NCBI GenBank assembly: GCA_964057225.1
Contig: OZ059898.1
Location: forward strand, 15,934,001 to 15,998,000
From: Auanema rhodensis
Lineage: Eukaryota; Animalia; Nematoda
DNA: 64,000 bases
Direction: 5' to 3'
In this document: positions 1 to 64,000 of the stretch, one piece after another
Layout of the letters: each line of letters starts with the position of its first letter
Position numbering within the stretch: the stretch's first letter is position 1
The notes under the pieces: model-generated
Database searches by the model: none
Seen by the model: the letters and a program-made list of their open reading frames with translations, nothing else
Told to the model about the DNA's origin: nothing
Position numbers and translations under genes: made by a program

Positions 1-1
1 T

Positions 2-2947
2 CCTCGCAATCTTGAAAGAAAATGGTACGGAGAAACTGCATCAATACTCACTCTTCTAACAATATTCACTATATTCCTACCTACAACAATGGCCAATCCA
101 ACTATCTCCTGCAATCCAAAGGGAGTCTTGATACAAGGAATGAACACGGATAATCAACAAGTATGCTCACACAACACTTGTTACAACAGTAGTGAAGGAG
201 GATTGATAACTCTTCCTCTTGAGGACATCCTATCAGACTACGAAGTAACTTGGACCTTTAATCACAACTCCAGACTACAATACATGACATTAAACTGTCC
301 AGCAGTTCATTTTTGCTCTACAGTGTCATGCACGTTCTGCTCAGCCACATTATTTAACCCATCTTGCTGGCCCTGGACCTCTATGTTACTATTCAGCTTC
401 ATAACCTACATAATCACAGCCATTTGCTACGGACTATTGCATTCACCATGGGTCATTGGAAAAGCCATCAGACTTTGGACCAACTTCATATACGCAATAT
501 GCACATCGTTATTCGGACAGCTATACATCCGGACAAATAGATTTAACAAGAAAACAGTTATCCCATTAATAACGCTTCTGTTAATTCACCAATCAATGGC
601 TTGCCAAGAACTTAGTATGAGCACTTCCCAAGAATCCTCATGCAACAAAGAAACATGCAAGATACAGACTGGACAATCTCTCACTATCAGCCCGTACACA
701 CAAGAAGCATGCCTAACGTTCACTAACAATCAGAACAAGTTCTCCTTTCTGCGCATACAATGGATCAAAACAACATACTTCTGTGAAATCCGTTCACTCT
801 TCTTCACCCGAGCAACCAGTACTCATGTAAAGAATAGCAAAAGATGCGCAAGAACTGGATCTTGCCAAGAAAACAAATGCAGCACCATTCAATCGGACAC
901 CATGGTTCACGAACTAGAACTAGCCAACCAATATCCTGGATCTACACACTGCACAGAATCCTGCGGAGGATTTGGCTGTGGCTGCTTCTATCCATCTTCA
1001 GGATGCCTCTTCTACCGCACCTACATGAAACCTATAGACAAATCTGTTTACGAAGTCTTTTCATGTAACGAATGGATACCTTCCACACAACTACATATCA
1101 CCTATCTGAACGGAACCACAACCACTTCACGGAACATCACGCTTCATTCGGACATTCAAACAGACGTACATCCTTTCAAATTCTCCGCAATCAGTCTAAC
1201 ACCTCCTATTATTCCAAGAATGCAAGGACAATTTATTAGAAATTTGACAAGACTGGCCATATGGAACATGAAGTCTACACTGACATGCTCATCTCATGAA
1301 AAAGCAAAGAAATTGGACTGTAAAGCAAACCCTCAGTGTGAATGCACTCCTGCAGAAGACTCAGTCAACTGCCATTGTGAAAACCAGAACATTCAATCAG
1401 TCTTTAACAGTGTTCAAACCATTTTACCTATATTCACACCTGCTTACTCAATCGAACAGTCACAACGGAACCTTGAAATCAACATCTATCGCAACATGAT
1501 GGCAGAAATTTATGTAACAGTGGATGGAATCTTCAATGTATCATCATCGCACGACGACTCGACATGTTTAATCCATGACTCAATGGTTAGAGGATGCTAC
1601 AACTGCCAAAACGGAGCACAAGCCAACATCATATGTACTTCACCCATAAATGCTTTAGCTGCCACGAACTGCGGTGACACAGCCTTTATGCTACAATGCA
1701 GTCCAAAAGGAACATCAAACAATATTCGATTACCTATCACTACAGCATCACCATGGATCAACTGTTCATATTCATGCGGACACAATATACAATATTTCTC
1801 TCTAACAGGAATATTATATTACGTCAGCAATATTCAGGACCTGCAGAAACACTACATAGAAGGAAACCACTCCTCACTTCACGAAACAGCTATTACCTTT
1901 CAATGGCCCGATATTACCCATTTCTACAACATCTACCTAGGCTGGTACAAAGAAATTGCAATCTGCATCCTTATAGTAATGCTAGCCCTTGCTGTTTCTT
2001 ATCACATCATCGCGGCTTACGCAACAAAATTCACCGTCAGCTCCGCCCATGTCATCATTCACCTCGTAAAAATTATTCTCTGGTTACCCATCGCTGTCAC
2101 CAGCTTCTTCGCCCGCCAGCTCTTTCTTCTATACAAAAGAAAGACTCACATCCTTCTCGTATTCATACTCACTATAATGTCTATTCCTACTACTCGCTGC
2201 TCCGATATTCAAGGTGTCATTGATCGCTCCAATCATAGATGCCAGAAATACATCCGACTTCCCTTGGAAAAGAGGACCGAATGCCTCAAAGAACTGACTA
2301 GGACCATGGACTCCACCCTGAAGCTTCTCTTTAGCTTAGAGGAGAACAAGGAAACCCCCACCGGAAAGGTCAACGATGTCGCAGCTAATGCTTTAATAGC
2401 ATACATCAAGCTCAAAGATTTCCTATCTACAGCTAAAACATCTTATGTTTTTAATATGGAAAAGGAAAAGCTTAGAATTTTTGGCAATGAGAAGCGCCTC
2501 ACAGACCTCGTCCGCAACATTCAGAAGGACCATCTTAGCTCTATCGAACTTAAGAACATGCCTTATGGATTTACAAAGGTCCAGAAGGAAAGGGATCCAG
2601 CTCCCACTACAAAGAGCAACATTATAGTCGTAGAAGCTATGCCCGAACTCAAAAGGATAGATCTCACAACCCGCAACATCGGTGAGGATCTTACAACTTT
2701 GGCTCGAATTATTATGAGATCAAACAATGACGACAAAGGCAAGGACATATTGGATGAACTCCGACAGATCAAGGACCTATTGAAGCAAATGGTCCCAAAG
2801 ACCATTCAGCCAACCTTATCAAAGGACACCCAAACACCACCAAGAAAACTGAGAACAAAAAGGACAGAAACAGACCTACCACCAGCCAAGCAGTCACGAA
2901 CATCACCCAGTAAGGACAGTACGATCGAGTTCCAGGACATCTTCTAA
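2..2947 (+). CDS. env: C-terminal part of a BEL/Pao (Belpaoviridae, Cer7/Cer13-like) polyprotein: phlebovirus-like envelope glycoprotein (Gn C-terminus + Gc) followed by an extra C-terminal domain; 5' end lies outside the window
   Basis: The frame is open from base 2 (PRNLERKWYGETASILTLLTIFTIFLPTTM...), so the ATG at 89 is probably internal. It has a Cys cluster (CPAVHFCSTVSCTFC...NPSCWP), TM segments and an internal signal peptide VIPLITLLLIHQSMA|CQE (Gc start ~602). A class II fusion-loop motif CTESCGGFGCGCFYPSSGCLF (~950-1012) resembles phlebovirus Gc (CxxxCGGWGCGCF). A TM anchor lies at ~1950-2010 and the stop is at 2947. Confidence 0.9.
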   Translation, partial: PRNLERKWYGETASILTLLTIFTIFLPTTMANPTISCNPKGVLIQGMNTDNQQVCSHNTCYNSSEGGLITLPLEDILSDYEVTWTFNHNSRLQYMTLNCPAVHFCSTVSCTFCSATLFNPSCWPWTSMLLFSFITYIITAICYGLLHSPWVIGKAIRLWTNFIYAICTSLFGQLYIRTNRFNKKTVIPLITLLLIHQSMACQELSMSTSQESSCNKETCKIQTGQSLTISPYTQEACLTFTNNQNKFSFLRIQWIKTTYFCEIRSLFFTRATSTHVKNSKRCARTGSCQENKCSTIQSDTMVHELELANQYPGSTHCTESCGGFGCGCFYPSSGCLFYRTYMKPIDKSVYEVFSCNEWIPSTQLHITYLNGTTTTSRNITLHSDIQTDVHPFKFSAISLTPPIIPRMQGQFIRNLTRLAIWNMKSTLTCSSHEKAKKLDCKANPQCECTPAEDSVNCHCENQNIQSVFNSVQTILPIFTPAYSIEQSQRNLEINIYRNMMAEIYVTVDGIFNVSSSHDDSTCLIHDSMVRGCYNCQNGAQANIICTSPINALAATNCGDTAFMLQCSPKGTSNNIRLPITTASPWINCSYSCGHNIQYFSLTGILYYVSNIQDLQKHYIEGNHSSLHETAITFQWPDITHFYNIYLGWYKEIAICILIVMLALAVSYHIIAAYATKFTVSSAHVIIHLVKIILWLPIAVTSFFARQLFLLYKRKTHILLVFILTIMSIPTTRCSDIQGVIDRSNHRCQKYIRLPLEKRTECLKELTRTMDSTLKLLFSLEENKETPTGKVNDVAANALIAYIKLKDFLSTAKTSYVFNMEKEKLRIFGNEKRLTDLVRNIQKDHLSSIELKNMPYGFTKVQKERDPAPTTKSNIIVVEAMPELKRIDLTTRNIGEDLTTLARIIMRSNNDDKGKDILDELRQIKDLLKQMVPKTIQPTLSKDTQTPPRKLRTKRTETDLPPAKQSRTSPSKDSTIEFQDIF

Positions 2948-2953
2948 CTCGTC

Positions 2954-2961
2954 GGCCGGAG
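2954..2961 (+). promoter_or_regulatory. Putative polypurine-tract equivalent (GGCCGGAG) abutting the 3' LTR
   Basis: GGCCGGAG lies 7 bp after the stop codon and immediately before TGT at 2962. Short, imperfect G-rich PPTs are typical of BEL/Pao. Confidence 0.5.
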
Positions 2962-3412
2962 TGTGCTTGAGCACTCTATATTCCTAAAAAAAACCTTAAA
3001 AACTCTATCTTTTTCTAATACTTCATAATTCTTTATAAATCTCTTTTAACTGATCAATATTCGTGTAAGTTGAACCTAAGGCTCTTTTTACTCATGACTC
3101 ATAGGCTACTCATCCCCCACGCATATCTCCGCAGAATAAGCATGAGATAACGCTTGCTTCTCCTCCCCCTTTTTGTATCTCTGAATTCTCTAAGTTAACA
3201 TTATATCTTGCCTCTCGCGTTAGTATATAAGCCGAGAGGATTCCTCAAATTCTTATGTGTCAATAGTGTAAAAGAATTTATTCTTGTTACCGTTGCATAA
3301 TAAATATTCTCTCCATATTCTCTTCGATCAAGAGCACTACAAAAATCTACCACTGAACCAACTATGCCACTGCTCCGCTCACCCATTTCTAAGGACACAA
3401 CGGCGCAAAACA
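2962..3412 (+). repeat. 3' LTR (~451 bp)
   Basis: Starts TGTG (2962) and ends AAAACA (3412), exactly where the satellite starts. It contains TATATAA (3224-3230) followed by AATAAA (3299-3304), the usual U3-R-U5 order. The partner LTR is not visible, so the ends are inferred. Confidence 0.65.
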
Positions 3413-6400
3413 ACTACAGCCTGAACTTTTTTGTGAACAAATTTTCTGGATGTGGTCGAGATGAATCCCTTTTCCGGAGAAAAGAGAGGTCCTTGTTAAT
3501 TCTCATTCAGAAATTCAGAATCTACACATCTGAATACCCAACATGTTAGTATTTTTATTCGATCTTAGTTGATCATCGAAAAGAAAAGCGAACATTTACC
3601 GGACACTTCGTGACTACAGCCTGAACTTTTTTGTGAACAAATTTTCTGGATGTGGTCGAGATGAATCCCTTTTCCGGAGAAAAGAGAGGTCCTTGTTAAT
3701 TCTCATTCAGAAATTCAGAATCTACACATCTGAATACCCAACATGTTAGTATTTTTATTCGATCTTAGTTGATCATCGAAAAGAGAAGCGAACATTTACC
3801 CGACACTTCGTGACTACAGCCTGAACTTTTTTGTGAACCGATTTTCTGGATGTGGTCGAGATAAACCCCTTTTCCGGAGAAAAGACAGGTCCTTGTTAAT
3901 TCTCATTCAGAAATTCAGAATCTACACATCTGAATACCCAACATGTTAGTATTTTTATTCGATCTTAGTTGATCATCGAAAAGAAAAGCGAACATTCACC
4001 GGACACAACGTGACTACAGCCTGAACTTTTTTGTGAACAAATTTTCTGGATGTGGTCGAGATAAACCCCTTTTCCGGAGAAAAGAGAGGTCCTTGTTAAT
4101 TCTCATTCAGAAATTCAGAATCTATACATCTGAATACCCAACATGTTAGTATTTTTATTCGATCTTAGTTGATCATCGAAAAGAAAAGCGATCATTTACC
4201 GGACACAACGTGACTACAGCCTGAACTTTTTTGTGAACCAATTTTCTGGATGTGGTCGAGATAAACCCCTTTTCCGGAGAAAAGAGAGGTCCTTGTTAAT
4301 TCTCATTTAGAAATTCAGAATCTACACATCTCAATACCCAACTTATCAGTTTTTTTATTTGATCTTAGTTGATCATCTTGAAGAAAAGCGAACATTCACC
4401 GGACACTTCGTGACTACAGCCCGAACTTTTTCGTGAACCAATTTTCTGGATGTGGTCGAGATAAACCCCTTTTCCGGAGAAAAGAGAGGTCCTTGTTAAT
4501 TCTCATTCAGAAATTCAGAATCTATACATCTGAATACCCAACATGTTAGTATTTTTATTCGATCTTAGTTGATCATCGAAAAGAAAAGCGAACATTTACC
4601 GGACACTTCGTGACTACAGCCTGAACTTTTTTGTGAACCAATTTTCTGGATGTGGTCGAGATAAACCCCTTTTCCGGAGAAAAGAGAGGTCCTTGTTAAT
4701 TCTCATTCAGAAATTCAGAATCTACACATCTGAATACCCAACATGTTAGTATTTTTATTCGATCTTAGTTGATCATCGAAAAGAAAAGCGAACATTCACC
4801 GGACACAACGTGACTACAGCCTGAACTTTTTTGTGAACCAATTTTCTGGATGTGGTCGAGATAAACCCCTTTTCCGGAGAAAAGACAGGTCCTTGTTAAT
4901 TCTCATTCAGAAATTCAGAATCTACACATCTGAATACCCAACATGTTAGTATTTTTATTCGATCTTAGTTGATCATCGAAAAGAAAAGCGAACATTCACC
5001 GGACACAACGTGACTACAGCCTGAACTTTTTTGTGAACCTATTTTCTGGATGTGGTCGAGATAAACCCCTTTTCTGGAGAAAAGAGAGGTCCTTGTTAAT
5101 TCTCATTCAGAAATTCAAAATCTACACATCTGAATACCCAACTTGTTAGTATTTTAATTCGATCTTAGTTGATCATCGAAAAGAAAGGCGAACATTCACC
5201 GGACACTTCGTGACTACAGCCTGAACTTTTTTGTGAACCAATTTTCTGGATGTGGTCGAGATAAACCCCTTTTCCGGAGAAAGGAGAGGTCCTTGTCAAT
5301 TCTTATTCAAAAATTCAGAATCTACACATCTGAATACCCAACTTGTTAGTATTTTAATTCGATCTTAGTTGTTCATCGAAAAGAAAGGCGAACATTCACC
5401 GGACACTTCGTGACTACAGCCTGAACGTTTTTGTGAACAAATTTTTGGATGTGGTCGAGATAAATCCCTTTTCCGGAGAAAAGAGAGGTCTTTGTCAATT
5501 CTCATTTAGAAATTCAGAATCTACACATCTGAATACCCAACATGTTAGTATTTTTATTCGATCTTAGTTGATCATCTTGAAGAAAAGCGAACATTTACCG
5601 GACACTTCGTGACTACAGCCTGAACTTTTTTGTGAACAAATTTTCTGGATGTGGTCGAGATGAATCCCTTTTCCGGAGAAAACAGAGGTCCTTGTTAATT
5701 CTCATTTAGAAATTCAGAATCTACACATCTGAATACCCAACATGTTAGTATTTTTATTCGATCTTAGTTGATCATCGAAAAGAAAAGCGAACATTTACCG
5801 GACACTTCGTGACTACAGCCTGAACGTTTTTGTGAACAAATTTTTGGATGTGGTCGAGATAAATCCCTTTTCCGGAGAAAAGAGAGGTCTTTGTCAATTC
5901 TCATTTAGAAATTCAGAATCTACACATCTGAATACCCAACATGTTAGTATTTTTATTCGATCTTAGTTGATCATCTTGAAGAAAAGCGAACATTTACCGG
6001 ACACTTCGTGACTACAGCCTGAACTTTTTTGTGAACAAATTTCCTGGATGTGGTCGAGATGAATCCCTTTTCCGGAGAAAACAGAGGTCCTTGTTAATTC
6101 TCATTTAGAAATTCAGAATCTACACATCTGAATACCCAACATGTTAGTATTTTTATTCGATCTTAGTTGATCATCGAAAAGAAAAGCGAACATTTACCGG
6201 ACACTTCGTGACTACAGCCTGAACTTTTTTGTGAACCAATTTTCTGGATGTGGTCGAGATAAACCCCTTTTCCGGAGAAAAGACAGGTCTTTGTTAATTC
6301 TCATTCAGAAATTCAGAATCTACACATCTGAATACCCAACATGTTAGTATTTTTATTCGATCTTAGTTGATCATCGAAAAGAAAAGCGATCATTTACCGG

Positions 6401-9400
6401 ACACAACGTGACTACAGCCTGAACTTTTTTGTGAACCAATTTTCTGGATGTGGTCGAGATAAACCCCTTTTCCGGAGAAAAGAGAGGTCCTTGTTAATTC
6501 TCATTTAGAAATTCAGAATCTACACATCTCAATACCCAACTTATCAGTTTTTTTATTTGATCTTAGTTGATCATCTTGAAGAAAAGCGAACATTCACCGG
6601 ACACTTCGTGACTACAGCCTGAACTTTTTTGTGAACCAATTTTCTGGATGTGGTCGAGATAAACCCCTTTTCCGGAGAAAAGACAGGTCCTTGTTAATTC
6701 TCATTCAGAAATTCAGAATCTACACATCTGAATACCCAACATGTTAGTATTTTTATTCGATCTTAGTTGATCATCGAAAAGAAAAGCGATCATTTACCGG
6801 ACACAACGTGACTACAGCCTGAACTTTTTTGTGAACCAATTTTCTGGATGTGGTCGAGATAAACCCCTTTTCCGGAGAAAAGAGAGGTCCTTGTTAATTC
6901 TCATTTAGAAATTCAGAATCTACACATCTCAATACCCAACTTATCAGTTTTTTTATTTGATCTTAGTTGATCATCTTGAAGAAAAGCGAACATTCACCGG
7001 ACACTTCGTGACTACAGCCTGAACTTTTTTGTGAACCAATTTTCTGGATGTAGTCGAGATAAACCCCTTTTCCGGAGAAAAGACAGGTCCTTGTTAATTC
7101 TCATTCAGAAATTCAGAATCTACACATCTGAATACCCAACATGTTAGTATTTTTTTTCGATCTTAGTTGATCACCGAAAAGAAAAGCGAACATTCACCGG
7201 ACACAACGTGACTACAGCCTGAACTTTTTTGTGAACAAATTTTCTGGATGTGGTCGAGATGAATCCCTTTTCCGGAGAAAAGAGAGGTCCTTGTTAATTC
7301 TCATTCAGAAATTCAGAATCTACACATCTGAATACCCAACATGTTAGTATTTTTATTCGATCTTAGTTGATCATCGAAAAGAAAAGCGAACATTTACCGG
7401 ACACTTCGTGACTACAGCCTGAACTTTTTTGTGAACAAATTTTCTGGATGTGGTCGAGATGAATCCCTTTTCCGGAGAAAAGAGAGGTCCTTGTTAATTC
7501 TCATTCAGAAATTCAGAATCTACACATCTGAATACCCAACATGTTAGTATTTTTATTCGATCTTAGTTGATCATCGAAAAGAGAAGCGAACATTTACCCG
7601 ACACTTCGTGACTACAGCCTGAACTTTTTTGTGAACCGATTTTCTGGATGTGGTCGAGATAAACCCCTTTTCCGGAGAAAAGACAGGTCCTTGTTAATTC
7701 TCATTCAGAAATTCAGAATCTACACATCTGAATACCCAACATGTTAGTATTTTTATTCGATCTTAGTTGATCATCGAAAAGAAAAGCGAACATTCACCGG
7801 ACACAACGTGACTACAGCCTGAACTTTTTTGTGAACAAATTTTCTGGATGTGGTCGAGATAAACCCCTTTTCCGGAGAAAAGAGAGGTCCTTGTTAATTC
7901 TCATTCAGAAATTCAGAATCTATACATCTGAATACCCAACATGTTAGTATTTTTATTCGATCTTAGTTGATCATCGAAAAGAAAAGCGATCATTTACCGG
8001 ACACAACGTGACTACAGCCTGAACTTTTTTGTGAACCAATTTTCTGGATGTGGTCGAGATAAACCCCTTTTCCGGAGAAAAGAGAGGTCCTTGTTAATTC
8101 TCATTTAGAAATTCAGAATCTACACATCTCAATACCCAACTTATCAGTTTTTTTATTTGATCTTAGTTGATCATCTTGAAGAAAAGCGAACATTCACCGG
8201 ACACTTCGTGACTACAGCCCGAACTTTTTCGTGAACCAATTTTCTGGATGTGGTCGAGATAAACCCCTTTTCCGGAGAAAAGAGAGGTCCTTGTTAATTC
8301 TCATTCAGAAATTCAGAATCTATACATCTGAATACCCAACATGTTAGTATTTTTATTCGATCTTAGTTGATCATCGAAAAGAAAAGCGAACATTTACCGG
8401 ACACTTCGTGACTACAGCCTGAACTTTTTTGTGAACCAATTTTCTGGATGTGGTCGAGATAAACCCCTTTTCCGGAGAAAAGAGAGGTCCTTGTTAATTC
8501 TCATTCAGAAATTCAGAATCTACACATCTGAATACCCAACATGTTAGTATTTTTATTCGATCTTAGTTGATCATCGAAAAGAAAAGCGAACATTCACCGG
8601 ACACAACGTGACTACAGCCTGAACTTTTTTGTGAACCAATTTTCTGGATGTGGTCGAGATAAACCCCTTTTCCGGAGAAAAGACAGGTCCTTGTTAATTC
8701 TCATTCAGAAATTCAGAATCTACACATCTGAATACCCAACATGTTAGTATTTTTATTCGATCTTAGTTGATCATCGAAAAGAAAAGCGATCATTTACCGG
8801 ACACAACGTGACTACAGCCTGAACTTTTTTGTGAACCAATTTTCTGGATGTGGTCGAGATAAACCCCTTTTCCGGAGAAAAGAGAGGTCCTTGTTAATTC
8901 TCATTTAGAAATTCAGAATCTACACATCTCAATACCCAACTTATCAGTTTTTTTATTCGATCTTAGTTGATCATCGAAAAGAAAAGCGAACATTTACCGG
9001 ACACTTCGTGACTACAGCCTGAACTTTTTTGTGAACCAATTTTCTGGATGTGGTCGAGATAAACCCCTTTTCCGGAGAAAAGAGAGGTCCTTGTTAATTC
9101 TCATTCAGAAATTCAGAATCTACACATCTGAATACCCAACATGTTAGTATTTTTATTCGATCTTAGTTGATCATCGAAAAGAAAAGCGAACATTCACCGG
9201 ACACAACGTGACTACAGCCTGAACTTTTTTGTGAACCTATTTTCTGGATGTGGTCGAGATAAACCCCTTTTCTGGAGAAAAGAGAGGTCCTTGTTAATTC
9301 TCATTCAGAAATTCAAAATCTACACATCTGAATACCCAACTTGTTAGTATTTTAATTCGATCTTAGTTGATCATCGAAAAGAAAGGCGAACATTCACCGG

Positions 9401-12400
9401 ACACTTCGTGACTACAGCCTGAACTTTTTTGTGAACCAATTTTCTGGATGTGGTCGAGATAAACCCCTTTTCCGGAGAAAGGAGAGGTCCTTGTCAATTC
9501 TTATTCAAAAATTCAGAATCTACACATCTGAATACCCAACTTGTTAGTATTTTAATTCGATCTTAGTTGTTCATCGAAAAGAAAGGCGAACATTCACCGG
9601 ACACTTCGTGACTACAGCCTGAACGTTTTTGTGAACAAATTTTTGGATGTGGTCGAGATAAATCCCTTTTCCGGAGAAAAGAGAGGTCTTTGTCAATTCT
9701 CATTTAGAAATTCAGAATCTACACATCTGAATACCCAACATGTTAGTATTTTTATTCGATCTTAGTTGATCATCTTGAAGAAAAGCGAACATTTACCGGA
9801 CACTTCGTGACTACAGCCTGAACTTTTTTGTGAACAAATTTTCTGGATGTGGTCGAGATGAATCCCTTTTCCGGAGAAAACAGAGGTCCTTGTTAATTCT
9901 CATTTAGAAATTCAGAATCTACACATCTGAATACCCAACATGTTAGTATTTTTATTCGATCTTAGTTGATCATCGAAAAGAAAAGCGAACATTTACCGGA
10001 CACTTCGTGACTACAGCCTGAACGTTTTTGTGAACAAATTTTTGGATGTGGTCGAGATAAATCCCTTTTCCGGAGAAAAGAGAGGTCTTTGTCAATTCTC
10101 ATTTAGAAATTCAGAATCTACACATCTGAATACCCAACATGTTAGTATTTTTATTCGATCTTAGTTGATCATCTTGAAGAAAAGCGAACATTTACCGGAC
10201 ACTTCGTGACTACAGCCTGAACTTTTTTGTGAACAAATTTCCTGGATGTGGTCGAGATGAATCCCTTTTCCGGAGAAAACAGAGGTCCTTGTTAATTCTC
10301 ATTTAGAAATTCAGAATCTACACATCTGAATACCCAACATGTTAGTATTTTTATTCGATCTTAGTTGATCATCGAAAAGAAAAGCGAACATTTACCGGAC
10401 ACTTCGTGACTACAGCCTGAACTTTTTTGTGAACCAATTTTCTGGATGTGGTCGAGATAAACCCCTTTTCCGGAGAAAAGACAGGTCTTTGTTAATTCTC
10501 ATTCAGAAATTCAGAATCTACACATCTGAATACCCAACATGTTAGTATTTTTATTCGATCTTAGTTGATCATCGAAAAGAAAAGCGATCATTTACCGGAC
10601 ACAACGTGACTACAGCCTGAACTTTTTTGTGAACCAATTTTCTGGATGTGGTCGAGATAAACCCCTTTTCCGGAGAAAAGAGAGGTCCTTGTTAATTCTC
10701 ATTTAGAAATTCAGAATCTACACATCTCAATACCCAACTTATCAGTTTTTTTATTTGATCTTAGTTGATCATCTTGAAGAAAAGCGAACATTCACCGGAC
10801 ACTTCGTGACTACAGCCTGAACTTTTTTGTGAACCAATTTTCTGGATGTGGTCGAGATAAACCCCTTTTCCGGAGAAAAGACAGGTCCTTGTTAATTCTC
10901 ATTCAGAAATTCAGAATCTACACATCTGAATACCCAACATGTTAGTATTTTTATTCGATCTTAGTTGATCATCGAAAAGAAAAGCGATCATTTACCGGAC
11001 ACAACGTGACTACAGCCTGAACTTTTTTGTGAACCAATTTTCTGGATGTGGTCGAGATAAACCCCTTTTCCGGAGAAAAGAGAGGTCCTTGTTAATTCTC
11101 ATTTAGAAATTCAGAATCTACACATCTCAATACCCAACTTATCAGTTTTTTTATTTGATCTTAGTTGATCATCTTGAAGAAAAGCGAACATTCACCGGAC
11201 ACTTCGTGACTACAGCCTGAACTTTTTTGTGAACCAATTTTCTGGATGTAGTCGAGATAAACCCCTTTTCCGGAGAAAAGACAGGTCCTTGTTAATTCTC
11301 ATTCAGAAATTCAGAATCTACACATCTGAATACCCAACATGTTAGTATTTTTTTTCGATCTTAGTTGATCACCGAAAAGAAAAGCGAACATTCACCGGAC
11401 ACAACGTGACTACAGCCTGAACTTTTTTGTGAACCAATTTTCTGGATGTGGTCGAGATAAACCCCTTTTCCGGAGAAAAGAGAGGTCCTCGTCAATTGTT
11501 ATTAGAAAATTCAGAATCTACACATCTCAATACCCAACTTATCAGTTTTTTTATTTGATCTTAGTTGATCATCTTGAAGAAAAGCGAACATTCACCGGAC
11601 ACTTCGTGACTACAGCCTGAACTTTTTTGTGAACCAATTTTCTGGATGTGGTCGAGATAAACCCCTTTTCCGGAGAAAAGAGAGGTCCTTGTTAATTCTC
11701 ATTTAGAAATTCAGAATCTACACATCTCAATACCCAACTTATCAGTTTTTTTATTTGATCTTAGTTGATCATCTTGAAGAAAAGCGAACATTCACCGGAC
11801 ACTTCGTGACTACAGCCTGAACTTTTTCGTGAACCAATTTTCTGGATGTGGTCGAGATAAACCCCTTTTCCGGAGAAAAGAGAGGTCCTTGTTAATTCTC
11901 ATTTAGAAATTCAGAATCTACACATCTCAATACCTAACTTATCAGTTTTTTCATTTGATCTTAGTTGATCATCTTGAAGAAAAGCGAACATTTACCGGAC
12001 ACTTCGTGACTACAGCCTGAACTTTTTTGTGAACCAATTTTCTGGATGTAGTCGAGATAAACCCCTTTTCCGGAGAAAAGACAGGTCCTTGTTATTTCTC
12101 ATTCAGAAATTCAGAATCTACACATCTGAATACCCAACATGTTAGTATTTTTTTTCGATCTCAGTTGATCACCGAAAAGAAAAGCGAACATTCACCGGAC
12201 ACAACGTGACTACAGCCTGAACTTTTTTGTGAACCAATTTTCTGGATGTGGTCGAGATAAACCCCTTTTCCGGAGAAAAGAGAGGTCCTTGTTAATACTC
12301 ATTCAGAAATTCAGAATCTACACATCTGAATACCCAACATGTTAGTATTTTTATTCGATCTTAGTTGATCATCGAAAAGAAAAGCGATCATTTACCGGAC

Positions 12401-15400
12401 ACAACGTAACTACAGCCTGAACTTTTTTGTGAACCAATTTTCTGGATGTGGTCGAGATAAACCCCTTTTCCGGAGAAAAGAGAGGTCCTTGTTAATTCTC
12501 ATTCAGAAATTCAGAATCTACACATCTCAATACCTAACTTATCAGTTTTTTCATTTGATCTTAGTTGATCATCTTGAAGAAAAGCGAACATTCACCGGAC
12601 ACTTCGTGACTACAGCCTGAACTTTTTCGTGAACCAATTTTCTGGATGTGGTCGAGATAAACCCCTTTTCCGGAGAAAAGACAGGTCCTTGTTAATTCTC
12701 ATTCAGAAATTCAGAATCTACACATCTGAATACCCAACATGTTAGTATTTTTATTCGATCTTAGTTGATCATCGAAAAAAAAAGCGAACATTCACCGGAC
12801 ACAACGTGACTACAGCCTGAACTTTTTTGTGAACCAATTTTCTGGATGTGGTCGAGATAAACCCCTTTTCCGGAGAAAAGAGAGGTCCTTGTTAATTCTC
12901 ATTCAGAAATTCAGAATCTACACATCTGAACACCCAACTTGTTAGTATTTTAATTCGATCTTAGTTGATCATCGAAAAGAAAGGCGAACATTCACCGGAC
13001 ACTTCGTGACTACAGCCTGAACGTTTTTGTGAACAAATTTTCTGGATGTGGTCGAGATAAACCCCTTTTCCGGAGAAAGGAGAGGTCCTTGTCAATTCTT
13101 ATTCAAAAATTCAGAATCTACACATCTGAATACCCAACTTGTTAGTATTTTAATTCGATCTTAGTTTATCATCGAAAAGAAAGGCGAACATTTACCGGAC
13201 ACTTCGTGACTACAGCCTGAACTTTTTTGTGAACAAATTTTCTGGATGTGGTCGAGATGAATCCCTTTTCCGGAGAAAAGAGAGGTCCTTGTTAATTCTC
13301 ATTTAGAAATTCAGAATCTACACATCTGAATACCCAACAAGTTAGTATTTTTATTCGATCTTAGTTGATCATCGAAAAGAAAAGCGAACATTTACCGGAC
13401 ACTTCGTGACTACAGCCTGAACTTTTTTGTGAACAAATTTTCTGGATGTGGTCGAGATAAACCCCTTTTCCGGAGAAAAGAGAGGTCCTTGTTAATTCTC
13501 ATTCAGAAATTCAGAATCTATACATCTGAATACCCAACATGTTAGTATTTTTATTCGATCTTAGTTGATCATCGAAAAGAAAAGCGATCATTTACCGGAC
13601 ACAACGTGACTACAGCCTGAACTTTTTTGTGAACCAATTTTCTGGATGTGGTCGAGATAAACCCCTTTTCCGGAGAAAAGAGAGGTCCTTGTTAATTCTC
13701 ATTTAGAAATTCAGAATCTACACATCTCAATACCTAACTTATCAGTTTTTTCATTTGATCTTAGTTGATCATCTTGAAGAAAAGCGAACATTCACCGGAC
13801 ACTTCGTGACTACAGCCTGAACTTTTTCGTGAACCAATTTTCTGGATGTGGTCGAGATAAACCCCTTTTCCGGAGAAAAGAGAGGTCCTTGTTAATTCTC
13901 ATTCAGAAATTCAGAATCTAAACATCTGAATACCCAACATGTTAGTATTTTTATTCGATCTTAGTTGATCATCGAAAAGAAAAGCGAACATTTACCCGAC
14001 ACTTCGTGACTACAGCCTGAACTTTTTTGTGAACCAATTTTCTGGATGTGGTCGAGATAAACCCCTTTTCCGGAGAAAAGACAGGTCCTTGTTAATTCTC
14101 ATTCAGAAATTCAGAATCTACACATCTGAATACCCAACATGTTAGTATTTTTATTCGATCTTAGTTGATCATCGAAAAGAAAAGCGAACATTTACCCGAC
14201 ACTTCGTGATTACAGCCTGAACTTTTTTGTGAACCAATTTTCTGGATGTGGTCGAGATAAACCCCTTTTCCGGAGAAAAGAGAGGTCCTTGTTAATTCTC
14301 ATTCAGAAATTCAGAATCTACACATCTCAATACCCAACTTATCAAATTTTTTATTTGAGCTTAGTTGATCAACTTGAAGAAAAGCGAACATTCACCGGAC
14401 ACTTCGTGACTACAGCCTGAACTTTTTTGTGAACAAATTTTCTGGATGTGGTCGAGATAAACCCCTTTTCCGGAGAAAAAAGAGGTCCTTGTTAATTCTC
14501 ATTCAGAAATTCAGAATCTACACATCTGAATACCCAACTTATCAGTTTTTTTATTTGATCTTAGTTGATCATCTTGAAGAAAAGCGAACATTCACCGGAC
14601 ACTTCGTGACTACAGCCTGAACTTTTTCGTGAACCAATTTTCTGGATGTGGTCGAGATAAACCCCTTGTCCGGAGAAAAGAGAGGTCCTTGTTAATTCTC
14701 ATTTAGAAATTCAGAATCTACACATCTCAATACCTAACTTATCAGTTTTTTTATTTGATCTTAGTTGATCATCTTGAAGAAAAGCGAACATTTACCGGAC
14801 ACTTCGTGACTACAGCCTGAACTTTTTTGTGAACCAATTTTCTGGATGTAGTCGAGATAAACCCCTTTTCCGGAGAAAAGACAGGTCCTTGTTAATTCTC
14901 ATTCAGAAATTCAGAATCTACACATCTGAATACCCAACATGTTAGTATTTTTTTTCGATCTTAGTTGATCACCGAAAAGAAAAGCGAACATTCACCGGAC
15001 ACAACGTGACTACAGCCTGAACTTTTTTGTGAACCAATTTTCTGGATGTGGTCGAGATAAACCCCTTTTCCGGAGAAAAGAGAGGTCCTTGTTAATTCTC
15101 ATTCAGAAATTCAGAATCTACACATCTGAATACCCAACATGTTAGTATTTTTATTCGATCTTAGTTGATCATCGAAAAGAAAAGCGATCATTTACCGGAC
15201 ACAACGTGACTACAGCCTGAATTTTTTTGTGAACCAATTTTCTGGATGTGGTCGAGATAAACCCCTTTTCCGGAGAAAAGAGAGGTCCTTGTTAATTCTC
15301 ATTTAGAAATTCAGAATCTACACATCTGAATACCCAACATGTTAGTATTTTTATTCGATCTTAGTTGATCATCGAAAAGAAAAGCGATCATTTACCGGAC

Positions 15401-18400
15401 ACAACGTGACTACAGCCTGAACTTTTTTGTGAACCAATTTTCTGGATGTGGTCGAGATAAACCCCTTTTCCGGAGAAAAGAGAGGTCCTTGTTAATTCTC
15501 ATTTAGAAATTCAGAATCTACACTTCTCAATACCTAACTTATCAGTTTTTTCATTTGATCTTAGTTGATCATCATGAAGAAAAGCGAACATTCACCGGAC
15601 ATTTCGTGACTACAGCCTGAACTTTTTCGTGAACCAATTTTCTGGATGTGGTCGAGATAAACCCCTTTTCCGAAGAAAAGAGAGGTCCTTGTTAATTCTC
15701 ATTCAGAAATTCAGAATCTACACATCTGAATACCCAACATGTTAGTATTTTTATTCGATCTTAGTTGATCATCGAAAAGAAAAGCGAACATTTACCGGAC
15801 ACTTCGTGACTACAGCCTGAACTTTTTTGTGAACCAATTTTCTGGATGTAGTCGAGATAAACCCCTTTTCCGGAGAAAAGACAGGTCCTTGTTAATTCTC
15901 ATTCAGAAATTCAGAATCTACACATCTGAATACCCAACATGTTAGTATTTTTTTTCGATCTTAGTTGATCACCGAAAAGAAAAGCGAACATTCACCGGAC
16001 ACAACGTGACTACAGCCTGAACTTTTTTGTGAACCAATTTTCTGGATGTGGTCGAGATAAACCCCTTTTCCGGAGAAAAGAGAGGTCCTTGTTAATTCTC
16101 ATTCAGAAATTCAGAATCTACACATCTGAATACCCAACATGTTAGTATTTTTATTCGATCTTAGTTGATCATCGAAAAGAAAAGCGATCATTTACCGGAC
16201 ACAACGTGACTACAGCCTGAATTTTTTTGTGAACCAATTTTCTGGATGTGGTCGAGATAAACCCCTTTTCCGGAGAAAAGAGAGGTCCTTGTTAATTCTC
16301 ATTTAGAAATTCAGAATCTACACATCTGAATACCCAACATGTTAGTATTTTTATTCGATCTTAGTTGATCATCGAAAAGAAAAGCGATCATTTACCGGAC
16401 ACAACGTGACTACAGCCTGAACTTTTTTGTGAACCAATTTTCTGGATGTGGTCGAGATAAACCCCTTTTCCGGAGAAAAGAGAGGTCCTTGTTAATTCTC
16501 ATTTAGAAATTCAGAATCTACACTTCTCAATACCTAACTTATCAGTTTTTTCATTTGATCTTAGTTGATCATCTTGAAGAAAAGCGAACATTCACCGGAC
16601 ACTTCGTGACTACAGCCTGAACTTTTTCGTGAACCAATTTTCTGGATGTGGTCGAGATAAACCCCTTTTCCGAAGAAAAGAGAGGTCCTTGTTAATTCTC
16701 ATTCAGAAATTCAGAATCTACACATCTGAATACCCAACATGTTAGTATTTTTATTCGATCTTAGTTGATCATCGAAAAGAAAAGCGAACATTTACCGGAC
16801 ACTTCGTGACTACAGCCTGAACTTTTTTGTGAACCAATTTTCTGGATGTAGTCGAGATAAACCCCTTTTCCGGAGAAAAGACAGGTCCTTGTTAATTCTC
16901 ATTCAGAAATTCAGAATCTACACATCTGAATACCCAACATGTTAGTATTTTCTTTCGATCTTAGTTGATCACCGAAAAGAAAAGCGAACATTCACCGGAC
17001 ACAACGTGACTACAGCCTGAACTTTTTTGTGAACCAATTTTCTGGATGTGGTCGAGATAAACCCCTTTTCCGGAGAAAAGAGAGGTCCTTGTTAATTCTC
17101 ATTCAGAAATTCAGAATCTGCACATCTGAATACCCAACATGTTAGTATTTTTATTCGATCTTAGTTGATCATCGAAAAGAAAAGCGATCATTTACCGGAC
17201 ACAACGTGACTACAGCCTGAACTTTTTTGTGAACCAATTTTCTGGATGTGGTCGAGATAAACCCCTTTTCCGGAGAAAAGAGAGGTCCTTGTTAATTCTC
17301 ATTCAGAAATTCAGAATCTATACATCTCAATACCCAACTTATTAGTTTTTTTATTTGATCTTAGTTGATCATCTTGAAGAAAAGCGAACATTCACCGGAC
17401 ACTTCGTGACTACAGCCTGAACTTTTTTGTGAACAAATTTTCTGGATGTGGTCGAGATAAACCCCTTTTCCGGAGAAAAGAGAGGTCCTTGTTAATTCTC
17501 ATTCAGAAATTCAGAATCTATACATCTGAATACCCAACATGTTAGTATTTTTATTCGATCTTAGTTGATCATCGAAAAGAAAAGCGAACATTTACCCGAC
17601 ACTTCGTGACTACAGCCTGAACTTTTTTGTGAACCAATTTTCTGGATGTGGTCGAGATAAACCCCTTTTCCGGAGAAAAGAGAGGTCCTTGTTAATTCTC
17701 ATTTAGAAATTCAGAATCTACACATCTCAATACCCAACTTATCAGTTTTTTTATTTGATCTTAGTTGATCATCTTGAAGAAAAGCGAACATTCACCGGAC
17801 ACTTCGTGACTACAGCCTGAACTTTTTCGTGAACCAATTTTCTGGATGTGGTCGAGATAAACCCCTTTTCCGGAGAAAAGAGAGGTCCTTGTTAATTCTC
17901 ATTTAGAAATTCAGAATCTACACATCTCAATACCCAATATGTTAGTATTTTTATTCGATCTTAAATGATCATCGAAAAGAAAAGCGAACATTTACCCGAC
18001 ACTTCGTGACTACAGCCTGAACTTTTTTGTGAACCAATTTTCTGGATGTGGTCGAGATAAACCCCTTTTTCGGAGAAAAGAGAGGTCCTTGTTAATTCTC
18101 ATTTAGAAATTCAGAATCTACACATCTCAATACCCAACTTATCAGTTTTTTTATTTGATCTTAGTTGATCATCTTGAAGAAAAGCGAACATTCACCGGAC
18201 ACTTCGTGACTACAGCCTGAACTTTTTCGTGAACCAATTTTCTGGATGTGGTCGAGATAAACCCCTTTTCCGGAGAAAAGAGAGGTCCTTGTTAATTCTC
18301 ATTCGGAAATTCAGAATCTATACATCTGAATACCCAATATGTTAGTATTTTTATTCGATCTTAAATGATCATCGAAAAGAAAAGCGAACATTTACCCGAC

Positions 18401-21400
18401 ACTTCGTGACTACAGCCTGAACTTGTTTGTGAACCAATTTTCTGGATGTGGTCGAGATAAACCCCTTTTTCGGAGAAAAGAGAGGTCCTTGTTAATTCTC
18501 ATTTAGAAATTCAGAATCTACACATCTCAATACCTAACTTATCAGTTTTTTTATTTGATCTAAGTTGATCATCTTGAAGAAAAGCGAACATTCACCGGAC
18601 ACAACGTGACTACAGCCTGAACTTTTTTGTGAACCAATTTTCTGGATGTGGTCGAGATAAACCCCTTTTCCGGAGAAAAGAGAGGTCCTTGTTAATTCTC
18701 ATTTAGAAATTCAGAATCTACACATCTGAATACCCAACATGTTAGTATTTTTATTCGATCTTAGTTGATCATCGAAAAGAAAAGCGATCATTTACCGGAC
18801 ACAACGTGACTACAGCCTGAACTTTTTTGTGAACCAATTTTCTGGATGTGGTCGAGATAAACCCCTTTTCCGGAGAAAAGAGAGGTCCTTGTTAATTCTC
18901 ATTTAGAAATTCAGAATCTACACATCTCAATACCTAACTTATCAGTTTTTTCATTTGATCTTAGTTGATCATCTTGAAGAAAAGCGAACATTCACCGGAC
19001 ACTTCGTGACTACAGCCTGAACTTTTTCGTGAACCAATTTTCTGGATGTGGTCGAGATAAACCCCTTTTCCGGAGAAAAGACAGGTCCTTGTTAATTCTC
19101 ATTCAGAAATTCAGAATCTACACATCTGAATACCCAACATGTTAGTATTTTTATTCGATCTTAGTTGATCATCGAAAAGAAAAGCGAACATTTACCCGAC
19201 ACTTCGTGACTACAGCCTGAACTTTTTTGTGAACCAATTTTCTGGATGTGGTCGAGATAAACCCCTTTTCCGGAGAAAAGACAGGTCCTTGTTAATTCTC
19301 ATTCAGAAATTCAGAATCTACACATCTGAATACCCAACATGTTAGTATTTTTATTCGATCTTAGTTGATCATCGAAAAGAAAAGCGAACATTTACCCGAC
19401 ACTTCGTGACTACAGCCTGAACTTTTTTGTGAACCAATTTTCTGGATGTGGTCGAGATAAACCCCTTTTCCGGAGAAAAGACAGGTCCTTGTTAATTCTC
19501 ATTCAGAAATTCAGAATCTACACATCTGAATACCCAACATGTTAGTATTTTTATTCGATCTTAGTTGATCATCGAAAAGAAAAGCGAACATTTACCCGAC
19601 ACTTCGTGACTACAGCCTGAACTTTTTTGTGAACCAATTTTCTGGATGTGGTCGAGATAAACCCCTTTTCCGGAGAAAAGACAGGTCCTTGTTAATTCTC
19701 ATTCAGAAATTCAGAATCTACACATCTGAATACCCAACATGTTAGTATTTTTATTCGATCTTAGTTGATCATCGAAAAGAGAAGCGAACATTCACCGGAC
19801 ACTTCGTGACTACAGCCTGAACTTTTTTGTGAACCAATTTTCTGGATGTGGTCGAGATAAACCCCTTTTCCGGAGAAAAGAGAGGTCCTTGTTAATTCTC
19901 ATTTAGAAATTCAGAATCTACACATCTCAATACCTAACTTATCAGTTTTTTTATTTGATCTTAGTTGATCATCTTGAAGAAAAGCGAACATTCACCGGAC
20001 ACTTCGTGACTACAGCCTGAACTTTTTTGTGAACAAATTTTCTGGATGTGGTCGAGATAAACCCCTTTTCCGGAGAAAAAAGAGGTCCTTGTTAATTCTC
20101 ATTCAGAAATTCAGAATCTACACATCTGAATACCCAACATGTTAGTATTTTTTTTCGATCTTAGTTGATCACCGAAAAGAAAAGCGAACATTCACCGGAC
20201 ACAACGTGACTACAGCCTGAACTTTTTTGTGAACAAATTTTCTGGATGTAGTCGAGATAAACCCCTTTTCCGGAGAAAAAAGAGGTCCTTGTTAATTCTC
20301 ATTCAGAAATTCAGAATCTACACATCTGAATACCCAACTTGTTAGTATTTTAATTCGATCTTAGTTGATCATCGAAAAGAAAGGCGAACATTCACCGGAC
20401 ACTTCGTGACTACAGCCTGAACTTTTTTGTGAACCAATTTTCTGGATGTGGTCGAGATAAACCCCTTTTCCGGAGAAAAAAGAGGTCCTTGTTAATTCTC
20501 ATTCAGAAATTCAGAATCTACACATCTGAATACCCAACATGTTAGTATTTTTATTCGATCTTAGTTGATCATCGAAAAGAGAAGCGAACATTCACCGGAC
20601 ACTTCGTGACTACAGCCTGAACTTTTTTGTGAACCAATTTTCTGGATGTGGTCGAGATAAACCCCTTTTCCGGAGAAAAGAGAGGTCCTTGTTAATTCTC
20701 ATTCAGAAATTCAGAATCTACACATCTGAATACCCAACATGTTAGTATTTTTATTCGATCTTAGTTGATCATCGAAAAGAAAAGCGAACATTTACCCGAC
20801 ACTTCGTGACTACAGCCTGAACTTTTTTGTGAACCAATTTTCTGGATGTGGTCGAGATAAACCCCTTTTCCGGAGAAAAGACAGGTCCTTGTTAATTCTT
20901 ATTTAGAAATTCAGAATCTACACATCTCAATACCTAACTTATCAGTTTTTTTATTTGATCTTAGTTGATCATCTTGGAGAAAAGCGAACATTCACCGGAC
21001 ACTTCGTGACTACAGCCTGAACTTTTTTGCGAACAAATTTTCTGGATGTGGTCGAGATAAACCCCTTTTCCGGAGAAAAGAGAGGTCCTTGTTAATTCTC
21101 ATTCAGAAATTCAGAATCTACACATCTGAATACCCAACATGTTAGTATTTTTATTCGATCTTAGTTGATCATCGAAAAGAAAAGCGAACATTTACCCGAC
21201 ACTTCGTGACTACAGCCTGAACTTTTTTGTGAACCAATTTTCTGGATGTAGTCGAGATAAACCCCTTTTCCGGAGAAAAGACAGGTCCTTGTTAATTCTC
21301 ATTCAGAAATTCAGAATCTACACATCTGAATACCCAACATGTTAGTATTTTTATTCGATCTTAGTTGATCATCGAAAAGAAAAGCGAACATTCACCGGAC

Positions 21401-24152
21401 ACTTCGTGACTACAGCCTGAACTTTTTCGTGAACCAATTTTCTGGATGTGGTCGAGATAAACCCCTTTTCCGGAGAAAAGAGAGGTCCTTGTTAATTCTC
21501 ATTTAGAAATTCAGAATCTACACATCTCAATACCCAATATGTTAGTATTTTTATTCGATCTTAAATGATCATCGAAAAGAAAAGCGAACATTTACCCGAC
21601 ACTTCGTGACTACAGCCTGAACTTTTTTGTGAACCAATTTTCTGGATGTGGTCGAGATAAACCCCTTTTTCGGAGAAAAGAGAGGTCCTTGTTAATTCTC
21701 ATTTAGAAATTCAGAATCTACACATCTCAATACCCAACTTATCAGTTTTTTTATTTGATCTTAGTTGATCATCTTGAAGAAAAGCGAACATTCACCGGAC
21801 ACTTCGTGACTACAGCCTGAACTTTTTCGTGAACCAATTTTCTGGATGTGGTCGAGATAAACCCCTTTTCCGGAGAAAAGACAGGTCCTTGTTAATTCTT
21901 ATTTAGAAATTCAGAATCTACACATCTCAATACCTAACTTATCAGTTTTTTTATTTGATCTTAGTTGATCATCTTGGAGAAAAGCGAACATTCACCGGAC
22001 ACTTCGTGACTACAGCCTGAACTTTTTTGCGAACAAATTTTCTGGATGTGGTCGAGATAAACCCCTTTTCCGGAGAAAAGAGAGGTCCTTGTTAATTCTC
22101 ATTCAGAAATTCAGAATCTACACATCTGAATACCCAACATGTTAGTATTTTTATTCGATCTTAGTTGATCATCGAAAAGAAAAGCGAACATTTACCCGAC
22201 ACTTCGTGACTACAGCCTGAACTTTTTTGTGAACCAATTTTCTGGATGTAGTCGAGATAAACCCCTTTTCCGGAGAAAAGACAGGTCCTTGTTAATTCTC
22301 ATTCAGAAATTCAGAATCTACACATCTGAATACCCAACATGTTAGTATTTTTATTCGATCTTAGTTGATCATCGAAAAGAAAAGCGAACATTCACCGGAC
22401 ACTTCGTGACTACAGCCTGAACTTTTTCGTGAACCAATTTTCTGGATGTGGTCGAGATAAACCCCTTTTCCGGAGAAAAGAGAGGTCCTTGTTAATTCTC
22501 ATTTAGAAATTCAGAATCTACACATCTCAATACCCAATATGTTAGTATTTTTATTCGATCTTAAATGATCATCGAAAAGAAAAGCGAACATTTACCCGAC
22601 ACTTCGTGACTACAGCCTGAACTTTTTTGTGAACCAATTTTCTGGATGTGGTCGAGATAAACCCCTTTTTCGGAGAAAAGAGAGGTCCTTGTTAATTCTC
22701 ATTTAGAAATTCAGAATCTACACATCTCAATACCCAACTTATCAGTTTTTTTATTTGATCTTAGTTGATCATCTTGAAGAAAAGCGAACATTCACCGGAC
22801 ACTTCGTGACTACAGCCTGAACTTTTTCGTGAACCAATTTTCTGGATGTGGTCGAGATAAACCCCTTTTCCGGAGAAAAGAGAGGTCCTTGTTAATTCTC
22901 ATTCGGAAATTCATGATCTATACATCTGAATACCCAATATGTTAGTATTTTTATTCGATCTTAAATGATCATCGAAAAGAAAAGCGAACATTTACCCGAC
23001 ACTTCGTGACTACAGCCTGAACTTTTTTGTGAACCAATTTTCTGGATGTGGTCGAGATAAACCCCTTTTTCGGAGAAAAGAGAGGTCCTTGTTAATTCTC
23101 ATTTAGAAATTCAGAATCTACACATCTCAATACCTAACTTATCAGTTTTTTTATTTGATCTAAGTTGATCATCTTGAAGAAAAGCGAACATTCACCGGAC
23201 ACAACGTGACTACAGCCTGAACTTTTTTGTGAACCAATTTTCTGGATGTGGTCGAGATAAACCCCTTTTCCGGAGAAAAGAGAGGTCCTTGTTAATTCTC
23301 ATTTAGAAATTCAGAATCTACACATCTGAATACCCAACATGTTAGTATTTTTATTCGATCTTAGTTGATCATCGAAAAGAAAAGCGATCATTTACCGGAC
23401 ACAACGTGACTACAGCCTGAACTTTTTTGTGAACCAATTTTCTGGATGTGGTCGAGATAAACCCCTTTTCCGGAGAAAAGAGAGGTCCTTGTTAATTCTC
23501 ATTTAGAAATTCAGAATCTACACATCTCAATACCTAACTTATCAGTTTTTTCATTTGATCTTAGTTGATCATCTTGAAGAAAAGCGAACATTCACCGGAC
23601 ACTTCGTGACTACAGCCTGAACTTTTTCGTGAACCAATTTTCTGGATGTGGTCGAGATAAACCCCTTTTCCGGAGAAAAAAGAGGTCCTTGTTAATTCTC
23701 ATTCAGAAATTCAGAATCTACACATCTGAATACCCAACATGTTAGTATTTTTTTTCGATCTTAGTTGATCACCGAAAAGAAAAGCGAACATTCACCGGAC
23801 ACAACGTGACTACAGCCTGAACTTTTTTGTGAACAAATTTTCTGGATGTGGTCGAGATAAACCCCTTTTCCGGAGAAAAAAGAGGTCCTTGTTAATTCTC
23901 ATTCAGAAATTCAGAATCTACACATCTGAATACCCAACATGTTAGTATTTTTATTCGATCTTAGTTGATCATCGAAAAGAGAAGCGAACATTCACCGGAC
24001 ACTTCGTGACTACAGCCTGAACTTTTTTGTGAACCAATTTTCTGGATGTGGTCGAGATAAACCCCTTTTCCGGAGAAAAGAGAGGTCCTTGTTAATTCTC
24101 ATTCAGAAATTCAGAATCTACACATCTGAATACCCAACATGTTAGTATTTTT
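3413..24152. repeat. 200 bp tandem satellite, ~104 monomers
   Basis: Monomer ACTACAGCCTGAACTTTTTTGTGAACCAATTTTCTGGATGTGGTCGAG...CCGGACACTTCGTG repeats with a strict 200 bp period, except four 199 bp copies near 5421, 5820, 9620 and 10020. Two sequence subtypes are interspersed. Confidence 0.98.
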
Positions 24153-24163
24153 GTTCGCGTTCT

Positions 24164-24200
24164 TCTGGAGTCGAACGCGCTACCATTGCGCCAAGCAGTC
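24164..24200 (-). pseudogene. Truncated tRNA-Trp (5' half only, nt 1-37) at the satellite junction
   Basis: TCTGGAGTCG...CAAGCAGTC is present, but the 3' anticodon stem, T arm and 3' acceptor strand are replaced by the 200 bp satellite. Confidence 0.85.
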
Positions 24201-24363
24201 ATATTAGGGTTGCTTCGAAAGTGTTTCATAGCTGCAAATCTGAAATGCTTCATGAACATAAAAGTGGGAACAGAGTAAAAGTGTTTCATAACTGCAAATC
24301 TGAGATGCTTGATGAACATAAAAGTTAGAACAGAGTAAAATGAAGTTGCATCGACTTGTTTTT

Positions 24364-24368
24364 AAAAA
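24364..24368 (-). terminator. RNA polymerase III terminator (TTTTT), present in nearly every unit
   Basis: The minus strand reads ...GGTCA-AAA-TTTTT-AAAAA: a T5 run 3 nt after the discriminator base. Confidence 0.85.
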
Positions 24369-24371
24369 TTT

Positions 24372-24443
24372 TGACCACTGAGCGGATCGAACGCCCAACC
24401 TTTCGATCTGGAGTCGAACGCGCTACCATTGCGCCAAGCAGTC
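24372..24443 (-). tRNA. tRNA-Trp(CCA), first complete copy (representative of ~120 intact copies)
   Basis: Minus strand reads GACTGCTTGGCGCAATGGTAGCGCGTTCGACTCCAGATCGAAAGGTTGGGCGTTCGATCCGCTCAGTGGTCA. Acceptor stem GACTGCT/AGTGGTC, D stem GCGC/GCGC, anticodon arm TTCGA-CT CCA GA-TCGAA, T arm GGGCG-TTCGATC-CGCTC. No intron and no encoded CCA tail. It matches my recollection of the C. elegans cytosolic tRNA-Trp. Confidence 0.97.
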
Positions 24444-25160
24444 ATATTACGGTTGTTTCGAAAGTGTTTCATAGCTGCAAATCTGAAATGCTTCATGAAC
24501 ATAAAAGTTGGAACAGAGTAAAAGTGTTTCATAACTGCAAATCTGAGATGCTTCATGAACATAAAAGTTGGAACCGAGTAAAAGTGTTTCATAACTGCAA
24601 ATCTGAGATGCTTGATGAACATAAAAGTTAGAACAGAGTAAAATGAAGTTGCATCGACTTGTTTTTAAAAATTTTGACCACTGAGCGGATCGAACGCCCA
24701 ACCTTTCGATCTGGAGTCGAACGCGCTACCATTGCGCCAAGCAGTCATATTAGGGTTGCTTCGAAAGTGTTTCATAGCTGCAAATCTGAAATGCTTCATG
24801 AACATAAAAGTGGGAACAGAGTAAAAGTGTTTCATAACTGCAAATCTGAGATGCTTGATGAACATAAAAGTTAGAACAGAGTAAAATAAAGTTGCATCGA
24901 CTTGTTTTTAAAAATTTTGACCATTGAGCGGATCGAACGCCCAACCTTTCGATCTGGAGTCGAACGCGCTACCATTGCGCCAAGCAGTCATATTAGGGTT
25001 GCTTCGAAAGTGTTTCATAGCTGCAAATCTGAAATGCTTCATGAACATAAAAGTGGGAACAGAGTAAAAGTGTTTCATAACTGCAAATCTGAGATGCTTG
25101 ATGAACATAAAAGTTAGAACAGAGTAAAATGAAGTTGCATCGACTTGTTTTTAAAAATTT

Positions 25161-25226
25161 TGACCATTGAGCGGATCGAACGCCTTCGATCTGGAGTCGA
25201 ACGCGCTACCATTGCGCCAAGCAGTC
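25161..25226 (-). pseudogene. tRNA-Trp copy with a 6 bp deletion (variable loop/T stem) and an acceptor-stem mismatch
   Basis: GAACGCCTTCGATC instead of GAACGCCCAACCTTTCGATC; the unit is 237 bp rather than 243 bp. Also CCATTG instead of CCACTG. Confidence 0.8.
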
Positions 25227-28200
25227 ATATTACGGTTGTTTCGAAAGTGTTTCATAGCTGCAAATCTGAAATGCTTCATGAACATAAAAGTTGGAACCGA
25301 GTAAAAGTGCTTCATAACTGCAAATCTGAGATGCTTGATGAACATAAAAGTTAGAACAGAGTAAAATGAAGTTGCATCGACTTGTTTTTAAAAATTTTGA
25401 CCACTGAGCGGATCGAACGCCCAACCTTTCGATCTGGAGTCGAACGCGCTACCATTGCGCCAAGCAGTCATATTAGGGTTGCTTCCAAAGTGTTTCATAA
25501 CTGCAAATCTGAGATGCTTCATGAACATAAAAGTGGGAACAGAGTAAAAGTGTTTCATAACTGCAAATCTGAGATGCTTGATGAACATAAAAGTTAGAAC
25601 AGAGTAAAAGTGTTTCATAACTGCAAATCTGAGATGCTTGATGAACATAAAAGTTAGAACAGAGTAAAATGAAGTTGCATCGACTTGTTTTTAAAAATTT
25701 TGACCACTGAGCGGATCGAACGCCCAACCTTTCGATCTGGAGTCGAACGCGCTACCATTGCGCCAAGCAGTCATATTAGGGTTGCTTCGAAAGTGTTTCA
25801 TAGCTGCAAATCTGAAATGCTTCATGAACATAAAAGTGGGAACAGAGTAAAAGTGTTTCATAACTGCAAATCTGAGATGCTTGATGAACATAAAAGTTAG
25901 AACAGAGTAAAATGAAGTTGCATCGACTTGTTTTTAAAAATTTTGACCACTGAGCGGATCGAACGCCCAACCTTTCGATCTGGAGTCGAACGCGCTACCA
26001 TTGCGCCAAGCAGTCATATTACGGTTGTTTCGAAAGTGTTTCATAGCTGCAAATCTGAAATGCTTCATGAACATAAAAGTTGGAACAGAGTAAAAGTGTT
26101 TCATAACTGCAAATCTGAGATGCTTCATGAACATAAAAGTTGGAACCGAGTAAAAGTGTTTCATAACTGCAAATCTGAGATGCTTGATGAACATAAAAGT
26201 TAGAACAGAGTAAAATGAAGTTGCATCGACTTGTTTTTAAAAATTTTGACCACTGAGCGGATCGAACGCCCAACCTTTCGATCTGGAGTCGAACGCGCTA
26301 CCATTGCGCCAAGCAGTCATATTAGGGTTGCTTCGAAAGTGTTTCATAGCTGCAAATCTGAAATGCTTCATGAACATAAAAGTGGGAACAGAGTAAAAGT
26401 GTTTCATAACTGCAAATCTGAGATGCTTGATGAACATAAAAGTTAGAACAGAGTAAAATAAAGTTGCATCGACTTGTTTTTAAAAATTTTGACCATTGAG
26501 CGGATCGAACGCCCAACCTTTCGATCTGGAGTCGAACGCGCTACCATTGCGCCAAGCAGTCATATTAGGGTTGCTTCGAAAGTGTTTCATAGCTGCAAAT
26601 CTGAAATGCTTCATGAACATAAAAGTGGGAACAGAGTAAAAGTGTTTCATAACTGCAAATCTGAGATGCTTGATGAACATAAAAGTTAGAACAGAGTAAA
26701 ATGAAGTTGCATCGACTTGTTTTTAAAAATTTTGACCATTGAGCGGATCGAACGCCCAACCTTTCGATCTGGAGTCGAACGCGCTACCATTGCGCCAAGC
26801 AGTCATATTACGGTTGTTTCGAAAGTGTTTCATAGCTGCAAATCTGAAATGCTTCATGAACATAAAAGTTGGAACCGAGTAAAAGTGCTTCATAACTGCA
26901 AATCTGAGATGCTTGATGAACATAAAAGTTAGAACAGAGTAAAATGAAGTTGCATCGACTTGTTTTTAAAAATTTTGACCACTGAGCGGATCGAACGCCC
27001 AACCTTTCGATCTGGAGTCGAACGCGCTACCATTGCGCCAAGCAGTCATATTAGGGTTGCTTCCAAAGTGTTTCATAACTGCAAATCTGAGATGCTTCAT
27101 GAACATAAAAGTGGGAACAGAGTAAAAGTGTTTCATAACTGCAAATCTGAGATGCTTGATGAACATAAAAGTTAGAACAGAGTAAAATGAAGTTGCATCG
27201 ACTTGTTTTTAAAAATTTTGACCACTGAGCGGATCGAACGCCCAACCTTTCGATCTGGAGTCGAACGCGCTACCATTGCGCCAAGCAGTCATATTAGGGT
27301 TGCTTCGAAAGTGTTTCATAGCTGCAAATCTGAAATGCTTCATGAACATAAAAGTGGGAACAGAGTAAAAGTGTTTCATAACTGCAAATCTGAGATGCTT
27401 GATGAACATAAAAGTTAGAACAGAGTAAAATGAAGTTGCATCGACTTGTTTTTAAAAATTTTGACCACTGAGCGGATCGAACGCCCAACCTTTCGATCTG
27501 GAGTCGAACGCGCTACCATTGCGCCAAGCAGTCATATTAGGGTTGCTTCGAAAGTGTTTCATAGCTGCAAATCTGAAATGCTTCATGAACATAAAAGTGG
27601 GAACAGAGTAAAAGTGTTTCATAACTGCAAATCTGAGATGCTTGATGAACATAAAAGTTAGAACAGAGTAAAATGAAGTTGCATCGACTTGTTTTTAAAA
27701 ATTTTGACCACTGAGCGGATCGAACGCCCAACCTTTCGATCTGGAGTCGAACGCGCTACCATTGCGCCAAGCAGTCATATTAGGGTTGCTTCGAAAGTGT
27801 TTCATAGCTGCAAATCTGAAATGCTTCATGAACATAAAAGTGGGAACAGAGTAAAAGTGTTTCATAACTGCAAAATCTGAGATGCTTCATGAACATAAAA
27901 GTTAGAACAGAGTAAAATGAAGTTGCATCGACTTGTTTTCAAAAATTTTGACCACTGAGCGGATCGAACGCCCAACCTTTCGATCTGGAGTCGAACGCGC
28001 TACCATTGCGCCAAGCAGTCAAATTAGGGTTGCTTCCAAAGTGTTTCATAACTGCAAATCTGAGATGCTTCATGAACATACAAGTTGGAACAGAATAAAA
28101 CTGTTTCATAACTGCAAATCTGAAATGCTTCATGAACATAAAAGTTGGAACCGAGTAAAAGTGTTTCATAACTGCAAATCTGAGATGCTTGATGAACATA

Positions 28201-31200
28201 AAAGTTAGAACAGAGTAAAATGAAGTTGCATCGACTTGTTTTTAAAAATTTTGACCACTGAGCGGATCGAACGCCCAACCTTTCGATCTGGAGTCGAACG
28301 CGCTACCATTGCGCCAAGCAGTCATATTAGGGTTGCTTCCAAACTGTTTCATAGCTGCAAATCTGAAATGCTTCATGAACATAAAAGTGGGAACAGAGTA
28401 AAAGTGTTTCATAACTGCAAAATCTGAGATGCTTCATGAACATAAAAGTTAGAACAGAGTAAAATAAAGTTGCATCGACTTGTTTTTAAAAATTTTGACC
28501 ACTGAGCGGATCGAACGCCCAACCTTTCGATCTGGAGTCGAACGCGCTACCATTGCGCCAAGCAGTCATATTAGGGTTGCTTCCAAAGTGTTTCATAAGT
28601 GCAAATCTGAGATGCTTGATGAACATAAAAGTTAGAACAGAGTAAAATGAAGTTGCATCGACTTGTTTTTAAAAATTTTGACCACTGAGCGGATCGAACC
28701 CCCAATCTTTCGATCTGGAGTCGAACGCGCTACCATTGCGCCAAGCAGTCATATTAGGGTTGCTTCCAAAGTGTTTCATAACTGCAAATCTGAGATGCTT
28801 CATGAACATACAAGTTGGAACAGAGTAAAACTGTTTCATAGCTGCAAATCTGAAATGCTTCATGAACATAAAAGTGGGAACAGAGTAAAAGTGTTTCATA
28901 ACTGCAAAATCTGAGATGCTTGATGAACATAAAAGTTAGAACAGAGTAAAATGAAGTTGCATCGACTTGTTTTTAAAAATTTTGACCACTGAGCGGATCG
29001 AACGCCCAACCTTTCGATCTGGAGTCGAACGCGCTACCATTGCGCCAAGCAGTCATATTAGGGTTGCTTCCAAAGTGTTTCATAACTGCAAATCTGAGAT
29101 GCTTCATGAACATACAAGTTGGAACAGAGTAAAACTGTTTCATAACTGCAAATCTGAGATGCTTCATGAACATAAAAGTTGGAACCGAGTAAAAGTGTTT
29201 CATAACTGCAAATCTGAGATGCTTCATGAACATAAAAGTTGGAACAGAGTAAAAGTGTTTCATAACTGCAAATCTGAGATGCTTCATGAAAATAAAAGTT
29301 GGAACAGAGTAAAAGTGTTTCATAACTACAAATCTGAGATGCTTCATGAACATAAAAGTTGGAACAGAGTAAAATGAAGTTGCATCGACTTGTTTTTAAA
29401 AATTTTGACCACTGAGCGGATCGAACGCCCAACCTTTCGATCTGGAGTCGAACGCGCTACCATTGCGCCAAGCAGTCATATTAGGGTTGCTTCCAAAGTG
29501 TTTCATAACTGCAAATCTGAGATGCTTCATGAACATACAAGTTGGAACAGAGTAAAAGTGTTTCATAACTGCAAATCTGAGATGCTTCATGAACATAAAA
29601 GTTGGAACAGAGTAAAAGTGTTTCATAACTGCAAATCTGAGATGCTTCATGAATATAAAAGATAGAACAGAGTAAAATGAAGTTGCATCGACTTGTTTTT
29701 AAAAGTTTTGACCACTGAGCGGATCGAACGCCCAACCTTTCGATCTGGAGTCGAACGCGCTACCATTGCGCCAAGCAGTCATATTAGGGTTGCTTCCAAA
29801 GTGTTTCATAACTGCAAATCTGAGATGCTTCATGAACATAAAAGTTGGAACAGAGTAAAAGTGTTTCATAACTGCAAATCTGAGATGCTTCATGAACATA
29901 AAAGTTGGAACAGAGTAAAAGTGTTTCATAACTGCAAATCTGAGATGCTTCATGAACATAAAAGTTGGAACAGAGTAAAAGTGTTTCATAACTGCAAATC
30001 TGAGATGCTTCATGAACATAAAAGTTGGAACAGAGTAAAATGAAGTTGCATCGACTTGTTTTTAAAAATTTTGACCACTGAGCGGATCGAACGCCCAACC
30101 TTTCGATCTGGAGTCGAACGCGCTACCATTGCGCCAAGCAGTCATATTAGGGTTGCTTCCAAAGTGTTTCATAACTGCAAATCTGAGATGCTTCATGAAC
30201 ATACAAGTTGGAACAGAGTAAAAGTGTTTCATAACTGCAAATCTGAGATGCTTCATGAACATAAAAGTTGGAACAGAGTAAAATGAGGTTGCATCGACTT
30301 GTTTTTAAAAATTTTGACCACTGAGCGGATCGAACGCCCAACCTTTCGATCTGGAGTCGAACGCGCTACCATTGCGCCAAGCAGTCATATTAGGGTTGCT
30401 TCCAAAGTGTTTCATAACTGCAAATCTGAGATGCTTCATGAACATAAAAGTTGGAACAGAGTAAAAGTGTTTCATAACTGCAAATCTGAGATGCTTCATG
30501 AACATAAAAGTTGGAACAGAGTAAAAGTGTTTCATAACTGCAAATCTGAGATGCTTCATGAACATAAAAGTTGGAACAGAGTAAAATGAAGTTGCATCGA
30601 CTTGTTTTTAAAAATTTTGACCACTGAGCGGATCGAACGCCCAACCTTTCGATCTGGAGTCGAACGCGCTACCATTGCGCCAAGCAGTCATATTAGGGTT
30701 GCTTCCAAAGTGTTTCATAACTGCAAATCTGAGATGCTTCATGAACATACAAGTTGGAACAGAGTAAAAGTGTTTCATAACTGCAAATCTGAGATGCTTC
30801 ATGAACATAAAAGTTGGAACAGAGTAAAATGAAGTTGCATCGACTTGTTTTTAAAAATTTTGACCACTGAGCGGATCGAACGCCCAACCTTTCGATCTGG
30901 AGTCGAACGCGCTACCATTGCGCCAAGCAGTCATATTAGGGTTGCTTCCAAAGTGTTTCATAACTGCAAATCTGAGATGCTTCATGAACATAAAAGTTGG
31001 AACAGAGTAAAAGTGTTTCATAACTGCAAATCTGAGATGCTTCATGAACATAAAAGTTGGAACAGAGTAAAATGAAGTTGCATCGACTTGTTTTTAAAAA
31101 TTTTGACCACTGAGCGGATCGAACGCCCAACCTTTCGATCTGGAGTCGAACGCGCTACCATTGCGCCAAGCAGTCATATTAGGGTTGCTTCCAAAGTGTT

Positions 31201-31346
31201 TCATAACTGCAAATCTGAGATGCTTCATGAACTTACAAGTTGGAACAGAGTAATAGTGTTTCATAACTACAAATCTGAGATGCTTCATGAACATAAAAGT
31301 TGGAACAGAGTAAAATGAAGTTGCATCGACTTGTTTTTAAAAATTT

Positions 31347-31417
31347 TGACCACTGAGCGGATCGAACGCCCAACTTTCGATCTGGAGTCGAACGCGCTAC
31401 CATTGCGCCAAGCAGTC
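31347..31417 (-). pseudogene. tRNA-Trp copy with a 1 bp deletion in the variable loop
   Basis: CCCAACTTTCGA instead of CCCAACCTTTCGA. It could also be a sequencing error, or still be functional. Confidence 0.45.
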
Positions 31418-34400
31418 ATATTAGGGTTGCTTCCAAAGTGTTTCATAACTGCAAATCTGAGATGCTTCATGAACATAAAAGTTGGAACAGAGTAAAAGTG
31501 TTTCATAACTGCAAATCTGAGATGCTTCATGAACATAAAAGTTGGAACAGAGTAAAAGTGTTTCATAACTGCAAATCTGAGATGCTTCATGAACATAAAA
31601 GTTGGAACAGAGTAAAATGAAGTTGCATCGACTTGTCTTTAAAAATTTTGACCACTGAGCGGATCGAACGCCCAACCTTTCGATCTGGAGTCGAACGCGC
31701 TACCATTGCGCCAAGCAGTCATGCTAGTGTTGCTTCCAAAGTGTTTCATAACTGCAAATCTGAGATACTTCATGAACATACAAGTTGGAACAGAGTAAAA
31801 GTGTTTCATAACTGCAAATCTGAGATGCTTCATGAACATAAAAGTTGGAACAGAGTAAAAGTGTTTCATAACTGCAAATCTGAGATGCTTCATGAACATA
31901 AAAGTTGGAACAGAGTAAAATGAAGTTGCATCGACTTGTTTTTAAAAATTTTGACCACTGAGCGGATCGAACGCCCAACCTTTCGATCTGGAGTCGAACG
32001 CGCTACCATTGCGCCAAGCAGTCATATTAGGGTTGCTTCCAAAGTGTTTCATAACTGCAAATCTGAGATGCTTCATGAACATACAAGTTGGAACAGAGTA
32101 AAAGTGTTTCATAACTGCAAATCTGAGATGCTTCATGAACATAAAAGTTGGAACAGAGTAAAATGAAGTTGCATCGACTTGTTTTTAAAAATTTTGACCA
32201 CTGAGCGGATCGAACGCCCAACCTTTCGATCTGGAGTCGAACGCGCTACCATTGCGCCAAGCAGTCATATTAGGGTTGCTTCCAAAGTGTTTCATAACTG
32301 CAAATCTGAGATGCTTCATGAACATAAAAGTTGGAACAGAGTAAAAGTGTTTCATAACTGCAAATCTGAGATGCTTCATGAACATAAAAGTTGGAACAGA
32401 GTAAAAGTGTTTCATAACTGCAAATCTGAGATGCTTCATGAACATAAAAGTTGGAACAGAGTAAAATGAAGTTGCATCGACTTGTTTTTAAAAATTTTGA
32501 CCACTGAGCGGATCGAACGCCCAACCTTTCGATCTGGAGTCGAACGCGCTACCATTGCGCCAAGCAGTCATATTAGGGTTGCTTCCAAAGTGTTTCATAA
32601 CTGCAAATCTGAGATGCTTCATGAACATACAAGTTGGAACAGAGTAAAAGTGTTTCATAACTGCAAATCTGAGATGCTTCATGAACATAAAAGTTGGAAC
32701 AGAGTAAAATGAGGTTGCATCGACTTGTTTTTAAAAATTTTGACCACTGAGCGGATCGAACGCCCAACCTTTCGATCTGGAGTCGAACGCGCTACCATTG
32801 CGCCAAGCAGTCATATTAGGGTTGCTTCCAAAGTGTTTCATAACTGCAAATCTGAGATGCTTCATGAACATAAAAGTTGGAACAGAGTAAAAGTGTTTCA
32901 TAACTGCAAATCTGAGATGCTTCATGAACATAAAAGTTGGAACAGAGTAAAATGAAGTTGCATCGACTTGTTTTTAAAAATTTTGACCACTGAGCGGATC
33001 GAACGCCCAACCTTTCGATCTGGAGTCGAACGCGCTACCATTGCGCCAAGCAGTCATATTAGGGTTGCTTCCAAAGTGTTTCATAACTGCAAATCTGAGA
33101 TGCTTCATGAACATAAAAGTTGGAACAGAGTAAAAGTGTTTCATAACTGCAAATCTGAGATGCTTCATGAACATAAAAGTTGGGACAGAGTAAAATGAAG
33201 TTGCATCGACTTGTTTTTAAAAATTTTGACCACTGAGCGGATCGAACGCCCAACCTTTCGATCTGGAGTCGAACGCGCTACCATTGCGCCAAGCAGTCAT
33301 ATTAGGGTTGCTTCCAAAGTGTTTCATAACTGCAAATCTGAGATGCTTCATGAACTTACAAGTTGGAACAGAGTAATAGTGTTTCATAACTACAAATCTG
33401 AGATGCTTCATGAACATAAAAGTTGGAACAGAGTAAAATGAAGTTGCATCGACTTGTTTTTAAAAATTTTGACCACTGAGCGGATCGAACGCCCAACCTT
33501 TCGATCTGGAGTCGAACGCGCTACCATTGCGCCAAGCAGTCATATTAGGGTTGCTTCCAAAGTGTTTCATAACTGCAAATCTGAGATGCTTCATGAACAT
33601 AAAAGTTGGAACAGAGTAAAAGTGTTTCATAACTGCAAATCTGAGATGCTTCATGAACATAAAAGTTGGGACAGAGTAAAAGTGTTTCATAACTGCAAAT
33701 CTGAGATGCTTCATGAACATAAAAGTTGGAACAGAGTAAAATGAAGTTGCATCGACTTGTTTTTAAAAATTTTGACCACTGAGCGGATCGAACGCCCAAC
33801 CTTTCGATCTGGAGTCGAACGCGCTACCATTGCGCCAAGCAGTCATATTAGGGTTGCTTCCAAAGTGTTTCATAACTGCAAATCTGAGATGCTTCATGAA
33901 CATAAAAGTTCGAACAGAGTGAAATGAAGTTGCATCGACTTGTTTTTAAAAATTTTGACCACTGAGCGGATCGAACGCCCAACATTTCGATCTGGAGTCG
34001 AACGCGCTACCATTGCGCCAAGCAGTCATATTAGGGTTGCTTCCAAAGTGTTTCATAACTGCAAATCTGAGATGCTTCATGAACTTACAAGTTGGAACAG
34101 AGTAAAAGTGTTTCATAACTGCAAATCTGAGATGCTTCATGAACATAAAAGTTGGAACAGAGTAAAAGTGTTTCATAACTGCAAATCTGAGATGCTTCAT
34201 GAACATAAAAGTTGGAACAGAGTAAAATGAAGTTGCATCGACTTGTTTTTAAAAATTTTGACCACTGAGCGGATCGAACGCCCAACCTTTCGATCTGGAG
34301 TCGAACGCGCTACCATTGCGCCAAGCAGTCATATTAGGGTTGCTTCCAAAGTGTTTCATAACTGCAAATCTGAGATGCTTCATGAACATACAAGTTGGAA

Positions 34401-37400
34401 CAGAGTAAAAGTGTTTCATAACTGCAAATCTGAGATGCTTCATGAACATAAAAGTTGGAACAGAGTAAAATGAAGTTGCATCGACTTGTTTTTAAAAATT
34501 TTGACCACTGAGCGGATCGAACGCCCAACCTTTCGATCTGGAGTCGAACGCGCTACCATTGCGCCAAGCAGTCATATTAGGGTTGCTTCCAAAGTGTTTC
34601 ATAACTGCAAATCTGAGATGCTTCATGAACATAAAAGTTGGAACAGAGTAAAAGTGTTTCATAACTGCAAATCTGAGATGCTTCATGAACATAAAAGTTG
34701 GAACAGAGTAAAAGTGTTTCATAACTGCAAATCTGAGATGCTTCATGAACATAAAAGTTGGAACAGAGTAAAATGAAGTTGCATCGACTTGTTTTTAAAA
34801 ATTTTGACCACTGAGCGGATCGAACGCCCAACCTTTCGATCTGGAGTCGAACGCGCTACCATTGCGCCAAGCAGTCATATTAGGGTTGCTTCCAAAGTGT
34901 TTCATAACTGCAAATCTGAGATGCTTCATGAACTTACAAGTTGGAACAGAGTAATAGTGTTTCATAACTACAAATCTGAGATGCTTCATGAACATAAAAG
35001 TTGGAACAGAGTAAAATGAAGTTGCATCGACTTGTTTTTAAAAATTTTGACCACTGAGCGGATCGAACGCCCAACCTTTCGATCTGGAGTCGAACGCGCT
35101 ACCATTGCGCCAAGCAGTCATATTAGGGTTGCTTCCAAAGTGTTTCATAACTGCAAATCTGAGATGCTTCATGAACATAAAAGTTGGAACAGAGTAAAAG
35201 TGTTTCATAACTGCAAATCTGAGATGCTTCATGAACATAAAAGTTGGAACAGAGTAAAATGAAGTTGCATCGACTTGTTTTTAAAAATTTTGACCACTGA
35301 GCGGATCGAACGCCCAACCTTTCGATCTGGAGTCGAACGCGCTACCATTGCGCCAAGCAGTCATATTAGGGTTGCTTCCAAAGTGTTTCATAACTGCAAA
35401 TCTGAGATGCTTCATGAACTTACAAGTTGGAACAGAGTAATAGTGTTTCATAACTACAAATCTGAGATGCTTCATGAACATAAAAGTTGGAACAGAGTAA
35501 AATGAAGTTGCATCGACTTGTTTTTAAAAATTTTGACCACTGAGCGGATCGAACGCCCAACCTTTCGATCTGGAGTCGAACGCGCTACCATTGCGCCAAG
35601 CAGTCATATTAGGGTTGCTTCCAAAGTGTTTCATAACTGCAAATCTGAGATGCTTCATGAACATAAAAGTTCGAACAGAGTGAAATGAAGTTGCATCGAC
35701 TTGTTTTTAAAAATTTTGACCACTGAGCGGATCGAACGCCCAACATTTCGATCTGGAGTCGAACGCGCTACCATTGCGCCAAGCAGTCATATTAGGGTTG
35801 CTTCCAAAGTGTTTCATAACTGCAAATCTGAGATGCTTCATGAACTTACAAGTTGGAACAGAGTAAAAGTGTTTCATAACTGCAAATCTGAGATGCTTCA
35901 TGAACATAAAAGTTGGAACAGAGTAAAAGTGTTTCATAACTGCAAATCTGAGATGCTTCATGAAAATTAAAGTTGGAACAGAGTAAAAGTGTTTCATAAC
36001 TACAAATCTGAGATGCTTCATGAAAATAAAAGTTGGAACAGAGTAAAATGAAGTTGCATCGACTTGTTTTTAAAAATTTTGACCACTGAGCGGATTGAAC
36101 GCCCAACCTTTCGATCTGGAGTCGAACGCGCTACCATTGCGCCAAGCAGTCATATTAGGGTTGCTTCCAAAGTGTTTCATAACTGCAAATCTGAGATGCT
36201 TCATGAACATAAAAGTTCGAACAGAGTGAAATGAAGTTGCATCGACTTGTTTTTAAAAATTTTGACCACTGAGCGGATCGAACGCCCAACATTTCGATCT
36301 GGAGTCGAACGCGCTACCATTGCGCCAAGCAGTCATATTAGGGTTGCTTCCAAAGTGTTTCATAACTGCAAATCTGAGATGCTTCATGAACTTACAAGTT
36401 GGAACAGAGTAAAAGTGTTTCATAACTGCAAATCTGAGATGCTTCATGAACATAAAAGTTGGAACAGAGTAAAAGTGTTTCATAACTGCAAATCTGAGAT
36501 GCTTCATGAAAATTAAAGTTGGAACAGAGTAAAAGTGTTTCATAACTACAAATCTGAGATGCTTCATGAAAATAAAAGTTGGAACAGAGTAAAATGAAGT
36601 TGCATCGACTTGTTTTTAAAAATTTTGACCACTGAGCGGATCGAACGCCCAACCTTTCGATCTGGAGTCGAACGCGCTACCATTGCGCCAAGCAGTCATA
36701 TTAGGGTTGCTTCCAAAGTGTTTCATAACTGCAAATCTGAGATGCTTCATGAACATACAAGTTGGAACAGAGTAAAAGTGTTTCATAACTGCAAATCTGA
36801 GATGCTTCATGAACATAAAAGTTGGAACAGAGTAAAATGAAGTTGCATCGACTTGTTTTTAAAAATTTTGACCACTGAGCGGATCGAACGCCCAACCTTT
36901 CGATCTGGAGTCGAACGCGCTACCATTGCGCCAAGCAGTCATATTAGGGTTGCTTCCAAAGTGTTTCATAACTGCAAATCTGAGATGCTTCATGAACATA
37001 AAAGTTGGAACAGAGTAAAAGTGTTTCATAACTGCAAATCTGAGATGCTTCATGAACATAAAAGTTGGGACAGAGTAAAAGTGTTTCATAACTGCAAATC
37101 TGAGATGCTTCATGAACATAAAAGTTGGAACAGAGTAAAATGAAGTTGCATCGACTTGTTTTTAAAAATTTTGACCACTGAGCGGATCGAACGCCCAACC
37201 TTTCGATCTGGAGTCGAACGCGCTACCATTGCGCCAAGCAGTCATATTAGGGTTGCTTCCAAAGTGTTTCATAACTGCAAATCTGAGATGCTTCATGAAC
37301 ATAAAAGTTGGAACAGAGTAAAACTGTTTCATAACTGCAAATCTGAGATGCTTCATGAACATAAAAGTTGGAACAGAGTAAAAGTGTTTCATAACTGCAA

Positions 37401-40400
37401 ATCTGAGATGCTTCATGAACATAAAAGTTGGAACAGAGTAAAAGTGTTTCATAACTGCAAATCTGAGATGCTTCATGAACATAAAAGTTGGAACAGAGTA
37501 AAAGTGTTTCATAACTGCAAATCTGAGATGCTTCATGAACATAAAAGTTGGAACAGAGTAAAATGAAGTTGCATCGACTTGTTTTTAAAAATTTTGACCA
37601 CTGAGCGGATCGAACACCCAACCTTTCGATCTGGAGTCGAACGCGCTACCATTGCGCCAAGCAGTCATATTAGGGTTGCTTCCAAAGTGTTTCATAACTG
37701 CAAATCTGAGATGCTTCATGAACATAAAAGTTGGAACAGAGTAAAAGTGTTTCATAACTGCAAATCTGAGATGCTTCATGAACATAAAAGTTGGAACAGA
37801 GTAAAAGTGTTTCATAACTGCAAATCTGAGATGCTTCATGAACATAAAAGTTGGAACAGAGTAAAATGAAGTTGCATCGACTTGTTTTTAAAAATTTTGA
37901 CCACTGAGCGGATCGAACGCCCAACCTTTCGATCTGGAGTCGAACGCGCTACCATTGCGCCAAGCAGTCATATTAGGGTTGCTTCCAAAGTGTTTCATAA
38001 CTGCAAATCTGAGATGCTTCATGAACTTACAAGTTGGAACAGAGTAATAGTGTTTCATAACTACAAATCTGAGATGCTTCATGAACATAAAAGTTGGAAC
38101 AGAGTAAAATGAAGTTGCATCGACTTGTTTTTAAAAATTTTGACCACTGAGCGGATCGAACGCCCAACCTTTCGATCTGGAGTCGAACGCGCTACCATTG
38201 CGCCAAGCAGTCATATTAGGGTTGCTTCCAAAGTGTTTCATAACTGCAAATCTGAGATGCTTCATGAACATAAAAGTTCGAACAGAGTGAAATGAAGTTG
38301 CATCGACTTGTTTTTAAAAATTTTGACCACTGAGCGGATCGAACGCCCAACATTTCGATCTGGAGTCGAACGCGCTACCATTGCGCCAAGCAGTCATATT
38401 AGGGTTGCTTCCAAAGTGTTTCATAACTGCAAATCTGAGATGCTTCATGAACTTACAAGTTGGAACAGAGTAAAAGTGTTTCATAACTGCAAATCTGAGA
38501 TGCTTCATGAACATAAAAGTTGGAACAGAGTAAAAGTGTTTCATAACTGCAAATCTGAGATGCTTCATGAAAATTAAAGTTGGAACAGAGTAAAAGTGTT
38601 TCATAACTACAAATCTGAGATGCTTCATGAAAATAAAAGTTGGAACAGAGTAAAATGAAGTTGCATCGACTTGTTTTTAAAAATTTTGACCACTGAGCGG
38701 ATCGAACGCCCAACCTTTCGATCTGGAGTCGAACGCGCTACCATTGCGCCAAGCAGTCATATTAGGGTTGCTTCCAAAGTGTTTCATAACTGCAAATCTG
38801 AGATGCTTCATGAACATACAAGTTGGAACAGAGTAAAAGTGTTTCATAACTGCAAATCTGAGATGCTTCATGAACATAAAAGTTGGAACAGAGTAAAATG
38901 AAGTTGCATCGACTTGTTTTTAAAAATTTTGACCACTGAGCGGATCGAACGCCCAACCTTTCGATCTGGAGTCGAACGCGCTACCATTGCGCCAAGCAGT
39001 CATATTAGGGTTGCTTCCAAAGTGTTTCATAACTGCAAATCTGAGATGCTTCATGAACATAAAAGTTGGAACAGAGTAAAAGTGTTTCATAACTGCAAAT
39101 CTGAGATGCTTCATGAACATAAAAGTTGGGACAGAGTAAAAGTGTTTCATAACTGCAAATCTGAGATGCTTCATGAACATAAAAGTTGGAACAGAGTAAA
39201 ATGAAGTTGCATCGACTTGTTTTTAAAAATTTTGACCACTGAGCGGATCGAACGCCCAACCTTTCGATCTGGAGTCGAACGCGCTACCATTGCGCCAAGC
39301 AGTCATATTAGGGTTGCTTCCAAAGTGTTTCATAACTGCAAATCTGAGATGCTTCATGAACATAAAAGTTGGAACAGAGTAAAACTGTTTCATAACTGCA
39401 AATCTGAGATGCTTCATGAACATAAAAGTTGGAACAGAGTAAAAGTGTTTCATAACTGCAAATCTGAGATGCTTCATGAACATAAAAGTTGGAACAGAGT
39501 AAAAGTGTTTCATAACTGCAAATCTGAGATGCTTCATGAACATAAAAGTTGGAACAGAGTAAAAGTGTTTCATAACTGCAAATCTGAGATGCTTCATGAA
39601 CATAAAAGTTGGAACAGAGTAAAATGAAGTTGCATCGACTTGTTTTTAAAAATTTTGACCACTGAGCGGATCGAACACCCAACCTTTCGATCTGGAGTCG
39701 AACGCGCTACCATTGCGCCAAGCAGTCATATTAGGGTTGCTTCCAAAGTGTTTCATAACTGCAAATCTGAGATGCTTCATGAACATAAAAGTTGGAACAG
39801 AGTAAAAGTGTTTCATAACTGCAAATCTGAGATGCTTCATGAACATAAAAGTTGGAACAGAGTAAAAGTGTTTCATAACTGCAAATCTGAGATGCTTCAT
39901 GAACATAAAAGTTGGAACAGAGTAAAAGTGTTTCATAACTGCAAATCTGAGATGCTTCATGAACATAAAAGTTGGAACAGAGTAAAATGAAGTTGCATCG
40001 ACTTGTTTTTAAAAATTTTGACCACTGAGCGGATCGAACGCCCAACCTTTCGATCTGGAGTCGAACGCGCTACCATTGCGCCAAGCAGTCATATTAGGGT
40101 TGCTTCCAAAGTGTTTCATAACTGCAAATCTGAGATGCTTCATGAACTTACAAGTTGGAACAGAGTAATAGTGTTTCATAACTACAAATCTGAGATGCTT
40201 CATGAACATAAAAGTTGGAACAGAGTAAAATGAAGTTGCATCGACTTGTTTTTAAAAATTTTGACCACTGAGCGGATCGAACGCCCAACCTTTCGATCTG
40301 GAGTCGAACGCGCTACCATTGCGCCAAGCAGTCATATTAGGGTTGCTTCCAAAGTGTTTCATAACTGCAAATCTGAGATGCTTCATGAACATAAAAGTTC

Positions 40401-43400
40401 GAACAGAGTGAAATGAAGTTGCATCGACTTGTTTTTAAAAATTTTGACCACTGAGCGGATCGAACGCCCAACATTTCGATCTGGAGTCGAACGCGCTACC
40501 ATTGCGCCAAGCAGTCATATTAGGGTTGCTTCCAAAGTGTTTCATAACTGCAAATCTGAGATGCTTCATGAACTTACAAGTTGGAACAGAGTAAAAGTGT
40601 TTCATAACTGCAAATCTGAGATGCTTCATGAACATAAAAGTTGGAACAGAGTAAAAGTGTTTCATAACTGCAAATCTGAGATGCTTCATGAAAATTAAAG
40701 TTGGAACAGAGTAAAAGTGTTTCATAACTACAAATCTGAGATGCTTCATGAAAATAAAAGTTGGAACAGAGTAAAATGAAGTTGCATCGACTTGTTTTTA
40801 AAAATTTTGACCACTGAGCGGATCGAACGCCCAACCTTTCGATCTGGAGTCGAACGCGCTACCATTGCGCCAAGCAGTCATATTAGGGTTGCTTCCAAAG
40901 TGTTTCATAACTGCAAATCTGAGATGCTTCATGAACATACAAGTTGGAACAGAGTAAAAGTGTTTCATAACTGCAAATCTGAGATGCTTCATGAACATAA
41001 AAGTTGGAACAGAGTAAAATGAAGTTGCATCGACTTGTTTTTAAAAATTTTGACCACTGAGCGGATCGAACGCCCAACCTTTCGATCTGGAGTCGAACGC
41101 GCTACCATTGCGCCAAGCAGTCATATTAGGGTTGCTTCCAAAGTGTTTCATAACTGCAAATCTGAGATGCTTCATGAACATAAAAGTTGGAACAGAGTAA
41201 AAGTGTTTCATAACTGCAAATCTGAGATGCTTCATGAACATAAAAGTTGGGACAGAGTAAAAGTGTTTCATAACTGCAAATCTGAGATGCTTCATGAACA
41301 TAAAAGTTGGAACAGAGTAAAATGAAGTTGCATCGACTTGTTTTTAAAAATTTTGACCACTGAGCGGATCGAACGCCCAACCTTTCGATCTGGAGTCGAA
41401 CGCGCTACCATTGCGCCAAGCAGTCATATTAGGGTTGCTTCCAAAGTGTTTCATAACTGCAAATCTGAGATGCTTCATGAACATAAAAGTTGGAACAGAG
41501 TAAAACTGTTTCATAACTGCAAATCTGAGATGCTTCATGAACATAAAAGTTGGAACAGAGTAAAAGTGTTTCATAACTGCAAATCTGAGATGCTTCATGA
41601 ACATAAAAGTTGGAACAGAGTAAAAGTGTTTCATAACTGCAAATCTGAGATGCTTCATGAACATAAAAGTTGGAACAGAGTAAAAGTGTTTCATAACTGC
41701 AAATCTGAGATGCTTCATGAACATAAAAGTTGGAACAGAGTAAAATGAAGTTGCATCGACTTGTTTTTAAAAATTTTGACCACTGAGCGGATCGAACACC
41801 CAACCTTTCGATCTGGAGTCGAACGCGCTACCATTGCGCCAAGCAGTCATATTAGGGTTGCTTCCAAAGTGTTTCATAACTGCAAATCTGAGATGCTTCA
41901 TGAACATAAAAGTTGGAACAGAGTAAAAGTGTTTCATAACTGCAAATCTGAGATGCTTCATGAACATAAAAGTTGGAACAGAGTAAAAGTGTTTCATAAC
42001 TGCAAATCTGAGATGCTTCATGAACATAAAAGTTGGAACAGAGTAAAATGAAGTTGCATCGACTTGTTTTTAAAAATTTTGACCACTGAGCGGATCGAAC
42101 GCCCAACCTTTCGATCTGGAGTCGAACGCGCTACCATTGCGCCAAGCAGTCATATTAGGGTTGCTTCCAAAGTGTTTCATAACTGCAAATCTGAAATGCT
42201 TCATGAACATAAAAGTTGGAACAGAGTAAAAGTGTTTCATAACTGCAAATCTGAGATGCTTCATGAACATAAAAGTTGGAACAGAGTAAAAGTGTTTCAT
42301 AACTGCAAATCTGAGATGCTTCATGAACATAAAAGTTGGAACAGAGTAAAATGAAGTTGCATCGACTTGTTTTTAAAAATTTTGACCACTGAGCGGATCG
42401 AACGCCCAACCTTTCGATCTGGAGTCGAACGCGCTACCATTGCGCCAAGCAGTCATATTAGGGTTGCTTCCAAAGTGTTTCATAACTGCAAATCTGAGAT
42501 GCTTCATGAACTTACAAGTTGGAACAGAGTAAAAGTGTTTCATAACTGCAAATCTGAGATGCTTCATGAACATAAAAGTTGGAACAGAGTAAAATGAAGT
42601 TGCATCGACTTGTTTTTAAAAATTTTGACCACTGAGCGGATCGAACGCCCAACCTTTCGATCTGGAGTCGAACGCGCTACCATTGCGCCAAGCAGTCATA
42701 TTAGGGTTGCTTCCAAAGTGTTTCATAACTGCAAATCTGAGATGCTTCATGAACATAAAAGTTGGAACAGAGTAAAAGTGTTTCATAACTGCAAATCTGA
42801 GATGCTTCATGAACATACAAGTTGGAACAGAGTAAAAGTGTTTCATAACTGCAAATCTGAGATGCTTCATGAACATAAAAGTTGGAACAGAGTAAAATGA
42901 AGTTGCATCGACTTGTTTTTAAAAATTTTGACCACTGAGCGGATCGAACGCCCAACCTTTCGATCTGGAGTCGAACGCGCTACCATTGCGCCAAGCAGTC
43001 ATATTAGGGTTGCTTCCAAAGTGTTTCATAACTGCAAATCTGAGATGCTTCATGAACTTACAAGTTGGAACAGAGTAATAGTGTTTCATAACTACAAATC
43101 TGAGATGCTTCATGAACATAAAAGTTGGAACAGAGTAAAATGAAGTTGCATCGACTTGTTTTTAAAAATTTTGACCACTGAGCGGATCGAACGCCCAACC
43201 TTTCGATCTGGAGTCGAACGCGCTACCATTGCGCCAAGCAGTCATATTAGGGTTGCTTCCAAAGTGTTTCATAACTGCAAATCTGAGATGCCTCATGAAC
43301 ATAAAAGTTCGAACAGAGTGAAATGAAGTTGCATCGACTTGTTTTTAAAAATTTTGACCACTGAGCGGATCGAACGCCCAACCTTTCGATCTGGAGTCGA

Positions 43401-46400
43401 ACGCGCTACCATTGCGCCAAGCAGTCATATTAGGGTTGCTTCCAAAGTGTTTCATAACTGCAAATCTGAGATGCTTCATGAACTTACAAGTTGGAACAGA
43501 GTAAAAGTGTTTCATAACTGCAAATCTGAGATGCTTCATGAACATAAAAGTTGGAACAGAGTAAAAGTGTTTCATAACTGCAAATCTGAGATGCTTCATG
43601 AACATAAAAGTTGGAACAGAGTAAAATGAAGTTGCATCGACTTGTTTTTAAAAATTTTGACCACTGAGCGGATCGAACGCCCAACCTTTCGATCTGGAGT
43701 CGAACGCGCTACCATTGCGCCAAGCAGTCATATTAGGGTTGCTTCCAAAGTGTTTCATAACTGCAAATCTGAGATGCTTCATGAACATACAAGTTGGAAA
43801 AGAGTAAAAGTGTTTCATAACTGCAAATCTGAGATGCTTCATGAACATAAAAGTTGGAACAGAGTAAAATGAAGTTGCATCGACTTGTTTTTAAAAATTT
43901 TGACCACTGAGCGGATCGAACGCCCAACCTTTCGATCTGGAGTCGAACGCGCTACCATTGCGCCAAGCAGTCATATTAGGGTTGCTTCCAAAGTGTTTCA
44001 TAACTGCAAATCTGAGATGCTTCATGAACATAAAAGTTGGAACAGAGTAAAAGTGTTTCATAACTGCAAATCTGAGATGCTTCATGAACATAAAAGTTGG
44101 AACAGAGTAAAATGAAGTTGCATCGACTTGTTTTTAAAAATTTTGACCACTGAGCGGATCGAACGCCCAACCTTTCGATCTGGAGTCGAACGCGCTACCA
44201 TTGCGCCAAGCAGTCATATTAGGGTTGCTTCCAAAGTGTTTCATAACTGCAAATCTGAGATGCTTCATGAACATAAAAGTTGGAACAGAGTAAAAGTGTT
44301 TCATAACTGCAAATCTGAGATGCTTCATGAACATAAAAGTTGGAACAGAGTAAAATGAAGTTGCATCGACTTGTTTTTAAAAATTTTGACCACTGAGCGG
44401 ATCGAACGCCCAACCTTTCGATCTGGAGTCGAACGCGCTACCATTGCGCCAAGCAGTCATATTAGGGTTGCTTCCAAAGTGTTTCATAACTGCAAATCTG
44501 AGATGCTTCATGAACTTACAAGTTGGAACAGAGTAAAAGTGTTTCATAACTGCAAATCTGAGATGCTTCATGAACATAAAAGTTGGAACAGAGTAAAAGT
44601 GTTTCATAACTGCAAATCTGAGATGCTTCATGAACATAAAAGTTGGAACAGAGTAAAATGAAGTTGCATCGACTTGTTTTTAAAAATTTTGACCACTGAG
44701 TGGATCGAACGCCCAACCTTTCGATCTGGAGTCGAACGCGCTACCATTGCGCCAAGCAGTCATATTAGGGTTGCTTCCAAAGTGTTTCATAACTGCAAAT
44801 CTGAGATGCTTCATGAACTTACAAGTTGGAACAGAGTAAAAGTGTTTCATAACTGCAAATCTGAGATGCTTCATGAACATAAAAGTTGGAACAGAGTAAA
44901 AGTGTTTCATAACTGCAAATCTGAGATGCTTCATGAAAATAAAAGTTGGAACAGAGTAAAAGTGTTTCATAACTACAAATCTGAGATGCTTCATGAACAT
45001 AAAAGTTGGAACAGAGTAAAATGAAGTTGCATCGACTTGTTTTTAAAAATTTTGACCACTGAGCGGATCGAACGCCCAACCTTTCGATCTGGAGTCGAAC
45101 GCGCTACCATTGCGCCAAGCAGTCATATTAGGGTTGCTTCCAAAGTGTTTCATAACTGCAAATCTGAGATGCTTCATGAACTTACAAGTTGGAACAGAGT
45201 AAAAGTGTTTCATAACTGCAAATCTGAGATGCTTCATGAACATAAAAGTTGGAACAGAGTAAAAGTGTTTCATAACTGCAAATCTGAGATGCTTCATGAA
45301 CATAAAAGTTGGAACAGAGTAAAATGAAGTTGCATCGACTTGTTTTTAAAAATTTTGACCACTGAGCGGATCGAACGCCCAACCTTTCGATCTGGAGTCG
45401 AACGCGCTACCATTGCGCCAAGCAGTCATATTAGGGTTGCTTCCAAAGTGTTTCATAACTGCAAATCTGAGATGCCTCATGAACATAAAAGTTCGAACAG
45501 AGTGAAATGAAGTTGCATCGACTTGTTTTTAAAAATTTTGACCACTGAGCGGATCGAACGCCCAACCTTTCGATCTGGAGTCGAACGCGCTACCATTGCG
45601 CCAAGCAGTCATATTAGGGTTGCTTCCAAAGTGTTTCATAACTGCAAATCTGAGATGCTTCATGAACTTACAAGTTGGAACAGAGTAAAAGTGTTTCATA
45701 ACTGCAAATCTGAGATGCTTCATGAACATAAAAGTTGGAACAGAGTAAAAGTGTTTCATAACTGCAAATCTGAGATGCTTCATGAAAATAAAAGTTGGAA
45801 CAGAGTAAAAGTGTTTCATAACTACAAATCTGAGATGCTTCATGAACATAAAAGTTGGAACAGAGTAAAATGAAGCTGCATCGACTTGTTTTTAAAAATT
45901 TTGACCACTGAGCGGATCGAACGCCCAACCTTTCGATCTGGAGTCGAACGCGCTACCATTGCGCCAAGCAGTCATATTAGGGTTGCTTCCAAAGTGTTTC
46001 ATAACTGCAAATCTGAGATGCTTCATGAACATACAAGTTGGAACAGAGTAAAAGTGTTTCATAACTGCAAATCTGAGATGCTTCATGAACATAAAAGTTG
46101 GAACAGAGTAAAATGAAGTTGCATCGACTTGTTTTTAAAAATTTTGACCACTGAGCGGATCGAACGCCCAACCTTTCGATCTGGAGTCGAACGCGCTACC
46201 ATTGCGCCAAGCAGTCATATTAGGGTTGCTTCCAAAGTGTTTCATAACTGCAAATCTGAGATGCTTCATGAACATAAAAGTTGGAACAGAGTAAAAGTGT
46301 TTCATAACTGCAAATCTGAGATGCTTCATGAACATAAAAGTTGGAACAGAGTAAAAGTGTTTCATAACTGCAAATCTGAGATGCTTCATGAACATAAAAG

Positions 46401-49400
46401 TTGGAACAGAGTAAAATGAAGTTGCATCGACTTGTTTTTAAAAATTTTGACCACTGAGCGGATCGAACGCCCAACCTTTCGATCTGGAGTCGAACGCGCT
46501 ACCATTGCGCCAAGCAGTCATATTAGGGTTGCTTCCAAAGTGTTTCATAACTGCAAATCTGAGATGCTTCATGAACATAAAAGTTGGAACAGAGTAAAAC
46601 TGTTTCATAACTGCAAATCTGAGATGCTTCATGAACATAAAAGTTGGAACAGAGTAAAAGTGTTTCATAACTGCAAATCTGAGATGCTTCATGAACATAA
46701 AAGTTGGAACAGAGTAAAATGAAGTTGCATCGACTTGTTTTTAAAAATTTTGACCACTGAGCGGATCGAACGCCCAACCTTTCGATCTGGAGTCGAACGC
46801 GCTACCATTGCGCCAAGCAGTCATATTAGGGTTGCTTCCAAAGTGTTTCATAACTGCAAATCTGAGATGCTTCATGAACATACAAGTTGGAAAAGAGTAA
46901 AAGTGTTTCATAACTGCAAATCTGAGATGCTTCATGAACATAAAAGTTGGAACAGAGTAAAATGAAGTTGCATCGACTTGTTTTTAAAAATTTTGACCAC
47001 TGAGCGGATCGAACGCCCAACCTTTCGATCTGGAGTCGAACGCGCTACCATTGCGCCAAGCAGTCATATTAGGGTTGCTTCCAAAGTGTTTCATAACTGC
47101 AAATCTGAGATGCTTCATGAACATAAAAGTTGGAACAGAGTAAAAGTGTTTCATAACTGCAAATCTGAGATGCTTCATGAACATAAAAGTTGGAACAGAG
47201 TAAAAGTGTTTCATAACTGCAAATCTGAGATGCTTCATGAACATAAAAGTTGGAACAGAGTAAAATGAAGTTGCATCGACTTGTTTTTAAAAATTTTGAC
47301 CACTGAGCGGATCGAACGCCCAACCTTTCGATCTGGAGTCGAACGCGCTACCATTGCGCCAAGCAGTCATATTAGGGTTGCTTCCAAAGTGTTTCATAAC
47401 TGCAAATCTGAGATGCTTCATGAACTTACAAGTTGGAACAGAGTAAAAGTGTTTCATAACTGCAAATCTGAGATGCTTCATGAACATAAAAGTTGGAACA
47501 GAGTAAAAGTGTTTCATAACTGCAAATCTGAGATGCTTCATGAACATAAAAGTTGGAACAGAGTAAAATGAAGTTGCATCGACTTGTTTTTAAAAATTTT
47601 GACCACTGAGTGGATCGAACGCCCAACCTTTCGATCTGGAGTCGAACGCGCTACCATTGCGCCAAGCAGTCATATTAGGGTTGCTTCCAAAGTGTTTCAT
47701 AACTGCAAATCTGAGATGCTTCATGAACTTACAAGTTGAAACAGAGTAAAAGTGTTTCATAACTGCAAATCTGAGATGCTTCATGAACATAAAAGTTGGA
47801 ACAGAGTAAAAGTGTTTCATAACTGCAAATCTGAGATGCTTCATGAAAATAAAAGTTGGAACAGAGTAAAAGTGTTTCATAACTACAAATCTGAGATGCT
47901 TCATGAACATAAAAGTTGGAACAGAGTAAAATGAAGTTGCATCGACTTGTTTTTAAAAATTTTGACCACTGAGCGGATCGAACGCCCAACCTTTCGATCT
48001 GGAGTCGAACGCGCTACCATTGCGCCAAGCAGTCATATTAGGGTTGCTTCCAAAGTGTTTCATAACTGCAAATCTGAGATGCTTCATGAACTTACAAGTT
48101 GGAACAGAGTAAAAGTGTTTCATAACTGCAAATCTGAGATGCTTCATGAACATAAAAGTTGGAACAGAGTAAAAGTGTTTCATAACTGCAAATCTGAGAT
48201 GCTTCATGAACATAAAAGTTGGAACAGAGTAAAATGAAGTTGCATCGACTTGTTTTTAAAAATTTTGACCACTGAGCGGATCGAACGCCCAACCTTTCGA
48301 TCTGGAGTCGAACGCGCTACCATTGCGCCAAGCAGTCATATTAGGGTTGCTTCCAAAGTGTTTCATAACTGCAAATCTGAGATGCTTCATGAACTTACAA
48401 GTTGGAACAGAGTAAAAGTGTTTCATAACTGCAAATCTGAGATGCTTCATGAACATAAAAGTTGGAACAGAGTAAAAGTGTTTCATAACTGCAAATCTGA
48501 GATGCTTCATGAAAATAAAAGTTGGAACAGAGTAAAAGTGTTTCATAACTACAAATCTGAGATGCTTCATGAACATAAAAGTTGGAACAGAGTAAAATGA
48601 AGTTGCATCGACTTGTTTTTAAAAATTTTGACCACTGAGCGGATCGAACGCCCAACCTTTCGATCTGGAGTCGAACGCGCTACCATTGCGCCAAGCAGTC
48701 ATATTAGGGTTGCTTCCAAAGTGTTTCATAACTGCAAATCTGAGATGCTTCATGAACATAAAAGTTGGAACAGAGTAAAATGAAGTTGCATCGACTTGTT
48801 TTTAAAAATTTTGACCACTGAGCGGATCGAACGCCCAACCTTTCGATCTGGAGTCGAACGCGCTACCATTGCGCCAAGCAGTCATATTAGGGTTGCTTCC
48901 AAAGTGTTTCATAACTGCAAATCTGAGATGCTTCATGAACTTACAAGTTGGAACAGAGTAAAAGTGTTTCATAACTGCAAATCTGAGATGCTTCATGAAC
49001 ATAAAAGTTGGAACAGAGTAAAAGTGTTTCATAACTGCAAATCTGAGATGCTTCATGAACATAAAAGTTGGAACAGAGTAAAAGTGTTTCATAACTGCAA
49101 ATCTGAGATGCTTCATGAAAATAAAAGTTGGAACAGAGTAAAAGTGTTTCAAAACTACAAATCTGAGATGCTTCATGAACATAAAAGTTGGAACAGAGTA
49201 AAATGAAGTTGCATCGACTTGTTTTTAAAAATTTTGACCACTGAGCGGATCGAACGCCCAACCTTTCGATCTGGAGTCGAACGCGCTACCATTGCGCCAA
49301 GCAGTCATATTAGGGTTGCTTCCAAAGTGTTTCATAACTGCAAATCTGAAATGCTTCATGAACTTACAAGTTGGAACAGAGTAAAAGTGTTTCATAACTG

Positions 49401-52400
49401 CAAATCTGAGATGCTTCATGAACATAAAAGTTGGAACAGAGTAAAAGTGTTTCATAACTGCAAATCTGAGATGCTTCATGAACATAAAAGTTGGAACAGA
49501 GTAAAATGAAGTTGCATCGACTTGTTTTTAAAAATTTTGACCACTGAGCGGATCGAACGCCCAACCTTTCGATCTGGAGTCGAACGCGCTACCATTGCGC
49601 CAAGCAGTCATATTAGGGTTGCTTCCAAAGTGTTTCATAACTGCAAATCTGAGATGCTTCATGAACTTACAAGTTGGAACAGAGTAAAAGTGTTTCATAA
49701 CTGCAAATCTGAGATGCTTCATGAACATAAAAGTTGGAACAGAGTAAAAGTGTTTCATAACTGCAAATCTGAGATGCTTCATGAAAATAAAAGTTGGAAC
49801 AGAGTAAAAGTGTTTCATAACTACAAATCTGAGATGCTTCATGAACATAAAAGTTGGAACAGAGTAAAATGAAGTTGCATCGACTTGTTTTTAAAAATTT
49901 TGACCACTGAGCGGATCGAACGCCCAACCTTTCGATCTGGAGTCGAACGCGCTACCATTGCGCCAAGCAGTCATATTAGGGTTGCTTCCAAAGTGTTTCA
50001 TAACTGCAAATCTGAGATGCTTCATGAACATAAAAGTTGGAACAGAGTAAAATGAAGTTGCATCGACTTGTTTTTAAAAATTTTGACCACTGAGCGGATC
50101 GAACGCCCAACCTTTCGATCTGGAGTCGAACGCGCTACCATTGCGCCAAGCAGTCATATTAGGGTTGCTTCCAAAGTGTTTCATAACTGCAAATCTGAGA
50201 TGCTTCATGAACTTACAAGTTGGAACAGAGTAAAAGTGTTTCATAACTGCAAATCTGAGATGCTTCATGAACATAAAAGTTGGAACAGAGTAAAAGTGTT
50301 TCATAACTGCAAATCTGAGATGCTTCATGAAAATAAAAGTTGGAACAGAGTAAAAGTGTTTCATAACTACAAATCTGAGATGCTTCATGAACATAAAAGT
50401 TGGAACAGAGTAAAATGAAGTTGCATCGACTTGTTTTTAAAAATTTTGACCACTGAGCGGATCGAACGCCCAACCTTTCGATCTGGAGTCGAACGCGCTA
50501 CCATTGCGCCAAGCAGTCATATTAGGGTTGCTTCCAAAGTGTTTCATAACTGCAAATCTGAGATGCTTCATGAACATACAAGTTGGAACAGAGTAAAAGT
50601 GTTTCATAACTGCAAATCTGAGATGCTTCATGAACATAAAAGTTGGAACAGAGTAAAATGAAGTTGCATCGACTTGTTTTTAAAAATTTTGACCACTGAG
50701 CGGATCGAACGCCCAACCTTTCGATCTGGAGTCGAACGCGCTACCATTGCGCCAAGCAGTCATATTAGGGTTGCTTCCAAAGTGTTTCATAACTGCAAAT
50801 CTGAGATGCTTCATGAACATAAAAGTTGGAACAGAGTAAAAGTGTTTCATAACTGCAAATCTGAGATGCTTCATGAACATAAAAGTTGGAACAGAGTAAA
50901 ATGAAGTTGCATCGACTTGTTTTTAAAAATTTTGACCACTGAGCGAATCGAACGCCCAACCTTTCGATCTGGAGTCGAACGCGCTACCATTGCGCCAAGC
51001 AGTCATATTAGGGTTGCTTCCAAAGTGTTTCATAACTGCAAATCTGAGATGCTTCATGAACATAAAAGTTGGAACAGAGTAAAACTGTTTCATAACTGCA
51101 AATCTGAGATGCTTCATGAACATAAAAGTTGGAACAGAGTAAAAGTGTTTCATAACTGCAAATCTGAGATGCTTCATGAACATAAAAGTTGGAACAGAGT
51201 AAAATGAAGTTGCATCGACTTGTTTTTAAAAATTTTGACCACTGAGCGGATCGAACGCCCAACCTTTCGATCTGGAGTCGAACGCGCTACCATTGCGCCA
51301 AGCAGTCATATTAGGGTTGCTTCCAAAGTGTTTCATAACTGCAAATCTGAGATGCTTCATGAACTTACAAGTTGGAACAGAGTAAAAGTGTTTCATAACT
51401 GCAAATCTGAGATGCTTCATGAACATAAAAGTTGGAACAGAGTAAAAGTGTTTCATAACTGCAAATCTGAGATGCTTCATGAAAATAAAAGTTGGAACAG
51501 AGTAAAAGTGTTTCATAACTACAAATCTGAGATGCTTCATGAACATAAAAGTTGGAACAGAGTAAAATGAAGTTGCATCGACTTGTTTTTAAAAATTTTG
51601 ACCACTGAGCGGATCGAACGCCCAACCTTTCGATCTGGAGTCGAACGCGCTACCATTGCGCCAAGCAGTCATATTAGGGTTGCTTCCAAAGTGTTTCATA
51701 ACTGCAAATCTGAGATGCTTCATGAACATACAAGTTGGAACAGAGTAAAAGTGTTTCATAACTGCAAATCTGAGATGCTTCATGAACATAAAAGTTGGAA
51801 CAGAGTAAAATGAAGTTGCATCGACTTGTTTTTAAAAATTTTGACCACTGAGCGGATTGAACGCCCAACCTTTCGATCTGGAGTCGAACGCGCTACCATT
51901 GCGCCAAGCAGTCATATTAGGGTTGCTTCCAAAGTGTTTCATAACTGCAAATCTGAGATGCTTCATGAACATAAAAGTTGGAACAGAGTAAAAGTGTTTC
52001 ATAACTGCAAATCTGAGATGCTTCATGAACATAAAAGTTGGAACAGAGTAAAAGTGTTTCATAACTGCAAATCTGAGATGCTTCATGAACATAAAAGTTG
52101 GAACAGAGTAAAATGAAGTTGCATCGACTTGTTTTTAAAAATTTTGACCACTGAGCGGATCGAACGCCCAACCTTTCGATCTGGAGTCGAACGCGCTACC
52201 ATTGCGCCAAGCAGTCATATTAGGGTTGCTTCCAAAGTGTTTCATAACTGCAAATCTGAGATGCTTCATGAACATAAAAGTTGGAACAGAGTAAAACTGT
52301 TTCATAACTGCAAATCTGAGATGCTTCATGAACATAAAAGTTGGAACAGAGTAAAAGTGTTTCATAACTGCAAATCTGAGATGCTTCATGAACATAAAAG

Positions 52401-54145
52401 TTGGAACAGAGTAAAATGAAGTTGCATCGACTTGTTTTTAAAAATTTTGACCACTGAGCGGATCGAACGCCCAACCTTTCGATCTGGAGTCGAACGCGCT
52501 ACCATTGCGCCAAGCAGTCATATTAGGGTTGCTTCCAAAGTGTTTCATAACTGCAAATCTGAGATGCTTCATGAACTTACAAGTTGGAACAGATTAAAAG
52601 TGTTTCATAACTGCAAATCTGAGATGCTTCATGAACATAAAAGTTGGAACAGAGTAAAAGTGTTTCATAACTGCAAATCTGAGATGCTTCATGAAAATAA
52701 AAGTTGGAACAGAGTAAAAGTGTTTCATAACTACAAATCTGAGATGCTTCATGAACATAAAAGTTGGAACAGAGTAAAATGAAGTTGCATCGACTTGTTT
52801 TTAAAAATTTTGACCACTGAGCGGATCGAACGCCCAACCTTTCGATCTGGAGTCGAACGCGCTACCATTGCGCCAAGCAGTCATATTAGGGTTGCTTCCA
52901 AAGTGTTTCATAACTGCAAATCTGAGATGCTTCATGAACATACAAGTTGGAACAGAGTAAAAGTGTTTCATAACTGCAAATCTGAGATGCTTCATGAACA
53001 TAAAAGTTGGAACAGAGTAAAATGAAGTTGCATCGACTTGTTTTTAAAAATTTTGACCACTGAGCGGATCGAACGCCCAACCTTTCGATCTGGAGTCGAA
53101 CGCGCTACCATTGCGCCAAGCAGTCATATTAGGGTTGCTTCCAAAGTGTTTCATAACTGCAAATCTGAGATGCTTCATGAACATAAAAGTTGGAACAGAG
53201 TAAAAGTGTTTCATAACTGCAAATCTGAGATGCTTCATGAACATAAAAGTTGGAACAGAGTAAAATGAAGTTGCATCGACTTGTTTTTAAAAATTTTGAC
53301 CACTGAGCGGATCGAACGCCCAACCTTTCGATCTGGAGTCGAACGCGCTACCATTGCGCCAAGCAGTCATATTAGGGTTGCTTCCAAAGTGTTTCATAAC
53401 TGCAAATCTAAGATGCTTCATGAACATAAAAGTTGGAACAGAGTAAAAGTGTTTCATAACTGCAAATCTGAGATGCTTCATGAACATAAAAGTTGGAACA
53501 GAGTAAAATGAAGTTGCATCGACTTGTTTTTAAAAATTTTGACCACTGAGCGGATCGAACGCCCAACCTTTCGATCTGGAGTCGAACGCGCTACCATTGC
53601 GCCAAGCAGTCATTTTAGGGTTGCTTCCAAAGTGTTTCATAACTGCAAATCTGAGATGCTTCATGAACATAAAAGTTGGAACAGAGTAAAAGTGTTTCAT
53701 AACTGCAAATCTGAGATGCTTCATGAACATAAAAGTTGGAACAGAGTAAAAGTGTTTCATAACTGCAAATCTGAGATGCTTCATGAACATAAAAGTTGGA
53801 ACAGAGTAAAAGTGTTTCATAACTGCAAATCTGAGATGCTTCATGAACATAAAAGTTGGAACAGAGTAAAATGAAGTTGCATCGACTTGTTTTTAAAAAT
53901 TTTGACCACTGAGCGGATCGAACGCCCAACCTTTCGATCTGGAGTCGAACGCGCTACCATTGCGCCAAGCAGTCATATTAGGGTTGCTTCCAAAGTGTTT
54001 CATAACTGCAAATCTGAGATGCTTCATGAACTTACAAGTTGGAACAGAGTAATAGTGTTTCATAACTACAAATCTGAGATGCTTCATGAACATAAAAGTT
54101 GGAACAGAGTAAAATGAAGTTGCATCGACTTGTTTTTAAAAATTT

Positions 54146-54211
54146 TGACCACTGAGCGGATCGAACGCCCAACCTTTCGATCTGGAGTCGAACGCGCTAC
54201 CATTGCGCCAA
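54146..54211 (-). pseudogene. tRNA-Trp copy disrupted by the transposon (nt 7-72 here; nt 1-15 at 57622-57636)
   Basis: The tRNA sequence breaks at ...CATTGCGCCAA|GGTGTT and resumes after the element as TTGCGCCAAGCAGTC. Confidence 0.9.
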
Positions 54212-54355
54212 GGTGTTCATACTTGTACACCGAATACATGTACACAAATCGTACATTTTGACATATACACTATTATTTTACATATACGTTTTTTACATGT
54301 ACGCATTTCGTACGCCGTACACCGAATACAATAATATATGATAATTAGGTAAATC
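54212..54355 (+). repeat. Left terminal inverted repeat
   Basis: GGTGTTCATACTTGTACACCGAATACATGTACACAAATCGTAC...TAATTAGGTAAATC is the near-perfect reverse complement of 57482-57621, with few mismatches and small indels. Confidence 0.92.
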
Positions 54356-54541
54356 TTGAAATTCCCAAAATTTACACCCTAAAATTCAAATTTATATTTT
54401 CCAATACTTCTTTATTTAGGTTCTACATCTCACAGTTTGTTTCTTTACTATGTTCAAACCTTTGAACTTGTGTTTGTAATAGAACATGTTGTTTTTGTTC
54501 AAGTTTTGTTCATGAATTAAGATTCAAGGTGACGAAGTTTC

Positions 54542-57352
54542 ATGTCTTTCGAAAACTACCTTTTCTACATCAATAATGCTAGGTAGGATGGTATGATGTT
54601 TTACGATGTTAATTTTTTGGTAGTGACTCATGTGATGTGCTAAAAGAACTTCCTCTGTTATCTCAGTTCAATAAGAGGCTCATCTATTTTATCTTAGACC
54701 GAAACAGTGTCAAATCCATAAAAGACATAACGTATGATCATTATTCTCCTTGGTCAGGGAAATGTGAGTTGTTTTAATCAGTAGCTTTCTAATCTTTGTT
54801 TAGGTTCGTTTTCTTCCAAAAGAGAAACTTCAAAATGTACGCAGGTTAATATAAGTTTCTCTGGAAGTTTTTTTGAAATTAATGAAGATGGTATTTTCAC
54901 ATTAAAATTGATAAAAAATTCAAATCCTAAATATAAAGGGTTTAAAAGAGAGGTTCACAGATTTTTCAACCCTGTTAGTTAACCAGGATGTGTTCTTCAG
55001 ATTTTTTTTTGTGATAGATCAAAATAAGAATTTGATTTCGGATGTTTTTTACTTCTACATGACAGATGTATTTTTAAAACAATTTTTTCGTACTAGGTAT
55101 AACTACCAACTATTTTAGGTGGATTTGAACATTGACTGTTTTCAAAAAAAGAAAATACTGCCATCGCATGCTCATGAAATTCAGGAAGCTATGAAAAATA
55201 GAACAACCCTTGAAACTAAGAAGTTTTTGAAAGCTACTGGCATTGATGTTTCTTCGGCCCAGGTTGCAAACCGTTGGCTTCATATATCATTTTTATGTTT
55301 TTTCAGATACATAGTCTTTCTCGTACTGTTCCAGATCATGCTAAATTGAAGATGGGAAAAAAAGTTCCAACTGATGTTCATAAGCTGTTGGATAGTTTTT
55401 TACTGAAGCAAAATCGTCTTCAAGATATTCAAAGACCATTTATCGAAAATGGTAATATTTTTTTTATTTTTTCCTAACTATTTCTAATATAGTGACTTTC
55501 AACGGTCTATCAAAAATTGTCGTACGATATATCGTTGGTTTTCCAATTGCTATGAAATGTTTTATTGCTTCATTACCACTTGAAGAAGATGTCATTGATC
55601 ATAGAGAAAATTTGAGAGTTTTTGACAATCTTACTACAAGTCAAGCTTCTGAAGAAGTCAGTAAAACGTTTCATTTTTTTATTGTTAACAGTACAAACTA
55701 TTCAGACAAATATCTACGTACTGCTAATACATCAGGTTCAATATCTTCTCTTGTTACTTCAATTGTTCTGGATACTACGTTCTCAATATGCTCAGGAGAG
55801 TATCTTACTTTGGCTATTGGATTTTCAGAGCAATTTCGGTGAAAATAACAATCATTCAAAATTTATCTAATTTAGCTGCACTTTATCTGATAAGAATGGT
55901 TCAATTATTTTTGGATACATGATTCATTCCACTAAAATCGCAGACCATCACAACGAATTTTCAAATTTAGTGAAATTATTAAAATGCACTATAGTTTTCA
56001 TTAACAGATATCTAAATGAAAAAATGTTTTCAATGAACAAAGAAAAAATAGTTCCCTGTATAATCACCGATGGTGAAGACAGTTTTTCTGTCTATTCGAG
56101 AGGTTGTTTTTTTAGAAACACTTTGCATCTACGGTGCGCTGTTCATGTGATTAATAACATAAAAAGTGTTACAAATTGTCCTCAAACTACTGAAAGGGTG
56201 AAAAAAGAACTTCTGAAAGAAGTTCTGTGTATTCTCTAGGTTGTTCACTAATAAACAGATGCTATACAATACTTGTTCTATGCGAAAAAAACTAGAAGGT
56301 GGATGGTGTTTACAATTTCTAACTTCTAATATAATTGAGAGCCGGAACTCGGCTTTATAGAAAATGATTCCTACTGCTATTCCAGCAGAGAATGTTGTTA
56401 AAACTATGTTATCAATTCACGAACGTTTTTATTATTAACAACTTTTGAACTACAGTTGATAATTTCAGACGAGTTGAAAAACAGAGTCAACGCAGCCTGC
56501 GGAACAGGCTCATCCAACTTAACAACTTTGTTTTCAATTAATAAGGAAAGTTACATGAAATTAACACGTGCTCAGAAAATCAATCATTTGATTGGATTTG
56601 GGTTGGAAGAATATATGATAGAATCAAAATTCGCTCAGTTTCCGGATTGGTTTGTGAACGGTAAAAAAAAGAGAAGTAAAGTTTACTATAAACCTTCAGG
56701 AAACGGATCTGTTGATACGGAAATATTTATGAGAGAGGTTGAAAGTCTCCAAACGTATTCCACTAAGAGCGATAATTCTGTATTTTTCACATACAAAACG
56801 TTGACAATGGAGTAAGTTTTATACAGTATATATTGAAAAACCTTCTTATTGAAATATGCAGATCTACTAGGCTAATTTTCATGGAAAATAATTTGAAATG
56901 TTCAAGCAGTTTATGCAGAAAAGGCAAAGATTATGGTTTTTATATCTGTTCTCACATGTACGTTCAAAAGCTGATTCTATTTTTTAAATATTTACAGGCT
57001 CTCCGTGTTTTTAACTTTTGATATAGATAAAATAGAAGCCATCGTTAGTCATTATGATCAGAAAAGATCAGAAAGAACTACTAAACATTTACAACGTAGA
57101 CTTATTAGACCTAATGATGGAAGTAAATTTTCGAAAAGAAAAGGTAAAACATTCTCAAAATACAACCATCCAAGAACATTCGCTCGTTTGTCTAAGTAAG
57201 TAAAATTATAAATTCTAGTACATGCCAGTTATAGTGTTACTCACAGTTCAAGTTTCAATTCTAACAGCAGTTCTGCTTTATATGATGAAGAATGCGAAAA
57301 CAATTTTGAAATTCATCCCATCGATTACGATATGGAACTTACAAATTGGTGA
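54542..57352 (+). CDS. Multi-exon MULE-family DDE transposase (exon boundaries approximate; one possible frameshift)
   Basis: Successive ORF fragments carry MULE motifs in order: IVLDTTF (first D, 55771), FGYMIHSTK, CIITDGE (second D, 56069), HLRCAVH (CxxH, 56135-56146) and SWIM-like CSSSLC...ICSH (56899-56955). They are separated by ~40-50 bp GT..AG introns (e.g. 54583-54624, 54764-54803). AATAAA lies at ~57450. The catalytic E was not confidently located. Confidence 0.8.
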
Positions 57353-57481
57353 AACATATGTTTAAATTAAAACATAGTAATGAAGACTTGATGTAAACAA
57401 TACATTTAGAAAATTGAAATCATAACTTCGGTATCAAAATTAAGTATAACAATAAAAATAAAGTAAATTTTTTAATTTTAG

Positions 57482-57621
57482 GATTTACCTAATTATCATA
57501 TATGTATTCGGTGTACGGCGTACGAAATGCGTACATGTAGAAAACGTATATGTAAAATAATAGTGTATATGCCAAAATGTACGATTTGTGTACATGTATT
57601 CGGTGTACAAGTACAAAGGCC
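57482..57621 (-). repeat. Right terminal inverted repeat
   Basis: GATTTACCTAATTA...CATGTATTCGGTGTACAAGTACAAAGGCC; its reverse complement aligns with the left end. Confidence 0.92.
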
Positions 57622-60313
57622 TTGCGCCAAGCAGTCATATTAGGGTTGCTTCCAAAGTGTTTCATAACTGCAAATCTGAGATGCTTCATGAACATAAAAG
57701 TTGGAACAGAGTAAAAGTGTTTCATAACTGCAAATCTGAGATGCTTCATGAACATAAAAGTTGGAACAGAGTAAAAGTGTTTCATAACTGCAAATCTGAG
57801 ATGCTTCATGAACATAAAAGTTGGAACAGAGTAAAATGAAGTTGCATCGACTTGTTTTTAAAAATTTTGACCACTGAGCGGATCGAACGCCCAACCTTTC
57901 GATCTGGAGTCGAACGCGCTACCATTGCGCCAAGCAGTCATATTAGGGTTGCTTCCAAAGTGTTTCATAACTGCAAATCTGAGATGCTTCATGAACATAA
58001 AAGTTGGAACAGAGTAAAATGAAGTTGCATCGACTTGTTTTTAAAAATTTTGACCACTGAGCGGATCGAACGCCCAACCTTTCGATCTGGAGTCGAACGC
58101 GCTACCATTGCGCCAAGCAGTCATATTAGGGTTGCTTCCAAAGTGTTTCATAACTGCAAATCTAAGATGCTTCATGAACATAAAAGTTGGAACAGAGTAA
58201 AAGTGTTTCATAACTGCAAATCTGAGATGCTTCATGAACATAAAAGTTGGAACAGAGTAAAAGTGTTTCATAACTGCAAATCTGAGATGCTTCATGAACA
58301 TAAAAGTTGGAACAGAGTAAAATGAAGTTGCATCGACTTGTTTTTAAAAATTTTGACCACTGAGCGGATCGAACGCCCAACCTTTCGATCTGGAGTCGAA
58401 CGCGCTACCATTGCGCCAAGCAGTCATATTAGGGTTGCTTCCAAAGTGTTTCATAACTGCAAATCTGAGATGCTTCATGAACATAAAAGTTGGAACAGAG
58501 TAAAAGTGTTTCATAACTGCAAATCTGAGATGCTTCATGAACATAAAAGTTGGAACAGAGTAAAAGTGTTTCATAACTGCAAATCTGAGATGCTTCATGA
58601 ACATAAAAGTTGGAACAGAGTAAAATGAAGTTGCATCGACTTGTTTTTAAAAATTTTGACCACTGAGCGGATCGAACGCCCAACCTTTCGATCTGGAGTC
58701 GAACGCGCTACCATTGCGCCAAGCAGTCATATTAGGGTTGCTTCCAAAGTGTTTCATAACTGCAAATCTGAGATGCTTCATGAACATAAAAGTTGGAACA
58801 GAGTAAAAGTGTTTCATAACTGCAAATCTGAGATGCTTCATGAACATAAAAGTTGGAACAGAGTAAAAGTGTTTCATAACTGCAAATCTGAGATGCTTCA
58901 TGAACATAAAAGTTGGAACAGAGTATAAGTGTTTCATAACTGCAAATCTGAGATGCTTCATGAACATAAAAGTTGGAACAGAGTAAAAGTGTTTCATAAC
59001 TGCAAATCTGAGATGCTTCATGAACATAAAAGTTGGAACAGAGTAAAATGAAGTTGCATCGACTTGTTTTTAAAAATTTTGACCACTGAGCGGATCGAAC
59101 GCCCAACCTTTCGATCTGGAGTCGAACGCGCTACCATTGCGCCAAGCAGTCATATTAGGGTTGCTTCCAAAGTGTTTCATAACTGCAAATCTGAGATGCT
59201 TCATGAACATACAAGTTGGAACAGAGTAAAAGTGTTTCATAACTGCAAATCTGAGATGCTTCATGAACATAAAAGTTGGAACAGAGTAAAAGTGTTTCAT
59301 AACTGCAAATCTGAGATGCTTCATGAACATAAAAGTTGGAACAGAGTATAAGTGTTTCATAACTGCAAATCTGAGATGCTTCATGAACATAAAAGTTGGA
59401 ACAGAGTAAAAGTAACTGCAAATCTGAGATGCTTCATGAACATAAAAGTTGGAACAGAGTAAAATGAAGTTGCATCGACTTGTTTTTAAAAATTTTGACC
59501 ACTGAGCGGATCGAACGCCCAACCTTTCGATCTGGAGTCGAACGCGCTACCATTGCGCCAAGCAGTCATATTAGGGTTGCTTCCAAAGTGTTTCATAACT
59601 GCAAATCTGAGATGCTTCATGAACATACAAGTTGGAACAGAGTAAAAGTGTTTCATAACTGCAAATCTGAGATGCTTCATGAACATAAAAGTTGGAACAG
59701 AGTAAAATGAAGTTGCATCGACTTGTTTTTAAAAATTTTGACCACTGAGCGGATCGAACGCCCAACCTTTCGATCTGGAGTCGAACGCGCTACCATTGCG
59801 CCAAGCAGTCATATTAGGGTTGCTTCCAAAGTGTTTCATAACTGCAAATCTGAGATGCTTCATGAACTTACAAGTTGGCACAGAGTAAAAGTGTTTCATA
59901 ACTGCAAATCTGAGATGCTTCATGAACTTACAAGTTGGAACAGAGTAAAAGTGTTTCATAACTGCAAATCTGAGATGCTTCATGAACATAAAAGTTGGAA
60001 CAGAGTAAAAGTGTTTCATAACTGCAAATCTGAGATGCTTCATGAAAATAAAAGTTGGAACAGAGTAAAAGTGTTTCATAACTACAAATCTGAGATGCTT
60101 CATGAACATAAAAGTTGGAACAGAGTAAAAGTGTTTCATAACTGCAAATCTGAGATGCTTCATGAACATAAAAGTTGGAACAGAGTAAAATGAAGTTGCA
60201 TCGACTTGTTTTTAAAAATTTTGACCACTGAGCGGATCGAACGCCCAACCTTTCGATCTGGAGTCGAACGCGCTACCATTGCGCCAAGCAGTCATATTAG
60301 GGTTGCTTCCAAA

Positions 60314-60853
60314 GTGTTTCATAACTGCAAATCTGAGATGCTTCATGAACATAAAAGTTGGAACAGAGTAAAAGTGTTTCATAACTGCAAATCTGAGATG
60401 CTTCATGAACATAAAAGTTGGAACAGAGTAAAAGTGTTTCATAACTGCAAATCTGAGATGCTTCATGAACATAAAAGTTGGAACAGAGTAAAAGTGTTTC
60501 ATAACTGCAAATCTGAGATGCTTCATGAACATACAAGTTGGAACAGAGTAAAAGTGTTTCATAACTGCAAATCTGAGATGCTTCATGAACATAAAAGTTG
60601 GAACAGAGTAAAAGTGTTTCATAACTGCAAATCTGAGATGCTTCATGAACATAAAAGTTGGAACAGAGTAAAAGTGTTTCATAACTGCAAATCTGAGATG
60701 CTTCATGAACATAAAAGTTGGAACAGAGTATAAGTGTTTCATAACTGCAAATCTGAGATGCTTCATGAACATAAAAGTTGGAACAGAGTAAAAGTGTTTC
60801 ATAACTGCAAATCTGAGATGCTTCATGAACATAAAAGTTGGAACAGAGTAAAA
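60314..60853. repeat. 60 bp spacer sub-repeat (longest run, 9 copies); present 1-9 times in every tRNA unit
   Basis: GTGTTTCATAACTGCAAATCTGAGATGCTTCATGAACATAAAAGTTGGAACAGAGTAAAA is tandemly repeated. Unit 60206-60868 is 663 bp = 123 + 9x60. Confidence 0.95.
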
Positions 60854-63488
60854 TGAAGTTGCATCGACTTGTTTTTAAAAATTTTGACCACTGAGCGGAT
60901 CGAACGCCCAACCTTTCGATCTGGAGTCGAACGCGCTACCATTGCGCCAAGCAGTCATATTAGGGTTGCTTCCAAAGTGTTTCATAACTGCAAATCTGAG
61001 ATGCTTCATGAACTTACAAGTTGGAACAGAGTAAAAGTGTTTCATAACTGCAAATCTGAGATGCTTCATGAACATAAAAGTTGGAACAGAGTAAAAGTGT
61101 TTCATAACTGCAAATCTGAGATGCTTCATGAAAATAAAAGTTGGAACAGAGTAAAAGTGTTTCATAACTACAAATCTGAGATGCTTCATGAACATAAAAG
61201 TTGGAACAGAGTAAAATGAAGTTGCATCGACTTGTTTTTAAAAATTTTGACCACTGAGCGGATCGAACGCCCAACCTTTCGATCTGGAGTCGAACGCGCT
61301 ACCATTGCGCCAAGCAGTCATATTAGGGTTGCTTCCAAAGTGTTTCATAACTGCAAATCTGAGATGCTTCATGAACATACAAGTTGGAACAGAGTAAAAG
61401 TGTTTCATAACTGCAAATCTGAGATGCTTCATGAACATAAAAGTTGGAACAGAGTAAAATGAAGTTGCATCGACTTGTTTTTAAAAATTTTGACCACTGA
61501 GCGGATCGAACGCCCAACCTTTCGATCTGGAGTCGAACGCGCTACCATTGCGCCAAGCAGTCATATTAGGGTTGCTTCCAAAGTGTTTCATAACTGCAAA
61601 TCTGAGATGCTTCATGAACTTACAAGTTGGAACAGAGTAAAAGTGTTTCATAACTGCAAATCTGAGATGCTTCATGAAAATAAAAGTTGGAACAGAGTAA
61701 AAGTGTTTCATAACTACAAATCTGAGATGCTTCATGAACATAAAAGTTGGAACAGAGTAAAAGTGTTTCATAACTGCAAATCTGAGATGCTTCATGAACA
61801 TAAAAGTTGGAACAGAGTAAAATGAAGTTGCATCGACTTGTTTTTAAAAATTTTGACCACTGAGCGGATCGAACGCCCAACCTTTCGATCTGGAGTCGAA
61901 CGCGCTACCATTGCGCCAAGCAGTCATATTAGGGTTGCTTCCAAAGTGTTTCATAACTGCAAATCTGAGATGCTTCATGAACATACAAGTTGGAACAGAG
62001 TAAAAGTGTTTCATAACTGCAAATCTGAGATGCTTCATGAACATAAAAGTTGGAACAGAGTAAAATGAAGTTGCATCGACTTGTTTTTAAAAATTTTGAC
62101 CACTGAGCGGATCGAACGCCCAACCTTTCGATCTGGAGTCGAACGCGCTACCATTGCGCCAAGCAGTCATATTAGGGTTGCTTCCAAAGTGTTTCATAAC
62201 TGCAAATCTGAGATGCTTCATGAACATAAAAGTTGGAACAGAGTAAAAGTGTTTCATAACTGCAAATCTGAGATGCTTCATGAACATAAAAGTTGGAACA
62301 GAGTAAAAGTGTTTCATAACTGCAAATCTGAGATGCTTCATGAACATAAAAGTTGGAACAGAGTAAAAGTGTTTCATAACTGCAAATCTGAGATGCTTCA
62401 TGAACATACAAGTTGGAACAGAGTAAAAGTGTTTCATAACTGCAAATCTGAGATGCTTCATGAACATAAAAGTTGGAACAGAGTAGAATGAAGTTGCATC
62501 GACTTGTTTTTAAAAATTTTGACCACTGAGCGGATCGAACGCCCAACCTTTCGATCTGGAGTCGAACGCGCTACCATTGCGCCAAGCAGTCATATTAGGG
62601 TTGCTTCCAAAGTGTTTCATAACTGCAAATCTGAGATGCTTCATGAACTTACAAGTTGGAACAGAGTAAAAGTGTTTCATAACTGCAAATCTGAGATGCT
62701 TCATGAACATAAAAGTTGGAACAGAGTAAAAGTGTTTCATAACTGCAAATCTGAGATGCTTCATGAACATAAAAGTTGGAACAGAGTAAAATGAAGTTGC
62801 ATCGACTTGTTTTTAAAAATTTTGACCACTGAGCGGATCGAACGCCCAACCTTTCGATCTGGAGTCGAACGCGCTACCATTGCGCCAAGCAGTCATATTA
62901 GGGTTGCTTCCAAAGTGTTTCATAACTGCAAATCTGAGATGCTTCATGAACATACAAGTTGGAACAGAGTAAAAGTGTTTCATAACTGCAAATCTGAGAT
63001 GCTTCATGAACATAAAAGTTGGAACAGAGTAAAATGAAGTTGCATCGACTTGTTTTTAAAAATTTTGACCACTGAGCGGATCGAACGCCCAACCTTTCGA
63101 TCTGGAGTCGAACGCGCTACCATTGCGCCAAGCAGTCATATTAGGGTTGCTTCCAAAGTGTTTCATAACTGCAAATCTGAGATGCTTCATGAACATAAAA
63201 GTTGGAACAGAGTAAAAGTGTTTCATAACTGCAAATCTGAGATGCTTCATGAACATAAAAGTTGGAACAGAGTAAAAGTGTTTCATAACTGCAAATCTGA
63301 GATGCTTCATGAACATAAAAGTTGGAACAGAGTAAAAGTGTTTCATAACTGCAAATCTGAGATGCTTCATGAACATACAAGTTGGAACAGAGTAAAAGTG
63401 TTTCATAACTGCAAATCTGAGATGCTTCATGAACATAAAAGTTGGAACAGAGTAGAATGAAGTTGCATCGACTTGTTTTTAAAAATTT

Positions 63489-63560
63489 TGACCACTGAGC
63501 GGATCGAACGCCCAACCTTTCGATCTGGAGTCGAACGCGCTACCATTGCGCCAAGCAGTC
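63489..63560 (-). tRNA. tRNA-Trp(CCA), last copy in the window
   Basis: Same 72 nt sequence as the consensus copy. Confidence 0.97.
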
Positions 63561-63799
63561 ATATTAGGGTTGCTTCCAAAGTGTTTCATAACTGCAAATC
63601 TGAGATGCTTCATGAACTTACAAGTTGGAACAGAGTAAAAGTGTTTCATAACTGCAAATCTGAGATGCTTCATGAACATAAAAGTTGGAACAGAGTAAAA
63701 GTGTTTCATAACTGCAAATCTGAGATGCTTCATGAAAATAAAAGTTGGAACAGAGTAAAAGTGTTTCATAACTACAAATCTGAGATGCTTCATGAACAT

Positions 63800-64000
63800 C
63801 GTTCCATTCGGAAATCAATACGTAGCAGGCGGGTTAGAATCAGACGACATGAGGCTGAGAGAGGACGACACGCCCTTCATATGGAACACAGACTTCAGCT
63901 TTGCCTTATGGAATGACTATGGATGGTTGGTCTTCCTTTCTTAGCTCTCTTTCACTTTATATCTTTATGTAGACTTATATAACTTATTGTAATCATGTAG
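63800..64000. other. Non-array sequence of unknown origin (array end or start of another insertion)
   Basis: The 60-mer stops abruptly at ...CATGAACAT (63799) and is followed by unrelated sequence. Confidence 0.5.

Follow-up and report, generated by a model that had tools for sequence, protein, structure and literature searches.

A tandem array of tRNA-Trp(CCA) genes, probably located in germline-restricted DNA, in the nematode Auanema rhodense

Tryptophan is a rare amino acid, and the locus described here raises the question of why a nematode, Auanema rhodense, should carry the gene for its tRNA so many times over, one copy behind the other. Within the window, by which we mean the whole 64,000-nucleotide stretch of contig OZ059898.1 that was analyzed, anchor counting placed 125 minus-strand copies of a single 72-nt tRNA-Trp(CCA) gene between positions 24164 and 63799 (table 1). 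ARAGORN called 123 such genes in the window (24371 to 63561, every one on the minus strand), and Rfam RF00005 returned 124 matches above its gathering score of 29 bits, the majority of them at 60.6 bits; no other RNA family was found by Rfam across the whole window. The array spans 39.6 kb with a 3.4-kb insertion included, which leaves ~36.2 kb of array proper, in agreement with the original prediction of about 124 head-to-tail copies over about 36 kb. Most copies had also been described as identical, and the 72-nt sequence is indeed the same in 104 of the 125, with one or two substitutions in 15 full-length copies. These counts confirmed an array in which no fewer than 125 tRNA-Trp genes, to all appearance intact and almost identical to one another, follow head to tail, a number which, as had been supposed, lies far beyond ordinary need.

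Table 1. Coordinates of the features located in the window
Feature	Position	Strand	Basis or detail
LTR retroelement, 3' part	89..3412	+	intact 952-aa envelope-like ORF (89-2947)
200-bp satellite, 103.7 copies, 94% matches	3413..24157		no relation to the tRNA module or the 60-mer
tRNA-Trp(CCA) gene array	24164..63799	-	ARAGORN, Rfam, anchor counts; 125 copies
Truncated tRNA-Trp copy, left array end	24164..24200	-	cut after tRNA position 37
Left-edge duplicated block, lag 1572 bp	24220..26692	-	100% match over 900 bp
Canonical 72-nt tRNA-Trp gene, example copy	24372..24443	-	Rfam 60.6 bits, ARAGORN
tRNA-Trp copy with 6-nt deletion, variable/T-arm region	25161..25226	-	Rfam 33.5 bits
tRNA-Trp copy with 1-nt deletion	31347-31417	-	anchor counting
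Higher-order repeat, seven tRNA units per block (2061 or 2121 bp), three blocks	36020..42040	-	>=99% identity
Transposon-split tRNA-Trp copy	54146-54217	-	Rfam 47.9 bits
MULE-like DNA transposon, 3.4 kb, within one tRNA copy	54213..57621	+	terminal repeats, target duplication
Non-array sequence interrupting a 60-mer, right end	63800..64000		sequence

Each unit of the array comprises a 123-bp module (17-nt leader, 72-nt tRNA and 34-nt trailer with a T5 run) together with one to nine copies of a 60-bp minisatellite, and the window holds ~125 modules and ~340 60-mers. This minisatellite in every unit substantiates the earlier suggestion that the spacers would contain internal repeats resembling those of Entamoeba. 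A derivation of the 60-bp spacer from the tRNA module or from the neighboring 200-bp satellite was considered and rejected, the local alignment scores falling within those of shuffled controls, and no relationship was found between the 200-bp satellite and either the tRNA module or the 60-mer. The canonical gene carries the anticodon CCA and A73, and every helix pair is standard or G-U according to Rfam. By the box consensus, TGGCGCAATGG at positions 8-18 is the A box and GTTCGATCC in the T arm the B box. By direct reading, T4 runs are absent from within the gene and a T-run terminator lies shortly downstream: the trailer opens with AAA and then T5, and in 123 of 125 copies this T5 begins 4 nt past the discriminator base; a leader ending in CCCTAATAT was found in 117 of 125. 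In ~115 of the 125 copies the cloverleaf is intact and the anticodon CCA, both promoter boxes and the T5 terminator are all kept, in agreement with the earlier description of a complete 72-nt gene with both boxes and its own terminator, always on the minus strand. A single-sequence minimum-energy fold gave no cloverleaf and was set aside in view of the high score that the tRNA-Trp cloverleaf receives from the covariance model. On these sequence features, the array genes are predicted to be competent for RNA polymerase III; among the sequencing runs that contain the stretch there was no RNA run. In contigs of independent runs, loose ends connect tRNA-Trp termini to unrelated flanks, and on this basis the array tRNA-Trp appears to be the same gene as the dispersed copies. 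An exact-match scan of metagenome contigs gave no match for the full tRNA-Trp or for its 36-nt core.

A different origin has to be weighed at this point, namely that the array is a dead tRNA-derived satellite of heterochromatin-silenced pseudogenes, or an assembly artefact inflating a few copies. Its surroundings would suit such a reading, with satellite and transposons on its flanks: the entire window consists of repeats, comprising an LTR element, a 20.7 kb satellite, the tRNA array and a further element. The envelope-like ORF of the LTR element matches Pfam Phlebovirus_G2 (E=1.5e-81), and we take the non-coding part that follows this ORF and adjoins the satellite to be a putative LTR. An exact look-up of the 952-aa protein returned no record. 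The A. rhodense FISH probes AT-1, XR-1, XT-2 and XT-1 had no match with up to 3 mismatches anywhere in the window. Damage within the array is limited to ~10 copies, of which two bear deletions, one is truncated and fused directly to the 200-bp satellite, one is split by the transposon and the others have broken stem pairs. The stem-pair-breaking variants are of three types, present in seven full-length copies and in the copy with the 6-nt deletion, which shares one of the types. With 104 of 125 copies identical and intact, the array does not fit a decayed tRNA-derived repeat, whether SINE-like or a pseudogene satellite, in which the majority of copies would lack the cloverleaf, the anticodon or the promoter boxes, and the ~115 copies scored as intact by Rfam and ARAGORN are likewise unlike such repeats. 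Eliminated DNA bodies of A. rhodense carry H3K9me3 (bioRxiv 10.64898/2026.08.27.747507), which would favor a silenced satellite, but the same study classed just 215 of 19,554 tRNA loci as pseudogenes.

The artefact half of this alternative is contradicted by the ordered variants and block structure among the copies, and by the depth of the embedded MULE-like transposon. This element has terminal inverted repeats of roughly 122 nt (95% complementary), a weak Pfam MULE domain (E=0.08) and a 10-bp target duplication (54203-54212 / 57622-57631) that corresponds to tRNA positions 6-15 and overlaps with the A box. Contigs spanning the junction between transposon and tRNA are present in independent runs. 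The element is covered by a 3,078-bp contig in run X2 (depth 61.8) and a 2,153-bp contig in run X8 (depth 17.7), and the transposon-tRNA junction has a similar depth of 69.6 and 25.5, respectively. In contigs of runs from three independent studies, the depth of the array bins exceeded that of the transposon by a factor of ~130 to 1,200, a comparison made with assembled contigs on a shortened stretch containing fewer array copies. This excess fits a high copy number, for which the modules and 60-mers counted in the window represent a minimum. Since in all three studies the words of the array outnumber the transposon in depth by several hundred times, the array is not an assembly artefact. Taken as a whole, a dead or artefactual array appears highly improbable.

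The manner in which the array grew can be read from the differences among its units. Unit lengths are quantised at 123 + 60n bp (243 bp in 45 units, 303 in 34, 363 in 17, 183 in 11 and 423 in 8), because 60-mers have been gained or lost. On a larger scale, the left-edge duplication matches at 100% between 24220-25119 and 25792-26691, the 900 bp that were compared, and in the higher-order repeat a tRNA variant recurs along with the seven-unit block at 37595, 39656 and 41777. Turnover proceeds at two scales, one of gain and loss of single 60-mers and the other of duplication of multi-unit blocks of 1.6-2.1 kb together with the variants they carry. Divergence within the array is highest at its left edge, where the 60-mers show edge-specific variants and 2.25 differences per 60-mer in comparison with 0.5-0.8 in the interior. 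The attributes anticipated for a satellite generated by unequal exchange, i.e., higher-order repeats, a more diverged edge and high homogeneity, were all observed, and the quantised units, block duplication and diverged edge are the marks left by concerted evolution through unequal exchange or replication slippage. In our reading, to which we assign a probability of roughly 0.7, a genuine tRNA-Trp(CCA) gene has been amplified in tandem, and the resulting array is young and still undergoing homogenisation. tRNA genes may themselves seed arrays of this kind if Pol III complexes stall replication forks and the stalled forks undergo unequal repair.

Tandem tRNA arrays in A. rhodense have already been reported in outline (bioRxiv 10.64898/2026.08.27.747507), and the tRNA-Trp array is one well-resolved example of them. 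According to that preprint, about 61% of the genome is eliminated, tandem tRNA blocks are among the megabase repeat blocks lost from somatic cells, and the germline-restricted tandem repeats include tRNA, 5S and U2 arrays. Of the three roles put forward in the original prediction (a structural chromosome element, a source of tRNA fragments, or germline-limited DNA), the last is the one that finds support outside the window. By analogy with these blocks, the tRNA-Trp array is probably situated in germline-restricted DNA, within the repeat-rich portion that the soma would lose around the 12-cell stage; if so, the array could exert an effect in no cells other than those of the germline and the very early embryo. 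The size of the array may then reflect amplification in a weakly selected compartment and not the demand for tryptophan, and the authors of the preprint likewise favor passive accumulation under weak selection (bioRxiv 10.64898/2026.08.27.747507). Against this placement, the same source puts non-coding RNA density always below 20% per 10 kb, a ceiling exceeded by the present array, in which 36 genes called by ARAGORN between 30 and 40 kb give a tRNA density of ~26% per 10 kb. A difference in depth between runs X8 and X10 of one study was suggestive and was rejected as evidence of elimination since normalisation is impossible.

The alternative that deserves the most thorough consideration is adaptive, with the array acting as an oocyte-type Pol III reserve that supplies a large germline and a quiet early embryo, and with elimination as a permanent somatic off-switch. 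The model behind it is provided by Xenopus, in which oocyte-type 5S rRNA genes and tandem tRNA clusters constitute tandem Pol III genes in very high copy number, used for oogenesis and switched off in the soma. In Xenopus the somatic silencing is achieved through chromatin and not by discarding DNA, and the tRNA repeat unit holds several different tRNA genes. In favor of this alternative, the array tRNA genes are intact with promoters and terminators, and the tRNA varies less than the leader and trailer that flank it: positions 1-43 are invariant across 121 copies, and segregating sites amount to 7 of 72 in the tRNA compared with 14 of 51 in leader plus trailer (P=0.014). Against all flanks the difference is 7/72 versus 56/171 (P=1e-4), the contrast between tRNA and 60-mers being confounded by position-specific 60-mer variants. 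The occurrence of 5S and U2 arrays in eliminated DNA (bioRxiv 10.64898/2026.08.27.747507) points in the same direction. Nevertheless, stem-breaking variants and deletions persist and get copied, selection would act only extremely weakly on any one of hundreds of copies, and passive accumulation is the explanation preferred by the preprint's authors. Constraint on the array tRNA-Trp appears weak at best, because the 34-nt trailer matches the tRNA in uniformity (0.27% versus 0.21% differences per site per copy) and all three types of stem-breaking variant have been copied within the array. Considering both sides, we regard an adaptive germline dosage as unlikely.

Arrays in other organisms offer further terms of comparison. 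Those of Entamoeba represent a large share of the genome and contain most tRNA genes (PMC2652664; bioRxiv 10.64898/2026.07.06.736064), and they share with the A. rhodense array the head-to-tail arrangement of intact tRNA genes separated by variable spacers of short tandem repeats. In Entamoeba, a unit comprises between one and five different tRNA genes and at times 5S, a range that includes the single gene per unit seen here, but their spacers are microsatellite-like, whereas the spacer of the tRNA-Trp array is a 60-bp minisatellite and its host an animal. The array on chromosome 1 of Arabidopsis thaliana (PMC2886086) is similar in being a local tandem expansion of pre-tRNA genes by local duplication; it is far smaller, with 27 triplet units and 81 genes of mixed type, and is not known to be connected with DNA elimination. 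The tRNA VNTR at human 1q23.3 is also a repeat of tRNA genes with variable copy number and has been proposed as a boundary element, but its unit is a 7.3-kb CTCF-binding sequence present in only 9-43 units per allele (PMC4041453). Such a structural role, in which the array would be a putative TFIIIC-dense loading block for condensin or cohesin, a boundary, a meiotic pairing site or a centromere-like block, with or without tRNA output, is conceivable for A. rhodense as well, since an A box and a B box recurring 125 times, every ~290 bp, would form a very dense TFIIIC platform. The location of the Entamoeba arrays at one end of every chromosome (PMC2652664; bioRxiv 10.64898/2026.07.06.736064) and the speculation that chromosome-specific repeat blocks assist homologue pairing (bioRxiv 10.64898/2026.08.27.747507) are in line with it. 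Apart from the tRNA genes, however, the array sequence bears no hint of a binding platform, and we judge a structural element to be very unlikely.

The tRNA gene number of the organism appears to be about thirty times that of Caenorhabditis elegans, with its 820 tDNAs (PMC2888827). The main text of the A. rhodense preprint (bioRxiv 10.64898/2026.08.27.747507) gives neither isotype nor unit anatomy nor copy number for its arrays, all of which are provided here for tRNA-Trp. What the tRNA-Trp array contributes is the anatomy of the unit, turnover at two scales, a rough independent check of how many copies there are, and a faint indication that the tRNA is under constraint. A. rhodense might even possess two sets of tRNA genes, a small dispersed set present in every cell and a huge arrayed set, with at least 125 tRNA-Trp genes, that would be active only in germline cells and during the first cleavages, before being eliminated, although we hold this to be rather doubtful. 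If it were true, elimination would be the off-switch of an oocyte-type Pol III reserve, and would constitute a counterpart at the DNA level to the oocyte/somatic 5S switch of Xenopus. The wider question at stake is whether such arrays are junk accumulating in discarded DNA or provide components of translation to the germline alone. As the array has a leader and trailer of its own, its transcripts could be distinguished from those of the dispersed tRNA-Trp genes, which makes this choice between junk and supply directly testable.

ARAGORN called 123 tRNA-Trp genes in the window (24371-63561), all on the minus strand, with the anticodon CCA in every tRNA that it called. The Rfam tRNA model returned 124 matches above its gathering score of 29 bits, nearly all at 60.6 bits, and no RNA families other than tRNA were found by Rfam in the window. 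Counted by a 12-nt anchor within the anticodon arm, the copies number 125. These counts agree with the original prediction of about 124 tandem minus-strand 72-nt tRNA-Trp(CCA) genes, mostly identical and each with its own T5 terminator, a description that proved right wherever it was checked: 104 of the 125 copies share the same sequence across 72 nt, and the trailer begins with AAA followed by T5 in 123. A further 15 copies are full-length with one or two substitutions each, and another copy is interrupted by a transposon. A leader ending in CCCTAATAT precedes 117 of the copies. On sequence grounds, about 115 of the 125 copies appear functional, and we place the probability that the array is real and its genes intact at roughly 95%.

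The window is repetitive from end to end, and the features around and inside the array are collected in the table below. The ORF at the left end is read as the putative envelope gene of an LTR retroelement, and the ~460 bp of non-coding sequence that follow it, reaching 3412 and directly adjoining the satellite, are probably its LTR. The 200-bp satellite is unrelated to the tRNA unit, and four published A. rhodense repeat probes had no match anywhere in the window, this satellite included. At its junction with the array (24150-24200), the end of the final satellite repeat is altered to GTTCGCGTTCT, in which GCGTTC forms an inverted match, a few bases off, to GAACGC of the tRNA, possibly a scar left by fold-back or microhomology. 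The 10-bp target duplication of the transposon within the array spans tRNA positions 6-15 (the A box), and the tRNA copy to its left has lost its first five bases and retains A box, B box and terminator. The term MULE-like is descriptive here, because the spliced gene of the element matches the Pfam MULE domain at E=0.08 only.

Coordinates of features around and inside the tRNA-Trp array (window positions)
Feature	Position	Strand	Details
Intact 952-aa ORF	89-2947		Phlebovirus G2 fusion domain, E=1.5e-81 (Pfam)
200-bp satellite	3413-24157		103.7 copies, 94% matches
Cut tRNA copy	24164-24200	minus	Ends after tRNA position 37; left junction with 200-bp satellite
tRNA copy with 6-nt deletion	25161-25226	minus	
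tRNA copy with 1-nt deletion	31347-31417	minus	
3.4-kb MULE-like transposon	54213-57621		Within the array; ~122-nt inverted termini
Further element	from 63800		Interrupts a 60-bp spacer repeat

Read depth had been proposed as a check for an assembly artefact with only a few real copies. The stretch is contained in 11 DNA runs from three studies, all used as assembled contigs, of which four were compared over 53900-58200. The transposon interior forms a single 3,078-bp contig at depth 61.8 in one coded run (X2) and a single 2,153-bp contig at 17.7 in another (X8), and contigs across the transposon/tRNA junctions have depths of 69.6 (57503-57651, X2) and 25.5 (54185-54330, X8), the latter being borderline because its tRNA side is exactly 31 letters, the minimum counted as a bridge. 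Contig depths from two independent studies suggest that the insertion is close to single-copy. Bins in the array are ~130 to 1,200 times deeper than the transposon in X1, X2 and X8, a ratio usable as an order of magnitude only because summed contig depth does not equal copy number; this order of magnitude fits the ~125 gene-bearing modules and ~340 spacers of the window. With the array far deeper than the transposon embedded in it, an assembly artefact is not supported and is very unlikely. Loose contig ends in the same runs link tRNA termini to unrelated flanks, which suggests that the arrayed sequence exists as dispersed tRNA-Trp genes too; in the runs labelled organism C, some of these flanks could come from other organisms in the sample. 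Among similar-sized runs of one study, the share of sampled words from 53900-58200 was 0.86 in X8, 0.27 in X10 and 0.12 in X11, and the transposon depth of X8 compares with ~5 in X10; differing germline fractions could underlie these values, or equally sequencing depth or strain.

On the sense strand, the 123-bp module of each unit starts with a leader of 17 nt, continues with the tRNA (72 nt) and ends with a trailer of 34 nt that includes the terminator; between one and nine 60-bp minisatellite repeats (60-mers) come after it. Unit lengths are quantised because a module is joined to whole 60-mers, with 45 units of 243 bp, 34 of 303, 17 of 363, 11 of 183 and 8 of 423. Compared with the tRNA module and with the 200-bp satellite, the 60-mer showed no more similarity than shuffled controls did. 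Read as a string of labelled 60-mer variants, the array holds a seven-unit block (2061 or 2121 bp) three times within ~36,020-42,040 at an identity of at least 99%, and a 900-bp stretch tested at the left edge (24220-25119) has a 100% identical counterpart 1572 bp further on. The leftmost 4 kb, with 60-mer variants of their own, are the most diverged part of the array; there a 60-mer carries 2.25 differences and a module 1.7, compared with 0.5-0.8 and 0-0.7 deeper inside. Satellite DNA is well known to behave in this way, through spacer slippage and the unequal exchange of blocks of several units, and with less homogenisation at the edge. The array displays these duplication dynamics together with intact gene signals.

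Differences per site per copy amount to 0.21% in the tRNA, 0.27% in the trailer, 1.07% in the leader and 1.37% in the 60-mers, the contrast between tRNA and 60-mers being inflated by position-specific 60-mer variants. Across 121 ungapped copies, segregating sites number 7/72 in the tRNA, 7/34 in the trailer, 7/17 in the leader, and 24/60 and 18/60 in the two adjacent 60-mers. In Fisher tests the tRNA differed from leader and trailer combined at P=0.014, and from all flanks at P=1e-4. Within the tRNA, these copies show no variation at positions 1-43 (A box, D arm and anticodon arm), and all seven variable sites lie within positions 44-72 (naive probability (29/72)^7, ~0.002). Three variant types break stem pairs (G66A, G61A and C51G, linear numbering), two of which have been duplicated along with their blocks, and the trailer equals the tRNA in uniformity. 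These patterns fit some constraint on the arrayed tRNA, but a weak one.

The closest described case is that of the tRNA arrays in a preprint on DNA elimination in A. rhodense (bioRxiv 10.64898/2026.08.27.747507), which reports a germline assembly of 180.9 Mb with 19,554 tRNA loci, 215 pseudogenes among them, and a DNA elimination by which somatic cells lose ~61% of the genome from the 12-cell stage on. Its germline-restricted tandem repeats include arrays of 5S rRNA, several tRNA loci and U2, and its authors attribute the accumulation of repeats in eliminated DNA to weak selection there (10.64898/2026.08.27.747507). The tRNA density of ~26% per 10 kb (36 genes, window 30-40 kb) is a small mismatch with the preprint, according to which no 10-kb interval reaches a non-coding RNA density of 20% (10.64898/2026.08.27.747507). 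The best-studied analogue is Entamoeba, in which a unit comprises between one and five tRNA genes, the spacers resemble microsatellites and the arrays lie at one chromosome end (PMC2652664; bioRxiv 10.64898/2026.07.06.736064). A 2010 survey, which counts 820 tDNAs in C. elegans, recognised tandem tRNA repeats in Entamoeba only (PMC2888827). The tandem tRNA repeats of Arabidopsis chromosome 1 (PMC2886086) and human 1q23.3 (PMC4041453) are smaller than the tRNA-Trp array. Given these cases, the array is a well-resolved addition to a phenomenon already described, a newly resolved example and not a new kind of structure.

Elimination of the array from the soma is somewhat favoured, and the chances of its transcription in the germline are about even. 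The main rival explanation is an adaptive tRNA reserve for the germline only, which elimination would switch off. A structural role of the array and a dead satellite are both less likely. A plausible cause of tRNA genes in particular forming arrays is that replication forks may stall at Pol III complexes, which would favour unequal repair. We favour an origin in which a genuine tRNA-Trp gene would have been amplified recently into a young, homogenised array of putatively Pol III-competent genes, probably sited in eliminated DNA, and in which the array would have arisen non-adaptively.
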